Notes: generated by a model from the sequence alone, not told the origin. Positions 1 to 64,000 are shown, counted from the first letter of the stretch. The stretch: 64,000 bases of DNA from Candidatus Zambryskibacteria bacterium CG10_big_fil_rev_8_21_14_0_10_42_12 (GCA_002787695.1 PCXL01000013.1:31168-95167); one strand, 5' to 3'. Numbers and translations: made by a program.

Positions 1-132
1 ACACACATGATTGTACTTGGTGCTGAAGAACTTAAAAATGAGAAGTTCACAATCAAGAACCTAGATACCCGAGAAGAGCAAGAATTTTCGTTTGGCGCTA
101 TCTCAGAACAGGTTGCGTTTATCCTTAAGTAA
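1..132 (+). CDS. hisS: C-terminal end of class II aminoacyl-tRNA synthetase anticodon-binding domain, probably HisRS (partial)
   Basis: Frame 1 reads THMIVLGAEELKNEKFTIKNLDTREEQEFSF...ILK-stop, matching the HGTP anticodon-domain tail pattern (viiGe.E......tiKnl.tgeq). Confidence 0.7.
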   Translation, partial: THMIVLGAEELKNEKFTIKNLDTREEQEFSFGAISEQVAFILK

Positions 133-142
133 AAAATACTTC

Positions 143-718
143 ATGAGTATCGTTGTTTTTGATATTGAAACCAGAAATACATTCCAAGAAAAAGGCACCA
201 ATAATCCAGCAGATCTGGATATTTCTATTGTTGGTGTATATGACTCTGCAACTGATACATACACGAGTTATGCCGAAGAGGAATTTAAAGACATGTGGCC
301 TATTTTTGAGCATGCACGCACTATTGTCGGATTCAACTCTGAACACTTTGATCTCCCTCTGCTCGACAAGTACTATCATGGAGATTTATATCAGATAAAA
401 CATGTAGACATCCTCAAAGAGATTCACTCACAATTTGGTCGCAGAATGAAACTCGACCAGCTCGCCGAAGGGACACTTGGTATTAAAAAATCAGGTCACG
501 GACTCGAAGCCATCAAATGGTGGCGTGAAGGTGCCATCGATAAGATCAGGAACTATTGTCTTGATGACGTCAAAATAACTAAAGAAATTTTTGATTACGC
601 CAAAGCAAACAATGTATTGAAGTTTAAAGAAGGTGGACGTGTTATGGATATCAAGCTAGACACTAAACATTGGGATAAAGTTGAGGATGCCGGAATGACT
701 GCTTCCCTACCTTTCTAA
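143..718 (+). CDS. RNase H-like DEDD 3'-5' exonuclease (YprB/RNase_H_2-like)
   Basis: VFDIET (Exo I), GFNSEHFDLP (Exo II), YCLDDV (Exo III); ATG at 143 just after the upstream stop. Confidence 0.8.
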   Translation: MSIVVFDIETRNTFQEKGTNNPADLDISIVGVYDSATDTYTSYAEEEFKDMWPIFEHARTIVGFNSEHFDLPLLDKYYHGDLYQIKHVDILKEIHSQFGRRMKLDQLAEGTLGIKKSGHGLEAIKWWREGAIDKIRNYCLDDVKITKEIFDYAKANNVLKFKEGGRVMDIKLDTKHWDKVEDAGMTASLPF

Positions 719-739
719 ATATGACAAAGGAGACAGATT

Positions 740-1138
740 TCACCTATCTCCTTGCATCAACCTTTTGCTCTGAAAAATGATTTCCAAAGCCCAATCAAAC
801 AATAGAGCACACCGGCTACAATGCTCTATGTGATCCATCTGTAAATTGTAAGGTCCGACACTTCCGACACTGACGATCTCCTTCTCTAAGTAAGAATCCA
901 CCCTAACGAGTGCGTGTTGATAAATTCCGTGCATATCAAAACACACGAACTTACCATTGAAGATAATGCCTGCTACTGTTTTGCATTCACTGATTTTTGA
1001 ATGGATAGCCCTTTTCTTTTTTCGCTTACAATACAGACATTCTTGAGTGTGCTTCCTATACAAATGCAGTTTAGCTTCAGTATGTTCAGTACGAGGGTCG
1101 AAGAGTTCCAGGAAACTCCTTCTGTCTAGACAGCTCAT
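740..1138 (-). CDS. Hypothetical protein with two HxxxCxxC (zf-HC2/ZAS-like) motifs
   Basis: HTQECLYC and HIEHCSRC; GGGAGG upstream of the ATG; TTGACA at 1195-1190. Confidence 0.6.
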   Translation of the reverse strand: MSCLDRRSFLELFDPRTEHTEAKLHLYRKHTQECLYCKRKKKRAIHSKISECKTVAGIIFNGKFVCFDMHGIYQHALVRVDSYLEKEIVSVGSVGPYNLQMDHIEHCSRCALLFDWALEIIFQSKRLMQGDR

Positions 1139-1222
1139 GTGACTCAATCCTCCCTAATCCTCAGAGATATTTACATCAATACACAAAAATGTCAACTCAG
1201 ATCAAAACAGCAATTCATTATT

Positions 1223-1256
1223 AAAGGCGAGCATCGGAGTGCTAACGCTCGCCTTT
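1223..1256 (-). terminator. Hairpin terminator after ORF 1262-1576
   Basis: AAAGGCGAGC...GCTCGCCTTT inverted repeat. Confidence 0.6.
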
Positions 1257-1261
1257 CCTCC

Positions 1262-1576
1262 CTATTTTCCTTTTGGCCAGATGCCTCCGCCATTATGTGC
1301 GAAAACATGGCATTTCATACCTTCTTTGAACTGGCCTGCGGTAACCCTGACAGCGACTCCATTCATTCCGCACCCTGAAAGGGTCAATACTTCCTCATCC
1401 GGATTACCGCTTTTTTTTACTGACAAAACAACATAATTGCCTACCAGTAATTCCTCAGGCTCCAGAGGCCTAAGAATGACACTGTCTCTGCCTCTGCGAT
1501 ATCCTACACGATAAGATATTGCGCAGAGACCACATACCGCAACCACAAGCATAAACCAAAGGATTGCTTCTAGCAT
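1262..1576 (-). CDS. Hypothetical single-pass membrane protein (ORFan)
   Basis: N-terminal TM ILWFMLVVAVCGLCAISY followed by RVGYRRGR; SD AGGAGGT before ATG 1576; TTGACA-17-TAATTA promoter at 1634-1606. Confidence 0.6.
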   Translation of the reverse strand: MLEAILWFMLVVAVCGLCAISYRVGYRRGRDSVILRPLEPEELLVGNYVVLSVKKSGNPDEEVLTLSGCGMNGVAVRVTAGQFKEGMKCHVFAHNGGGIWPKGK

Positions 1577-1636
1577 CAGTGGGGGACCTCCTGTTTCCAT
1601 AGAAGTAATTACACTATTGGAGACGTCCTGTCAAAA

Positions 1637-2419
1637 TTAAAAAATAAAAATTAGTAGTAGAGCTAAAACAACTCGATACCACACAAAAGGCATAAGTGTG
1701 TGTCCTTTTAAGAACTTTACGAGAAAATGAATCGCCCACAGACCTGATATAAATGCAGCACATGCTCCAATGATTATCGGAACATTAAACACGAACGCGT
1801 TATCACCTAAAAAAACCTCTACAATCCCGGCTCCGAGAATAATTGGTATAGAAAGTAAAAAACTAAATCTCACCGCATCATCTCGGGTAAATCCAAGTAT
1901 AAGTCCTCCAGAAATCGTAGAGCCCGATCTGGATATGCCAGGTATCAGGGCTAATGCCTGAAAACAACCCACGAAAAATCCTCTCTTCCCTGTGATTTCT
2001 TTATTTCTTTTTGAAACTTTTTCCGCAACAACAAAAAGAATACTCCCCATAATAAGTGCTATCGAAACCGATATAGTGCTTCTAAATGCACCTTCAATAG
2101 TCGACGCAAACAGTGCCCCCAAAAGCCCCGCTGGTATTGTTCCAATCACAAGAGCAACTATCAGATTCCTTTCTCGATGAAGCACGTCTTGTCTCATCAT
2201 CATTCTTTTAAAAACATCAACTACATGTATAATATCTTTCTTGAAATACACCACAACAGCCAAAAGGGTTGCCAAATGTAACATTACGTCAAATGAAAGG
2301 TTATGTATGGTTGTGCCGAAAAATTCATGGAGAAGAACCAAATGTCCCGATGAAGAGACGGGTAAAAATTCTGTAAGACCTTGCACAACACCGAATATAA
2401 CTGCTTCAAAAATCGTCAT
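1637..2419 (-). CDS. uppP: Undecaprenyl-diphosphate phosphatase
   Basis: GVVQGLTEFLPVSSSGHL and PGISRSGSTI motifs; likely start MTIFEA. Confidence 0.96.
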   Translation of the reverse strand: MTIFEAVIFGVVQGLTEFLPVSSSGHLVLLHEFFGTTIHNLSFDVMLHLATLLAVVVYFKKDIIHVVDVFKRMMMRQDVLHRERNLIVALVIGTIPAGLLGALFASTIEGAFRSTISVSIALIMGSILFVVAEKVSKRNKEITGKRGFFVGCFQALALIPGISRSGSTISGGLILGFTRDDAVRFSFLLSIPIILGAGIVEVFLGDNAFVFNVPIIIGACAAFISGLWAIHFLVKFLKGHTLMPFVWYRVVLALLLIFIF

Positions 2420-2501
2420 AGAAATAACAATAGCATGAAAAAACGTCAATGGTAGAAAAAGCTTCTTCCTTTTGTTAGACTTGTATTCGTATTAATAAAT
2501 T

Positions 2502-3206
2502 ATGCGTATGGATAAAAATCTTTATATTCCCCTTGCAATTCTTGTAGCTGGTGGCCTCGTGGCCGGAGCTCTCTTTATGTCTCGTGGAGACAAACCTGCC
2601 GATACCGGTAGCCTTACTGGGACAGAAACTAATGCTAGCCTCGACAACGTACGTCCTATTGACGAGACTGACCACATTCTCGGAAATCCAGATGCCGACA
2701 TTATTATCGTTGAATACTCTGATACGGAATGCCCGTTCTGTAAGCAATTTCACAACACCATGCATCAGATCATGGATCAGTATGGGGCAGATGGAAAAGT
2801 GGCATGGGTATACCGACACTTCCCTATCCCACAACTTCACCCAAATGCACCCAAACAAGCAGAAGCGCTTGAGTGTGCAGCACGCATCGGTGGCAACGAC
2901 GCATTCTGGAAATATACAGACCGCGTATATGAAATAACTCCTTCAAACAATGGACTTGATATGGCACTCCTCCCACAAATTGCCGCAGAGATCGGACTTG
3001 ATAAAGTTGCATTCGAAGGGTGTCTTAACAACGGCACGACGAAAGAAAGAGTTGATGCTGACGCACTTAACGCAGTTGAAGTCGGAGGACGCGGAACACC
3101 AACAAGCGTACTCATCACAAAGAGTGGCAAGAAAGCACTCATCCCAGGAGCATATCCGTACCAGAACATGGTAACGATTATTGAGGAAGCATTGGATCAG
3201 ATCTAA
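2502..3206 (+). CDS. DsbA-family (Com1/BdbD-like) thiol-disulfide oxidoreductase, membrane anchored
   Basis: N-terminal anchor; EYSDTECPFCKQFH, YRHFP and GTPT cis-Pro loop. Confidence 0.9.
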   Translation: MRMDKNLYIPLAILVAGGLVAGALFMSRGDKPADTGSLTGTETNASLDNVRPIDETDHILGNPDADIIIVEYSDTECPFCKQFHNTMHQIMDQYGADGKVAWVYRHFPIPQLHPNAPKQAEALECAARIGGNDAFWKYTDRVYEITPSNNGLDMALLPQIAAEIGLDKVAFEGCLNNGTTKERVDADALNAVEVGGRGTPTSVLITKSGKKALIPGAYPYQNMVTIIEEALDQI

Positions 3207-3212
3207 CAGATC

Positions 3213-3247
3213 AGGTACTAGGTTTTAGGTGCTAGGTATTAGGTAAA
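3213..3247. repeat. Degenerate heptamer tandem repeat (AGGTNNT)x5
   Basis: AGGTACT AGGTTTT AGGTGCT AGGTATT AGGTAAA. Confidence 0.7.
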
Positions 3248-3275
3248 CAAAACCACCTCTCGGTGGTTTTGTTTT
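3245..3275 (+). terminator. Intrinsic terminator after DsbA
   Basis: AAACAAAACCACC-TCTC-GGTGGTTTTGTTTT. Confidence 0.75.
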
Positions 3276-3287
3276 ATAAATTAATCA

Positions 3288-3316
3288 GGCCCCGACGACA
3301 TTGCGTCGTCGGGGCC
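3288..3316 (-). terminator. 12-bp GC hairpin after mini-ORF 3330-3437
   Basis: GGCCCCGACGAC-ATTGC-GTCGTCGGGGCC. Confidence 0.6.
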
Positions 3317-3329
3317 CCGATGTTTTCGT

Positions 3330-3437
3330 CTACTTCGTTGGCGCATACCTCCTTGCGAGAACGATCCGTGCCTCAATCTCGGATCGAAGTGCAGGGTCGG
3401 TTGCGCGTTGCAGCGCCTGTTCAAGCGTTTCGAGCAT
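3330..3437 (-). CDS. 35-aa small protein not in the ORF track (MLETLEQALQRATDPALRSEIEARIVLARRYAPTK)
   Basis: GAGGAG SD; TGGACT-16-TATTGT promoter (3491-3464); downstream hairpin; 57% GC by hand count; helical-hairpin-like sequence. Confidence 0.55.
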   Translation of the reverse strand: MLETLEQALQRATDPALRSEIEARIVLARRYAPTK

Positions 3438-3548
3438 CTTCTGAACAACTCCTCTAAAGAAGAACAATATCAAAATATGATTAAAAGTCCATAGAATATC
3501 CAATCTAGACTGTGAATTGCTTCTATAATTTTCCCTCCTTTTCTTCTT

Positions 3549-6536
3549 TCATCTTTCCATCAGGTTTCTTAACGCACAATATTCACAATCTGTTTTCTCA
3601 CACCGTTTATCCCAGAATGACAGTGATAATACGTCATCCTTCATGTTCTTTATAATTTCTTTCAAATCTTCCACATCCTCATCGGCCACAGTAAATGTTT
3701 CCTTTTTGTATTTACCACTCTTTGGATCAGGCTCCACAAAATCAATATGTCCGGCAACCATTTCGTAATACCCTTCTTTAAAAAGAGAGAGGAGAAGTTT
3801 GTAAAAGACGAGTTGTCTCCAGATACCACCTTCAGAATCCTTTGTCTCACCCAATATAAAGTTTCTCGTTTTAGGTTTGCCGGTTTTATAGTCGACAACA
3901 TTCACTTCTCGTTCACCAAGAAACTCTAATTTATCGAGCTTGCCGGTAAGCACAATATGTTCTGCTAGTTCCACACCACGTATAGAAAATTCAGTCAGCG
4001 TATTCGTAACCCAACGACCACTATACTCGTCATACCAACCTGAAAGTGCGTCACGACCACGATCTGTATAGAGTTTCACATCTGCATCTGAGAGTGAGTG
4101 ACTAGCGAGTCTCTCTTCAAATAAGTCGAGAAACTGCTCTTTAGAAATAGATTCATCAAGTCTGAGTCTTTTAAACAAATGCTCAAGCGTATCGTGTACC
4201 GCTGTACCATACATCAGATGTGTCGCAACTGGTTCAGGTAGCCGAATCAAATTGCGATAAAAATATTTCCACGGACACTCAAGATAGTTATTGAGTGCTG
4301 TTACCGATAGTGGTTGCTTGAGAAATAACTCTTTTACAAATGCCTCGTCTTTCAAGCTTCCCTTTTTTGTTTTTTGTATAGACAAGAGCTCTCCACGTCG
4401 CGCTTCAAATTCAGCTTCAATATCTCTGGTGTCCATAACAGACAGTAACGACTCACCAATCTCTCCTATAAATTGACTCGGCAATTGTTCCCTACCCTCG
4501 TCATTTTCTCGTGCATACAATAGTGTTGCAGTTTTTTTCGCTCGCGTAATAGCAACATAAAACAGTCTTCGCTCATCATCGTTGTCGTCTTGGGTAAGTT
4601 GCTTATTTTTTTGTTCGAAAAGTTTATAGACTTCCGGCAATAATTTCAAAGTCTCGATACGTCGTTTGTTACCCCATTTACCATCATGTGTATATGCTAC
4701 GTATACACAATCAAATTCAAGCCCTTTGGATCTGTGCGCTGTCATGAGACGTACATATCCTTCTCTACCACCGTTCTTCTTTCGTTTGATGTAGAGATTG
4801 TGTTCTTTAACCGTTTTCAAATATGAAAACAGATCACTGAGTTCCGCTCCAGGATTCGTTTGCATAATTGCACGGAGTTCTTCAAAAAAACCGTCTATCG
4901 CATCGAGCTTATCCTGTGCATCAGATGATGAAAGAATTTCTTGTAAGAGCCCTGATTCTCGAAGAATCTCTTCAAAGAGTGTCACCAAATCAACATTGTG
5001 ACTACGCTTCACAAATCTAACGAGTTTATTGTATGCATCATAGAGCGCGTCACTGTTGTACAACGGTACATCTTTGAGCATTTTTTTATCACCAAGCACA
5101 TCAAACAGATTGTACTTTCGCTTTGCACTTGCTTCACGAATAACCCTAAAGACGTCTAGCGGATCGATATCGAAGATGTCGAGATGAAGATATTCACCGA
5201 GCGCTCTATCGTCACCAAAATTCTCTATTGCACGTCCGATAATCAATAACTTGCGTACAACATCGTGCGCAAACACATCCTGATCCGACTCGATCTGAAA
5301 TGGCACACCAGCCTTTTCTAACGTGTCCGCAATTAAAAATGCATCCTTATTATCCCTGTACAGTACTGCGATTTCGTGCGGCAATACACCGCCCGTAATA
5401 CATCGCTTAATATCTTGTGCCAAAAAATAATTAAGAGCCTGTGTTTTAGAAAATGAATACAATTCAATAGGTTTCGCCTCATATGGAGCGCGAGCTACAA
5501 GGGGCACCCTTGTAGTAATAAGGCTGTGCGCAGAATCTAGAATAGTTTGTGTTGAACGATAGTTCTCTTTGAGGGTTATGAGCTTTGCTTCTGGATATAA
5601 ATGCTTGAAGTAATAAAAGTTCTCTAAACTCGCACCCTGAAAACGAAAGATAGATTGTTTCTCATCACCCACCACAAAAAGGTTTGGTCTCGGAGCAAAA
5701 TGTGAAGCCAAAAGTTCTAGGATTTTATTTTGCGCATTGTTGGTATCCTGGTGTTCATCGACCAAAATATACTGATATTCTTCCTGAAGACGCAAGAGTA
5801 AATCCTCGTTTTTACGAAGTGCGCGGAGTACCTCCATGATCATGTCGTTATAATCGTAGAGTTTTTTCTCGCGTAGCTTTTCCTGATACGCAACATATAG
5901 CTGTGCCAGCTCTTCGTTTTTATTGATCTGTTTTTCGAGGTCCTTGTACTCACCTTTCATTTTACCCTTATGAGCACCTTTTTCGTGATACAGATCAGGA
6001 ATTTCAGCAAAATCTTTTTTTGTTTTTAACACAATATGCTGAAACTCTTCCGGAGCAACACCCTCACGTTTGAGTTCACTTATTGCACTGTTCACCCCGC
6101 GCACATAATAGAGTGTATCTCCAAATGGTTTTAAAAGAGTTACCTCAGATTCAATGATTATTTCTTCAACAAGAGAAATCTGATCAATGTCAGTAATACT
6201 GCGAGAACCAATAATATGTGGGAACTCTTCGGGGTAAGACTTGATAACATTATTCGCGAACGTGTGAAAAGTACTAATAGTCACTTCATATGCACGTGAT
6301 CCAATGAGTTGCGAAAGACGCTTTCGCATGTTTGTAACACCTGCTTCAGTAAAGGTAAGGGCCAAAATACTTTCAGGTGCCGTATCTGTCTGTTTAAGGA
6401 TGTTTGCTATGCGAAGTGAGAGAATCTGCGTCTTTCCGGTTCCTGGCCCCGCCACAACCATCACAGGCCCTTCTATGGCGTCTACAGCCTCTTTTTGCTC
6501 TTTGTTTAGCCGTTTATACTCAGTTTCAAACGTCAT
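3549..6536 (-). CDS. UvrD/REP SF1A helicase fused to C-terminal PD-(D/E)XK nuclease (AdnA/AddA-like)
   Basis: AGPGTGKT, LVDEHQDTN, VGDEKQSIFRFQGA, MTAHRSKGLEF, RRLFYVAITRAK; nuclease GKLDK...VVDYKTG...QLVFY; Cys in ECP and RCEKTDCEYC. Confidence 0.92.
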   Translation of the reverse strand: MTFETEYKRLNKEQKEAVDAIEGPVMVVAGPGTGKTQILSLRIANILKQTDTAPESILALTFTEAGVTNMRKRLSQLIGSRAYEVTISTFHTFANNVIKSYPEEFPHIIGSRSITDIDQISLVEEIIIESEVTLLKPFGDTLYYVRGVNSAISELKREGVAPEEFQHIVLKTKKDFAEIPDLYHEKGAHKGKMKGEYKDLEKQINKNEELAQLYVAYQEKLREKKLYDYNDMIMEVLRALRKNEDLLLRLQEEYQYILVDEHQDTNNAQNKILELLASHFAPRPNLFVVGDEKQSIFRFQGASLENFYYFKHLYPEAKLITLKENYRSTQTILDSAHSLITTRVPLVARAPYEAKPIELYSFSKTQALNYFLAQDIKRCITGGVLPHEIAVLYRDNKDAFLIADTLEKAGVPFQIESDQDVFAHDVVRKLLIIGRAIENFGDDRALGEYLHLDIFDIDPLDVFRVIREASAKRKYNLFDVLGDKKMLKDVPLYNSDALYDAYNKLVRFVKRSHNVDLVTLFEEILRESGLLQEILSSSDAQDKLDAIDGFFEELRAIMQTNPGAELSDLFSYLKTVKEHNLYIKRKKNGGREGYVRLMTAHRSKGLEFDCVYVAYTHDGKWGNKRRIETLKLLPEVYKLFEQKNKQLTQDDNDDERRLFYVAITRAKKTATLLYARENDEGREQLPSQFIGEIGESLLSVMDTRDIEAEFEARRGELLSIQKTKKGSLKDEAFVKELFLKQPLSVTALNNYLECPWKYFYRNLIRLPEPVATHLMYGTAVHDTLEHLFKRLRLDESISKEQFLDLFEERLASHSLSDADVKLYTDRGRDALSGWYDEYSGRWVTNTLTEFSIRGVELAEHIVLTGKLDKLEFLGEREVNVVDYKTGKPKTRNFILGETKDSEGGIWRQLVFYKLLLSLFKEGYYEMVAGHIDFVEPDPKSGKYKKETFTVADEDVEDLKEIIKNMKDDVLSLSFWDKRCEKTDCEYCALRNLMER

Positions 6537-6580
6537 AAACACAGTATATAGTACTTAGTACTTGGTAACTAGACTGCCAT

Positions 6581-6624
6581 AAAAAAACTGAAAGGGGTGC
6601 AATGCTTTGCATTGCACCCCTTTC
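6581..6624 (-). terminator. Intrinsic terminator after rpoD
   Basis: GAAAGGGGTGCAATGC-TTT-GCATTGCACCCCTTTC with a T-run on the minus strand. Confidence 0.8.
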
Positions 6625-6670
6625 TATCGCATCAACTATTAACTAAAGACTGTTGACGATTGACTGTATC

Positions 6671-7984
6671 TTAGTAGTAACTCCTCAGTCTCTCTACCTT
6701 CTCGTTATTCCTCAGTTTTTCAAGCGCCTTGGCTTCAATCTGTCGGATACGTTCGCGAGTAACACCAAATTTCTTCCCCACTTCTTCAAGTGTATGAGTA
6801 ATGCCATCAACCATGCCGTAACGAAGTTCTAGGATTTCGCGCTCTTTTTCAGGCAGCGAATCAAGCAACTCTTTCACTTGATCTCCTACAATTCTGCGCG
6901 ATACTTCTTGATCTGGCGAGAGAATCTTATCATCTGCCAAAAAGTCTCCGAGCTGACTCTTGTCCTCTTCTTCACCAACTGGACTTTCAAGTGACACCGT
7001 TCCTTGGTCAATTTTTTCAATCTGATATACCTTGTCAGTATCAAGACCCATTTCTAGTGCAATTTCTTCTGGCATCGGATCTCGTCCAAGGTCTTGCGAG
7101 AGTCTTCGGACAACTTGCTTATATTTTGCAATTGTTTCTACCATGTGTACCGGCACACGAATGGTACGTGACTGATCGGCAAGTGCGCGAGTAATCGCCT
7201 GACGAATCCACCATGTTGCATAGGTTGAGAATTTATACCCCTTGGTCCAATCAAACTTTTCAACTGCTTTAAAGAGACCGATATTCCCTTCTTGAATAAG
7301 GTCAAGGAGTGTCAGATCTGGACTTCGTCCAACATATTTTTTTGCGATAGAAACTACCAGACGCAGGTTTGCACGAGCAAGCAAATTTTTCGCTTCGTCA
7401 TCTCCCTTTTCGATACGTTTCGCGAGTTCTTTTTCTTCAGCACCTGAGATCAGAGTATGCTGACCAATTTCTCTAAGGTACATCTGGATTGAATCATGTG
7501 TACTTTCTCCTTCATACACCTTGTCGGAAGCATCGCTATCGCCACCCACACTCAACAGCCCTCCTCCTTCAAGGACATCGATCCCCGACGTAGAAAAACG
7601 TTCGTACAGTTCCTCGAGAAATACAATATCCTCTTCAATCGTAGGAAATTGTTTCAAAATCTCATCATAGGTGATGAAGCCACGATCCTTACCTTTGACA
7701 ATCAGCAAGTTAGCTTTTGTCTCAATTTCTTTAGCCTTTTTGGAAAGCTTTGGTTCCTTAACTGCTTTCTTTTTAGGTAGAGCTTTAGCAGCAGTTTTCT
7801 TTGCAACTTTCTTTGGGGCAATTTTTTTAACCATCTTTTTGCGTTCTTTGATGATTTTCTTTGCCGGCTTTCGTGCAACCTTCTTTACGACCTTCTTAGG
7901 CGTCGTCTTTTTAGCAGCTTTTTTCTTGGAAGCAGTTTTCTTTGGTGCAGTTTTTTTAGTAGCCGTTTTCTTTTTTGGAGCCAT
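6671..7984 (-). CDS. rpoD: RNA polymerase primary sigma factor with Lys-rich N-terminal extension
   Basis: [63 protein letters not shown]. Confidence 0.97.
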
Positions 7985-7993
7985 TATATGTTC

Positions 7994-9682
7994 TTAATGC
8001 TTAGTTTTTAATATATCAATTTCTTTACTTATTTGAATTCTTTGCTGTGGATCACGTGTGACTTCATATTGTGTACGCAATGCTTCTTTATGAAACTCAT
8101 TTAATAAATCATCCACTATATGTTGAAACTCTTTATCTGATACATGGTTATAAAACTTTTCTGCCTCAAAGGCACTTCCTTCATCGTGCGCTTTTTCTAT
8201 AAAATTATTTTTTTCTTCCTCTCCAAATGGAGTCAGGATGCGCGCAATATGTTGTTGTATATATGTAACTATTTCCTGCTTATCTTTTTCTGGCGTAAGC
8301 CATGATTCGATACCGTATAGCTGTCGAAGAATTTTTATAAATCGACTCGCTTCAGTCCCTTGAAACTCTACACTATGTGGAGATGCACGCCCATTCTCTT
8401 TTGCATCTTCGATAAACCCCTTCTGTTCAATTCTTTGCAAATCATTCCATAACGCTTCTCTTGAGACACTCAACATGCGAGAAAGTTCCTGAATAAAATG
8501 ATCCTTAAGTGATTCACTCTCAAGAAAATGAACGAGAGGTAAAACATTTTTTGTTATAAGAGACACTCGCCTCTCTAACTTTGGCTCTACCTCGAGCACC
8601 ATCCTCGCTGCAACAAAAATGGCATGGTCGGCTTTCTGCAACACCTCCTTGAGCGCATCAGGGTCACGCTGCGCCATGTCTGCCGGATCAACTCCTTCTG
8701 GCATACGTGCAATCTTTGTTTCAATACCGACACCGAGCGCAATCTGAGCTGCACGCAACGACGCATCTTTTCCGGCACCATCACCATCATAAAGCAATAC
8801 GAGCTTGGGCGAAATACGCTTCAACATGCGTGCTTGCTCACTCGTAAATGCAGTACCAGAAGATGCAACAGTATTACGCAGACCTTTTTCATGGAGCATG
8901 AGCACATCCATTTGACCTTCAACTAAAATAGTATAGCCGGTTTTTCTAATCGCTTGCTTTGCCTCATACAATCCAAATAACGTACTCGATTTCTTGAATA
9001 TATGAGTTTCGGGTGAATTCACGTATTTAGGAACATCTTTTTCAGTTGAAAGAGTTCTGCCTGAAAATGCAATAACTCGTCCAGACACATCTCGTATCGG
9101 AAATAGAAGACGATTGCGAAAGAGATCAATTACACGTTTTCCTTCGATATCTCTGATAAGGCCAGCATCTTTCATTTCCTTCGCGGTAAACTTCTGCGTG
9201 AGCAGAACATCGTAGAGAGCACGCCAATCATCTTTTGCATATCCAATTCTCCAGTCTGTAATTGCTTTGTCACTCAATCCTCTACCCTTTGCATATTGAA
9301 CAACATGATCATGTTCTGAAAGCCATTCTGTAAACATATCAGTCGCTGCTTCCATAACATCATAGATCCGTGCGATTTCGTCTCGCTTCCCACTATCTCT
9401 ATTCCCAGTCAGTTCGACTCCTACTCTCTCTGCGAGTAGTTTCAATGATCCAACAAAATCAAGACTTTCGTATTGTTCGATAAAACTAATAACATCGCCT
9501 TTTGCACCGCATCCAAAGCAATAGTAATTCTGCCGTTCTGGAGACACAAAGAATGAAGGTGTCTTTTCGTTGTGAAAAGGACAATTACCTTTAAAACTTT
9601 GTCCTGCTTTAGACAATTCAATATACGAAGAAATTATATCTACAATATCCGCTTTTTCTTTGACGCGAAGAATATCGTTCAT
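7994..9682 (-). CDS. dnaG: DNA primase
   Basis: CPFHNEKTPSF...CFGC zinc finger, KYVNSPET, EGQMDV, TOPRIM YDGDGAG. Confidence 0.97.
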   Translation of the reverse strand: MNDILRVKEKADIVDIISSYIELSKAGQSFKGNCPFHNEKTPSFFVSPERQNYYCFGCGAKGDVISFIEQYESLDFVGSLKLLAERVGVELTGNRDSGKRDEIARIYDVMEAATDMFTEWLSEHDHVVQYAKGRGLSDKAITDWRIGYAKDDWRALYDVLLTQKFTAKEMKDAGLIRDIEGKRVIDLFRNRLLFPIRDVSGRVIAFSGRTLSTEKDVPKYVNSPETHIFKKSSTLFGLYEAKQAIRKTGYTILVEGQMDVLMLHEKGLRNTVASSGTAFTSEQARMLKRISPKLVLLYDGDGAGKDASLRAAQIALGVGIETKIARMPEGVDPADMAQRDPDALKEVLQKADHAIFVAARMVLEVEPKLERRVSLITKNVLPLVHFLESESLKDHFIQELSRMLSVSREALWNDLQRIEQKGFIEDAKENGRASPHSVEFQGTEASRFIKILRQLYGIESWLTPEKDKQEIVTYIQQHIARILTPFGEEEKNNFIEKAHDEGSAFEAEKFYNHVSDKEFQHIVDDLLNEFHKEALRTQYEVTRDPQQRIQISKEIDILKTKH

Positions 9683-9731
9683 ATATTGATCGTTTTACAA
9701 ACAACCACACACAGGAGCAAGAAACGAAACA

Positions 9732-12700
9732 CTATACTTCGTTTCTTACCACGTCTTCCAGAGCCTCTGCCGCACGTCGCGCATCTCTTTCTGCTTCAAT
9801 ATCTACTTGCAAATTCTTGATAATGTTATACTTTCTACTTCCCTTGAAACCAGTACCGACTGGAATAAGTCGTCCGATGATCACGTTTTCCATGAGACCG
9901 AAGAGATCATCCCTGTTACCACGCACGGCGCTTTGAATAAGTACGCGTGTCGTATATTGGAATGATGCTGCTGAAAGGAAGCTCTTGCGTGAGAGTGACG
10001 TTTCTGTAATACCCATAAGAACAGGTTCAGCTTTTGCAACCTCTTTACCGGATTCTCGTGCCACAGCATTTGCTTCCTCAAGAGAAAAGTTTTCTGCAAT
10101 ATCACCAACGGTAAATCCTGTATCTCCCGGATCCTTCACCTTCATGCGCGAGAACATCTGCTTGATAATCACTTCGATATGTTTACGAGATACTGGTGAT
10201 CCTTGCAGTTCGTACGGCTTGCTGATTTCTTGAATGATGTAGTCCTGCGCTACCGCACGACCAGCATATTTGAAGAGTTCGCTGATATCAGCAGATCCAT
10301 CAGTAAGCAGCTGACCTCGTTTGATAGTATCTCCTGCTTTCACCAATACCGTTCGGTAGTGACTCGCCACATATTCGATACTGTCCTTTGTCTTTGATTT
10401 ATGTTCAATATCCGGTGTGATAACAATTTTCTTTTCCTTACCAACCTGTTCCACAGATGTCACAGTACCATTTACATGACTTACAACAGCTGGGTTCTTT
10501 GGTTTTCGGTTTTCAAAAATCTCTTCAACACGTGGAAGACCTTGCACGATGTCTCCACCAATTTGCGCAGTACCTCCGGCATGCTTTGTGTTCATAGAGA
10601 GCTGTGTACCCGGTTCTCCGATAGCCTGTGCTGCAACAGTTCCTACAGCCTCACCAATTTCAATCTCTCGTTTCGTACCAAGATCATGACCATAACATTT
10701 GATACAAATACCGCGGAGCGATTCACATGTCATTGGTGAACGTACAATCACCTGCTCAATATCTGATGCCTCAATCTTCATAGCATCATCTCGTGTTAAG
10801 AGTGTTCCTTTGGCAAAGAGCGTATCGCCAGAAGCAGTCTTGGCATCTTCTGCGAGGTAGCGTCCTTCAATTGATTTACCGATTGAAGTATCCATACCAA
10901 GTGCATTCTTGCGACCAATAGCAACACCATGTTTTGTCTTACAATCTGCTTCTGCAATCATCACATCCTGACCAACAACGAAGAGTTTTCGAGTAAGGTA
11001 ACCTGCTTTTGCAGTGTTGAGCGCGGTGTCCGCAAGACCTTTTCGAGAACCGTGAGTCGCAATGAAGTATTCAACTGGTGAGAAACCTTCTTTACTTGAT
11101 GAGATAACTGGAAATTCAATAGTCTCACCCTTTGTGTTGGTAATGAGTCCCTTCATACCTGCCATCTGTGTAATCTGTGACCATGAACCTCGAGCTCCCG
11201 AGTGCACCATGTCATATACAGAGTCAGTAACATCAAATGTTTCTGGCATAAGCTTTTCAATAGCAGCCTTTGCGCCGTGCCACACTTCAACTTTCATGCG
11301 ACGTCGTTCACCTTCAGAAATAAGTCCCATATTATATTGTTCATCAATTTCTCGTGAGCGATCTTTTGCCTTTTGCACCACGTCTGCTTTTCCTTCTGGA
11401 ATCACCACGTCATCAATACCCCAAGTAATACCAGATTTAGTAGCATGCTTAAATCCGAAGTCTTTGATCTTGTCGAGAATTGCTGGAAGTCGTTCAATAC
11501 CATACGTCACCACAAGCTTATCTGCGATCACGTTCATAAACTTTCGATCAACTGTTGAATTTACGTATGGGAAGTCTTTTGGAAGAATACTGTTGAATAA
11601 CAATTTACCAACCGTCGTCTCAAAAATCTTTCCATTAAATTCAGCATATTTTGCTGTATCTGTTGGAAGTACTTTAATTTTTGCACGCAGATCTACCGCT
11701 TCAAAATCGTATGCCGTAATTGCGCTGTTAGGATTTGGAAACGCCATACCTTCACCTTTGCTTCCTGCGATTTCCTTAGTTACCCAGTAACAACCGAGTA
11801 CAATGTCGAGCATTTTGTTCGTCACTGTTGGATCTCCGTTACCTGGCTTGAGAATATTCTTTTCAGAAGCCATGATTTCATTTGCTTCCATCTGTGCCTC
11901 CCTTGATAGTGGCACATGTACAGCCATCTGGTCTCCGTCGAAGTCGGCGTTAAAGGCAGTACATACGAGTGGGTGAACACGAATAGCATTACCTTCGATA
12001 AGTACTGGTCTGAACGCTTGAATACCGAGTCGATGAAGTGTCGGTGCACGGTTGAGAAGCACGCGCTTGTCCTTAATCACTTCTTCGAGTATTGCCCATA
12101 CCTCTCCTATACCGTCATCAATCAATCTGTTTGCTCCACGAATGTTGAATGCGTATTCACGTGAAAGCAATTTTTCAATAACAAATGGTCGGAAGAGTTC
12201 GAGTGCCATGTGCTTAGGCAAACCACACTGATCAAGTCCCAATGTTGGACCCACTACAATAACTGAACGTCCCGAGTAGTCCACGCGCTTACCAAGAAGA
12301 TTCTGACGAAAGAGACCACGCTTTGATTTAAGGTTGTCTGAAAGTGATTTAAGCGCCCGCTTTCCTCCTTGAGCTTGCGCTGCAGGTGCCTGTGAACCAC
12401 TGCGCATGTTGTTGTCGATAAGTGCGTCAACTGCTTCTTGCAAAATTCTCTTCTCGTTTCGAAGAATCACGTCCGGCGCATGAATATCAATAAGTTTCTT
12501 GAGACGATTGTTTCGGTTGATTACGCGACGATACAGGTCGTTCACATCACTTGTTGCAAAACGTCCTCCATCGAGCGGAACCATTGGACGAAGTGCTGCT
12601 GGAATAACAGGAATTCGTGTAAGGAACATCCACTCAGGCTTCACACTCGCTTTGATCATTGCGCGAATGAGAGACAATCGTTTCTCAATTTTTACTGTTT

Positions 12701-13454
12701 CAGCAGCACCAGCTTTTTCTGAATCTGCCTCGAGCTGTGTCAAAAGAGCCTTCAAATCAATTTCTCGGAGAAGCTTGTAGATTGCCTCAGCTCCGATTTC
12801 TGTTTCAAACATTGTTCCATACCGAACTGAATAGTGATGATATTGCACTTCATCAAGTACCTGTCCTTTACGGATACCTTCGATCTCACGTTTTGCTGTC
12901 AAAAGCATTTCCTTGAGACCCTCTTTAGCTTTTTCATCTGACAGAGAACCAACCTTTGATTTGAATTCTGAATCAAGATCTCGCAACACGCGCTTTCGTT
13001 CATCCTCGACAACATGTGTGACAAGGTATCCTGCAAAATACACCACGCGTTCAATATCCTGTGCTGGAATGCCAGTGATGAGTGCAACACGTGAAGGAAT
13101 ACCCTTAAGGAACCAAATGTGTGCCACAGGAGATGACAATTCAATATGTCCCATTCGTTCACGACGCACAATTGATCGGGTGATTTCAACGCCACACTTT
13201 TCACAGACAATTCCTTTGTAGCGAATACCACGATATTTTCCACAGTAACATTCAAAGTCCTTATCTGGTCCGAAGATTTTTTCGTCAAACAAACCGTTCT
13301 TTTCGCTGCGCTGCGTTCTATAGTTAATAGTCTCCGGCTTTGTCACTTCTCCATGTGACCACTCGAGAATTCGTTCTGGTGATGCAAGCTTGATTGTGAT
13401 GAAATCAAAATCTTGTGCATCGCTTTTTGGTTTTCTTGTTTGGATTGTTTCCAT
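9732..13454 (-). CDS. rpoC: RNA polymerase beta' subunit
   Basis: [12 protein letters not shown] catalytic motif, Zn-finger cysteines; start METIQ at 13454 after the rpoB stop. Confidence 0.98.
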
Positions 13455-13479
13455 AATATTTTTATTTAACCGGATGCTA

Positions 13480-16400
13480 TTAATTAGTTTCTTCGACTTG
13501 TTCTTCTTCGCGTTTTTCGAGCGCAACATCAAGCGCAAGACCACGAAGGTTGTAAAGCAACACATTGAACGACGCTGGAATATTTGTCTGTTCAATATTG
13601 TCACCTCGAACAATTGAATCGAATGCAGCACTTCGACCTACAATATCGTCTGATTTTACCGTGAGCATTTCACGAAGCGTATATGCCGCTCCATAACCGA
13701 GCAGTGCCCACACTTCCATTTCTCCAAATCGCTGACCTCCGTTTTGTGCTTTACCTCCAAGTGGCTGTTGTGTAATGAGAGAGTATGGACCAATTGATCG
13801 CATGTGAATCTTGTCATCAACCATGTGATGAAGTTTCAAAATGTACATTTCACCAATCGCTACTTTTTGCTCAAAGGCCTCACCTGTTCGTCCGTCATAT
13901 AGTTTTACTTTTCCATCTGCTGGAAAACCTGCCTGCTCAAGCTCGTGCTGAATTTCTTCACCAGTTGCACCTGCAAATGGAGGCACGATTGCCTGATATC
14001 CCAGTGTCCCTGCAGCAAGACCAAGGTGCATTTCAAGGATCTGTCCTAGGTTCATACGTGAAGGCACACCAAGTGGTGTAAGGATGATATCAATAGGAGT
14101 ACCATCATCCATGTATGGCATATCTTCTACTGGTAGAATTCGTGAGATAACACCCTTGTTACCGTGACGTCCAGCAAGTTTGTCGCCGACAGACACGTTG
14201 CGAAGTTCAGCAACCTCAATATGAATTCTCTTCAAAATTCCAGATTCTAGTTTGTCTCCTTTTTCTCGTGAGAACACTTGTACCTTCACAATGCGTCCTT
14301 TCTTACCTCCTTCCATGCGCTTTGATGTATCTTTCACATCTCGTGCTTTTTCACCGAATAGAGATCGGAGTAATCGTTCTTCCGGTGTCAGTTGTGTCTC
14401 TCCCTTTGGTGTAATCTTACCTACCAATATGTCTCCAGGATGCACTTCTGCACCTACACGGATAACACCTTCTTCATCAAGGTTTTTGAGTTTATTTTCA
14501 GATACGTTTGGAATGTCGCACGTTGTAACTTCTGGACCAAGCTTTGTGTCACGTACATTGATCACAAACTCTTCGATATGAATCGATGTAAATTTGCTTT
14601 CACTAACAAGTCGTTCAGAAACGATAATAGCATCTTCGTAGTTTGCACCAGTCCATGAAAGAAAGGCTACGCGAATGTTCTGACCAATCGACATCTCGCC
14701 TCCTACAGATGTAGATGTATCGGCAAGCACATCGCCTCGCTTCACCTTATCTTCTGTCTTTACTGCTGGTCGCTGATGGAAAATAGTAAATCCGTTTGTT
14801 CGTGAGAAGTTTACCAAATCATATGTACGCTCCTTGCCACCGCTTTCCTTAACAATCACTTTTCGTGCATCAGCATAGGTCACGTCACCTGCATTTTGCG
14901 CAAGTACAACACGACCTGTGTCTCGAGCTGCATCTCTTTCTATACCAGTTGCCACAAGTGGTGCTTCAGGAATGATACATGGCACCGCTTGCTTCTGCAT
15001 GTTTGAACCCATGAGTGCTCGGTTGGCGTCGTCGTGGTTCAAGAATGGAATCATGCCTGTTGCCACAGAGAAGATTTGGTTTGTTGCAATATCGATGAGG
15101 TCCACTTCCTTTGCTGAAATAACCGTCGGCTCACCATTAATACGCGCATCAACTTCGGCTGAAAGAATCTTACCTTTTTCATCTATATCCGTTGCAGCAT
15201 GTGCAATCTTGTAGTTCTCTTCTTCAAGTGCATTAACGTAGATGATTTCACTCGTTACTACACCATCCTTCACTTTTGCATATGGAGTTTCGATCATACC
15301 AAAGTCATTGATACGAGCATATGCAGAGAGATGAAGAATAAGACCAATGTTTTGACCTTCTGGTGTATGTACCGGACACACACGTCCATAATGAGATGGA
15401 TGCACGTCTCGAACTTCAAAACCTGCTCGTGTTCGTGAAAGACCGCCAGGACCAAGTGCTGAAAGTCGTCGTTTATGTTCAAGTTCAGAAAGTACGTTTG
15501 TCTGATCCATAAACTGTGAGAGCTGGTTCGTTGCGTAGAACTCCTTTATCTGTGCCTGAAGTGGCTTAGGATTCACAAACTGAATAGGCAGTGTTATATC
15601 AGACTCCACAGTAGACATACGGTTCTGAATGTTTCGCTTCATGCGTGCCATACCAATACGAACCTTTTGCTGAAGAAGTTCACCAATGAGACGAACACGT
15701 CTTGAGCCTAGGTGATCGATATCATCTGGTTGTGCATGTGGAGTTACATTCAGTTCTCCAATACGATTGGTGATAGTGGTTAAATCATCAATAGAAAGCG
15801 TTGTTTGAGCAAGCTCCTTAGCACCAGTTGGCTTACTAAATCGATTATTAATCTGGAATCGTCCGACTTTTGTCAGATCGTATCGCTCAGGAGATATCAT
15901 GCTTTCGAAAAACTCTTTTGCATTTTCAACAGTAGCCAAGTCGCCATCGCGAAGTCGTCGGTAGATTTCTACATACGCATCTTCAGAAGATTTTGTAGTG
16001 TCTTTAGCAAGCGTCTCCTTTATATAATCAATCGCAGGACTATCTTTAAAGTGCTTCAGGATTTCTTCATCTGAACTGAGACCAAATGCTCTAAAGAGTA
16101 GTGTAAGAGGAAACTTTCGCTTTCGGTCAATACGCACATAGATAACTCCATCTGCTTCAGTTTCAATTTCAATCCATACGCCGCGAGATGGGATAATTTT
16201 TGCACCAAAGTAATTTTTACCGCGGATATCAAGTACGGTGAAGAATGCGCCAAATGAACGTGCGAGCTGTGGTACGATCACGCGTTCAACACCTGAAATG
16301 ATGAATGTGCCGTGGTCAGTCATCATTGGAAAATCAGCGAGGAATACTTCCTGCTCTTTTTCAGAACCAGTACTAAAGTTCTTGAGTTTTACCTGAGCTT

Positions 16401-16674
16401 TGAGTGGCGCGTCGTATGAGAGCTTGTTGTCTTTAGCAAAATGCTCGTTCACCTTTGGTTTACCCAATTCAAATGAGAGAAACGAAAGTTCAAACTTCTT
16501 ACCTGTGTAGTCGGTAATGGTTTTAAACTCATCAAATACCTCTTTGATACCTTCACTGATGATCCATTTAAATGAATCGAGCTGTGCGATAACAAGGTTT
16601 GGAGTCTCAACCAACGGCTTCTTGTATTGACCGAAGTACTTTTTAGGGAGTACGCCCTGTGTGTGTTGTCTCAT
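13480..16674 (-). CDS. rpoB: RNA polymerase beta subunit
   Basis: GDKLAGRHGNKG, GGQRFGEMEVWAL, RALMGSNMQ; start MRQH at 16674. Confidence 0.98.
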   Translation of the reverse strand: MRQHTQGVLPKKYFGQYKKPLVETPNLVIAQLDSFKWIISEGIKEVFDEFKTITDYTGKKFELSFLSFELGKPKVNEHFAKDNKLSYDAPLKAQVKLKNFSTGSEKEQEVFLADFPMMTDHGTFIISGVERVIVPQLARSFGAFFTVLDIRGKNYFGAKIIPSRGVWIEIETEADGVIYVRIDRKRKFPLTLLFRAFGLSSDEEILKHFKDSPAIDYIKETLAKDTTKSSEDAYVEIYRRLRDGDLATVENAKEFFESMISPERYDLTKVGRFQINNRFSKPTGAKELAQTTLSIDDLTTITNRIGELNVTPHAQPDDIDHLGSRRVRLIGELLQQKVRIGMARMKRNIQNRMSTVESDITLPIQFVNPKPLQAQIKEFYATNQLSQFMDQTNVLSELEHKRRLSALGPGGLSRTRAGFEVRDVHPSHYGRVCPVHTPEGQNIGLILHLSAYARINDFGMIETPYAKVKDGVVTSEIIYVNALEEENYKIAHAATDIDEKGKILSAEVDARINGEPTVISAKEVDLIDIATNQIFSVATGMIPFLNHDDANRALMGSNMQKQAVPCIIPEAPLVATGIERDAARDTGRVVLAQNAGDVTYADARKVIVKESGGKERTYDLVNFSRTNGFTIFHQRPAVKTEDKVKRGDVLADTSTSVGGEMSIGQNIRVAFLSWTGANYEDAIIVSERLVSESKFTSIHIEEFVINVRDTKLGPEVTTCDIPNVSENKLKNLDEEGVIRVGAEVHPGDILVGKITPKGETQLTPEERLLRSLFGEKARDVKDTSKRMEGGKKGRIVKVQVFSREKGDKLESGILKRIHIEVAELRNVSVGDKLAGRHGNKGVISRILPVEDMPYMDDGTPIDIILTPLGVPSRMNLGQILEMHLGLAAGTLGYQAIVPPFAGATGEEIQHELEQAGFPADGKVKLYDGRTGEAFEQKVAIGEMYILKLHHMVDDKIHMRSIGPYSLITQQPLGGKAQNGGQRFGEMEVWALLGYGAAYTLREMLTVKSDDIVGRSAAFDSIVRGDNIEQTNIPASFNVLLYNLRGLALDVALEKREEEQVEETN

Positions 16675-16916
16675 TATGTGCTTTCTCAATCTATAAAACA
16701 AAAACAACCCCGAGCCACTATACAAAAAGCAGCCTCTCAAAGGTTATTCAAATTTTAATGCGCTAAAATTAGCAAAATACGCATTAGTGTTAATAAATAA
16801 ATTTCTGCTCAAAAGAGCGTGTACACGTGCCCGCGGTTATTTGCCGAAACCACTACGCTAGGTATCAAAAACGGCAAATGGGTACCACAACTCAATCAGA
16901 TATGCAAGCGGGTGCA

Positions 16917-16945
16917 ATTATAAACGAAGTGTTCCTTTGGGTCAA
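16917..16945 (-). promoter_or_regulatory. sigma70 promoter of rpoBC
   Basis: TTGACC-17-TATAAT on the minus strand. Confidence 0.75.
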
Positions 16946-16952
16946 CGTCTGT

Positions 16953-16961
16953 TTATCCACA
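16953..16961 (+). promoter_or_regulatory. Consensus DnaA box beside the rpoB -35
   Basis: TTATCCACA exact match. Confidence 0.5.
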
Positions 16962-17078
16962 ATTTACATGTAAGTGATCACTTCTCGACTATTAAACTGG
17001 TCCTGATCCCCCGCTTGTTATACATAACGAAAATATATGGCCATACATAGCCATATTTGTGTATTTTGAACTAAATGC

Positions 17079-17107
17079 TTGACTTTGTATTATATTTATG
17101 CTATTAT
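17079..17107 (+). promoter_or_regulatory. sigma70 promoter of small ORF
   Basis: TTGACT-17-TATTAT with extended -10 TG. Confidence 0.7.
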
Positions 17108-17128
17108 TATCTCAGGAGTGAGAGAGAC

Positions 17129-17260
17129 ATGAAACAAGCATTCGGGCTCATCGCCCTCACCGTTCTTTTTTTCTTCCCCATTCTGAGCGACCTCGCTCAG
17201 AAGTCCGGAGGTCAGCTCACGGCCCTCGCCGCCGTGACAGAAGTTGCGGCGAACCAATGA
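17129..17260 (+). CDS. 43-aa small hydrophobic, signal-peptide-like protein (ORFan)
   Basis: AGGAG SD; MKQAFGLIALTVLFFFPILSDLA...; own promoter and terminator. Confidence 0.6.
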   Translation: MKQAFGLIALTVLFFFPILSDLAQKSGGQLTALAAVTEVAANQ

Positions 17261-17273
17261 GGTTCGCCACACC

Positions 17274-17317
17274 AGAGCCGCCCATCCTTCACAGGATTCG
17301 GGCGGCTCTTTTCGTTT
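17274..17317 (+). terminator. Intrinsic terminator
   Basis: AGAGCCGCCC...GGGCGGCTCT followed by TTTCGTTT. Confidence 0.75.
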
Positions 17318-17350
17318 GTAAAATTTTATTTTTTATGTTCTTATATTCCC

Positions 17351-18043
17351 ATGCAGAAACGCAAGCGTAAAGCGCTTACAAAACCAAAAACAATCTTTCA
17401 CCTCATCTCCCTCTTTCCCGAGGCGCTTTCTTCATACATTAAAGAGTCAATCATTGGTCGCGCTCTTGCCGACAATTATATAGATATCAAAACATACAAC
17501 CTTCGTGATTTTACAAAAGACAAGCATAAGCGTGTGGACCGCATTCCTTATGGTGGCGGTCCCGGCATGGTTATTGAAGCCCTTCCGGTTATTAAAGCGA
17601 TCGAATCTGCTAAGCGAAAAGCTAAAAGCGTGAAGCGTGAAGCATGTATCATCTGGCTCTCCCCTTCTGGCAAACAATTTGATTCAAAAGAAGCCGAGAA
17701 ACTCTCAAAAGAAAAAAATATTATCTTTATCTGCGGTCGCTATGAGGGTATTGATGAACGCGTTCGTGAAATCTTTAAAACAGAGAGTTACTCTGTAGGA
17801 CCATACACGCTCACCGGCGGCGAACTCCCCGCACTCATCATGATGGATGCTATCTCTCGACAAATACCTGGAGTACTTGGGAACGAGTCATCTGTTGAAG
17901 AAAAACGTATTTCTTCTCCAGAAGTCTATACTCGTCCAGAAGTACTGATATACAAAAAGAAAACATACAAAGTACCCGACGTTCTCCTTTCAGGGAATCA
18001 CAAGGAAATTCGGGAATGGAAAGAAAGAAAAAGGAAAAATTAA
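17351..18043 (+). CDS. trmD: tRNA (guanine37-N1)-methyltransferase
   Basis: PYGGGPGMV, CGRYEGIDER, YTLTGGELPA, YTRP, VPDVLLSGNH. Confidence 0.96.
   Translation: MQKRKRKALTKPKTIFHLISLFPEALSSYIKESIIGRALADNYIDIKTYNLRDFTKDKHKRVDRIPYGGGPGMVIEALPVIKAIESAKRKAKSVKREACIIWLSPSGKQFDSKEAEKLSKEKNIIFICGRYEGIDERVREIFKTESYSVGPYTLTGGELPALIMMDAISRQIPGVLGNESSVEEKRISSPEVYTRPEVLIYKKKTYKVPDVLLSGNHKEIREWKERKRKN
17611..17645. repeat. Heptamer tandem repeat (nAAGCnn)x5 inside trmD
   Basis: TAAGCGA AAAGCTA AAAGCGT GAAGCGT GAAGCAT. Confidence 0.7.
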
Positions 18044-18055
18044 AGCCAATGCAAC

Positions 18056-18083
18056 ACAAAGCGCGCCGTACGGCGCGCTTTGT
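18056..18083 (+). terminator. 28-bp palindrome/terminator after trmD
   Basis: ACAAAGCGCGCCGT|ACGGCGCGCTTTGT. Confidence 0.65.
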
Positions 18084-18149
18084 AATCTTTCCATTTTCCT
18101 TTTTGCTTCTTTGAATAAATTTTAAAAAAACGGGCTTTCGCCCGCTTTT

Positions 18150-18482
18150 TTAAAATTTTAGATCTTCCATTGCTTCATCCACTGATTTCATCGCCTGTGA
18201 CTGTCCTCCGCCATTTCCTCCGTTTGATCGCATACCACCTTCTGGTTCGTTAATCTTGAGATTTACACGAGAGTTGTTTTTCATTCCCACAATTCGAAGC
18301 AAGATTCTGATAGCCTTTGCAGTGTTCCCTGATCGGCCAATAATCTTACCCATATCCTGAGGATCTACAGTGAGCGTAAGTAATACGCCCATCTCATCTA
18401 CTGTTCGATCTATTACAACCTTGTCCGGATTGTCTACCAAACCCTTTACGACGTACTCTAGAAACTCTTTATCCTTTTCCAT
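18150..18482 (-). CDS. khpA: KH-domain RNA-binding protein
   Basis: LVDNPD, DMGKIIGRSGNTAKAIR (GxxG loop); next to rpsP. Confidence 0.92.
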   Translation of the reverse strand: MEKDKEFLEYVVKGLVDNPDKVVIDRTVDEMGVLLTLTVDPQDMGKIIGRSGNTAKAIRILLRIVGMKNNSRVNLKINEPEGGMRSNGGNGGGQSQAMKSVDEAMEDLKF

Positions 18483-18575
18483 GATAACCTTTCGTTTACG
18501 AATAAAAGCAGCTTACCTGCGTTATCTATATAATGATCAATTTCTATACTTTGGTCAACCAAAGATAGTTGATAA

Positions 18576-19037
18576 CTATTCTGCTGGTTTTTCCTCTACA
18601 GGTGTCTCTTCTGTTTTTGGTTCCTCTGCAGGAGTTTCTTCCTGAGCTTCAGCAGGTATAGATTCTGTCGCTGTTTCTGTTGCTTCTGCTGGTGTTTTTG
18701 TAGCTGCTACAGGTTCTACTTGTGGAGCAGGTGCTTCTTCTACAGGTGCTTCTTCTTTAACAGGTGCCGATTTCTTTGGAAGCACGTTTACTTTCTTACC
18801 TTCGATAACCTTTGAGTTTACAAGCAGATTATGCATTGTAGGAGAAACTTGGGCACCATTGTCTATCCAGTACTTTACTCTCTCTTCTTTGATTTCTGAT
18901 TTATTGAAACGAGGGTCGTATGAGCCGAGAATCTCAACAGATTTACCCGCTTTTGGACCACTATGAGAATCGGTTACAACCACACGAAAAACCGGTTCGT
19001 GCTTGCGTCCCACTCGTTGCAATCTGATTTTTAACAT
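18576..19037 (-). CDS. rpsP: 30S ribosomal protein S16 with acidic Ala/Glu/Pro C-terminal tail
   Basis: MLKIRLQRVGRKHEPVFRVVV...GSYDP...GAQVS. Confidence 0.96.
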   Translation of the reverse strand: MLKIRLQRVGRKHEPVFRVVVTDSHSGPKAGKSVEILGSYDPRFNKSEIKEERVKYWIDNGAQVSPTMHNLLVNSKVIEGKKVNVLPKKSAPVKEEAPVEEAPAPQVEPVAATKTPAEATETATESIPAEAQEETPAEEPKTEETPVEEKPAE

Positions 19038-19044
19038 GGAGAAA

Positions 19045-19073
19045 AGATTAGCAGAGAACGACAAAAACGTCAA
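19045..19073 (-). promoter_or_regulatory. sigma70 promoter predicted to give leaderless rpsP mRNA
   Basis: TTGACG-17-TAATCT, 7 nt before the ATG. Confidence 0.7.
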
Positions 19074-19095
19074 TAATCTGTTATAGTACATACGA

Positions 19096-21027
19096 ATGAA
19101 ATCTAAAAAGCAGAAAGGTGTGGGCAAAAAAGACCCCTTTATTGAGGGTGTTATTTTTGTTACCCGAAAAGGCAACGCATTTGTTACACACGAGGACTTC
19201 AAAGAAGATATTGAAATAGAAGCACACAAAACTGGTGTGGCACTCCACGGAGATATGGTCAAAGTGCTTGTATATCCGGCAGTTCACAACAGGCGGCGAG
19301 GCGGCGAAGTCACTGAGGTTATTACTCGAGCAAAACACCGGCTTGTTGGCACAACAATTGCAGATAAAGAGTCTGTGTATTTTGAGTCTGATGATAAACA
19401 CATTCCGCTCAAATTTGAAATAGAAAAAGGAGAAGAAGTCAGTCCAAAATCTAAAGTTTATGTAGACCTACTCCCTTGGACCGACCCCAAACAAAGACCA
19501 AAGGTTCGCATACTTGAAGTACTTGGTCCCAAAGGAGATCACGAGTCAGAAACTCGTGCGATTCTGCTCTCTCATGATATTGATACCCGTTTCCCTGCAC
19601 CTGTTGAGAAAGAAGCAGAAAAAATAAAACAAGAACATGTGATATCTGCCGAAGGACGATTTGATTTCAGAGATCGGACAACATGTACCATCGACCCCGT
19701 TGATGCAAAAGACTTTGACGATGCGCTTTCTCTCAAAGATCTCGGAAACAACTGGTACGAGGTTGGCATTCATATTGCAGACGTTTCTCATTTTGTCCGC
19801 TCAGGAACCGCACTCGATCAAGAAGCCAAAGCACGTGCACTATCTGTCTACCTGGTCGACCGCACTATTCCCATGCTTCCGGAAATCCTTTCAAACGATC
19901 TCTGCAGTTTGAATCCCAATGAAGAAAAGTATGCGTTCTCTGCGGTTTTTGAGATGAATCTAAATGGAGAAGTCCGCAAACGCTCATTTGGCAAAAGTGT
20001 TATCAAATCGAACAAACGCTTTACCTATGAAGAAGCTCAGGACGTGCTCGATGGGAAATCTGACGTGCTTAAGAAAGAACTCGATATCCTAGAGGAAATA
20101 GCTCAAGCGCTACGAAAAACAAAAGTAGCTGCCGGCGCCATAGAGTTCGATACCGAAGAAGTGAAGTTTGAACTCGATAAAGACAAAAAACCGATTCGTG
20201 TCTACAAAAAAGAGCGCCTAGAAACCATGCGCATGATCGAAGACTTTATGCTCCTTGCAAACCGCGAGGTTGCCTCTTTTGTCTCCAACAAGAAAAACGG
20301 AAAAACACTTGATACGTTCGTATTCCGTGTACACGATGTACCAAACGTAGAAAAAATTGAAGAGCTTTTCTCTTTCCTTCACGCACTTGGTTATGACGTT
20401 GACGCAAATGAAAAAGATTTGACTCCAAAAGACATCCAGAAAATTTTAGACCATATTGAAGACAAACCAGAAGCGGCAACGATCAAAACAGCGATCCTCC
20501 GTTCTATGGCAAAAGCAACATATACGACGACAAACATTGGGCACTTTGGTCTTGCCTTTGATTACTATACGCATTTCACTTCCCCTATCAGACGTTACCC
20601 TGACCTCATGGTGCATCGTCTGTTAGACAATTTCCTCAAGGGTAAGCAAGAAAAGAACGATATCATGTTGCGCTACGAACAAATCCTTCGTGATGCAACA
20701 CAAAAAGAAATCAGCGCCATGACAGCGGAACGCGACTCTATAAAGATGAAGCAAGTCGAATACATGAAAGAACATATAGGAGAAACGTTTGACGGTATCA
20801 TTACCGGAGCAACTGAATGGGGTGTCTATGTCGAGGAGAAAGAGAGTAAAGCAGAAGGTATGATCCGTCTCAAAGATTTATCAGATGACTACTTCACCTT
20901 TGATCCAAAATCGTATTCAGTAATCGGAACCAAAACAAAGAAAAAATTCGCCATCGGTGATAAGGTAAAAGTGAAACTGATTGGTGTGAATATAGATGAC
21001 CGAACGATTGATTGGTCGTTGGTATAA
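19096..21027 (+). CDS. rnr: Ribonuclease R
   Basis: TIDPVDAKDFDDALS, YTHFTSPIRRYPDL, C-terminal S1 domain. Confidence 0.95.
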   Translation: MKSKKQKGVGKKDPFIEGVIFVTRKGNAFVTHEDFKEDIEIEAHKTGVALHGDMVKVLVYPAVHNRRRGGEVTEVITRAKHRLVGTTIADKESVYFESDDKHIPLKFEIEKGEEVSPKSKVYVDLLPWTDPKQRPKVRILEVLGPKGDHESETRAILLSHDIDTRFPAPVEKEAEKIKQEHVISAEGRFDFRDRTTCTIDPVDAKDFDDALSLKDLGNNWYEVGIHIADVSHFVRSGTALDQEAKARALSVYLVDRTIPMLPEILSNDLCSLNPNEEKYAFSAVFEMNLNGEVRKRSFGKSVIKSNKRFTYEEAQDVLDGKSDVLKKELDILEEIAQALRKTKVAAGAIEFDTEEVKFELDKDKKPIRVYKKERLETMRMIEDFMLLANREVASFVSNKKNGKTLDTFVFRVHDVPNVEKIEELFSFLHALGYDVDANEKDLTPKDIQKILDHIEDKPEAATIKTAILRSMAKATYTTTNIGHFGLAFDYYTHFTSPIRRYPDLMVHRLLDNFLKGKQEKNDIMLRYEQILRDATQKEISAMTAERDSIKMKQVEYMKEHIGETFDGIITGATEWGVYVEEKESKAEGMIRLKDLSDDYFTFDPKSYSVIGTKTKKKFAIGDKVKVKLIGVNIDDRTIDWSLV

Positions 21028-21037
21028 TTTTTTATAC

Positions 21038-21065
21038 TTGACTTATATTTTTAATATGATATTAT
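21038..21065 (+). promoter_or_regulatory. sigma70 promoter of ORFan
   Basis: TTGACT-16-TATTAT, starting 10 nt after the rnr stop. Confidence 0.65.
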
Positions 21066-21093
21066 AAACACATCGCTCAAGGAGGGCGAGACC

Positions 21094-21369
21094 GTGTATA
21101 CAGATTACAGTCCATTGGTTAACTTTCCCCGATTTCGCAACTACCGCGGCCACCAGGTCGTAGTAATCGAAGGAGGAGAAAGAGCGAGTGACGTTCTAAG
21201 GTTTGCCAGAAGACACGAATTGACCACCGTTGACACGGATGGCGACGAAACCTTCTGGATCGTGTTTGCTCTCGAACCCAGACGGGTTTGGGACTTCACG
21301 GCACGAGCCTTACGACGAACGCTTTGGTCGGGGCGCTACCCCGGCGGGACACCGCGACAACCAAAGTAG
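21094..21369 (+). CDS. GC-rich hypothetical protein (ORFan)
   Basis: AAGGAGGG SD 7 nt before GTG; own promoter; hairpin at about 21493-21518. Confidence 0.55.
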   Translation: MYTDYSPLVNFPRFRNYRGHQVVVIEGGERASDVLRFARRHELTTVDTDGDETFWIVFALEPRRVWDFTARALRRTLWSGRYPGGTPRQPK

Positions 21370-21525
21370 CCTCGCTGCCGTCTACGCCCGGCCAAAGACG
21401 TAGGGCGCGACCGTCGCGCCACGGACGCCGGCCCGATCGCCGGCGGGACGCTGAATCTGTATATACTAAAAAAATTATGTAAGTTTCATCACACAGGCCT
21501 TCGGGCCTGTTTCTTTTTATAAATT

Positions 21526-23772
21526 TTATTTAGCCACTTCCGATGCTTCATCAAATGAAATAGAGAGGAGTTTTGAGACGCCATCCTTGCCCATGGTCAC
21601 ACCATAGATAGAACCAGCGCGAGACATGGTTTCTCTATTGTGAGTGATGAGGATGAGTTGCGACTTTGAAGCAAGTGTCTCTATCATATCTCCATATTTT
21701 TTAGAATTTGCTTCATCGAGCGCCGCGTCTGTCTCATCGAGAATAATAAATGGAGGCGGATTGACCTGAGAGATCGCAAAGAGAAGGGCGATGGATGTCA
21801 GTGCTCTTTCACCTCCTGAGAGCATCATGAGTCCCTTGATACGCTTTCGCGGGAGCGAGACATCTACATCTACCCCTTCGTCATATTCTTGTGTTTCTTC
21901 TTCATCGCCAGAGGACTCTTCACTATCTTCACCTTCCAAATCAAACAGTTTTCTTTTTCGTTTTGCTTCTTTTACTACTTTGAGTCCTGCAGTTCCTCCG
22001 CCAAACATCAGTGAAAAGAACTCATTGAACTGTGAGTTTATTTTTTCTAACCCTGTTTTAAATTTAACTTCAAGTTCTGTTTCCAAATCTTTAATCAAGC
22101 TCGTGAGAGACTCGACCGATTTTTCAAGATCAATAAGTTCGCCAGCCAAAAATTCATCGCGTTCATTTGCTTGTTTGTATTCATTCAAAATATCCGCTCC
22201 TCCACCAGCTCCCATATCCTCGAGGCGGATTTTTATCCTCTCAATCTGCTTTCTGCGCTCCTCCTGTATACTTCTCTCCTCATTCGCATTTTTATAGGTA
22301 TCTACGTTGTTTTTATAGTCCAAGATACTTGTACCAATAAGTACATGCCCTTCTGTTATCTCCTGCTTAAAATCTGCATCTGCCCTGCGCCATGTTTCTA
22401 ACCGCATATGAAGATCGTGAAGCGCACTTGTCACTTCTTGTCTTTCTGCAAGCAATTTGAATATCTCCTTTTCTGAATCTCGCTTCTCGTCTTTCTCTGC
22501 CTCGATACTTTGTCGTACTTGTTCATAAGCTCGTCGTGCGTCTGTTTCTTTTTGATTGAGCTCTTCGAGCTTCTGTTTGATCTCTTCTGTTTTTTTGCGA
22601 AGCTCTTTGAGTTCTCCTTCAAATTCTTTCGCACGTGCATCGTCTACTTCTTCTCGATACGTATGGATGAGACCACCAACAATTTCTTTTACTTTGCTCC
22701 ACAAAAGTGACACCGTAAGTCCGTCTGTTTGTGACTCTGCTTCCAAACGAGAAAGTGCGCTTTCAACCTCGCGAAGCGGTACTGTCTTGTGTTCATTTTG
22801 TTCATGTCTCCTGCGTTCATCCGAGAGAAGTCGCTCGATACTGCGTTCTTCTCCAGAAACCCTACCCTGCTCAAGCACCAACGCTTCTCTTTCTTTGCGT
22901 ACCGCCTGGAGAAGAGCTTCTTTCTCAATAAGTTCACTAGACCTCGTTTCTGTTTTTTCTTCGGAAATTACAGCCTTGAGTTTTTCTATTGTTTTATCAA
23001 GCTCCTTCAATTTTTCATCAAGCGGTTTCGTTTTTGTCTTGATCTCATGTTCTTCTTTTTCTATATATGCAAATTCCCGTGCTAAATATTCTTCATAACG
23101 CTCAGAAAGTTCACGCCTCATGGCCTCCCCTTTTTCTATTTTTTCCACCTGTTTTTTAAGAAATTTGATATGTGGTGCAATCTCTCGACGCAGTGAAGAG
23201 ACTTTGTCTATGTTTTCTCGTGTCTTATCGAGCTTTCTGATACTTTCTTCTTTTTTGTATTGATACGCTTTGAGTCCCAGTGCATCCTCTATCATTCCCT
23301 TTCTCTCTTTCACTGTTGCTGAAAGGATTCTGTCTGCTTCTCCTTGAGAAATAATATGGTGTCCTGAAGATCCAATATTGGCGCTCGAGAGAAGTTCTGT
23401 GATGTCTTTGAGTCGCACCTGAGAACCATTTATAAAATATTCGTTGTTGCCATCACGATGCACCACACGTTCAATCGTCACCTCAGGAAAATCGATACTT
23501 AAAAACTTTTTTGAGTTATCAAAAACAACTTTGACACCAGCACGATTGGCACGAGGAGCATTCTCATTTCCATTCCAGATAAGATCTTCACCACGTTTTC
23601 CTCGAAGAGACTTGATAGACTGCTCCCCAAGTACAAAGCGAAACGATTCTGCTACGTTTGATTTACCCGATCCATTTGGTCCGACAATACCCGTCACGCG
23701 TGACGTAAAAGAAAAAAGACTCTTTTTTGCAAAAGATTTAAAGCCGGAAAGTTCAATTGATTTCAGTAACAT
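21526..23772 (-). CDS. smc: SMC-family ATPase, short (748 aa), no recognisable hinge
   Basis: LKSIELSGFKSF, GPNGSGKSN, Q-loop IISQGE, LSGGERALTSIALLFAI, ILDETDAALD, ITHN. Confidence 0.9.
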   Translation of the reverse strand: MLLKSIELSGFKSFAKKSLFSFTSRVTGIVGPNGSGKSNVAESFRFVLGEQSIKSLRGKRGEDLIWNGNENAPRANRAGVKVVFDNSKKFLSIDFPEVTIERVVHRDGNNEYFINGSQVRLKDITELLSSANIGSSGHHIISQGEADRILSATVKERKGMIEDALGLKAYQYKKEESIRKLDKTRENIDKVSSLRREIAPHIKFLKKQVEKIEKGEAMRRELSERYEEYLAREFAYIEKEEHEIKTKTKPLDEKLKELDKTIEKLKAVISEEKTETRSSELIEKEALLQAVRKEREALVLEQGRVSGEERSIERLLSDERRRHEQNEHKTVPLREVESALSRLEAESQTDGLTVSLLWSKVKEIVGGLIHTYREEVDDARAKEFEGELKELRKKTEEIKQKLEELNQKETDARRAYEQVRQSIEAEKDEKRDSEKEIFKLLAERQEVTSALHDLHMRLETWRRADADFKQEITEGHVLIGTSILDYKNNVDTYKNANEERSIQEERRKQIERIKIRLEDMGAGGGADILNEYKQANERDEFLAGELIDLEKSVESLTSLIKDLETELEVKFKTGLEKINSQFNEFFSLMFGGGTAGLKVVKEAKRKRKLFDLEGEDSEESSGDEEETQEYDEGVDVDVSLPRKRIKGLMMLSGGERALTSIALLFAISQVNPPPFIILDETDAALDEANSKKYGDMIETLASKSQLILITHNRETMSRAGSIYGVTMGKDGVSKLLSISFDEASEVAK

Positions 23773-23792
23773 ACAGAAATATTACTATACCC

Positions 23793-24818
23793 TTACTTTT
23801 TCCGCTTAATCACTTTGTTTATAGCTTCTTTTATATGACTAACTCCCATGGAGTAGTGTTCGATCAGTTCGTCCGGTGTTCCCGACTGCCCATACTGATC
23901 TCGTACACCAACAAATTCAATTGGTGTCGGATGATGTTCTGCCAGATATTCAGCAACCGCACTTCCCATCCCTCCAGCGATTTGGTGTTCCTCGACGGTT
24001 ACCAGCGCACCCGTTTCTCTTGCGAGTTTCAAAATCGCATCCGTATCGAGTGGTTTTATCGTGTGTAGATTCATCACGCGTACCATTGCTCCGTCGTTTG
24101 AAAGCGTTTTCGCTACTACCAGTGCTTTGTGAAGCAATGCACCCGTCGCAATGATGCCTACATCTGGATTTTTACCGTCATGCGAAGAATCAAAAAAAAT
24201 CTGCGCTTTGCCGATTTCAAACGGAGTTTCCTCTGTTGTCATCACCGGTGTTTTTTCTCGCGCCAGACGGATGTAGGTAGGATCTTTTGTTTTAGCAAGG
24301 GCAATTGTTGCCTTTCTTGCTTCTATTGCATCGCACGGAGAAATAACCACCATACGCGGCAATACGCGCATGAGCGCAATATCTTCTATGGCCTGGTGTG
24401 TGCCACCGTCTGGTCCAACCGAAATCCCTGAGTGAGACCCTACGATTTTCACCGGTCGGTCGTTATAGGTAATTGTAGTTCGAATTTGTTCCCAATTTCT
24501 CCCCGGAGAAAACATAGCGTACGAAGAGACAAAGGGAATTTTACCCATAGCGGCCATCCCCGAAGCAACCGTTACTAAATTTTGCTCTGCAACACCTATT
24601 TCGATAAATCTGTTGGGAAATTTGTCTGCAAAAAGGTTCATTTTGGTTGATTCAACAAGATCAGCACAAAGTCCCACAACATTTTCGTCTAGCTCTCCTG
24701 CAGCTAAAAGCCCTTCACCAAAACCTTCGCGAATGGCTTTCATCTCAAAGTCGCTTTCGTCCACCGCGCAATCAGATGGAAATATATTTGGATTTAATTT
24801 TGCTTCTTCGTTGATCAT
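23793..24818 (-). CDS. tkt: Transketolase, C-terminal subunit
   Basis: IGVAEQN, GPDGGTHQAIED, VEEHQIAGGMGS. Confidence 0.93.
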   Translation of the reverse strand: MINEEAKLNPNIFPSDCAVDESDFEMKAIREGFGEGLLAAGELDENVVGLCADLVESTKMNLFADKFPNRFIEIGVAEQNLVTVASGMAAMGKIPFVSSYAMFSPGRNWEQIRTTITYNDRPVKIVGSHSGISVGPDGGTHQAIEDIALMRVLPRMVVISPCDAIEARKATIALAKTKDPTYIRLAREKTPVMTTEETPFEIGKAQIFFDSSHDGKNPDVGIIATGALLHKALVVAKTLSNDGAMVRVMNLHTIKPLDTDAILKLARETGALVTVEEHQIAGGMGSAVAEYLAEHHPTPIEFVGVRDQYGQSGTPDELIEHYSMGVSHIKEAINKVIKRKK

Positions 24819-24822
24819 GTTT

Positions 24823-25107
24823 TTATGACTGCAAAATCATATATATAAGCATGGCTACAAATCCAATCAGAAACCATTTCATATAAGCTATATACGCTCG
24901 CCTTTTGTTTTTCCACATAAATAGAGCTGGGATAATCAAGAGAAAGAATTGAAATACAATATATACATAGAGGTAATTGGTTGAATCCGGAGCACCAAAC
25001 AAAAGTAACCCTACGATAGGCGCCGATACAAATGGTATTAAAAATCCACGAACTGAATATGCTGTGTTACTGATTGGCTTATTTTGTTGAGTATTTTGCT
25101 GTTGCAT
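24823..25107 (-). CDS. Small 3-TM hypothetical membrane protein
   Basis: Three hydrophobic segments; tightly packed in the operon. Confidence 0.65.
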   Translation of the reverse strand: MQQQNTQQNKPISNTAYSVRGFLIPFVSAPIVGLLLFGAPDSTNYLYVYIVFQFFLLIIPALFMWKNKRRAYIAYMKWFLIGFVAMLIYMILQS

Positions 25108-25118
25108 ATATTAAAAAA

Positions 25119-25982
25119 TTAAAAATTAATAGCTCTAAGTTCCTTAAGCGCAACTTCTCCTTGCTTATCTTTAGTCACAACATCTTCCGGACCTTTGCCT
25201 GGCGGATTGCCATGCCACTCGTATCTGTTTTCCATAAATGACACACCTTTGCCCGGTACGGTATCCGCCACGATAATGACAGGTTTGTTTTCAACACTAC
25301 GTGCTTCTTTAATACCGCGAATAATATCGAGGATATCGTTCCCATTTATTTCAATGACATGCCAATTGAACGCTTTATATTTTTCAACGAATGGATCAAG
25401 TGGCATAATCTCTTCGGTATTACCATCGATCTGAATATAGTTTCTATCTATTATTTGAATAAGGTTGTGCAGTTTTTCTTTTCCAGCCAAGAGCACTGCT
25501 TCCCAGGTATTTCCTTCATTGTGTTCCCCGTCGCTCGTTAAACACCACACAATTCTATCGTTTTGCTTTCCATCTATTCTGTCCGCAAGTGCCATACCAA
25601 CAGCTTGCGAAAGTCCAGAACCAAGCGGACCAGAACTGTTTTCAAGCATAGGCAAATACTCCCGATGCGGATGACCTTGAAGGCGTGAACCAAATTTACG
25701 GAGCGTTTTTAATTCTTCTACAGGAAAATATCCGGCATGCGCCATAGCACTGTATAACACCGGACAAATATGACCGTTTGAAAGTACGAGCCGATCTCGC
25801 TCTTCCCACTCCGGATTCTTTGGGTCATGCTTCATTTCTTTGAAATAGAGCACGGAAAAAATATCCGCCATGCCAAGGGGACCTCCTGAATGCCCCGATT
25901 TTGCTTCTATCAATGCTTCAATAAGCGATATGCGAATATCGTTTGCTTTCTTTTGCAGATGTTTTATTTCTTCAGCCGACAT
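25119..25982 (-). CDS. tkt: Transketolase, N-terminal subunit
   Basis: SGHSGG, DRLVLSNGH, LQGHP, ThDP motif SDGEHNEG...DRN. Confidence 0.94.
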   Translation of the reverse strand: MSAEEIKHLQKKANDIRISLIEALIEAKSGHSGGPLGMADIFSVLYFKEMKHDPKNPEWEERDRLVLSNGHICPVLYSAMAHAGYFPVEELKTLRKFGSRLQGHPHREYLPMLENSSGPLGSGLSQAVGMALADRIDGKQNDRIVWCLTSDGEHNEGNTWEAVLLAGKEKLHNLIQIIDRNYIQIDGNTEEIMPLDPFVEKYKAFNWHVIEINGNDILDIIRGIKEARSVENKPVIIVADTVPGKGVSFMENRYEWHGNPPGKGPEDVVTKDKQGEVALKELRAINF

Positions 25983-25992
25983 TACTATTTAT

Positions 25993-26667
25993 TTAAAGTG
26001 ATTTATAGAAATTAATTTCCTCGACCGGGTCAGTTACGCCAAAAATTCCAGATCCGGAAACGAGTTTTGTTGCACCTGCTTCTACCAGACGCGACGCTGT
26101 TTCTCTGCTTACTCCAATATCAATACTTATTGTAACGTTTTCAAATTTTTCTTTCACTCCCCGGATTTTCTCATACACTGTTTTATCAAGCGTCACTCCA
26201 TTGTGACCGATATTGTCATTACCCATAAATTGCACAAAATCAATTTCTGACATAAATGGATCGAGTACAGAAATATCTTCTCGTGGTTTTAATGCAATGC
26301 CCACTTTTTTATTTCTAGATTTTAAAAATGCAATAACTTCTCGTATTCGTTCGCTAACAGACTCATAATGAATTACAAAAGATTGCGCACCGAGCCGTAT
26401 CCAGTTTTCAACATAATCATCCGGACTCGCTACCATCATATCTATTTCGTATTCCACCTTCTCTACATACGGCAACATCTGATTACCATCAATCATGTTT
26501 TGAAATGCATATGAATCACCTCCATCAAACGGCCACGACACTGTCGGTACAAATATGCCATCCATGATATCAATAGCAATTGTGTCTACATATTGAACAA
26601 CAGAAGAAACTTTTTCTTCCAATTCTTCAAAACTATGAGGGATTATTGCTGGCACTATCTCTGCCAT
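25993..26667 (-). CDS. rpe: Ribulose-phosphate 3-epimerase
   Basis: IDIMDGIFVP, IHYE, IDIGVS, LVSGSGIF; pentose phosphate operon context. Confidence 0.85.
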   Translation of the reverse strand: MAEIVPAIIPHSFEELEEKVSSVVQYVDTIAIDIMDGIFVPTVSWPFDGGDSYAFQNMIDGNQMLPYVEKVEYEIDMMVASPDDYVENWIRLGAQSFVIHYESVSERIREVIAFLKSRNKKVGIALKPREDISVLDPFMSEIDFVQFMGNDNIGHNGVTLDKTVYEKIRGVKEKFENVTISIDIGVSRETASRLVEAGATKLVSGSGIFGVTDPVEEINFYKSL

Positions 26668-26668
26668 A

Positions 26669-27178
26669 TTATGTTGTGAGATTTTCTAGTTTACGGAGAC
26701 GCCTCTTGTGTCGTTCATCGTTTGAAAATGGAGTTTCGAGCCACAATTTTACTGCATGAAATGCTTCTTCATTACTCAAAAAACGTGCACCTAATGCGAG
26801 CACATTTGCATCATTGTGCTGACGAGAAATAACAATCTCATGTGGAACCATGCGACCGTCAAGAGGTTTGTATTGCCCATTAAACACAACTGCACGAATA
26901 CCTTGGAACCGATTGGCTGTCATCGCCTCCCCTTGTCCTGATCCGCCGATGATAATCGCTTTTGTTTTAAGAGGATTTTTCAAAACTTCTTTCACCGTTG
27001 GTACGATAAAATCAGGATAGTCATCTCCTTCATCAAACCGAAATGCTCCCTTGTCGAGCACTTTATAACCGAGCCTTTCAAGCTCTTCTTTTAAAAACGT
27101 TTTTAAGTGATACCCCGCATGGTCCGCGCCGATCACTATAGTTTCTACTCTTGGTGCTGCACTGCCAAATCGTCCCAT
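26669..27178 (-). CDS. rpiB: Ribose-5-phosphate isomerase B
   Basis: GADHAG, DDYPD, GGSGQGE, SRQHNDANVLALG, RHKRR. Confidence 0.93.
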   Translation of the reverse strand: MGRFGSAAPRVETIVIGADHAGYHLKTFLKEELERLGYKVLDKGAFRFDEGDDYPDFIVPTVKEVLKNPLKTKAIIIGGSGQGEAMTANRFQGIRAVVFNGQYKPLDGRMVPHEIVISRQHNDANVLALGARFLSNEEAFHAVKLWLETPFSNDERHKRRLRKLENLTT

Positions 27179-27179
27179 A

Positions 27180-28202
27180 TTAAATATAACTTCCTAGACG
27201 AACCACATGTTCGATTAACGCGTACGTATACCCCATTTCGTTGTCATACCAAGCAAGTACCTTAACCAAATTTCCTCCAACAACACGCGTCATAGACAAA
27301 TCGGCAATTGATGCATATTTTTCTCCGATGATGTCCGACGAAACGATCGGTTCATCAGTTGCAGTAAAGACTGGTTTCCAACGCTCTTCCGTTGCAGCTT
27401 TTCGCAATATATCATTCACCTCATCTCTCGTCGTATCTTTTTTTGAAACAAAAGTAACATCGACTATTGAACCAGCAGGCACCGGTACACGCATAGCAAT
27501 ACCATCAAAAAGACCTGTAAGTTCTGGGATCGCTTTCGTTGTTGCAATAGCCGCACCAGTTGAGGTCGGAATAATATTCTGTGCAGCCGCCCTACCTTTT
27601 CGCATATCTTTTTTTGCAGGACCATCAACAATTGCTTGAGTTGAAGTGTAGGCGTGGACTGTGTTGAGCAGAGCTTTTTCAATACCGAGCGCTTCGTGAA
27701 GTATCTGCATGAGCGGACTTCCTGCGTTTGTGGTACATGATGCGTTTGAAGTAATCGTACAGGTTTTCAGTTTTTCATCGTTTACACCGATCAATATAGT
27801 CGCTTCACTTTCATTTCTTGGTTCATCTTTGACTGGTGCAGAAATGACTACACGCTTTGCTCCAGCTGTTTTATGCGCTTCTGCTTTTTCGTATGTTGTA
27901 AATACACCTGTTGATTCAACGACAACATCTATATCCAAATCTCCCCATGGCAATTTTACTGGGTCTGGTTCAGACACAAATTTAATCTCTTTACCATCGA
28001 CCACCAAATTGCCTCCAGATACTTCTACGCTGAAAGGAGACTTCCCGTACACAGTGTCGTATTTGATGAGATATGCAATATTATCAATACTACCCAAATC
28101 ATTTACCGCAACAACTTCGAGTTCATCCCGAGTGAGCGCAGCCTTTAAAAAGGCTCTGCCAATTCTTCCTGCTCCATTAATAGCAACGCGTGTCTTCTTC
28201 AT
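27180..28202 (-). CDS. gap: Glyceraldehyde-3-phosphate dehydrogenase (type I)
   Basis: INGAGRIGR, SNASCTTN, WYDNEMGY. Confidence 0.96.
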   Translation of the reverse strand: MKKTRVAINGAGRIGRAFLKAALTRDELEVVAVNDLGSIDNIAYLIKYDTVYGKSPFSVEVSGGNLVVDGKEIKFVSEPDPVKLPWGDLDIDVVVESTGVFTTYEKAEAHKTAGAKRVVISAPVKDEPRNESEATILIGVNDEKLKTCTITSNASCTTNAGSPLMQILHEALGIEKALLNTVHAYTSTQAIVDGPAKKDMRKGRAAAQNIIPTSTGAAIATTKAIPELTGLFDGIAMRVPVPAGSIVDVTFVSKKDTTRDEVNDILRKAATEERWKPVFTATDEPIVSSDIIGEKYASIADLSMTRVVGGNLVKVLAWYDNEMGYTYALIEHVVRLGSYI

Positions 28203-28243
28203 AGACTCAAGATTAAAAGTAATACTGTTTTATTGTATCACAG

Positions 28244-29257
28244 CTATTCTCCCTGCTTTGTCTCAGCTTTTTGTGTAGAGTGTGCTTGCACGTCCACTTC
28301 GTAACTTGTGTTTTGTGCTTCAAAAAAGTTTACGAGTTCAAATACATCTGTTGCAATACTCATCCATTTTGCTGGATTAGTTGCATTGTAGTACTTACCA
28401 AGTCCAAGCTCCTCAAGACGTCTATCAGCCACATACTGCACATACTGATTCACGTAGTCTGCATTGAGTCCCAAGATTCCGTTTGGAAACAGATCTTTGT
28501 TATATGCAGTTTCGAGATTTACACCCTCAACTACAATTTGTTTAATCTCAGCTGCAAATTCCGGAGTCACGAGACTAGGATTTTCTTCAAGAATATTGAG
28601 AATGAGATTGATACCAAACTGAAGATGAAGTGATTCGTCACGAAGCACCCAGTTAATCATTGAACCGAAGTTACGAAGTTTATTTCGCTGGCGGAATGAC
28701 AGTGCAACCATAAAGCCTGAGTAAAACCAGATACCCTCCATAACAATATTTGTCGCAACCAAGTTTCGGATAAAGTCCTGCTTACCTTCTGTAGTTTCAA
28801 TATCAAGCGTTTCCTCCGTCATGCGGCGCATGTACTTGTTGATATAATCTTCTTTTGCTTTCATAGAAGGAGTTTCAAGGTGTAGCTGGAAAATATGTTC
28901 TCTGTCAAACGGAAATGTATTGAGCACATATTCAAAGGCAACACAGTGGTTTGCTTCTTCCCACATTTGCTTTGCAAGATATAGGTGACATTCTGGCGCT
29001 TTGACGTACTGATATACACCGAGCGCAAGTGAGCGATTTACAATAAGCTCAGCCGGATTAAAGAACGCCATCAAGAATTTCACCGCATGACGTTCATCAT
29101 CTGTCATAGTTTGCCAATCTGTTAAATCGTCCTTGAGTGCAATTTCGTGTGGGAACCACGTATTTCGAACTGCCTGATGATAGAGATCATATGCCCATTG
29201 ATAATTAATGGGATGAAGATTCATGTCATCTGGTGTAGCTTTTCCAATGAGTGCCAT
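28244..29257 (-). CDS. nrdB: Ribonucleotide reductase class I beta subunit, class Ic-type signature
   Basis: FFNPAE, EEANHCVAF, EGIWFYSGF, RDESLH, NFFE..TSY. Confidence 0.93.
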   Translation of the reverse strand: MALIGKATPDDMNLHPINYQWAYDLYHQAVRNTWFPHEIALKDDLTDWQTMTDDERHAVKFLMAFFNPAELIVNRSLALGVYQYVKAPECHLYLAKQMWEEANHCVAFEYVLNTFPFDREHIFQLHLETPSMKAKEDYINKYMRRMTEETLDIETTEGKQDFIRNLVATNIVMEGIWFYSGFMVALSFRQRNKLRNFGSMINWVLRDESLHLQFGINLILNILEENPSLVTPEFAAEIKQIVVEGVNLETAYNKDLFPNGILGLNADYVNQYVQYVADRRLEELGLGKYYNATNPAKWMSIATDVFELVNFFEAQNTSYEVDVQAHSTQKAETKQGE

Positions 29258-29349
29258 AATTTTATGATTAGTTATTGCTAATAGAAAGATGGAAATATTG
29301 ATTCACATGCATGCAATTTTTCTTTTTTCCTTCTTTACTTAATAAATTC

Positions 29350-32148
29350 CTATTGACAACTATCACACTGAGCACGTTCTGCCGGATCTATAGGACAAAC
29401 CTGCACAGCATTACCTTTATTTATAATTTCTTCAGGTTTTTTCTCTACGTGTTGAGGCGTCGATTGTGTTGTCTCTTGCGCAGCGACTTGCGCAACAGGT
29501 GCCTGTGGTTGCACCCCTCCAAAACCCTTGAAACCAACCGAAGCAACTGCGATAGGGTCTGCAAGTTTCTCAACTACTTTCGCTTCCATTACTTGTGTAT
29601 CTCGTGTTTCTATAACAGCACCGAATCCCTTTCCGGACACCTCAACTGTCTTATCTTCCTCGATAATAGCTACGATCGGCATCTCTTTTGTCTCTGCAGT
29701 AATAGTTGAAAATGGGCTTGGTGTTGGTTTTTTATCTTCTTCCTTTTCAGAGTCTACTGCCTGAGCAGATACGAGCCCACCAAAACCAATTCTTCCAATG
29801 TTTTCACCCTTATTTACCTTAATGGTTGACTGCTCTGCTGAATGGCGCGGTTTCATGTGGAGATAGTAGGTGGTTTTTAATCCTTTACCCCATGCCGTCG
29901 AATAAATCTTCATAGTCTCATCAATATCACGAGTTTCGAGATACATGTTGCGAGAAATTGCTTGATCAATCCACTTGTTTGCTCGTGCTGCCACTTCTAT
30001 AAATGCGTACGGCGAAGTTCCAAATGATGTTTTATATACATCTCGAATATGATGCGGGATTTCATCTATTTCAGAAATATCACCTCGATTTGCAAGAACC
30101 TGATCTCGTACAGTATCCCAAATACCAAGGTTTTTAAGATCCTTTACAAGGTTATGGTTGATATCGACATATTTTCCAGAAAACTTATTGCGAGAAAAGA
30201 TCTGAGCGAATCGTGGATCCATACCTGGCGTAGTACCTGCCACAAGTCCAATATTGGCATTTGGCGCCACTGCCATGAGTGTTGCGTTTCTCATGCCACT
30301 CTTTACTTTGGCACGGAGTACATTCCAATCGAGCCCCTTGTGCTTGCTATCTTTGGCAACAGAGACAACTACCTTTCGATCAGCTTCCAGGTGTTCAAGC
30401 GTATCAATCGGCACCATACCCTTTGACCATCCTGATCCCTCATAGTTCTTGTATGATCCGCGAACTTTTGCAAGGTTTGCACTCTCGTCAATTGCCATGT
30501 AACTGATAAATTCGAATATTCTGTCAGCAAAATCCCATGCATGTTCCGAATCATAGGCCATACCAAGCTGTTCAAGCGTATCGGTAAATCCCATCACGCC
30601 AAGACCGACAGCACGATTATTTACATCTGAGTTTGAAGCTTCTTTGATCGGTAGAGCATTGATATCGATAAGATTATCGAGATGTCTCACTGCAGTTCGC
30701 ACTGTCTCCTCAAGACGTGGCCAATTAATTTCTCTGTGCGTGATGTGTGCTGCCAAGTTGATAGACGCGAGGTTGCACACAGCAATATTATCCTTGTCTT
30801 GTGGCAAACAGATTTCCGTACAGAGGTTAGACATATGAATCGTACCGGTGTTGTTGTTGAGCGCTCGAAGATTAACCGTATCTTTCCATGTAAGCCATGG
30901 ATGAGATGTCGTCTGTAATGAAATGAGCATTTTTCGGAACAGTTCTCGTGCGGGCATTTTCTTCCACATCTTCATTTCGCCGCGCTCTGCTTTTTCACAA
31001 TATTCCTGATATCGCTTACTAAATGCACTACCGTATAACTCAATCAGGTCTGCTACTTCTTTTGGATCGAAGAGATACCATGTGTCACCTTGATGTACAC
31101 GCTTCATAAATTCATCAGATATATACGCTGCAGTGTTTGCCGTTCTCATGCGCATATAGTCGTCCCCTGCATTATGTTTCCAATCAATAAATTCTGGAAA
31201 ATCATAATGCCAGTTCTCCATATAGAAACAGAGCGCACCCATCTTTTTACCCCCTCTCACAATAGCGCGAATAGCAGTATCCATGATCTTGGCAAATGGT
31301 GTTGGTCCGCTCGATTTCGTATTTGTCGACGAAAGAACAGATCCTGTCGCACGCAATTTTGTCACTGACACACCAATACCGCCTGTTGCTTTTGAGATAA
31401 TCATCACATCAGATACAGATTTTGCTATGTGTGCCATATCATCTTCAACCTGAATCAAGAAGCAGTTGGCAAGTGCTGGGTTATTTGTACCGGCGCCCAC
31501 GTTTGTAGAGCCGCCCGCAATATATTCATGTCGAGATAATTTGTTATAAAACTTCTTTGCCATCTCTGTTGGGTTTTCTTCATTATAAGAAAGGCCCATC
31601 GCCACACGCATAAAGAAGTATTGTGGTGTTTCCCCTATCGAACCGTCTCGGTTTTTTAATGAATATCTGTCTGATAGTGTTGAGAGTCCTGCGTAGACAA
31701 AAATATTGTCTCGATCGATATCAAGTGTATCTGCAAGTACATTGAGATCAAATTTATCCCTCATACGGGGATCGAGGAGTCCTTCTTCCACCCACTGCTC
31801 AACATGAGGAGCAAATCTATCCCTATGTTTCTGTCTTAAATCAAGATTGCTATCTAGATCGTAATCACCAATTACCTTTCTATATATAGTCTTTAACAAC
31901 AATCGTGTTGCTACTTTATCGTATTCAATATCATGGCTAATATTCTGAACCGCAGCATCAATCGTGGCACGGTCCATTTCTTCAGTCGTCATCCCATCAT
32001 AGAGGGTAAGTTGTGTCTCAGACGCAATTTGCGTCACCATAGACACAGGATCTGTAAGTCCTCTACAGGCGCGCTCGATTGAGCGATTAATTCTGTCAGC
32101 GTTGAAAGGTTCGCGAGTACCATCTCGCTTGGTAATGGTGATATTCAT
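29350..32148 (-). CDS. nrdA: Ribonucleotide reductase class I alpha subunit with ATP-cone
   Basis: ITKRDG ATP-cone, LANCF, SNLCTEI, VCNLAS, KTTYYL, C-terminal CDSCQ. Confidence 0.96.
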   Translation of the reverse strand: MNITITKRDGTREPFNADRINRSIERACRGLTDPVSMVTQIASETQLTLYDGMTTEEMDRATIDAAVQNISHDIEYDKVATRLLLKTIYRKVIGDYDLDSNLDLRQKHRDRFAPHVEQWVEEGLLDPRMRDKFDLNVLADTLDIDRDNIFVYAGLSTLSDRYSLKNRDGSIGETPQYFFMRVAMGLSYNEENPTEMAKKFYNKLSRHEYIAGGSTNVGAGTNNPALANCFLIQVEDDMAHIAKSVSDVMIISKATGGIGVSVTKLRATGSVLSSTNTKSSGPTPFAKIMDTAIRAIVRGGKKMGALCFYMENWHYDFPEFIDWKHNAGDDYMRMRTANTAAYISDEFMKRVHQGDTWYLFDPKEVADLIELYGSAFSKRYQEYCEKAERGEMKMWKKMPARELFRKMLISLQTTSHPWLTWKDTVNLRALNNNTGTIHMSNLCTEICLPQDKDNIAVCNLASINLAAHITHREINWPRLEETVRTAVRHLDNLIDINALPIKEASNSDVNNRAVGLGVMGFTDTLEQLGMAYDSEHAWDFADRIFEFISYMAIDESANLAKVRGSYKNYEGSGWSKGMVPIDTLEHLEADRKVVVSVAKDSKHKGLDWNVLRAKVKSGMRNATLMAVAPNANIGLVAGTTPGMDPRFAQIFSRNKFSGKYVDINHNLVKDLKNLGIWDTVRDQVLANRGDISEIDEIPHHIRDVYKTSFGTSPYAFIEVAARANKWIDQAISRNMYLETRDIDETMKIYSTAWGKGLKTTYYLHMKPRHSAEQSTIKVNKGENIGRIGFGGLVSAQAVDSEKEEDKKPTPSPFSTITAETKEMPIVAIIEEDKTVEVSGKGFGAVIETRDTQVMEAKVVEKLADPIAVASVGFKGFGGVQPQAPVAQVAAQETTQSTPQHVEKKPEEIINKGNAVQVCPIDPAERAQCDSCQ

Positions 32149-32319
32149 AGGCGAAGCACCGGATTATGTTTATTTTTCTTTTTCAAGAAAAATAAATACT
32201 ATTAAAGGACTTATATTTTAGCTCTGAATGGAACATCGTTTCTTGTGGATTACACAGCAGGAAACGTGAGGCGGAAAATGCAAACACGACACATAGAATA
32301 AACCCTTATTGAGCGATTT

Positions 32320-32793
32320 TTACTGTGAACTTTTTATGAAGTTTACGGTATCCCCAATATTCATAAATGAGGAAACACCCTCAGCGACTTCTAATACGTA
32401 CATAACAGGTTCCGGAGAGACAAAACTTTGCGGATATGTCTCTGGTGATACATGTCTGTGAATTCCAACAATCTTTCGATTCTTATCAATCCACACAATA
32501 TCTATGGAAAAGCGCATGTCCTTCATCCAAAAAGATCTTGGAGCCGACTCTTCGAATATAAAAAGCATCCCTGTACGTTCAGACAACGACTCTTTGCCGG
32601 ATAACCCTTTAATTCTCTCTGCGTCAGTATCAGCAACGTCAACTTGAAATGTAGTATTGCGAATTTCTACAGCTGAAATATCACTCACGTCTATTTCTTT
32701 TTCACACGAAGGGCAAGGTCTTGCTATAAACAAAGCAAGTATCACGACGATACCTGCTCCAATCAACAACAGTATTTTAGCTATGCGTATCAT
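32320..32793 (-). CDS. DUF192 family protein
   Basis: VADT..ER.KGLS, GMLFIF, FWMKDMRFSIDIVWI, YVLEV. Confidence 0.88.
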   Translation of the reverse strand: MIRIAKILLLIGAGIVVILALFIARPCPSCEKEIDVSDISAVEIRNTTFQVDVADTDAERIKGLSGKESLSERTGMLFIFEESAPRSFWMKDMRFSIDIVWIDKNRKIVGIHRHVSPETYPQSFVSPEPVMYVLEVAEGVSSFMNIGDTVNFIKSSQ

Positions 32794-32948
32794 TAGCGCT
32801 TTTTAGGCACATGCTTCAAAAGCATGATGACACCGATCACAATCAAAATAATCGGCCAAAGAGTGTTTGATGTCAGTTCAGGAAACCACCCCACTTCTCC
32901 ACCGAGCCAATAAACTCCAAAAAATATAAGTACAAGAGATATGAGCAT
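32793..32948 (-). CDS. 51-aa two-TM protein, LiaI/LiaF-TM (DUF5668)-like, not in the ORF track
   Basis: MLISLVLIFFGVYWLGGEVGWFPELTSNTLWPIILIVIGVIMLLKHVPKKR; its stop overlaps the DUF192 start (TAATG). Confidence 0.75.
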   Translation of the reverse strand: MLISLVLIFFGVYWLGGEVGWFPELTSNTLWPIILIVIGVIMLLKHVPKKR

Positions 32949-33123
32949 AATAATTATTTAGAAATACTAATGATGTATTTTTAGTATAGCGGATTGAGAA
33001 AAAAGTGATGTGGACAAGAAAACACAAGTGGTTAGGTGTCAGAGTGTTAGGTACTAGTACAATGCCGCGCCTATGGCGCGGCATTGAAAATACGTACAGC
33101 TTCAAGCGAGAAGCTAAAAGTAT

Positions 33124-33501
33124 CTAGTGACCTTCTGCCTCCTCTGCTTCCGCTTTAGTAGCATGAATCGTTCCTTCCGGATGCTCTGCGGGAGAATAGA
33201 TACTGTAAAGCTTCATGTCTTCTCCTCCTGTATTTACAACATTGTGCTCTGTTCCTGCAGGAATCACAATTGCGAAATCGTCTTCAACCTCATATTCTTG
33301 GCCACCCAAAATAGCCTTCCCTTTCCCTTGTTCAATACGAAGAAATTGATCCCCCTCGTGCACTTCCATGCCAATATCCTCTCCCGGCTTTAGACTCATT
33401 ACAGTCAATTGACTCTGTCGTTTTGGCCCAGTGTGAAGCACCTTACGAAAATTAGTGTTTTCCTTTGTTGCGTCTTCAATATTTGTTACTAAAGGTTCCA
33501 T
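33124..33501 (-). CDS. Cupin domain protein
   Basis: GEDIGMEVH..DQFLRIEQG, IPAGTEHNVVN. Confidence 0.88.
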   Translation of the reverse strand: MEPLVTNIEDATKENTNFRKVLHTGPKRQSQLTVMSLKPGEDIGMEVHEGDQFLRIEQGKGKAILGGQEYEVEDDFAIVIPAGTEHNVVNTGGEDMKLYSIYSPAEHPEGTIHATKAEAEEAEGH

Positions 33502-33566
33502 GATTCAAAAAAATAGTTAGCTACCAATATGTTCATTATAACATAGAGCGTTTTGAATCATCTTTT

Positions 33567-33694
33567 GCGGAGAGGGAGGGACTACGAACCACTGGGAAAC
33601 CCTCGGTTTTCCCAAACCTTCCTCCACGGGAAACTCCCGTTTCCAGACCCCTTCCCGTTCGAATCCCAAAGGGTTCCGCTTTCGTAAACTCAAG
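33567..33694 (-). repeat. tRNA-3'-anchored structured mini-element ending in a degenerate copy of the tRNA-Ser 3' end
   Basis: GCGGAGAGGG direct repeat at 33567 and 33694; inverted T-arm-like ends; two internal hairpins. Confidence 0.65.
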
Positions 33695-33781
33695 CGGAGA
33701 GGGGGAGATTCGAACTCCCGGTACGGTTGCCCGTACGCCACGTTTCCAGCGTGGTACATTCGACCACTCTGTCACCTCTCC
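33695..33781 (-). tRNA. tRNA-Ser(GGA), CCA not encoded
   Basis: GGAGAGG acceptor, CCACG-CTGGAAA-CGTGG anticodon arm, long variable arm, GGGAG-TTCGAAT-CTCCC T-arm, discriminator G. Confidence 0.95.
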
Positions 33782-33865
33782 CTAAATCCGCCCAAGGACA
33801 GATCGGGCGAACAATTTGTTATAACAAATTGTTTTAGCCAAGAACAACCAAATTCTATGTATTTT

Positions 33866-34684
33866 TTAACTAAACAACCCAGCAACTACTTGGAGTAACG
33901 CCTTTACTTGAGCAATCAACCTATTGATTACACTCTGATCTGTTTCTCCTGTTGCCACCTGTTCTGTCGTTGTCTCAAAGGTAAACGAAATATTTTTGAG
34001 GGCTCCTACTTCCCCGTCACGCATTGCCACAAACGTAAAGAGGAGTCCCTCCTGAGTAGAATGGTTTTCTACAGACAATTCCAGCTTTCCGCTATCAGAA
34101 TTTGTATCAAGCTCAATTGTTTGATTGCAATTGTATCGATCACCTCGTGGAGTTATCAAAACCAAATCATTAGAGTCACAACCAACGGTGAGAGAAATAT
34201 TAGCTTTTTCGAGCGTCTTCCATTCAGTTGTTACCCGCGCCTTGGTTGGATCATTTTGACGAACAGAAATTTGAGAAAACAATGGTGTAGGTGATGTTTG
34301 TTTCATATCCAGCACTTGTTCAGCGACTGTTTCTGTCTCACCATCCATCTCTCTCACCAGTGTATATGTCACTTTTGTATCTGATTCTACATCGTATGGC
34401 ATTATTTTTAGACGGCCACCTTCTCCTGGATTTGGAATTGCGTATGATTCACCACATGATACAACTGCTCCTGTTTCTTCTAGGAAAAATTTTGCATCTG
34501 CATTACATGAAATATTAAGATTGAGTTGTGATCCTTCTGGAATAGAATACCCAAAAACAACAGCTCCTTCCGTCGTTGTCTCTGTTTTAACAGCAGAACC
34601 AATGTTGAGATTGCCTTGCGCGCTCGATACAGCTGGCGCAAGCAGAAGCGAGAATCCAAGTGTGATATACAAAAGATACTTCAT
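33866..34684 (-). CDS. Secreted hypothetical protein with two beta-rich Cys-pair repeats
   Basis: Signal peptide ending VSSA; LNISC...VSCG and ISLTVGC...YNCN. Confidence 0.7.
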   Translation of the reverse strand: MKYLLYITLGFSLLLAPAVSSAQGNLNIGSAVKTETTTEGAVVFGYSIPEGSQLNLNISCNADAKFFLEETGAVVSCGESYAIPNPGEGGRLKIMPYDVESDTKVTYTLVREMDGETETVAEQVLDMKQTSPTPLFSQISVRQNDPTKARVTTEWKTLEKANISLTVGCDSNDLVLITPRGDRYNCNQTIELDTNSDSGKLELSVENHSTQEGLLFTFVAMRDGEVGALKNISFTFETTTEQVATGETDQSVINRLIAQVKALLQVVAGLFS

Positions 34685-34747
34685 AACAATTTAAATTAAC
34701 CTAGTCTGCTTATTCTAACATGAGATAATAAGCATGACACTCAGGTA

Positions 34748-34768
34748 TACCAAGGTTCAACCTTTGTA
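34748..34768. repeat. REP-like palindrome, copy 1
   Basis: TACCAAGGTTCAACCTTTGTA, 20/21 match to the inverted copy at 54459-54479. Confidence 0.6.
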
Positions 34769-34772
34769 ATAA

Positions 34773-35672
34773 TTAAATCGACATACCGCGTAAGGCTACA
34801 ATTCTTTCCTGTGTCGGTGGATGCGTCATAAACATTTTCTCGAAAAATCCTGCTTCACGTGTTTTATCTCCACCAAACGGATTTGAAATATACATATGTG
34901 CCGTTGCATGACTCGCCCGCTTCATAGGGCGACTGTAGGCCTCTATTTTCTGTAAAGCCCCTGCGAGTCCTTCTGGATAACGTGTAAGAAGTGCACCTGT
35001 CGCATCTGCTAAAAATTCACGTTTTCGAGAGATCGCAAGTTGAATAAGTGTTGCGATAATGGGCGACAGGATCATAAGGGCAATACCCACAATCACAAGC
35101 CACCCACCCGCTTTATTGTCTCTGTCTCCACCACCAAACCAAAGCGATCGCGTAAACATATCAGAGAGAATCGCAATAAATCCAACAAGCACCACAACAA
35201 TTGTCTGGAGCAAAATGTCTCTGTTGCCGATATGAGCGAGTTCGTGCGCCACCACTCCTTCAAGCTCATTGCGCTCTAAAATTTCTATAAGTCCAGTCGT
35301 GACTGCAACCACTGCATGTTCTTTGTTTCTACCAGTGGCAAATGCGTTCGGCACCGAGTCTTTGATGACGTAGAGTTTCGGCATCGGAAGTCCTGCAGTT
35401 ATCGCGAGATTTTCGGTAACCGTATAAAGATCAAAATATTCTTCGCGCGTAGCAGGCTTGGCCCCCGACATTTTTAAAACAATCTTGTCCGAAAACCAAT
35501 ACGAGAAAAAATTCATAAAAAGTGAGAACGCTACAGCAATATAGAGAATAGTTGAATCACCATAAAACTGGGCCAAAAACCAGCCAATGGCGATAATAAT
35601 CACCAAAAAAACCGCCATGAGCATCCAGGTTTTCCAAACATTTTTAGACTGCTGCGTGTAGAGTGTAGCCAC
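34773..35672 (-). CDS. htpX: M48 zinc metalloprotease HtpX
   Basis: PNAFATG, HELAH, SRKREFLAD, THPP. Confidence 0.93.
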   Translation of the reverse strand: MATLYTQQSKNVWKTWMLMAVFLVIIIAIGWFLAQFYGDSTILYIAVAFSLFMNFFSYWFSDKIVLKMSGAKPATREEYFDLYTVTENLAITAGLPMPKLYVIKDSVPNAFATGRNKEHAVVAVTTGLIEILERNELEGVVAHELAHIGNRDILLQTIVVVLVGFIAILSDMFTRSLWFGGGDRDNKAGGWLVIVGIALMILSPIIATLIQLAISRKREFLADATGALLTRYPEGLAGALQKIEAYSRPMKRASHATAHMYISNPFGGDKTREAGFFEKMFMTHPPTQERIVALRGMSI

Positions 35673-35731
35673 AAAATAAGCTTATAACTTTTATCTTACA
35701 GCTTCAAGCTTTCTTCAATCAATTAGTATTT

Positions 35732-37282
35732 TCACCAACTTCCTCCCCCGCCTCCACCAGCTCCGCCACCTGAACTACCGCCACCTCCAGAAGCACTCGT
35801 GCCAGACGATGTTGCGAGTGAGCTTGAAAACGCACTCATGTCGCTACTAAATGCTGTCGCAGAAAACGCACCTGCTGTGCCACCTTCATACCACGTTGGG
35901 TCAGGAATAATCATATCGTCGAATACCTTTGCCCATTCTTTCTCCACACCAAAGGCAATAGCGTACGGCAAATATTCCAAAAATTGTTCAGAATTTTTCT
36001 GTGGTGCATTGTGAAATTTAAACCGATCTTTTCCTGTAACCGAGAGAAATTCCTTAAACCCTTTCAAGTGATTCATTGCTTCGTATCCTTTTCGTGTCCT
36101 GCGCGTAAGTAATCCAGCATCTTCAAAATATCCTTCCTTTTTCATGTCATCCTTCAATTCTTTTGTAAGATCTCTAAGAATTGTAGAATTGAGACGCCTC
36201 TGTGACATATTTTTCTTCAACTCTGAAAGAGTCACTGTATTCCCTTTATTTGTTCGCTCACCAAAAAGTAGCTTAAATGACTTAAGTAAAAATTGGTCGA
36301 CTATCTCGTCACGAGATTTGAGTGTCTCGATTTCATAATCGTCTATTGGAAAGAATAAGAATTTCTTTTCTGTTTTTGTAATTTTCAAAATTCCTTGTTC
36401 TGCTAAATACACAATCGCCGCGGTAATATCATGAGTATGGAGTGTGTTGTCTACCAACATTCCTGCGTATAGTGGATTTATACGATTATATGGTTCATAT
36501 TCTGGAATAATGGGACCGTGTATTTTATGCTTGGTTAACACTCGATATGTCCATACCGGCAATGCAACAAACATGATTATGAAAAGAAGCGGTATGAGCC
36601 AAAGAAAATTGAATGCTTCCAATATGACAACCGGCATATTGGGGCTAAGTGACTGCGCAACCGTCAACCCTTCTCTGCTACCCATGTTTTGCCCGATGAA
36701 TATTGCAATATTTTCAAAAGATGCCGAGTCACATCGTGCATTACTTCTCTCAACACCGATATAACACACCTGATCCACACCCAACACGCCTTGTGGCGCA
36801 TTTATTTCTATACGTGCATTTTCTATTGAAACAGGCCATTCGTTACCAGTGGCATTCCAATAGAGTTCGACTATATCGTTTGTCTTAAATAGCGCACCTT
36901 CTACCTCATAAACAATCGTGTATGTATGCGGACCGGTTATTGTTTTGTCCGGGTCTCCTATTTTTATCTCAATATTTTTTCCTGGTGTGGAGATGTTATA
37001 AGGAACTTGTTCTCCATCCATGAGCACTGACTCCACCTCAATATCTATATACCGATCCTTGTACCAAGCACTTGCATCCTGCGGATGATTTGTGGGAATA
37101 GTACGGAAAATACCGTGCCTTTGTGCACTTTCAAAATCATAGAGAATTTCTTCTGTTACCGTAAAAGAACCGTCATCACGAAGATCAATGTATACATCAA
37201 AATTTCCTATCACTTCTGCTGAAACAGAAAAAGGAAGTAGTCCAAGCCATCCAAAAACAATAATCTTGAAAAGAATATTCAT
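35732..37282 (-). CDS. DUF2207 family membrane protein
   Basis: VTEEILYDF...HGIFR, ELYWNATG, YLPYAIAFGV, C-terminal GGGAGGGGGGSW. Confidence 0.88.
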   Translation of the reverse strand: MNILFKIIVFGWLGLLPFSVSAEVIGNFDVYIDLRDDGSFTVTEEILYDFESAQRHGIFRTIPTNHPQDASAWYKDRYIDIEVESVLMDGEQVPYNISTPGKNIEIKIGDPDKTITGPHTYTIVYEVEGALFKTNDIVELYWNATGNEWPVSIENARIEINAPQGVLGVDQVCYIGVERSNARCDSASFENIAIFIGQNMGSREGLTVAQSLSPNMPVVILEAFNFLWLIPLLFIIMFVALPVWTYRVLTKHKIHGPIIPEYEPYNRINPLYAGMLVDNTLHTHDITAAIVYLAEQGILKITKTEKKFLFFPIDDYEIETLKSRDEIVDQFLLKSFKLLFGERTNKGNTVTLSELKKNMSQRRLNSTILRDLTKELKDDMKKEGYFEDAGLLTRRTRKGYEAMNHLKGFKEFLSVTGKDRFKFHNAPQKNSEQFLEYLPYAIAFGVEKEWAKVFDDMIIPDPTWYEGGTAGAFSATAFSSDMSAFSSSLATSSGTSASGGGGSSGGGAGGGGGGSW

Positions 37283-37319
37283 CAAAAATTAGACATCTTC
37301 AGATGCGCAATAACAATGC

Positions 37320-37889
37320 TTAGAAACTAACCTTTACCGGATCTTTTGCAGCCTGTTCGTCTTCGCCAAGCTCAAAGAATTCGTGTTTGTAGAATTTAAA
37401 CATGTTAGCAATCATGTTTGACGGGAATGACTCAATCATAGTGTTGATATCACGCACGTTACCATTGTAGAAGCGACGAGCTGCCTGGATTTTGTTTTCA
37501 GTATCTGACAATTCCTGTTGCAATTTTGCAAAGTTTTCGTTTGCTTTGAGGTCCGGATACGCCTCGGCAACTGCAAAGAGAGACTTGAGTGTACCTGAGA
37601 GCATATTTTCTGCCTTTGCCATTTCTGCTGGATTGCCGGATTGCTCCGCACCCATAGCAGCAGCACGTGCACGTGTTACGTTCTCAAATGCTTCCCTCTC
37701 ATGTGTTGCATACCCCTTTACAGTTTCAACAAGATTTGGGATGAGGTCATATCGACGCTTCAATTGCACGTCAATATCTGCCCACGCTTCTTCTGTACGG
37801 TTTCGAAGCGCTACGAAGCGATTATAGGTGTAAATGATGTACACAACCAAAACCGCAAGAACAATGAGGATTATAAGAATTGGATTCAT
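37320..37889 (-). CDS. lemA: LemA family protein
   Basis: DVQLKRRYDLIPNLVETVKGYA.HE, AEAYPDLKAN, ARRFYN. Confidence 0.95.
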   Translation of the reverse strand: MNPILIILIVLAVLVVYIIYTYNRFVALRNRTEEAWADIDVQLKRRYDLIPNLVETVKGYATHEREAFENVTRARAAAMGAEQSGNPAEMAKAENMLSGTLKSLFAVAEAYPDLKANENFAKLQQELSDTENKIQAARRFYNGNVRDINTMIESFPSNMIANMFKFYKHEFFELGEDEQAAKDPVKVSF

Positions 37890-37968
37890 GAATGCGTAAT
37901 TACCTGAAATTATTAATCTTTTTTATTATACCACGCAAAAACCGCACTCTGAAGTGCGGTTTTCTTTT

Positions 37969-39609
37969 TTAATATCCCATTCCTCCCATATCTGGTGCAC
38001 CATTTTCTTTCTTTTCCTCTGGAATATCGGTGATTGCTACTTCTGTGGTGAGGAAAATGCCTGCAGCACTGGCTGCGTTTTGGAGCGCCGTACGTGTTAC
38101 TTTCACCGGATCAATAATGCCGGCTAGAAGCATGTCGTCTACTATTTTGTCGTTTAGTGCATCGTATCCTGCATTTTCTTTCTTAGATTCGAGCACCTTT
38201 TCTACAATGATAGAACCGTCTCCTTTGCCACTGTTTGCAGCAATTTGCTTGAGTGGAGAGACGAGTGCATCAATCACGATAGAGTAGCCAAGCCTCAGAT
38301 CCGCATCATCTAGTTTATCCATTGCTCCGTAAACTTTCTGTGCCGTTTTCACAAGAGCACTTCCGCCTCCGGCGACTACACCTTCGGCGATCGCTGCTTT
38401 GGTAGCATTGACTGCGTCCTCAATCTTGAGTTTCAAATATTTCATCTCGGTTTCTGTCGGTGCTCCTACACGAATGACCGCAACGCCACCAGAGAGCTTT
38501 GCTATACGTTCATCGAGTTTTTCTTTGTCATATTTTGAAGTTGTTTTTGTGCGCTGTGCCTTGATCGCTTCCACCCGTGCTTCAATATCTGCTTTCTTAC
38601 CTTTTCCTCCGACAATAAGTGTTGAATCTTTTGTAGATACGATACGACTTGCTTTACCAAGAATTGACAGATCGGCTGTTTCAAAGGTTAGTCCCGTGCT
38701 TTCAGTAAGCACCGTACCACCAACAGTAGTCGCAATATCTTCAAGCATTTCTTTCTTTCGGTCTCCATAACCGGGCGCTTTGATACCGAGCACAGAGAAT
38801 CCGCCACGAAGTTTGTTTACCACAAACGTCGTCAGTGCTTCCCCTTCTATATCATCTGCAATAATAACAAGCTCTTTAACGCCTGATTGTGTTACTTTCT
38901 CCAAGAAAGGCAAAATTTCTTTTACATTTGAAACTTTTTTGTCTGTAATGAGAATTGCAGGATCTTTGAATTCAGCCTCCATGCGCTCTGCGTTCGTTAT
39001 CATGTATGCAGATACATACCCTTTATCAAACTCAAGCCCTTTTACAACTTCTGGTTCTTCAATAGAGAGTGATTGTGCTTCTTCTACTGTTACAACACCG
39101 TCTTTGCCAACTTTTTCGATCGTATTGGCAATGATGCGCCCAATCTCTTCGCTTTCTGCAGAAATAGTTGCGACTTGTTTTATTTCATCTTTATCCTTAA
39201 TAGGTTTTGCTGCTTTTTTGAGAGCTTCTACTGCAACGGTAGCTGCTTTTTCAATACCGCGACGAAGCGTCATAGCATTAACCCCAAGTGCCGTATGGCG
39301 CATGCCTTCTGAAATAAGTGCGTGTGTCAAAACTGTTGCAGTCGTAGTACCGTCTCCTGCTATGTCATTTGTTTTTTGGGCAACCTCTTTAATAATCTCC
39401 GCACCCATATTCTCAAATTTGTCTTTGAGACTTATTTCTTTAGCAATAGATACGCCGTCGTTTGTGATCATGGGACCACCGTATCCACGATCAAGGGCCA
39501 CATTTCTACCACGAGGACCGATGGTTACACGCACTGCGTTTGCGACAACATCAATGCCGTTCTTTAGCTTTGCGCGAGCGTCTTCATGAAAAATTACTTG
39601 TTTTGCCAT
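37969..39609 (-). CDS. groEL: Chaperonin GroEL
   Basis: GPRGRNV, AGDGTTTAT, ERIAKLSGGVAVI. Confidence 0.98.
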   Translation of the reverse strand: MAKQVIFHEDARAKLKNGIDVVANAVRVTIGPRGRNVALDRGYGGPMITNDGVSIAKEISLKDKFENMGAEIIKEVAQKTNDIAGDGTTTATVLTHALISEGMRHTALGVNAMTLRRGIEKAATVAVEALKKAAKPIKDKDEIKQVATISAESEEIGRIIANTIEKVGKDGVVTVEEAQSLSIEEPEVVKGLEFDKGYVSAYMITNAERMEAEFKDPAILITDKKVSNVKEILPFLEKVTQSGVKELVIIADDIEGEALTTFVVNKLRGGFSVLGIKAPGYGDRKKEMLEDIATTVGGTVLTESTGLTFETADLSILGKASRIVSTKDSTLIVGGKGKKADIEARVEAIKAQRTKTTSKYDKEKLDERIAKLSGGVAVIRVGAPTETEMKYLKLKIEDAVNATKAAIAEGVVAGGGSALVKTAQKVYGAMDKLDDADLRLGYSIVIDALVSPLKQIAANSGKGDGSIIVEKVLESKKENAGYDALNDKIVDDMLLAGIIDPVKVTRTALQNAASAAGIFLTTEVAITDIPEEKKENGAPDMGGMGY

Positions 39610-39615
39610 TTAAAT

Positions 39616-39696
39616 TAGCTTTTAGCTTAAAGCTTTTAGCTTTTAGCTTTGATTCGAATCAAAAGCATGAAGCGTAAAGCGAGAAGCCCGAAGCGG
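39616..39696. repeat. Two opposed heptamer tracts around a 16-bp palindrome between groES and groEL
   Basis: (TAGCTTT-like)x5, TTTGATTCGAATCAAA, (nAAGCnn)x5. Confidence 0.75.
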
Positions 39697-40032
39697 TTAT
39701 CTTATTATTGCTAAAATATTGTCTTCCTTGAGCATGTAGTAATCTTCGCCTTCGACTTTTATTTCATCATATGCATATTTTGAGAAAATAACGGTATCCC
39801 CCACGTTTACAGAAATAGGAATACGTACACCATCATCTATTCTTCCGTCACCAACTGCCAATACTTTTCCTTGTTCCGGTTTTTCTTTATCTAATGTATC
39901 AGGAATAATAATGCCACTTACCGTTTTACCACCCATCTCTTCAGGTGAAAATGGTTTTACAAGAACTCTGTCTCCGAGTGGAACAATGTTTATCTTCTTT
40001 ACAGAAGACGCTTTTTTTATGGTTTTCTTCAT
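39697..40032 (-). CDS. groES: Co-chaperonin GroES
   Basis: PLGDRVLV, SGIIIPD, EKPEQGKVLAVG; promoter TTGCAT-17-TATAAT at 40106-40078. Confidence 0.97.
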   Translation of the reverse strand: MKKTIKKASSVKKINIVPLGDRVLVKPFSPEEMGGKTVSGIIIPDTLDKEKPEQGKVLAVGDGRIDDGVRIPISVNVGDTVIFSKYAYDEIKVEGEDYYMLKEDNILAIIR

Positions 40033-40111
40033 ACAGTGAGTCTATCTTATTATCTCTTAATAATAAAATGCGAGGACATTATAATGAGCACAGATAAAGT
40101 ATGCAATAGTG

Positions 40112-40140
40112 AAGGGCGCGACATCGCTGTCGCGCCCTTT
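40112..40140. terminator. Hairpin downstream of the PEP-CTERM gene
   Basis: AAGGGCGCGACA-TCGC-TGTCGCGCCCTT. Confidence 0.6.
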
Positions 40141-40188
40141 GTTGCGCCAAAGACCCCTCTTTGACACCACCAGAAACCCCGTTCCGGC

Positions 40189-40827
40189 TTACCTCTTCGT
40201 GTAGCGCTTCCGGAGAAGCGCGAGACCGATCAGTGCCGTGCCCATGAGAAGGCTTGTAGTCGGCTCCGGCACTGCTTCGACGCTGATGATCTGATCATTG
40301 AAGTCGTAATCCGTCGGACTTCTCAGATCTTCGACGCCAACGGACCATCCATTTGTAGACCCTGCACTTCTCATTGCGAGGAATCGATCGATTGAACTCG
40401 ATGAGAACACGTCGCCTCCGCCCGTGTTGATGACAAACGCCCATCCCTCGAGGGGAGCAATCGTCTGTTTCATGATCGGACTGTCGGGACCGTCAAAGAT
40501 CGGATTGAATGTCGCGAGGTTACTGAGCGGTGCCCAGCCGAGCTGGTTAGAACCCGCGTAGCCCGCCACTTCGGTCAGCAGAGTAACGTTGTATGTCCCA
40601 GCGCTGAAGCTGAACATGCCTGGCACTCCGCCTGAGAGCAGGTACTCATCGACCTGCCCAGAGAGAATGTCGACTGCCGTCCCGGGTGGATTGCCATCCC
40701 AAGAGGGGCCGAGCGCTGGTGGCGTGTTCGACCAGGTCGAACCTCCAATCGCGCTGATCGTTGCCGCCGAGAGTGGCAAAGTGAAGAACATGAGGGTGGT
40801 CGCAAGGACCAAGTGTTGAAATTTCAA
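40189..40827 (-). CDS. PEP-CTERM sorting-domain protein with DUF4114-like segment
   Basis: Signal peptide; GVEDL..TDYDFND; VPEPTTSLLMGTALIGLALLRKR; GAGGAG SD; TTGACA-16-TAATGT. Confidence 0.85.
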   Translation of the reverse strand: MKFQHLVLATTLMFFTLPLSAATISAIGGSTWSNTPPALGPSWDGNPPGTAVDILSGQVDEYLLSGGVPGMFSFSAGTYNVTLLTEVAGYAGSNQLGWAPLSNLATFNPIFDGPDSPIMKQTIAPLEGWAFVINTGGGDVFSSSSIDRFLAMRSAGSTNGWSVGVEDLRSPTDYDFNDQIISVEAVPEPTTSLLMGTALIGLALLRKRYTKR

Positions 40828-40956
40828 CGGGGGATCTCCTCGGGCCCTGCTGTACGCATCGGCCCTACCAGTTATTTACATTACATAAAAATAATGAATT
40901 GTCAATGAAATTACACATATTGCCCCATTTTTCATTCCATGTATAATGGACCTCAC

Positions 40957-41181
40957 ATGGACGCAATTCTGCCATACATACAGATATTTCTATCCATTCT
41001 CCTTATCGTACTTATCCTGCTTCAAAGATCTGAAGCCGGTCTTGGAAGCGCTTTTGGAGGCGGAGATTCGATGAGTTCGATAAACTACACCCGACGAGGC
41101 TTTGAGCGAGTGCTCTTTTCTGCAACTATCGTTATCGCAATTCTGTTTGTATTGTCTGTATTTACTGCACTGGTACTCTAA
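40957..41181 (+). CDS. secG: Preprotein translocase subunit SecG
   Basis: ILLQRSEAGLGSAFGG...TRRGFE, two TMs. Confidence 0.9.
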   Translation: MDAILPYIQIFLSILLIVLILLQRSEAGLGSAFGGGDSMSSINYTRRGFERVLFSATIVIAILFVLSVFTALVL

Positions 41182-41234
41182 AACAATAAATTATTTGTAA
41201 CTAAAAGAGACATATTTGTGTCTCACATACTATT

Positions 41235-42959
41235 GTGGCATTGGAACATAACCTTCCGGAAAAGAAGACCGGGACATTAGGCAAGCTTCACGAAGCACTT
41301 CCGTATACATCACTCATGGAACGCATTTTGCTTTTCCTGTTTGCTGTAGCACTTATCGGCGCAACACTGTTAATGTTGTGGCGCATAAATGAAAACTTTT
41401 TAGTCACCGTACCCGCTGATGGCGGATCACTTGTCGAGGGTATTGTAGGTACCCCACGATTTGTTAATCCGGTCCTTGCACTCACTGATGCTGATAAAGA
41501 TCTTTCAATGCTTGTATATTCTGGACTCATGCGACCAAGTGTTGATGGATTAACGTTTGATTTAGCAGAAAATTACGACATATCTGAGGACGGACTTACG
41601 TATACATTTCATATAAAAGACAACATAACATTTCATAATGGAGATTCTGTGACCGCCGAAGATGTTGCTTATACCATCTCCATGATCCAAGACCCGCTCG
41701 TTAAAAGTCCACAGCGATCAAATTGGGAAGGTGTAAAGGTAAGCATTGTTGATCAGTACACAATCAGTTTTACATTAAAAGAATCTTACTCTTCGTTTCT
41801 TGAGAATACAACGTTAGGCATATTGCCCAAATCTGTATGGAAAGACTTGAGTCCTGAGCAATTTTCTCTATCTGAACAAAACGTAAACCCCATTGGTTCG
41901 GGGCCATACAAAATAGCTTCGATTGATAAAGATAAAGACGGATTTCCTAAAACGTACATACTAAAACCATTTACATCATATGCACTCGGTGCACCACATA
42001 TTTCTCGCATCACCACGCATTTCTTCGTAAATCAGACTGAACTTATTGAAGCATTGAAGCGCAAGGAAATAGACTCTGCGAGTGCCATCACCCCATCTCA
42101 TATCAAAGACCTTTCTGAAGGACAATTCCATTTTGAAACTGTTGTACTACCTCGTGTATTCGCAATATTTTTTAATCAAAATAAACAACCAGTCTTTGCA
42201 AACACAGAAGTCCGAGAGGCACTCAATACTGCTGTAAACAGAGACATCTTGATCGAAACGGTGCTTGGTGGATTTGGAGAAGCACTTGACGGACCATCAC
42301 CCGATGATGTACAAACATATGATACAGAGGAAGACCCCATTTTAATCGCTCAAACCATTCTCGAAGAAAACGATTGGGAAAAGGATGAAAGTGGTATCTA
42401 TAAAAACGGATCAGAAACTCTCGCATTTACAATCACTACTGCTGACGTGCCAGAATTAAAGGCGGCAGCAGAACATGTTCAAAGCGTCTGGAGACTCGTT
42501 GGTGCTGATGTGAAAGTCGAAGTATACGATACAACCGCTTTGAACCAAAATGTTATACGACCTCGCGAATTCGACGCACTCCTGTTTGGTGAAGTAGTCG
42601 GCAGAGATAGAGATTTGTATCCATTTTGGCACTCCTCTGGCAGAAATGATCCAGGACTCAATGTCGCCCTCTATACGAACGGTGCAGTTGACAAACTGCT
42701 CGAGAGTATGCGCAAAACAACTGATCCGGTCACATGGCAGACTGATTATGAGGCTGTAAGAGAAGAGATTAAATCCGACTTTCCCGCAGTATTCTTGTAT
42801 GCGCCCAAGCTTATATATATAACGCCTGATTTCGTAAACAATTTCTCATTTGCTGATATTGGAATCGCCTCAGAACGATTCAGTACAATTCATGAGTGGT
42901 ATATCGATACACAACGCGTTTGGAACATATTTGCACAAAAAACAATTAAAAATTATTAG
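41235..42959 (+). CDS. Peptide ABC transporter substrate-binding protein (family 5)
   Basis: LVYSGL, DGLTYTF, FHNG..VTAEDV, PIGSGPY, VREALN.AVNR. Confidence 0.88.
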   Translation: MALEHNLPEKKTGTLGKLHEALPYTSLMERILLFLFAVALIGATLLMLWRINENFLVTVPADGGSLVEGIVGTPRFVNPVLALTDADKDLSMLVYSGLMRPSVDGLTFDLAENYDISEDGLTYTFHIKDNITFHNGDSVTAEDVAYTISMIQDPLVKSPQRSNWEGVKVSIVDQYTISFTLKESYSSFLENTTLGILPKSVWKDLSPEQFSLSEQNVNPIGSGPYKIASIDKDKDGFPKTYILKPFTSYALGAPHISRITTHFFVNQTELIEALKRKEIDSASAITPSHIKDLSEGQFHFETVVLPRVFAIFFNQNKQPVFANTEVREALNTAVNRDILIETVLGGFGEALDGPSPDDVQTYDTEEDPILIAQTILEENDWEKDESGIYKNGSETLAFTITTADVPELKAAAEHVQSVWRLVGADVKVEVYDTTALNQNVIRPREFDALLFGEVVGRDRDLYPFWHSSGRNDPGLNVALYTNGAVDKLLESMRKTTDPVTWQTDYEAVREEIKSDFPAVFLYAPKLIYITPDFVNNFSFADIGIASERFSTIHEWYIDTQRVWNIFAQKTIKNY

Positions 42960-42986
42960 TTTCAGTTTATTTACAATTAACATTTC

Positions 42987-44951
42987 ATGACAATACGAAC
43001 ATACAGAAGGGATACACCTTCTCACCCTAAAGAATCATCTTCAGACGGAAGACCGCGCGTGCGTACGGTGCGCCTTTCTCCACAGGGAAAAAATCCAGTT
43101 AAAGGTCGTCCACTTCGAGACCAGAAAGAACGCGAACAAAGACCGGCACGACCACACGGGCATCACAAACCAACCAGGCCTGCCGGAAAATCAAGGATGA
43201 ATCGCAATTTTCCGAGAGTTAAACATGCTGGCTCGCGAAGAGAGACTCATGCAGAGGTCACCATTCCTCCTGTAGGAGACAACATTCGCATCATGCCACT
43301 TGGCGGTGTAGAGGAGATCGGTCGCAACATGACCGCTATCGAGATTGGAAACGATATTTTCGTTATTGACGCCGGATTTCAATTTAGAGATGAAGATACG
43401 CCTGGCATTGACTACATTCTTCCAAATATTAAATATCTTGAAGACAACAAAGACAGGGTTCGTGCAGTAATTATCACTCATGGTCACCTTGATCACATCG
43501 GTGGTATTCCCTACATCATGAATCGCATTGGCAATCCTCCACTCTACTCTCGAGCGCTCACCACGGTGATGATAAAAAAACGTCAAGAGGAATTTCCTCA
43601 TTTGCCACCTATTGATATCAAAGTGGTTGAGAAAAACGACAGAATAACTATAGGAAATCTCAAGGTGCGCTTCTATGCAGTTTCGCACACTATCCCGGAT
43701 TCAATGGGAATCATTATCGAATCACCATACGGATGGATTACCACACCGGGTGACGTGAAGCTCGATCATATTGATGGTGAACCTACTGACGCAGAAAAAG
43801 GTGAATACGCAGTATTTAAGGATCAAAATGTACTGTTTCTCATGATGGACTCAACAAACGTTGATCATCCTGGTTGGTCTACACCAGAAAGAAAAGTAAC
43901 TGAAGGCATGGATCACGTGATTAAAAACACAAAAGGCCGTCTCATCATCGGTACTTTTGCGTCACAGATCGAACGCATGCTCAATATTATCGAGATTTGC
44001 GAAAAATATGGAAAGAAAGTCGTCGTTGAAGGACGTAGTATGAAGCAGAATATCGAAATTGTTCGTGCAACCGGAAGACTCAAAACCAAGGAAGGCACTC
44101 TCATCTCTGTTGAACAAATGCAAGATTATCCACCAGATAGGATCGTGGCTCTCGTAACAGGAGCACAAGGAGACGAGTTTGCCGCCCTCATGCGCATGTC
44201 TATGAAGACTCACAAATACTTCACTGTTTCAAAGCGCGATACGATTTTGCTTTCTTCGTCTATCATTCCAGGCAACGAAACCTCTGTACAGAGACTCAAA
44301 GACAATCTTGCGCGACAAGGTGCAAAAATTATTCACTACAGATCAAGTGATGTATATATTCACTCAACTGGACATGGTAATCGTGGTGAACTTGAATGGA
44401 TTCACAAACAGATCAAACCAAAATTCTTTATGCCAATTCACGGCAGTCACTACATGCTACGGGTACATGAGGATCTCGCACAATCAGTTGGTATGCCAGC
44501 TGACCACATTGTTGTTCCAGACAATGGCTCAATCGTTGAAATACAAGAGAAAGGTGCAAAAATGGTGGTATTACCTCAGAAAACTCCAGGAGGACCACTT
44601 ATCGTTGACGGATTCTCCGTTGGTAGCATCCAAGATGTTGTGATTCGAGATCGCAAGATGCTCGCCGCTGACGGCATGTTTATCATCGTTGCAAGCCTCA
44701 ATATGAAAACGGGTAAATTAAAGAAAAGTCCTGACCTCATCTCTCGTGGTTTCGTGTATCTTAGAGAGTCACAGGAACTCTTAAACAATGCACGCGGTGT
44801 AATCAAACAAACAATTGAGACCAGTACAAAGGGCATGAATCCGATCAATTTTGATTTCATCAAAGGACAAGTAACGGATGCCGTGAGCGCATATCTCTTC
44901 CAAAAAACAGCAAAGAGACCTGTTGTTATTCCAGTTATTCTTGGAGTGTAG
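42987..44951 (+). CDS. rnj: Ribonuclease J with basic N-terminal extension
   Basis: PLGGVEEIGRNM, THGHLDHIGG, HTIPDS, HSTGHG, PIHG. Confidence 0.95.
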   Translation: MTIRTYRRDTPSHPKESSSDGRPRVRTVRLSPQGKNPVKGRPLRDQKEREQRPARPHGHHKPTRPAGKSRMNRNFPRVKHAGSRRETHAEVTIPPVGDNIRIMPLGGVEEIGRNMTAIEIGNDIFVIDAGFQFRDEDTPGIDYILPNIKYLEDNKDRVRAVIITHGHLDHIGGIPYIMNRIGNPPLYSRALTTVMIKKRQEEFPHLPPIDIKVVEKNDRITIGNLKVRFYAVSHTIPDSMGIIIESPYGWITTPGDVKLDHIDGEPTDAEKGEYAVFKDQNVLFLMMDSTNVDHPGWSTPERKVTEGMDHVIKNTKGRLIIGTFASQIERMLNIIEICEKYGKKVVVEGRSMKQNIEIVRATGRLKTKEGTLISVEQMQDYPPDRIVALVTGAQGDEFAALMRMSMKTHKYFTVSKRDTILLSSSIIPGNETSVQRLKDNLARQGAKIIHYRSSDVYIHSTGHGNRGELEWIHKQIKPKFFMPIHGSHYMLRVHEDLAQSVGMPADHIVVPDNGSIVEIQEKGAKMVVLPQKTPGGPLIVDGFSVGSIQDVVIRDRKMLAADGMFIIVASLNMKTGKLKKSPDLISRGFVYLRESQELLNNARGVIKQTIETSTKGMNPINFDFIKGQVTDAVSAYLFQKTAKRPVVIPVILGV

Positions 44952-45061
44952 AGGAAGTCAAGAGTCATAAGTCCTCAGTCAAACGCAATACAAAAAAGAA
45001 TGACCCGCCACCGGCGGGTTTTTCTATTGGAAGGGGCACGGCGGGCCCGAAGGCCCGCCCC

Positions 45062-45472
45062 TTACGCAACTTTTTGTCTACAATTCTGCAGACTGTCGCT
45101 CTCGATGCGTTTGATGAGAGCCTGACCTAGCTTCTCTGGATCACTCGATACAAGCAACACCTCATGATCGATTGGTGCACCCTTTGCAGGGCGCCACCCA
45201 ACCATTGCGCGACCCTTTCGAATGAGGTATACACGCGTTACGTTCCCATACTTCACCAAAATACATGAAGCTTGTGGAAGGTGTCGCAGTGCATAGACCA
45301 AAAGGCCACGATCACGGGCATAGGTAGCACAATCATCAAGAACAGCTTCGCGTGCTACACGCCGCGTCATACGGCGTTTTGGCAATCGCATCTCGTATAT
45401 GATTTCTCTTTTCCCCACAAGCGGCAACGCCATGAAGACAAGACAAATCGCGAGAAGAATCCACAACGTCAT
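45062..45472 (-). CDS. Hypothetical protein with N-terminal TM (ORFan)
   Basis: CGGAG SD; TTGCCA-17-TATTCT promoter (45552-45524); GC hairpin at about 45030-45062. Confidence 0.6.
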   Translation of the reverse strand: MTLWILLAICLVFMALPLVGKREIIYEMRLPKRRMTRRVAREAVLDDCATYARDRGLLVYALRHLPQASCILVKYGNVTRVYLIRKGRAMVGWRPAKGAPIDHEVLLVSSDPEKLGQALIKRIESDSLQNCRQKVA

Positions 45473-45587
45473 AAAATGACTCCGAAAGAACGGTGTCCCA
45501 AATGGGACTTTGCTCCGCAAGAGAGAATAACCTATCGCGATTAATATGGCAAATGTGAATATGTTTTGAGGAGGACCGTAGTCCTCC

Positions 45588-45746
45588 TCACTTCTTCACC
45601 TCCTGTAGATTACGACGAGCCTTTTGTTCGTCTCGCCAGAGACGGAATCCTAAATAGGCACCCACGAGCAGTTCTGCACCGCACATAAACCAGGCAAAGC
45701 CCCATCCGGGTTCCCAGTTCGCCAACAAATCAAAAAAGGGGTTCAT
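45588..45746 (-). CDS. 52-aa single-TM small protein not in the ORF track
   Basis: MNPFFDLLANWEPGWGFAWFMCGAELLVGAYLGFRLWRDEQKARRNLQEVKK; GGGAG SD; hairpin 45567-45590. Confidence 0.6.
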   Translation of the reverse strand: MNPFFDLLANWEPGWGFAWFMCGAELLVGAYLGFRLWRDEQKARRNLQEVKK

Positions 45747-45848
45747 CCTGTAGTACTCCCGTGTAATTTTTTACCATACTTCATATTTTTTGTAAAGCCA
45801 TTCTTTATATACAGTGCACATCTCTCATATATCCGTACAATTAAAGAC

Positions 45849-47030
45849 ATGTTTTCTTTTTTCAGACGTTACAGCACTTCACAAGTTGTGTCAGTATATG
45901 CAGCAAATGTAGTACTTGCGCTCCATTTTGCCCTCATATTGTTTGCAAACTCAACATTTTTAGAAGAATCCTTTAGTAACACTGCTATTAGTTTATTGTA
46001 CGCAGGCGGATCTATTCTTTCCGTATTTATCTTCTTACTTATCCCTCACATTATTGAAAGATTTACCATATTTACCACAGCACTTTTTTTTATATTATGT
46101 GAATTTATAAGTATCGGAGGCATGGCTGTCGCGGGCAATCCAGTAATACTGGCTACATTATTTGTGTTACATACAGCTCTCATTTCCATCTTGTTTTATA
46201 TCTGTGACGTATATCTAGAAAAAAGTACAAAAGAAGAAGTCGTGACAGGGAGTACGCGCGGCACATATCTGACACTTACCAATATTGCGTTCATGATTGC
46301 ACCACTTTTAACCGGCATCATTGTCAGCGTATATGGCTATCGATATGTATATGCGTGTTCGGCACTTTTACTTTTCCCGCTCCTCTATATGTTTATCAAA
46401 TGGCTCCGTCCGATTCGCTCAGAATCTGAAGTGTTAGTACCAACCAATATTCCAAAAGATACCACCATATCCATCCGTAATAAGAAAATATTTTACCCTC
46501 TCTTTGCTCAAATCGTTCTCCAATTTTTCTTCGCCTTTATGGTGATTTACCTTCCGATTTACCTTATTACAGAAATAGGTTTTACTTGGAAAATATTGGG
46601 GCCAATTTTTACTATCATGCTACTTCCTTATGTATTATTTGAATTACCTGTGGGATATTTGGCAGATAGTAGATATGGGGAGAAAGAGTTCATGATCGGT
46701 GGCTTCTTACTTATTGCAGCAACCATGGTTGCAATCACGCTACCTGAAACACCACATGCCATACTGTGGTCAGTACTACTTTTTCTTTCTCGTGTGGGGG
46801 CTAGCTTTGCTGAGATCACGACGGAAACAAATTTCTTTAGACAAGTTGATGGCAGTGATGAAGGAATCATATCCCTATTTAGACTCTCTCGGCCACTCGC
46901 CTATGTTCTCGCCGCTATCGTAGGAACAATTTCCTTAGCTTACCTACCTTTCACCGCGCTATTTTTAGTACTCGCAGGCATTATTCTGGTAGGTGTTATT
47001 GTTTTACTCCCCATGAAAGATAGCCGGTGA
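45849..47030 (+). CDS. MFS transporter
   Basis: About 12 TMs; GYLADSRYGEK motif A-like. Confidence 0.85.
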   Translation: MFSFFRRYSTSQVVSVYAANVVLALHFALILFANSTFLEESFSNTAISLLYAGGSILSVFIFLLIPHIIERFTIFTTALFFILCEFISIGGMAVAGNPVILATLFVLHTALISILFYICDVYLEKSTKEEVVTGSTRGTYLTLTNIAFMIAPLLTGIIVSVYGYRYVYACSALLLFPLLYMFIKWLRPIRSESEVLVPTNIPKDTTISIRNKKIFYPLFAQIVLQFFFAFMVIYLPIYLITEIGFTWKILGPIFTIMLLPYVLFELPVGYLADSRYGEKEFMIGGFLLIAATMVAITLPETPHAILWSVLLFLSRVGASFAEITTETNFFRQVDGSDEGIISLFRLSRPLAYVLAAIVGTISLAYLPFTALFLVLAGIILVGVIVLLPMKDSR

Positions 47031-47033
47031 TAC

Positions 47034-47128
47034 AAGTAGATAGTACTTGGTAACTAGTAGGTAGAAATAATACCAAACGTGGCGCACCGAAGGTGCACCA
47101 CGTTCTAATTACCAAGTACTAAGTACTA
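47034..47128. repeat. Inverted heptamer tracts bracketing a terminator hairpin
   Basis: TAGTACTTGGTAACTAG ... AACGTGG-CGCACC-GAA-GGTGCA-CCACGTT ... CTAATTACCAAGTACTAAGTACTA; the same tract occurs at 6549-6572. Confidence 0.7.
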
Positions 47129-47542
47129 TTTACTAGTTTTCTTCACCACATCCTTTGCTGCTTTTGCGGTTTTCTTTGCAGCTGCCGGTGTACTTTTTGC
47201 GGTTTTCAGACTTGCGTCCAATTCCCTCTTAATATTTTTCCAGTGCCCTTGCAAATCTTTCGCAAGCATTTGAAGTTCTGTTGTATCAACTTCTTTCATA
47301 TTCTCATACTTCTTCATAACTTCCGTAACAACCGTTTGGTATTTTTCTTCGCTCACATCTTTCATTTTTTCAAGACGCGCAAGCACATCACCCTTTGCTT
47401 TAAGCATCCAACCCTTAACTTTCTTTCTGTTTTTAGCACCATCTTTACCGTAGAGAAAATATGCACCCGCAAGCGCTGCAAGCCCTACACCAACACCAAT
47501 CGCTGTTCCCAATCCCGCATCACTTCTCTTTTTACTTGCCAT
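47126..47542 (-). CDS. Hypothetical membrane-anchored helical protein (YtxH-like)
   Basis: Gly/Ala TM followed by a Lys-rich amphipathic region. Confidence 0.7.
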   Translation of the reverse strand: MASKKRSDAGLGTAIGVGVGLAALAGAYFLYGKDGAKNRKKVKGWMLKAKGDVLARLEKMKDVSEEKYQTVVTEVMKKYENMKEVDTTELQMLAKDLQGHWKNIKRELDASLKTAKSTPAAAKKTAKAAKDVVKKTSK

Positions 47543-47573
47543 AACGTTTTTTCTAAATTATTAACCTTTAATA

Positions 47574-47846
47574 TTATTTTTTCTTCCGCCCAAAAAAACC
47601 TTTAATTATACGAGCAATATTAAAACCCCTGATAGTTTTGAGGCTACCTTCTTTTGTAGCGTCACGAAAATCATCAATATCTTCTTTGATCAGTTCTGCT
47701 TCATCGCGCACCACATGCGTAATCTTGCGCACATCTCGAATAACTCGAACAACATACACAAGAGCTGTTAATAGGAGTGCTCCAACAAGCACCACCACCA
47801 CAGAGGTGATCATAAAAAATAAATCTGATTTTGCTACTGCTTCCAT
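47574..47846 (-). CDS. Small membrane protein (DUF948-like)
   Basis: Single TM plus coiled coil; TATAAT 6 nt upstream. Confidence 0.65.
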   Translation of the reverse strand: MEAVAKSDLFFMITSVVVVLVGALLLTALVYVVRVIRDVRKITHVVRDEAELIKEDIDDFRDATKEGSLKTIRGFNIARIIKGFFGRKKK

Positions 47847-47858
47847 ATACCTATTATA

Positions 47859-48815
47859 TCATCCAATAACTGGCACGCGAATAATCGTAAATAAGAAATA
47901 TACGGCATACAGCATAACGAGTGCCACTCCTTGTCCACGCGTAATGGCAAACTTGCCTCTTTTTTGGATCAGTATAAAAACAATAAACACTCCAGCAAAA
48001 GCGATGAGTAGATCAAGATACAAATCAGGGGCAAACGGAATATTTCCAAACAAACCGGCAATTCCAAATATACCAAGAAAATCAAAGACATTTGAACCGA
48101 CAATGTTTCCAATAGCAATGTCACTTCGTTTCTTGAGTGCAGCGGTAACAGACACGGTCAACTCAGTAATAGATGTTCCGACACCGATGATCAGGAGACC
48201 GATCACCGAGCTCCCAATTCCTAACAGGTCTGCACCCCTTAGTGCACCGGAAACTACCCATCTGCCTCCAAATATTACTCCCAACATACCAAGCACAATA
48301 GTCAGCAGTGTGTATCCGACTGCCAGATTTTTATCACGATCTTTAACTCGTGTAACACCATGTGATCCAAAAATTTCCCACAGAACCCAGACAAGAAAAA
48401 GTAAGAACAAAATAAATGATTCCAAACGATCAATACCAATAAAGGATTCTTTAAAGCCAAAAAGAAACATGATCCCCACAAGAAGAATAACCGCCAAATT
48501 AATGAGGAGATTCTTTGAAACTAATTTCTTCTCAATTGCAGGTGGCGCAATAATAGAAACGAGTCCTAGAATAAATAATGCATTAAAGATATTACTACCA
48601 ATGATCGTACTGACCCCTACCGGATCGTGCTCTAAGACAGCAGCAATATTGATGGCAAACTCAGGCATAGACGTACCTATACCTACAATTACTACGCCAA
48701 TAAACCATGCAGGAACACGTAGAAAACGTGCGATATCAGATGCGCCTTCTACTAGTATTTGTGCTCCTTTAACAAGAATATAGAAACCAACGATAAATAA
48801 TATGAGTGTCCACAT
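47859..48815 (-). CDS. Calcium/sodium antiporter (CaCA, YrbG-like)
   Basis: GTSMPE...GSNIFN and GTSITE...GSNVFD alpha repeats. Confidence 0.92.
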   Translation of the reverse strand: MWTLILFIVGFYILVKGAQILVEGASDIARFLRVPAWFIGVVIVGIGTSMPEFAINIAAVLEHDPVGVSTIIGSNIFNALFILGLVSIIAPPAIEKKLVSKNLLINLAVILLVGIMFLFGFKESFIGIDRLESFILFLLFLVWVLWEIFGSHGVTRVKDRDKNLAVGYTLLTIVLGMLGVIFGGRWVVSGALRGADLLGIGSSVIGLLIIGVGTSITELTVSVTAALKKRSDIAIGNIVGSNVFDFLGIFGIAGLFGNIPFAPDLYLDLLIAFAGVFIVFILIQKRGKFAITRGQGVALVMLYAVYFLFTIIRVPVIG

Positions 48816-48868
48816 GGAAACTCTATTATATCAACAGTTTTATCGTAGCTACCCGAGCAATTCACAGT

Positions 48869-51800
48869 TTACTGCCATCTACCGTACAGAATCGGTACAA
48901 GAATAAGTGTCACAACGGTTGCAAATGAGAGTCCGAACATAATTGAGTATGCAAGTGGTCCCCATAAACCAGAGGCGTACGTAAGCGGAATAATACCAAT
49001 AACCGTCGTAAGTGTCGTCAGAAGAATCGGGCGAAGACGCAATGTTGCTCCTTCTACTGCAACTCTATCACTACTCCATTCGGGATGTTCCTTGCGCAAA
49101 TTATTCATCACATCAATCAAGATAATAGAGTTATTCACCACAATACCAGACAGCGCAATGAATCCCATGATAGACGGAAATGAGATCGGCTTGTTTACAA
49201 TAGCAAGACCAAAAAGTACACCGATGAGAGAAAGTGGAATAATCGAGATAATGATAAACGCTTGTTTGTATGAATTAAACTGAAGCACCAATATAGCCAG
49301 AATAAGTGCAAAGCCTATAATCAGTGCAATAAACATATCTCTAAATGATTTATTCACTTCTTCATTCTCGCCTCCTACACTATATGTAATACCTGCGGGC
49401 ATTTGTTCTACATCAAGTTTCTCTTCAAACACTTTGACAACAGATGCAGGTGTTGAGCCTTGTATGACATCTGACGATACCGTTGCTACACGCTTACGAT
49501 CTTCATGCACAATAGACGTGTTACTTCGCTCAATTGAAACCCGCGCCACAGATCCGAGCAAGATAGTACCGTTAGGTGCTTTTAATGGTATCGCAAGAAT
49601 ATCGTCAATCGTCGCGTTTGGAATATCGCGAAGCTCGGGAATACCACCGGTAATATTAAGCCTCGCAATCACATCAATATCTGCCGTCTCCTGGTTGATT
49701 GTTGTTGTATTGATACCAACAATTGCCGTACGGAGCGCAAGCGCAAGCGCTTGTGGCGAAAGGCCGGTTCGCGAAAGTGCATCTCTGTCGATATCAAGCT
49801 TAAAGGTGATACCGTCACTCGCAAAACTGTTTTCTACCTGAGTTGCCCCTGGTACAGATTCTAAAACAGTTTCAGCATAAGAAACGGCCTGAGAAAGATC
49901 ATCGAGATTTTCCCCATAAAATTTTATAGCAACCGGCTTACCCGTAGGTGGACCTCCTGATGGTTCAGATACGCGAATTGTCGCACCAGAAACTGGGGCA
50001 AGCATTTCCCTGAGCTCATCTACAACTTCTGTACTCGTCTTCTTTCTATCGTCACGCAAGATAATCATCTGGTTTGCAAATCGCTCGCCCGATGCAGCAC
50101 TTCCGAATGCGCTTCCCGCACCCACTGTTGTAACAAAAGAATCAATTTCTTCATGATTATAGAGTACTTCCTCAATGCGACGAGTCACCAAATCAGTTTG
50201 TGAAAGCACAGACCCTTCAGGCAATTCTGCTTCAACATAAATGAAATCTATATCTTCTTGTGGGAAAAAGATTACCTGAACACCACCAACAATAGGCAGT
50301 GCAAATGCCACCACAAACATAATCGCCATAGAGAGTAGGAACACATTTTCCGTGTCTCTGTCACCCAAAATACGGTGCACGATATTGTGATAACCTTCGG
50401 TTATACGTTTCGTAATTTTTTCTTGAAATGCAACAAAAGGAGACGGACTATGTTCATGCAAGAAATGAGATGCAATGAGTGGCACAAAGGCAAGGGCAAC
50501 AAACAAAGACGCAGCAAGCACAAAGATAATCGTAAACGGAATACTTGCAATAAACTCTCCGGTTACACCAGAGACAATAAAGAGTGGTGCGAACACGGCA
50601 ATAGTTGTTGCAGTTCCAGAAATAAGTGGCCATCCAAATGTCTTAATAGTTGCAAGTGCCGCTTCGAGACCCGATTTACCAGATTGCTTTTCGGTATGAA
50701 TTGCTTCTGTTACCACAATAGCAGAGTCGACCAAGATACCGACTGCAAGAATGAGTGAAAAGAGACTTACAAAGTTAATCGTGTTACCTGAAAGATATAA
50801 ACCAATAAATGCAACAAGAAATGAGAGCGGAATAGCGAGACCTGCGATTATAGCTTCTTTCCATCCTAAAAACAGAAGAAGCACAATGATCACCAAACCA
50901 ACCGTCTGGAGTCCTGAAAAGGAAAGATTACGAAGATCATCTTTAACATATTCACCGGTGTCGTACGAAACCAGTACTGTTGCATCAGAAAGAAAACTAC
51001 CCTCCATCTCTCCAATCTTTTCATTGATTGCTTCAGTAATACGAGTAATATCACCACCACGACGTTTGAAAATTGAAAATGTTGCCGACTGTTCTGATGG
51101 CTCACCATTTACAGATACGCGAGAAAGTGTGTTCGCTGCTTCTGTACCCGTTGAAATGGTTGCAATATCACGCATGTACACTGTGGCATTTCCACTTCTC
51201 CCCACGGGAATCGATGCAACTTCTTCTGGTGTACGCAAGCCACCTTCAAAAGAAATTGCGTAGGTCACACCATTTACCGCAATACTACCAACAGGAAGTG
51301 ATGCATTTGCTTGGGAAAGCGTCGAGGTGATTTCAGATAAACTCAAGCCATATCGCACGAGTGCCTCTGAATCAATAAATACCGTCACCTCCCTATCAGG
51401 AAGACCGCTTCGCTCAACACGAGAAACACCGCGAACAGATTTGAGGTTACTTTCAATTTGTTCAGAAAGTTCAATAAATTCAGTTGTAGGTAAATCTGTT
51501 GAAACAGAAACAGTCAAAATAGGTTGATCAACAAAATTTACCTCAGAGACAAATGGATCTTCGGCTTCTGTTGGAAGCTCTGGGGTCACCGCATCGACTT
51601 CATCTTTGACTTCTGCGATAGACTTATCAAGTGATGCGTCAGCGTTAAACTCAACAGTAATAACCGATACACCTTCGCGAGATGTTGAATTGAGTTTATT
51701 TAATTCTTCAAGGTTATTAAAAAGACGCTCCTCTAGTTTATTTGTCACTAAGAGTTCCACATCAGACGCGTTAGCTCCTGGAAAAACCGTAGTAACTATG

Positions 51801-51937
51801 GCAACTGGCACTTGTACTTCTGGTGCAGACTCCTTGGGTATAGCGATCATTGCGTAAAAACCAGCACCAATAAGCACTGCCATTAACATATAGCTAAAAC
51901 GTTCCCGTTTTGTAAAAAATCCCCAGAATGACTCCAT
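48869..51937 (-). CDS. RND efflux permease (AcrB/AcrD/AcrF family)
   Basis: GILVDSAIVV, RLRPILLTTLTT, 1022 aa with 12-TM layout. Confidence 0.93.
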   Translation of the reverse strand: MESFWGFFTKRERFSYMLMAVLIGAGFYAMIAIPKESAPEVQVPVAIVTTVFPGANASDVELLVTNKLEERLFNNLEELNKLNSTSREGVSVITVEFNADASLDKSIAEVKDEVDAVTPELPTEAEDPFVSEVNFVDQPILTVSVSTDLPTTEFIELSEQIESNLKSVRGVSRVERSGLPDREVTVFIDSEALVRYGLSLSEITSTLSQANASLPVGSIAVNGVTYAISFEGGLRTPEEVASIPVGRSGNATVYMRDIATISTGTEAANTLSRVSVNGEPSEQSATFSIFKRRGGDITRITEAINEKIGEMEGSFLSDATVLVSYDTGEYVKDDLRNLSFSGLQTVGLVIIVLLLFLGWKEAIIAGLAIPLSFLVAFIGLYLSGNTINFVSLFSLILAVGILVDSAIVVTEAIHTEKQSGKSGLEAALATIKTFGWPLISGTATTIAVFAPLFIVSGVTGEFIASIPFTIIFVLAASLFVALAFVPLIASHFLHEHSPSPFVAFQEKITKRITEGYHNIVHRILGDRDTENVFLLSMAIMFVVAFALPIVGGVQVIFFPQEDIDFIYVEAELPEGSVLSQTDLVTRRIEEVLYNHEEIDSFVTTVGAGSAFGSAASGERFANQMIILRDDRKKTSTEVVDELREMLAPVSGATIRVSEPSGGPPTGKPVAIKFYGENLDDLSQAVSYAETVLESVPGATQVENSFASDGITFKLDIDRDALSRTGLSPQALALALRTAIVGINTTTINQETADIDVIARLNITGGIPELRDIPNATIDDILAIPLKAPNGTILLGSVARVSIERSNTSIVHEDRKRVATVSSDVIQGSTPASVVKVFEEKLDVEQMPAGITYSVGGENEEVNKSFRDMFIALIIGFALILAILVLQFNSYKQAFIIISIIPLSLIGVLFGLAIVNKPISFPSIMGFIALSGIVVNNSIILIDVMNNLRKEHPEWSSDRVAVEGATLRLRPILLTTLTTVIGIIPLTYASGLWGPLAYSIMFGLSFATVVTLILVPILYGRWQ

Positions 51938-51938
51938 A

Positions 51939-53525
51939 TTATTCTTGCGACACCGAGACTTTCTCTCCCACTTTTAATCCACGCGCATCTGTCACAATCC
52001 GGAGTAACGGATCAAGATCTCCGGTGATCAACACAGAATCACCGAACACTGGTCCGATTTCTACGGGATACGAAACGATCATATTATTTTCGTCAATTCC
52101 AAAAACTGCCGTTTCTTTAGTTCCAATGTTAAGTGAAGCGATCGGAATACGTACCCCTTCGCGCACATTCACATCTTCTACATCCCCCGTTCGAGCAATA
52201 GACACACGTACACTTTGACCATTCACCAAGTCTGCCTGAGAATCAGAAACACCAATGATTACTTCAATTTTCCGCGTTACAGGATCGAGTGCTGGAGCAA
52301 TACGCGTAACAACACCACTAAATTCATCACTGATACGCACCGTGTTACCAACCGAAATAAATGCCTTTTCTTGTTCAGTAATATACGTCTTTATGAGAAG
52401 CGCGTTGTTATTTGCAACCACCGCAACAGGTTGGTTCGGCGCAACCACGTCTCCCACATCAATAGAAAGACTATTGATAGTCCCCGAAAGTGGAGCACGG
52501 ATAATTTTCTTTTCAAGTGAAGCAACCGCAAGTGCACGCCCCGCTTCCGCTTGTCTCACTGCTGCATCTCGAGTTGAAAGATTTCCCGATCCAGCAGCCT
52601 GTGCATCATCTTCTACTGCTAATCGATATGTCGTTTCTGCACTTCGTAGTGATTCACGGCCAGACGAAACGTTTGCAAGTGCCGTATCTATCGATGTTCG
52701 AGCAGAAAGTATATCGGATACTTCTGTACTACTTCCCTGACGAGTTACGATTTCTGCCAGATCTCGCATAAAACTACTAATGAATCGAAGTCGTGCTTCA
52801 GCATCAGACAGAGACGTATCAATACTTGTATTTGGGGACAGAACTTCTACCATTTTTTTCCATACGATAAAGCTGTCGCCTATTTCTGCACGGCGCTCTT
52901 CGAGGTCATCAATGCCATACGATGAAATATTGAGACGTGGAGCAGATGTACGTGGAGCTGTAAAAAATTGGTCCGCTTTTCCATACACTGCGTTTTCTGC
53001 AAGTGTATATGCTTGCTGTACCGTGTTATAAGCCGAAACACGTTCCTGCTCAAGTGCATGTGTTGCATTATCAAGACGAATATCTGTGAGAGATGATGAC
53101 TCTTGGCGCGCAGCCACAGCAGCATCAACACTTGCTTGAGCTTGTGCTACCTGTGCTCGTTCAAAATTATTTTCGATTTCAGCAATTATTTCACCTGCAA
53201 CAACTCGGTCCCCCAAGTTTTTACGCACTGATACCACTTGTCCCGATGCTTCTGCACGAATATCTGCTTCACTTTGTGATTCAACTGTGCCTGTTACCGC
53301 AAGTTCACTTCCATTTCCAGAGAGCTCAGCAATGGTCCTTAGTGTCACAGTTCTCATGCTCCGTTCGCTTTTTTCAGCTGGTGCATTATTGCGAATGGCA
53401 TTAAAAATAATAAAACCTAAAGCCACTAATACAATAATGAGAGCAATACGCTTTTTACGATTTGTTCGAGCATCGCGAATAAATGAGCGGATGATACTAA
53501 ATAAATGTCTGGTTGTTCGTCTCAT
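51939..53525 (-). CDS. RND periplasmic adaptor (membrane fusion protein)
   Basis: Lipoyl half-motifs SGQVVSV..GDRV and IRAPLSGTI..VGDVV; adjacent to the RND permease. Confidence 0.88.
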   Translation of the reverse strand: MRRTTRHLFSIIRSFIRDARTNRKKRIALIIVLVALGFIIFNAIRNNAPAEKSERSMRTVTLRTIAELSGNGSELAVTGTVESQSEADIRAEASGQVVSVRKNLGDRVVAGEIIAEIENNFERAQVAQAQASVDAAVAARQESSSLTDIRLDNATHALEQERVSAYNTVQQAYTLAENAVYGKADQFFTAPRTSAPRLNISSYGIDDLEERRAEIGDSFIVWKKMVEVLSPNTSIDTSLSDAEARLRFISSFMRDLAEIVTRQGSSTEVSDILSARTSIDTALANVSSGRESLRSAETTYRLAVEDDAQAAGSGNLSTRDAAVRQAEAGRALAVASLEKKIIRAPLSGTINSLSIDVGDVVAPNQPVAVVANNNALLIKTYITEQEKAFISVGNTVRISDEFSGVVTRIAPALDPVTRKIEVIIGVSDSQADLVNGQSVRVSIARTGDVEDVNVREGVRIPIASLNIGTKETAVFGIDENNMIVSYPVEIGPVFGDSVLITGDLDPLLRIVTDARGLKVGEKVSVSQE

Positions 53526-53574
53526 AATATTAAAATTGAGTAAACATAGTACCACACTTAACCCATGATTTCAA

Positions 53575-54135
53575 TTATTTTTTAAGAAACATTTTTCTCA
53601 CCAACAGGGAGAAGGCAATTGCAAGTAACACAAATCCAAGGTACACAGACAGAATTGTCGGTACATTGTAAGGAATCTTTTTAATAGCACCGAGTACTAT
53701 GGTTGAAACCCAAGATACAAAAGAGATAGCACCGCTCACATACAAATACAAACTCATCCTTCTGAAACCCGGATCTAGTCCTAGATGATTGCCGATAAGT
53801 TGTCTCATTCGTGGGATATATATGTGATGTATAACGGCACCATTTACCGCAATAATAAGTACGATAATCATCTTTGCAATAAATTTCGTAGACACTGCAT
53901 ATTTCGCAAAATCAAGAGACATAAGTAACAGGCCAGAAATCGTCAAAATAAATAGTCCAACCCAAACCATTACTCCCCCGATAGACATGAGTCGAAGCTC
54001 GTCCTTGGTTATTTTCTTATCTTTTATTGATTCCATATAGAGCACATCAGATACAAATGCTCCACCTGCGCCAATGGCAAGTCCTAACAGGTGCAAAATA
54101 AGATAAATGGTTTTCAAACTTACAAAAGAAAGCAT
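53575..54135 (-). CDS. Hypothetical polytopic membrane protein
   Basis: About 5 TMs; HLLGLAIGAGGA. Confidence 0.7.
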   Translation of the reverse strand: MLSFVSLKTIYLILHLLGLAIGAGGAFVSDVLYMESIKDKKITKDELRLMSIGGVMVWVGLFILTISGLLLMSLDFAKYAVSTKFIAKMIIVLIIAVNGAVIHHIYIPRMRQLIGNHLGLDPGFRRMSLYLYVSGAISFVSWVSTIVLGAIKKIPYNVPTILSVYLGFVLLAIAFSLLVRKMFLKK

Positions 54136-54219
54136 ATATATATTGTACGATACATCTGGTAAACTTGGTTTGACAAGTAGTGTATAATAGACGAGTTAAA
54201 ATTTAATCAACAGAATCTC

Positions 54220-54453
54220 ATGGCTACCGTAACAATATACTCAACACCAACATGTCACTTTTGTCACAAGGCAAAAGAGTTATTTAAGGAAAACAACATT
54301 TCTTTTTCTGACCACAATGTTTTTGAAGATGTTGCTAAGCGACAAGAAATGGTGGAGCGGAGCGGTCAAATGGGCGTTCCGGTGATTTTCATAGATGATG
54401 AAATGATTATCGGCTTTGATGAAGGTCGCATAAGATCACTCCTCAACATTTAG
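54220..54453 (+). CDS. Glutaredoxin-like NrdH/YruB redoxin
   Basis: YSTPTCHFC, SGQMGVPV, IGFD. Confidence 0.92.
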   Translation: MATVTIYSTPTCHFCHKAKELFKENNISFSDHNVFEDVAKRQEMVERSGQMGVPVIFIDDEMIIGFDEGRIRSLLNI

Positions 54454-54457
54454 TTAT

Positions 54458-54480
54458 GTACAAAGGTTGAACCTTTGTAC
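54458..54480. repeat. REP-like palindrome, copy 2
   Basis: GTACAAAGGTT-G-AACCTTTGTAC between convergent stops. Confidence 0.65.
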
Positions 54481-55103
54481 TATTCCTCAAGAAGCCAGAG
54501 TTCGTTTCGCACAACAAATGGCATACTCCACGGCAATGCATAGCGTGCATACAGAACATTTTTTCCAGTAACTCCCTCCTCTTCAGCTTTTGCAATAATG
54601 TTTTCTTGTTTTTTAGGTGATAGACAATTCCAGATACACGCAATGTTTTTCACAAATATAGGTTGTGACGGAACAATACGAGTCATCACGCGAACATCAT
54701 GTGGTTCCGGCAAACTATCTAGCGTGCGATATTCCGGCATGATAAACGCGATACGGTATGTCTCCTGAACATCAGATTCATCTGACAAGATATTTCTCTC
54801 CTGCGCATCTTCCCTATCAACCACTATTGGACGAGTCATGGGAATAGTCTCACCCGTACTATTGTTTCCATCAATATATGCTGCAAGTCTAGAAAAACCT
54901 TCCTGCAAAGCTTCCCCATACGAGGCAGAAACTCGAGTCTCAGCAATTGCATATACAACATATTCTCGAATCTCAAACCCGTTACCTTCTTCAACAACCG
55001 TATATTGTGGAGCAGGAATACTATGTACGCGCGTACTATAAAACGCCCAGGCAAGCAACAATATTATGATAATTCCTAAATAATAAAGTTTTCTCTTGGA
55101 CAT
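54480..55103 (-). CDS. SOUL heme-binding family protein
   Basis: PQYTVV, FEIREY, GFSRLAAYI.GNN, IPMT.P, VRNELW. Confidence 0.8.
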   Translation of the reverse strand: MSKRKLYYLGIIIILLLAWAFYSTRVHSIPAPQYTVVEEGNGFEIREYVVYAIAETRVSASYGEALQEGFSRLAAYIDGNNSTGETIPMTRPIVVDREDAQERNILSDESDVQETYRIAFIMPEYRTLDSLPEPHDVRVMTRIVPSQPIFVKNIACIWNCLSPKKQENIIAKAEEEGVTGKNVLYARYALPWSMPFVVRNELWLLEE

Positions 55104-55115
55104 AGTGTGTCTATA

Positions 55116-55694
55116 CTATTCAAAGCGAATAGGTACCTCTAGTGCATCATCGTGTTCCGGAAGTCCTGATGGATTATCTTTCTGCAAGATAAGTGCTCCA
55201 CGTTCAGGATACAATGTTGGTTTTTCAAATGTGATCTCGGCAACAAACGGTACAAAATCTTCTGTCATCCATTCATCTTGTGCAGTTGCAATACCCTCTC
55301 CAATAATAAGCCCGTCCCAGTTTACAACGTATACAGGAAAACTTGCTTCAAAAAACCAGTAGCCGCGCGCTTCACCTGTAATAGTAAGCGGGCTTGTCAC
55401 CACACCTCCCGGACGAGGACTCTCAAGACGAATTAAATTTGTTTTCTCTAATTCATTCCCAACATTTTCAGTAAATAGACGTCCATCAACAGTCCTGCAC
55501 TGACGCGGATATGATTCCATTACCGGGTTGCCTTCCGCTACACAATCCTCAAAAGATTCAGCTTGCGAGGTTGGGAGTGGATCTTTATCCGACTGACCAC
55601 CCTGCAATCCTGGTAGCAATTTTTGCCAATCAAGCAGTAGTCCAAGGACCACAATGACTGCAATAAGTATGATAAATAATACGCTTTTTTTCAT
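55116..55694 (-). CDS. Gmad2 Ig-like domain surface protein
   Basis: FEDCVAEGNPVMESYPRQC, GEARGYWFFEASFPV, KDNPSG. Confidence 0.8.
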   Translation of the reverse strand: MKKSVLFIILIAVIVVLGLLLDWQKLLPGLQGGQSDKDPLPTSQAESFEDCVAEGNPVMESYPRQCRTVDGRLFTENVGNELEKTNLIRLESPRPGGVVTSPLTITGEARGYWFFEASFPVYVVNWDGLIIGEGIATAQDEWMTEDFVPFVAEITFEKPTLYPERGALILQKDNPSGLPEHDDALEVPIRFE

Positions 55695-55699
55695 ATGTT

Positions 55700-56281
55700 T
55701 TAGGATTCAATTACCTCCATTTCCTCTTGATTGATACTGTCTTCCGCTGGCATCTCTGTCTCAACTGACGCATCTCCTTCAATCGGTTCTACCGCCAATT
55801 CTTCAAATGTAATATTTTCTGGTATAGCAATCATAGATGGATCTGATGCAACTTCATTACATGAGTAAATAACCTGATCAGCAGCATCTGCTGATGCGTT
55901 ATTAAACGTAATCTGCTCACGAACTACCTGTGCTTTGCTACCGACAGGCGAGAGTGAAGACCAGCTGTATACATAATCACCATCCCAAATAGAATAAATA
56001 TCTATCGTGGTATTAATTTCAGGAACAAATGTTTTAAATTCAGCTCTGAATGAATTTCCGTCTAGGTATACCATACCCAATGATTCTCTATTCTCGACGG
56101 CGCTTTGCACGTCACACACATACGCCTTGTCTCCGCCTATCAAATCATCAATAGCATCTCTCTCAAATGCTTCACCAATCATGGTTATCCCACCAGTGGT
56201 TTCATTTGACGACCATGCATAATAGCCTAGTCCCGCAACCACGATAATTCCAATGACACCCCATATATACGTCTGCTTCAT
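55700..56281 (-). CDS. Hypothetical membrane-anchored protein
   Basis: N-terminal TM; beta-rich domain with a Cys pair and DGDYVYSWSS. Confidence 0.7.
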   Translation of the reverse strand: MKQTYIWGVIGIIVVAGLGYYAWSSNETTGGITMIGEAFERDAIDDLIGGDKAYVCDVQSAVENRESLGMVYLDGNSFRAEFKTFVPEINTTIDIYSIWDGDYVYSWSSLSPVGSKAQVVREQITFNNASADAADQVIYSCNEVASDPSMIAIPENITFEELAVEPIEGDASVETEMPAEDSINQEEMEVIES

Positions 56282-56330
56282 AAATTGATTACATTACGGT
56301 CAATAACTCCATTATATCACGCTACAATTA

Positions 56331-56753
56331 TTACGAGTTAAGTAGATTTAATCCTGTTTTTTCATCATATGTTCGTGTCAATGTATGAGATATAAGGGAA
56401 AGGACAAACTCGCCTGTTGCTGAAATAATCATACGTTTAACATGACCTCCCACCATGTGATAGTTTCTATCAGAAAACACGCCATGAGCATGAATGAGTG
56501 GCTTTTCATCAAACCAACCAATGTTTCCAGAACATGACACAATTTCTAGATCTTCCTTAAAGTCTTTATCTACATACTCTTTTTTCTCTAGATCATAAAA
56601 TGAAAGCGTAAGCGATCCGCACGCACCTATGCCAAAAAAGCCAGCGCTTTGCACATTGTATTCTTTTGTGAAATGTGAGAGCTCCGCTATCACATCATCT
56701 CCTCTGTCACAACGAATAATTGCTTTATCTTGTGTTTTATAGAGCATCTTCAT
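56331..56753 (-). CDS. PPC/DUF296 domain protein
   Basis: GIGA, EIVSCSGNI, HAH, GGHV. Confidence 0.88.
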   Translation of the reverse strand: MKMLYKTQDKAIIRCDRGDDVIAELSHFTKEYNVQSAGFFGIGACGSLTLSFYDLEKKEYVDKDFKEDLEIVSCSGNIGWFDEKPLIHAHGVFSDRNYHMVGGHVKRMIISATGEFVLSLISHTLTRTYDEKTGLNLLNS

Positions 56754-56773
56754 GTGCTCATGATAAAACGCTT

Positions 56774-57511
56774 CTAACGAGAGAGCAATGTATCACTGAT
56801 CTCAGTTTCGATTTGGGTTACATCAAAATATCCTTGATCGAGCAGTGCTGTTTCTATTTTTTTGATATATCCAGTTGCCATAAAAATACCAAGTACAATA
56901 AAAAGCACTCCGAGCACCCTCTTAAAACAGCCGCGCGGATCAGCAGCAATATTTAGTTTCAAAAGAATTTTTTGTCCCGCAAAGGCAATTACGAGAAGTG
57001 AAAATGCGAGCCCGAGAATATACGCCAAAATATATAACGCGCCTTTAGCAAAACTTTCCGGTAATACCGCAGCCAAGATAACAAAATATGTTGGACTACA
57101 GGTCGTAAAAATTGGACCAAGTGCAATACCCATGAGTGCATCACCCCACACATTTTTCTTTTGATTACCCTCTGCAAGCATCTTGTTTGAAGATGCTTGT
57201 ACTTTTGCAAGTGGACCCGATATCTTATCCCATAATGCAGGGAACAAAAGAGTGATCCCAAAGAAACCGATCACCAATCCAGCAAAATAATTCCAAAAAC
57301 TTTCTGGAACATTAATAAGGGTTGTTGTTGCCCGAAGCAAAAAAGTAAACACAAATACAGATAGAGACAGCCAAAACACAATACGATACGGACGTGTTCT
57401 ATCAGTAACATCTGCTACTGTGCCACCAAGTACTACCGGCAACAGGGGAAGAATACACGGTGCAAGCACCGTGAGCATTCCCGCAATAATAGAAACAATG
57501 AAGAGTGTCAT
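56774..57511 (-). CDS. ccdA: CcdA-family (DsbD-beta) electron transfer membrane protein
   Basis: AGMLTVLAPCILPLLP and GPIFTTCSP. Confidence 0.85.
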   Translation of the reverse strand: MTLFIVSIIAGMLTVLAPCILPLLPVVLGGTVADVTDRTRPYRIVFWLSLSVFVFTFLLRATTTLINVPESFWNYFAGLVIGFFGITLLFPALWDKISGPLAKVQASSNKMLAEGNQKKNVWGDALMGIALGPIFTTCSPTYFVILAAVLPESFAKGALYILAYILGLAFSLLVIAFAGQKILLKLNIAADPRGCFKRVLGVLFIVLGIFMATGYIKKIETALLDQGYFDVTQIETEISDTLLSR

Positions 57512-57622
57512 CCCGTTAGAAGCAGATTGCGATCACTCGCTTTCTGTTATTAAAATTAAATTTCAGATATATATCAACCATAGAGATTATGTTACGAAAC
57601 GCGATCGCGGCTTCTAACGGGA
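57511..57622. mobile_element. 112-bp non-autonomous MITE-like element
   Basis: 13-bp terminal inverted repeats TCCCGTTAGAAGC / GCTTCTAACGGGA, flanked by TCA direct repeats (57508-57510 and 57623-57625). Confidence 0.75.
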
Positions 57623-57625
57623 TCA

Positions 57626-58138
57626 TTATTGTACGCGACTTACCAGATCAGCAAGGGTCGGAGATCCAGACCATTTTTGTATCAGATTCCCTTCACTATC
57701 TACCTGCACCATCGTGTGCTGTACGGTTACGCCATATTTTCTCTTCAAATCTGAATATGTATCATAATCAGTCTTTAAAATAGTAAGGTTGGCAGGAATA
57801 TTACTGATATTCGATTCAATATCTGCATTGAGTGCTCTGCATGTAGGACACCACGTTGCATGAAAAAACAGAACAACGTCACCCTGTGCTGCCATTGCAA
57901 TTTTCTCTGGAGCATAGACTTCATAGGAACCGCCATTATTTATCATCATGAGATCTCCCTCCGCTGAACTATCATCCTGAACAGTAGCAGTATCGTCTCC
58001 ACGAGTGATCTCATCATTCACTCCGTTATCCATCATCTCTTCTGACTCACTGCCTCGAAACATAAAAATACCCAATACTATCAATACAATTGCCACTAAA
58101 CCAATCACAACAGTATTTCCTTTTTGAAAATTATACAT
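57626..58138 (-). CDS. Membrane-anchored thioredoxin-family protein
   Basis: N-terminal TM; FHATWCPTC; YGVTVQHT. Confidence 0.88.
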   Translation of the reverse strand: MYNFQKGNTVVIGLVAIVLIVLGIFMFRGSESEEMMDNGVNDEITRGDDTATVQDDSSAEGDLMMINNGGSYEVYAPEKIAMAAQGDVVLFFHATWCPTCRALNADIESNISNIPANLTILKTDYDTYSDLKRKYGVTVQHTMVQVDSEGNLIQKWSGSPTLADLVSRVQ

Positions 58139-58184
58139 ACATATTTGTCGTTAGAAATAACATATATATTTTAATTAAAGCAAT

Positions 58185-58212
58185 ATATATGTAAAGTTTA
58201 CTTTACATATAT
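58185..58212. promoter_or_regulatory. Palindromic operator candidate upstream of trx-ccdA
   Basis: ATATATGTAAAGT-TT-ACTTTACATATAT; adjacent to XRE regulator genes. Confidence 0.6.
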
Positions 58213-58226
58213 CTGTGTATAAATAA

Positions 58227-58592
58227 CTAGTACTTACGTTTTGCCCACACAAAGCCAAGAATTTTGGCAACAATCATAGCGACAAGTGCGGCAATCAACC
58301 ATTTATTTACCATGTTGTGTTTCAATACTTCAAAAATTATTCCGAGTACTAACACAAAAGCACTCGCAAGATACCCAATACGCCCCGCTATGTTCCGCAG
58401 ATATATTTCTCGCTCGTCCCCCTTCTTCTCTCTCCAAATAAAAATTACATACGCAACAAAGAGTGCGCCGAAGATACACAAAATTGTCGCAATCCATCCC
58501 ATTGGCATCCAGTAGGGATTTACAAAAATAAAAGCGGTTACAATGAGGAGTAAGGCAATAAGTAGCTCTGAAAGATTGTCACGCATATACAT
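58227..58592 (-). CDS. 4-TM membrane protein (DUF2178-like)
   Basis: GDEREIYLRNIAGRIGY motif; coupled to the XRE gene. Confidence 0.7.
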   Translation of the reverse strand: MYMRDNLSELLIALLLIVTAFIFVNPYWMPMGWIATILCIFGALFVAYVIFIWREKKGDEREIYLRNIAGRIGYLASAFVLVLGIIFEVLKHNMVNKWLIAALVAMIVAKILGFVWAKRKY

Positions 58593-58786
58593 TAGTTAAT
58601 AGTGAATAAATTTTCTACAGATGTTTTAAAAAATTTAGCAATTTTAATTGCCAACTCAACCGAAGGAATATAGTTGCCTTTTTCAAGTGAAATAATTGTT
58701 TGTCGTGATACACCTACAGCTTCTGCCAAATATTCTTGGGTAATCCCCTGTTCACACCTAATATCTTTTACCTTATTCTTCACCAT
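58592..58786 (-). CDS. XRE/Cro-C1 HTH transcriptional regulator
   Basis: ITQEYLAEAVGVSRQTIISLEKGNYIPS. Confidence 0.92.
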   Translation of the reverse strand: MVKNKVKDIRCEQGITQEYLAEAVGVSRQTIISLEKGNYIPSVELAIKIAKFFKTSVENLFTIN

Positions 58787-59183
58787 TGTCCTTATCCTCT
58801 TCTTTTTTGGGTGCAAGGTCAAGACATACTGAATTCATACAATAGCGTTTCCCTGTAGTTTCTGTAGGTCCATCATCAAATACGTGACCTAAGTGCGATC
58901 CGCATTTTCCGCACACAACCTCAGTCCTGTGCATACCATGGCTCGTATCTTCTTCAAGTTTTACCGCCCCCGGAAGCGCCTCATCAAATGAAGGCCAACC
59001 CGTGCCTGAATCAAATTTTGCATCTGATGCAAAAAGTGGATTGCCACAGACTTTGCACATGTATGTACCCTCTCTTTTTTCGTGTAAATATTTACCTGTA
59101 CCCGGTACTTCCGTACCTTTTTCGCGCAACACTTTATATTCTTCAGGTGTTAATTTTTGTTTTATTTCTTCTTCGTTCATCAT
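58773..59183 (-). CDS. msrB: Peptide-methionine (R)-S-oxide reductase
   Basis: KFDSGTGWPSF, HLGHVFDDGP, RYCMNS. Confidence 0.96.
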   Translation of the reverse strand: MMNEEEIKQKLTPEEYKVLREKGTEVPGTGKYLHEKREGTYMCKVCGNPLFASDAKFDSGTGWPSFDEALPGAVKLEEDTSHGMHRTEVVCGKCGSHLGHVFDDGPTETTGKRYCMNSVCLDLAPKKEEDKDNGEE

Positions 59184-59359
59184 ATAGGTATTATAGAGCA
59201 AATTTGCCTTTTACCATCCTTCCGTGGTAATTTGAAAATCCGGGAGGAAAGAGGCACGTAGCGGGAGGACAATAGTTCGAAAAACCTTGGATCTAACACC
59301 GAACTACCGCCTCTTTCTTCCCCGGCAATCACGCTGGACCATATTTTTGGTCCGGTCTT

Positions 59360-59899
59360 TTATTTATTCATAAGTGCTTTAAACCGTTTTGCCAACTTTT
59401 CCAATTTCGGCTCTATCACAATAGAACAATATGGTGCGGTTTTATTATTTTCATAATAATTCTTATGGTATTCCTCTGCCTCATAAAATTTTCCTAATGG
59501 TACTACTTCTGTTACAACTGGATTTTCATATACATGCGCATCGTCTGTTTCTTTTATAATCTGCTCTGCTTTTTTCTTCTGCGCATCAGTTGTATAAAAA
59601 ATTACCGACCGATATTGTTCTCCCACGTCATTTCCTTGTCGATTTTTCGTAGTGGGATCATGGGTTCCAAAAAATACTGCGAGCAAATCTTCAAATGAAA
59701 TGATGTTTGGGTCAAATTCAATTTTGACCGCTTCTGCATGTCCGGTGTCACCCTCTACAACATCATAATAGGTTGGATTGTCTGTCTTACCTCCTGCATA
59801 TCCGGGCACCACAGAACCCACACCCTTAAGGCGACTAAAGACTGCTTCCGTACACCAAAAGCATCCTCCTCCAAATACTGCTACCTCAATATGGTTCAT
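59360..59899 (-). CDS. msrA: Peptide-methionine (S)-S-oxide reductase
   Basis: GGCFWCTE, GHAE, QYRS, AEEYHKNY, YC. Confidence 0.96.
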   Translation of the reverse strand: MNHIEVAVFGGGCFWCTEAVFSRLKGVGSVVPGYAGGKTDNPTYYDVVEGDTGHAEAVKIEFDPNIISFEDLLAVFFGTHDPTTKNRQGNDVGEQYRSVIFYTTDAQKKKAEQIIKETDDAHVYENPVVTEVVPLGKFYEAEEYHKNYYENNKTAPYCSIVIEPKLEKLAKRFKALMNK

Positions 59900-60018
59900 A
59901 TTTTTATAATACTCTTTTTGAAAGAAATATGTCAGAGCACATATACCCGCCTCTCCAGACAATTGCTAATTGACAAACATTGTTGTATAACGAGCTTGCA
60001 CTTCATGAACCTAAACCT

Positions 60019-61236
60019 ATGACAAAAAAGAGTCGTGTTGCCGAAGAATTAGCTAAAGAAGGGAATATTTCCATCATCAACCTGGTAGATGCCATTGTTG
60101 AAGAAGCATATACACTGAAATCATCCGATATTCATATTGATCCCACTGCCAAGTCAGTAACGGTACGCATGCGTATCGATGGCGTCCTCCAAGACATCTA
60201 TACATTACCGAAAGAGATTCAATCTGAGATTGTGACACGTATCAAAGTGCTTGCAGGTCTGCGTACCGATGAACATCAGACTCCACAGGATGGTCGCTTC
60301 CGCACAGATGTGCCAGACGTTGGCCCTATTGATATACGTGTCGCAATCGCACCAACCCACTACGGAGAAAACGCTGTCCTTCGTTTGCTTTCTGAAAACT
60401 CTGAAAAATTTACACTTGAAATGCTTGGTTTCGATGATAAAGACGCAAAACGCATTCGCGAAGCAATTAAAAAGCCTTACGGCATGATCCTCGTAACAGG
60501 ACCAACCGGCTCAGGTAAAACAACCACACTCTATACAGTTCTTAAAGACTTGAACACTAAAGAAGTTGCCATCATCACCATTGAAGACCCGATTGAATAT
60601 GCTATTGATGGCATAAACCAGATGCAGGTCAATTCGCGCACCGGCATGACATTTGCAAACGGTCTTCGTTCTATGCTCCGTCAAGACCCCGACATCATCA
60701 TGGTCGGAGAAATTCGTGATTCCGAAACGTCAGGACTTGCAGTTAACACAGCACTGACCGGCCATCTGGTCCTCTCGACACTTCATACCAGTGACGCCGC
60801 TACTACACTACCTCGTCTCATAGATCTCGGCGTGGAACCATACCTCATCACTGCAACCGTTAACGTTGTTATCGGACAACGTCTTGTTCGAACTATTTGT
60901 AATAGCTGCAAAACCAAAAAACAACTAACTGATCTCGAGAAAGAAAGTATCCAAGGCATGGAAGGAGCCGATGTTCTACAGCATACACATGAGGTATACC
61001 ACGGCACAGGTTGTGATGAGTGTACCGGCAGTGGTTACAAAGGACGCATGGGTATTTATGAAGTCATGCCAATTGACGAGCCTATTCGCGAGGCCATGCT
61101 TCGCAGATGCTCCTCAACAGAAATGAGAAAAATCGCTATCCAAAACGGGATGAAATCCATGATCAAAGATGGATTTAATAAAGTCGCAAGCGGAAAAACG
61201 ACGTTAGAAGAAGTGCTCCGTGTAATTCACGAATAA
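60019..61236 (+). CDS. pilB: Type IV pilus/T2SS assembly ATPase (GspE/PilB), N-terminally short
   Basis: SDIHIDP, TGPTGSGKTTTLY, LRQDPDIIMVGEIRD, tetra-Cys motif. Confidence 0.92.
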   Translation: MTKKSRVAEELAKEGNISIINLVDAIVEEAYTLKSSDIHIDPTAKSVTVRMRIDGVLQDIYTLPKEIQSEIVTRIKVLAGLRTDEHQTPQDGRFRTDVPDVGPIDIRVAIAPTHYGENAVLRLLSENSEKFTLEMLGFDDKDAKRIREAIKKPYGMILVTGPTGSGKTTTLYTVLKDLNTKEVAIITIEDPIEYAIDGINQMQVNSRTGMTFANGLRSMLRQDPDIIMVGEIRDSETSGLAVNTALTGHLVLSTLHTSDAATTLPRLIDLGVEPYLITATVNVVIGQRLVRTICNSCKTKKQLTDLEKESIQGMEGADVLQHTHEVYHGTGCDECTGSGYKGRMGIYEVMPIDEPIREAMLRRCSSTEMRKIAIQNGMKSMIKDGFNKVASGKTTLEEVLRVIHE

Positions 61237-61240
61237 TATT

Positions 61241-62359
61241 ATGACAACAGCAACCCTCACAGAAAGTTTTAAGAACCTCATGACTGATATCAAAACCAGT
61301 CTCACGATGCCGAGACTTTCCCTCCAAGAACAAGCACTCTTTGCAAAGCGTCTCTCACTCCTTACACAATCTGGAGTCCCCCTTCTCCGCGGTGTTCATA
61401 TGCTAGAAGCTGATGCTGAATCACGCAATCTCAAAAAGATGTTCACCCTCATTGCTGAGGATTTAGCAAACGGACAATTCCTCTCAAAAAGTTTAGGGAG
61501 GTTTCGTAAGGTATTCGGTGATTTTGCCATTAACATGATCTACGTTGGTGAGACGTCGGGAAACTTATCACAAAACCTTCGCTATCTTTCAGAAGAAATA
61601 GACAAACAGCGTAGACTTCGCCAAAAAGTTGTGAGTGCCCTTGTGTACCCATGTGTTATTTTGATCGCTTCACTTGCAGTTTCTGGTCTTATGACAGTCT
61701 ATCTATTTCCTAAACTGCTCCCCATTTTTAAAAGTCTCAACGTTGACCTACCGTTTACGACACGTGCCCTACTCTTCATCAGTAATTTCTTGATTAATTA
61801 TTGGTACTATCTGCTCGGTGGACTCATCACACTGATTATTGCGTTCTTTTTACTACTCCGCGCGACTCCATTTCGATTCTTGATGCACAAACTGGTACTC
61901 AAAATCCCGCTCGTCGGAACCATGCTCAAGTACTACTACATCGTCAACATGTGCCGCACACTTGGTATTACCTTTAAAAGTCAGATCCATGTACTTGAAG
62001 CAACAAACATCACTGCTGATACCTGCACCAACATGGTCTATAGCAAAGCGCTTCGCGAACTCAATCAATCAATCACCAAGGGTGGCAATATGGCCGACTA
62101 TTTCTCACAAGATAAAGCACACTTCCCTTCTCTTATGTCTCAAATGATTTCAATCGGCGAAAGTACCGGAACACTGAGCGATACCTTGCTGTATCTTTCA
62201 AATATTTACGAGGAAGAACTTGATGAGCAAACGAAACGACTGTCCTCTCTCATCGAGCCAGCCGTCATGATTTTCATGGGTATTATTGTTGGGTTTATTG
62301 CCGTATCCATTATTACACCGATATACGAGATAACGCAGAACTTAAATCCAAAGCACTAA
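61241..62359 (+). CDS. pilC: Type II secretion F / PilC platform protein
   Basis: GETSGNL and GESTGTL repeats, ALVYP, LIEP. Confidence 0.92.
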   Translation: MTTATLTESFKNLMTDIKTSLTMPRLSLQEQALFAKRLSLLTQSGVPLLRGVHMLEADAESRNLKKMFTLIAEDLANGQFLSKSLGRFRKVFGDFAINMIYVGETSGNLSQNLRYLSEEIDKQRRLRQKVVSALVYPCVILIASLAVSGLMTVYLFPKLLPIFKSLNVDLPFTTRALLFISNFLINYWYYLLGGLITLIIAFFLLLRATPFRFLMHKLVLKIPLVGTMLKYYYIVNMCRTLGITFKSQIHVLEATNITADTCTNMVYSKALRELNQSITKGGNMADYFSQDKAHFPSLMSQMISIGESTGTLSDTLLYLSNIYEEELDEQTKRLSSLIEPAVMIFMGIIVGFIAVSIITPIYEITQNLNPKH

Positions 62360-62361
62360 TT

Positions 62362-62790
62362 ATGAAAAGGGGTTTTACGCTACTGGAAATACTGATTACT
62401 TTAGGCATCATCGGATTGCTTGCGTTTATCGGTATTATCACAGGCGTTGACACCTATAAGCGGTATCTTACCCGTTCTGACATAGACTCGGCCGCAGTGC
62501 TTTTGCAAAAAGCTCGCAGTTCAGCAATCAACAACATCGGCAACACGAGCCATGGCGTACATGTTGGAAATACTGGTGAGTTTGTGTTATTCCGCGGCAA
62601 CTCATACGCATCACGCGATACAACGTATGATCTTGTGATAGAACAAAACAAAGATATAGCTATCAGCGGACTTTCCGAAGTCGTGTTCAGTCAAATTTCC
62701 GGCGAGACCACCGCAGGAACTATAACGGTGACAAGCGACACCGGAAATATAACCATAAACATTAATAGTGAAGGAGGTATTAATTGGTAA
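62362..62790 (+). CDS. Type IV prepilin-like protein
   Basis: MKRG|FTLLEIL class III signal peptide. Confidence 0.9.
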   Translation: MKRGFTLLEILITLGIIGLLAFIGIITGVDTYKRYLTRSDIDSAAVLLQKARSSAINNIGNTSHGVHVGNTGEFVLFRGNSYASRDTTYDLVIEQNKDIAISGLSEVVFSQISGETTAGTITVTSDTGNITININSEGGINW

Positions 62791-62794
62791 TCAT

Positions 62795-64000
62795 ATGTAT
62801 ACAAAAGGATCCAGCATCATAGAAATCATCATCGCGCTTGCCGTCCTCACATTTGGTATTACTGCCGGCACCTTACTTGCATTTTCAAATCAAAGTATCG
62901 AGCTTGATACTCAGACTGCGAGCGAAGCACTCTACATCACCAAGGATGCCATCGAAAACGTGCGCGCAACGGCACAAGGAGATTTTAGCGAAATCGCTTC
63001 GCTTGAAATCACACAAAGCATTGATATTTATACAAATCAAATTTTTGCTTTAAATTCTGACTGTTCAAAGCGAGTGACAAGTCTCACCACCTGGCAGACT
63101 GATGCACAAAGAGACAAGTATATTTCGCTTACCACAGAAATTGCAGACATGACTGAAGCACTTGCCTTAGGTGGCGGATGCACAGGATTTCCGGGAGACG
63201 AATGGTATCACCCTGATACATCAAATGTAGCAAACACCAACCCTGCAAGTGCACGGGGCACCGGTGTTGATGTAGCAAAAATAAATGGACGAGCATATGC
63301 TTTTGTCACATCCGATATTAGTGGATCGAGTCAAGATGATTTTTGGGCATTTGATGTAGAAGATGTCACCCAAACAACTGCACCAACAAAAATGACATCC
63401 CTCGATACTGGACTTGGTCTTGTAGACATCGCGGTAGCAAAACAAGAATCAACCGGAAAATATTTTGCCTATGTTGCAAACAAAGAAATAGAAGTGCCAC
63501 CGAGTGACCCTGTTGTGAGAGAACAACTACAAGTCATTGAGGTTACCAACATCGATGATCCTAACCCACATAACAGGGCGGTACTCAGAGCATCTATTGA
63601 ACTTCCTGGTGTTGATCCAGAAGGATCATATCCTGAAGGACGCTCAATATTTTATTACAACAACAAAGTGTACATCGGCATCGCCGAAACAGATGGGCCC
63701 GAATTTCATGTCTTTAATGTCACAAACCCTACAAGCCCACAACATCTCGGCAGTATAGAACTCACACACAACGTAAACGATATAGTAGTCAGAGGTGATT
63801 ATGCATACCTTGCAACATCGGATAACTCCGGAGAGGTCATGGTTATCGATATCAGTAACCCAAGTGCCATGGTACATCCTGATATAAGTGGTCTCAAATA
63901 CAATGCACCCGGAAGTGCTGACGCAACAGCTGTATACGTATCAGGTAACACACTATACGCAGGAAGAAACAGAGATGGATCACAGGACGACTTTTTCGTA
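62795..64000 (+). CDS. Large pilin-like protein with LVIVD-type beta-propeller repeats (partial, runs off the window)
   Basis: MYTKG|SSIIEIIIALAVL; repeats such as VVRGDYAYLAT, VIDISNP, VYVSGNTLYAG; open to the window end. Confidence 0.8.
   Translation, partial: MYTKGSSIIEIIIALAVLTFGITAGTLLAFSNQSIELDTQTASEALYITKDAIENVRATAQGDFSEIASLEITQSIDIYTNQIFALNSDCSKRVTSLTTWQTDAQRDKYISLTTEIADMTEALALGGGCTGFPGDEWYHPDTSNVANTNPASARGTGVDVAKINGRAYAFVTSDISGSSQDDFWAFDVEDVTQTTAPTKMTSLDTGLGLVDIAVAKQESTGKYFAYVANKEIEVPPSDPVVREQLQVIEVTNIDDPNPHNRAVLRASIELPGVDPEGSYPEGRSIFYYNNKVYIGIAETDGPEFHVFNVTNPTSPQHLGSIELTHNVNDIVVRGDYAYLATSDNSGEVMVIDISNPSAMVHPDISGLKYNAPGSADATAVYVSGNTLYAGRNRDGSQDDFFV

Follow-up and report, generated by a model that had tools for sequence, protein, structure and literature searches.

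The genome of Candidatus Zambryskibacteria bacterium CG10_big_fil_rev_8_21_14_0_10_42_12 (G000) carries a class of about 45 stand-alone genes, typically built of a promoter, a short leader, a Shine-Dalgarno (SD) sequence, an ORF that is GC-richer than its surroundings and a hairpin. We put at roughly even odds (about 0.5) the reading that these cassettes are transcribed in the symbiont and that their mRNAs are used by the ribosomes and sorting machines of a partner cell. A ribosome without an anti-SD, genes led by an SD, and an SD that varies with the export tag of the cargo together suggest that the messages are likely symbiont-made and partner-translated. Eight cassettes lie in the window, the whole stretch of 64,000 nucleotides that was analysed:

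740..1138, minus strand: ORF of a 132-aa ORFan with core-like GC; SD GGAGG at 1149-1153, promoter TTGACA/TAAATA at 1168-1195, no hairpin.
1223..1256, minus strand: hairpin 3' of the 1262-1576 ORF, -20.4 kcal/mol.
1262..1576, minus strand: ORF of a 104-aa ORFan with a hydrophobic segment at its N-terminus; SD AGGAGGT at 1586-1592.
1606..1634, minus strand: promoter of the 1262-1576 ORF, TTGACA-17-TAATTA, beginning 2 nt past the uppP stop.
3287..3328, minus strand: GC-rich hairpin by the 3330-3437 ORF, -29.8 kcal/mol.
3330..3437, minus strand: 35-aa ORF; SD AGGAG at 3449-3453, promoter TGGACT-16-TATTGT at 3464-3491.
17129..17260, plus strand: 43-aa membrane peptide in the rpoB/trmD slot; SD AGGAG at 17114-17118, promoter TTGACT-17-TATTAT at 17079-17107.
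17274..17309, plus strand: terminator-like hairpin by the 17129-17260 ORF, followed by T-rich bases, -25.9 kcal/mol.
21094..21369, plus strand: 91-aa ORFan in the rnr/smc slot; SD AAGGAGG at 21079-21085, promoter TTGACT-16-TATTAT at 21038-21065, 10 nt past the rnr stop.
21404..21445, plus strand: GC-rich hairpin(s) by the 21094-21369 ORF, -28.6 kcal/mol.
40103..40145, minus strand: hairpin by the 40189-40827 ORF, -26.3 kcal/mol.
40189..40827, minus strand: 212-aa protein with a signal peptide, a DUF4114-like domain and a PEP-CTERM tail, in the groES/secG slot; SD AGGAG at 40836-40840, promoter TTGACA-16-TAATGT at 40878-40905.
45031..45063, minus strand: hairpin by the 45062-45472 ORF, -21.0 kcal/mol, with a second hairpin after it.
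45062..45472, minus strand: 136-aa membrane-anchored ORFan in the rnj/MFS slot; SD GGAG at 45480-45483, promoter TTGCCA-17-TATTCT at 45524-45552.
45588..45746, minus strand: 52-aa membrane peptide; SD GGAG at 45756-45759, weak promoter TGGCTT-16-TATGGT at 45773-45800, hairpin at 45567-45590 (-18.0 kcal/mol).

All eight ORFs, which a preliminary description of this DNA had proposed, are open at these coordinates and strands, and each is preceded by an SD (GGAGG, AGGAGGT, AAGGAGG, AGGAG in three and GGAG in two) at an aligned spacing of 6-10 nt. The sigma70-like promoters claimed for them held in part: a -35 box, a 16-17 nt spacer and TAnnnT were found at 3330, 17129, 21094, 40189 and 45062, and the rest were imperfect, with TTGACA followed by an imperfect -10 box at 740 (TAAATA) and 1262 (TAATTA) and a weak -35 box at 45588 (TGGCTT/TATGGT). 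Downstream hairpins of -18 to -30 kcal/mol were likewise present past the stop codon in seven of the eight, and only -7.9 kcal/mol was reached at 740-1138. Seven ORFs have a GC content of 0.46-0.57 compared to 0.416+-0.039 in the core, which bears out the statement that most exceed their neighbours; the 740-1138 ORF (0.41) is the weakest member, because it is not GC-rich and lacks a hairpin. The five membrane or secreted proteins that had been reported were recognized by a hydrophobic N-terminus or a signal peptide in their translations, and the -35 boxes said to begin 2 nt past uppP and 10 nt past rnr do so. The PEP-CTERM tail of the 40189-40827 protein scored 26.6 bits against PF07589 (cut-off 20.7) and 24.8 against TIGR02595 (cut-off 16). 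An Rfam search of the window returned one tRNA and nothing else.

Core genes of G000 are SD-less or leaderless. As had been noted, rpoC, rpoD, gap, nrdA and groEL lack an SD, and the same was found for rpoB and groES. Equal SD frequency in the core, which the preliminary description had named as grounds for abandoning its proposal, was not observed: an SD precedes 10 of 418 core genes, and any SD match of at least 4 nt was found at 27 of 568 core starts compared to 278 of 2955 internal ATGs. The 3' end of 16S rRNA, where SD-dependent initiation on the cell's own ribosome would require an anti-SD, has none in G000, in the sister species G001, or in G046 and G047, and none was found in 44 further 16S ends, these being the ones out of 67 from tag-carrying genomes in which the anchor was located. 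A search for a hidden anti-SD inside 16S found no CCTCC anywhere in G000 or G001. The absence fits the anti-SD-lacking Parcubacteria of Tsurumaki 2022 (PMC9297842), which have likewise lost CCTCCT at the 16S 3' end; the available part of that report assumes that SD helices do not form, and SD-led genes as a class do not appear there. According to the accessible text of PMC7043885, ribosomes that lack the anti-SD are not blocked by an SD, which weighs against partner translation. Bacteroidia also initiate without an SD (PMC6847099) and have SD-bearing exceptions such as rpsU (PMC7797042, PMC9976891), but, as far as the available text of these papers goes, their anti-SD is kept, sequestered and used by one gene, whereas here no anti-SD is retained and dozens of accessory genes are SD-led. 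In a further likeness to the anti-SD-lacking Parcubacteria, rplK of G000 is not followed by rplA. A check for the prfB frameshift found no usable prfB gene. Short protein motifs (SPase I, SufB, IscS, CsrA, S21, S1, uL1, IF3) missed even expected genes, and blanks from that search were discarded.

The proposal that such units occur genome-wide was upheld. A scan for promoter, SD and GC-rich ORF found 53 units; reversed gaps yielded 11, and five shuffles in blocks, which preserve local composition, 6-11 each. Outside core genes, TTGAC-N16-18-TAnnnT led to an SD-bearing ORF at 18 of 59 sites, and four control words made by scrambling the -35 gave 5 of 105; because of its overlap with the real -35, a fifth control, ACTTG (7/19), was left out. 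The build is uniform and a sharp GGAG core is kept across the class. Genes were called with a hexamer caller made for this analysis, by which starts can be wrong, and one set of cassette lists was pre-filtered on GC, so that claims about GC rest on the promoter scan, the ortholog pairs and a set defined without regard to the SD. In that SD-blind set, an SD was found on 18 of 26 cassettes in G000, 18 of 25 in G001, 8 of 16 in part of G047, and 1 of 15 in G229, where the lone case is an internal start.

Export tags were surveyed in 301 genomes of the order. PEP-CTERM (PF07589) was present in 41, and exosortase (PF09721) was found neither in G000, which is 98% complete, nor in any of the 41 carriers; it exceeded its cut-off in one of the 301 genomes, and none of four exosortase matches fell in a PEP-CTERM carrier. 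Tails of type IX secretion (T9SS; PF18962) were present in 31 genomes, and BamA (PF01103) was not found in any of 69 tag-carrying genomes, with the control positive in 7 of 14. PEP-CTERM and T9SS carriers overlap in two genomes, not fewer than chance (p = 0.28), and two genomes carry the archaeal-type PGF-CTERM in the same cassette form. Like cargo of the exosortase and type IX systems, these tails pass Pfam and NCBIfam cut-offs and the proteins have N-terminal signal peptides; unlike in those systems, the carriers yielded neither exosortase nor BamA. The tags might be recognised by a divergent CPR enzyme that escaped these searches, and an uncleaved PEP-CTERM helix can itself act as an anchor. 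Searches of five genomes recovered Lgt and LspA in none, and the lipobox pattern, a weak test, matched 3 of 13 cassette-like genes in G229, some unconvincingly, and 0 of 45 in G000.

Start signal and tag type vary together: an SD goes with Ignavibacteria-type and most PEP-CTERM tags, and an SD-less leader rich in A and C with Bacteroidia-like ones. T9SS tails with NYPNPFNP were SD-led in seven of seven genomes and other T9SS tails in 0 of 14, and in a tree of the tails a single change splits SD-led from SD-less (support 72/94; 0 of 500 shuffles). The nearest Atlas clusters of the one NYPNPFNP tail tested were mostly Ignavibacteriota; "Bacteroidia-like" is our own reading of other tails and not the output of a tool. 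Promoter-linked RGGAG exceeded controls by at least 4 in 1 of 16 Bacteroidia-like, 7 of 10 NYPNPFNP and 29 of 38 PEP-CTERM genomes, a contrast with a family-level p of 0.007, related genomes not being independent. Genomes with Bacteroidia-like tails thus generally lack the promoter-linked SD excess genome-wide. In G229 the leaders contain little G and show A peaks at -12/-13, and the Bacteroidetes promoter TAnnTTTG was found in 0 of 13 G229 cassettes; promoters are sigma70-type throughout, whichever the tag. Exceptions were observed: in G081 a non-NYPNPFNP tail goes with 29 promoter-SD sites; the tails of G133, G018 and G036 are SD-led while their genome-wide counts stay at background; the excess is small in 9 of 38 PEP-CTERM genomes; and, by the rule of this analysis, no SD precedes 4 of 21 complete PEP-CTERM genes. 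A plasmid search with one T9SS tail did not place it. We did not find an earlier published description of this co-variation.

Under partner translation, the sigma70 promoter would be the symbiont's own, and the SD a site with which its anti-SD-less ribosome cannot pair. The tag type would mark the partner lineage, selection for use by partner ribosomes would maintain SD and codon GC, and the partner would then sort the tagged cargo. What is passed on would be mRNA rather than DNA, since a sigma70-type promoter is seen even with a presumed Bacteroidia partner. The route could be a conserved VirB4/VirD4-like system, VirB4-like and VirD4-like ATPases being present, or a cytoplasmic conduit. The preliminary description had raised modules tuned to a partner's machinery as a side idea; this is better supported than its main proposal of capture and exchange as regards translation and sorting, but not as regards transcription. 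The literature yielded no precedent for mRNA hand-over between prokaryotic species.

The co-variation of tag and SD is equally expected if the cassettes came from the partner together with their leaders. Partner DNA, taken up through type IV pili and competence, would come under symbiont promoters at junctions that tolerate insertion and be exchanged frequently, with SD, GC and tags as a donor legacy, and the proteins would be surface mimics, adhesins or enzymes made on symbiont ribosomes. This is a realistic possibility, though we hold it to be less probable than not. Encoded within the window are pilB and pilC, the thyA-folA pair described below fits, and gene exchange is common in Patescibacteria according to the available part of PMC12455944. 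The reuse of slots with changing cargo fits as well. Among 168 junctions syntenic between G000 and G001, 7 cassette sites are shared, 7 and 10 are private and 144 are empty (odds ratio 14, p = 7e-5). In G001 the 3330-3437 junction holds a different, 67-aa SD-led ORF, the rpoB/trmD slot a 53-aa SD-led peptide, and the rnr/smc slot an unrelated 92-aa SD-led ORF on the opposite strand; the groES/secG slot holds an ortholog of the 40189-40827 protein (53-55%). Junction reuse above chance and cargo mostly different between the sister species thus agree with the exchange system first proposed, but capture of foreign cassettes leaves the persistence of SD and high GC in orthologous cassettes unexplained.

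Only this persistence, which rests on about five lineages, separates partner translation from partner origin. Fourfold sites of the PEP-CTERM orthologs are saturated (0.29 identical compared to 0.31 expected, n = 66), and GC at these sites is 0.70 in G000 and 0.79 in G001, compared to 0.36 and 0.30 in 183 core pairs. Both orthologs retain GAGGAG though their leaders otherwise differ, and a second pair, with proteins 29% identical, shares 80% of promoter, leader and SD over 66 nt. All eight PEP-CTERM pairs examined are saturated, with GC3 above the flanking ORFs in most loci. Because SD and high GC are kept despite synonymous saturation, the shared cassettes are probably not fresh captures. The composition decay test pointed both ways: saturated orthologs are still GC-rich, while cassette GC3 in G000 spans 0.39 to 0.71, as amelioration of partner DNA would give. 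A reciprocal-best-hit table of GC3 and SD was swamped by RNA-gene shadow frames and contributed three cassette orthologs.

The lack of donor-like homologs also speaks against partner origin, although donors may be unsampled. Three of three searched cargo proteins had none among 5.8 billion proteins, the matches being self, one 71% relative, or 38-40 bits (self was the sole match of the 45062-45472 protein), and hence the close donor-lineage homologs of a recent horizontal island were not seen. The PEP-CTERM domain of the 40189-40827 protein had no donor-like homolog among 185,579 species and no relative on viral contigs. A metagenome scan with the neighbouring binding protein gave three distant loci and no close relative. 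In the cargo proteins submitted to Pfam, 11 of 55 and 11 of 61 had a match, which is low for ordinary donor genes. As the preliminary description had stated, no integrase or attC accompanies the cassettes: the single PF00589 gene lies on another contig (C3), and 99 flanks compared by all-against-all blastn and 7-mer counts share only promoter boxes, T-runs, overlaps and syntenic pairs. Leaders and 3' flanks share no export or recombination motif, and among the joints listed in the read-contig comparison none was an empty-site joint at any cassette, with thin cover in runs X2-X4. A look-up of RNA runs for 37000-46500 listed none, which has no bearing on expression.

A second initiation or regulation route internal to the symbiont, in which GGAG is recognised by a protein or a trans-acting RNA, or selection for stability favours structured GC-rich mRNAs, the class marking a life-stage regulon, would explain the uniform build and sharp GGAG core. 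We consider it unlikely, as neither 16S contains CCTCC, the class lacks an SD in G229 and in most genomes with Bacteroidia-like tails though 16S across the order ends alike without an anti-SD, and the orphan export tags are left unexplained. Mutation or GC-biased conversion at recombining hotspots, with SD-like words as a by-product, agrees with cargo that evolves faster than the core and has GC raised at all codon positions. It is very improbable, and for the SD largely refuted, by the composition-keeping shuffles (6-11 units compared to 53), by G229 cassettes that are GC-rich yet have G-poor leaders, and by SD-led T9SS cassettes with GC3 of just 0.26-0.36 in several genomes. An assembly or binning artefact, suggested by a few tag matches in other genomes where the contig is short (G081, G101) or the tag genes belong to multi-gene islands (G045), is not tenable for this window, whose contig measures 114 kb. 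There the cassettes adjoin core genes, have counterparts at the same junctions of G001, and at 38734-46500 are spanned with 0-1 differences by Logan contigs of run X1, possibly the source sample.

Among known systems, phage morons (Hendrix/Juhala) are single genes of differing composition that interrupt runs of conserved genes, bring a sigma70 promoter and a terminator of their own, are swapped among relatives and are expressed with the host cell's ribosomes. The cassettes share the promoter-ORF-terminator unit between conserved genes; unlike morons they are chromosomal, in a cell with its own ribosomes, and spread over about 45 sites. Their neighbours are core genes and not phage or prophage, and 1 of 29 cassette proteins tested matched PHROG. 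Integron gene cassettes are likewise single-ORF units with exchanged cargo and many ORFans, but those here are dispersed rather than tandem, each has its own promoter, there is no attC-like shared sequence, and the sole tyrosine recombinase is on another contig. Delivery of products into a host by a Patescibacteria symbiont is described, in the parts available, for Saccharibacteria T4SS effectors (PMC12592800), with which VirB4-like and VirD4-like genes are shared, and for the Mycosynbacter host conduit (PMC11880426); in those models proteins move, whereas partner-type start signals would matter only if RNA moves.

It may be, at slightly less than even probability, that Patescibacteria of this order keep a second transcriptome for export, written by their own polymerase in the partner's initiation, codon and sorting language, so that the partner builds and displays symbiont proteins. 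Such a cell would act on its host as a virus does, and for an uncultured genome the host lineage could be read from the cassette signals. Prokaryotic interspecies mRNA delivery would then be a normal way of life, with an effector set definable by sequence alone, and one picture would join SD-led genes, orphan PEP-CTERM tails and orphan T9SS tails. Even if the cassettes came from the partner, start signal, GC and export tag would read out its lineage, a testable host prediction.

Located amid the core genes dcd, glyA, tmk and dut is thyA-folA, which is GC-rich and led by AGGAG. With these neighbours and no ThyX found, it is probably used in the symbiont. As a general member of the class thyA was rejected, since just 2 of 22 other thyA starts have an SD. 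Some SD-like genes, thyA-folA among them, are thus probably ordinary imports that serve the symbiont.

The preliminary description had reported stand-alone cassettes, each with a promoter, a Shine-Dalgarno (SD) motif and a hairpin, between core genes of the window. The SD motifs and promoters of all eight ORFs were found as described, and the hairpin and raised GC were seen in seven; ORF 740-1138 had neither. A genome-wide scan bore out the class, with 53 promoter+SD+ORF units detected in the 220 gaps between core genes of the source genome G000 (675 kb, 26 contigs, 98% complete) versus 6-11 in controls, and the same scan of the sister species G001 detected 47 (controls 5-12). We estimate that about 45 of the 743 called genes of G000 are real units. 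With the GC filter off, 16 of 18 SD-led ORFs behind TTGAC promoters had a GC of at least 0.48. GC stayed low (0.29-0.32) across the cassette promoter and was high over the stretch between leader and hairpin. The median energy of post-stop hairpins was -22 kcal/mol for 53 units and -13 for 170 core genes, and T-rich bases followed 54 of 83 strong hairpins. Most of the cargo has no family: Pfam matched 11 of the 55 proteins submitted for G000 and 11 of the 61 submitted for G001 together with a related genome, G047, and PHROG matched 1 of 29 cargo proteins tested.

Several core genes had been described as SD-less and many as leaderless in appearance, and this held genome-wide. An SD preceded 10 of 418 core genes, and TAnnnT, which gives the leaderless look, lay 6-7 nt before the ATG in 95 of 412. 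The single 16S rRNA gene of G000 runs from helix 45 into an AT-rich tail; no anti-SD was found at its 3' end, and CCTCC was absent throughout the 16S of both G000 and G001. In G046 and G047, too, the 16S gene had no anti-SD at its 3' end. Gene content and 16S would place G000 in the Patescibacteria group without uL1 and the anti-SD, and anti-SD loss in one Parcubacteria subgroup is already published (PMC9297842). Among sequencing runs, the best match to the DNA was a groundwater run, possibly the source sample itself. The 16S of G000 (contig C9, about 830-920, L001) carries an insert of short AGCT-rich repeats, unlike the insert of G001, and AAGCT repeats resembling them fill the groES-groEL spacer (window 39610-39690). 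Two SD-led small ORFs (C9:1596-2094) lie about 300-600 nt behind this 16S gene.

Alignment of syntenic loci in G001 (a congener of G000, 59% complete, 69% core amino-acid identity) revealed the swapped cargo that had been proposed. All 5 window junctions covered by G001, which exclude the 740/1262 junction, hold a cassette there; four carry unrelated cargo, which at rnr|smc lies on the opposite strand, and groES|secG carries an ortholog. Among 168 syntenic junctions, 7 were filled in both genomes, and a further 7 and 10 were filled in just one of the two (p = 7e-5). This count includes two manually entered window cassettes, and the pipeline missed rnr|smc. The same neighbour gene was present in 17 of 29 groEL loci of other families, 14 of these with a short spacer (at most 675 nt, vs 1203) and one with a different SD-led ORF. 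No shared end sequence was found among the cassettes.

Cassette orthologs of G000 and G001 were at or near saturation at synonymous sites. Their GC4 values were 0.70/0.79 (PEP-CTERM), 0.67/0.77 and 0.48/0.58, compared to 0.36/0.30 in core genes, and one pair with 29% identical proteins had an 80% identical promoter, leader and SD. Relics would presumably have drifted to the GC4 of core genes. As judged from these alignments, the cassette signals are retained.

One window cassette encodes a protein with a sorting tag:

40189-40827: PEP-CTERM protein, with signal peptide and PEP-CTERM tail

A comparison with 185,579 species gave a single close relative, L274, which appears to be the gene of the sister species. 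No exosortase was detected in G000. PEP-CTERM was present in 41 of 301 genomes of the order (including the unpublished G249, used in this count alone), and exosortase was detected in 0 of the 41. SD-led cassettes accounted for 17 of the 21 complete PEP-CTERM genes examined, a tally that leaves out eight further loci with partial or unmatched frames. Type IX secretion tails occurred in 31 genomes of the order, and none of 69 tag carriers had a detected BamA. Archaeal-type PGF-CTERM genes in cassette format were present in 2 of 301 class-level genomes. These loci, L276 and L277 (G529, G567), are tiny genes with a signal peptide and sigma70 promoter and SD upstream; their archaeal sorting tail would point to archaeal partners.

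If the start signals serve a partner ribosome, cargo for Bacteroidia, which do not use the SD (PMC6847099), would be expected to be SD-less. NYPNPFNP tails were SD-led in 7 of 7 genomes with a visible start, and other tails in 0 of 14; the tail type of some genes was borrowed from another gene in that genome, and no start could be seen for five of the aligned tails. The clusters nearest to the one NYPNPFNP tail tested were mostly from Ignavibacteriota. The same promoter-led class is present in 400 kb of G229, with A/C-rich leaders and sigma70-type promoters, and an SD on 1 of 15, that one an internal start; the anti-SD was absent in its genus-mate G054, the G229 assembly having no 16S. Promoter-linked RGGAG was counted in 67 genomes, 64 of which were grouped: 92 versus controls of 70 and 61 in 16 Bacteroidia-like genomes, 124 versus 40 and 36 in 10 NYPNPFNP genomes, and 423 versus 164 and 164 in 38 PEP-CTERM genomes. 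Exceptions were G081, which was strong, and several SD-tail genomes at background. The excess was absent in two f72 genomes with tails read by eye as Verrucomicrobia-like; Verrucomicrobia classes apparently show low SD use in a table of PMC10783764, the column meaning being our interpretation.

Promoter type follows the symbiont, and start signal and export tag would follow the partner. The simplest single account is that the symbiont transcribes the cassettes and the partner translates them, to which we assign a probability of about 0.5. A somewhat less probable alternative is that partner-derived genes are put to use in the symbiont itself. This would explain the co-variation of tag and SD equally well, and thyA-folA fits it; signals retained after synonymous saturation and the lack of donor homologs for the three cargo proteins searched fit it less well. 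The cassette class is probably mixed. For transfer to a translating partner, the candidate RNA routes would be VirB4/VirD4-like ATPases, which are conserved core genes (VirD4-like in 20 of 22 genomes), or a tube such as that connecting another Patescibacterium with its host (PMC11880426).

No description of the cassette class or its tag/SD co-variation was found in the open-access literature searched on Patescibacteria/CPR anti-SD and SD, PEP-CTERM, type IX secretion, host-derived genes, effectors, protein sorting or mRNA transfer; the words 'mRNA' and 'ribosome' are absent from a 2026 review (PMC13293708).

Other loci were noted (contig numbers refer to G000). The thymidylate cluster at C15:17749-22570 comprises dcd, folA-thyA, glyA, tmk and dut, of which thyA-folA alone is GC-rich and inverted, and the order as a whole shows a wide range of thyA types. 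Next to dnaA/dnaN, an AT-rich cluster (C14:33906-47272) encodes several membrane proteins along with a VirB4-like ATPase, and a separate VirD4-like ATPase lies at C9:12589-14379. A possibly partial 177-aa ORF (C20:12085-12618, minus strand) has a reverse-transcriptase-like motif, which we take to resemble those of diversity-generating retroelements. Radical SAM/SPASM genes at L169:301-1335 and L167:11111-14148 are SD-led and GC-richer. Within the window, a GC-rich, hairpin-rich insert behind a tRNA gene (33520-33700) ends in a partial copy of the tRNA 3' end, and matches to it recur in G001. A small glutaredoxin-like ORF (54297-54480, plus strand) lies amid minus-strand genes, and a pilB-pilC-pilin cluster occupies 59980-64000, up to the window end.
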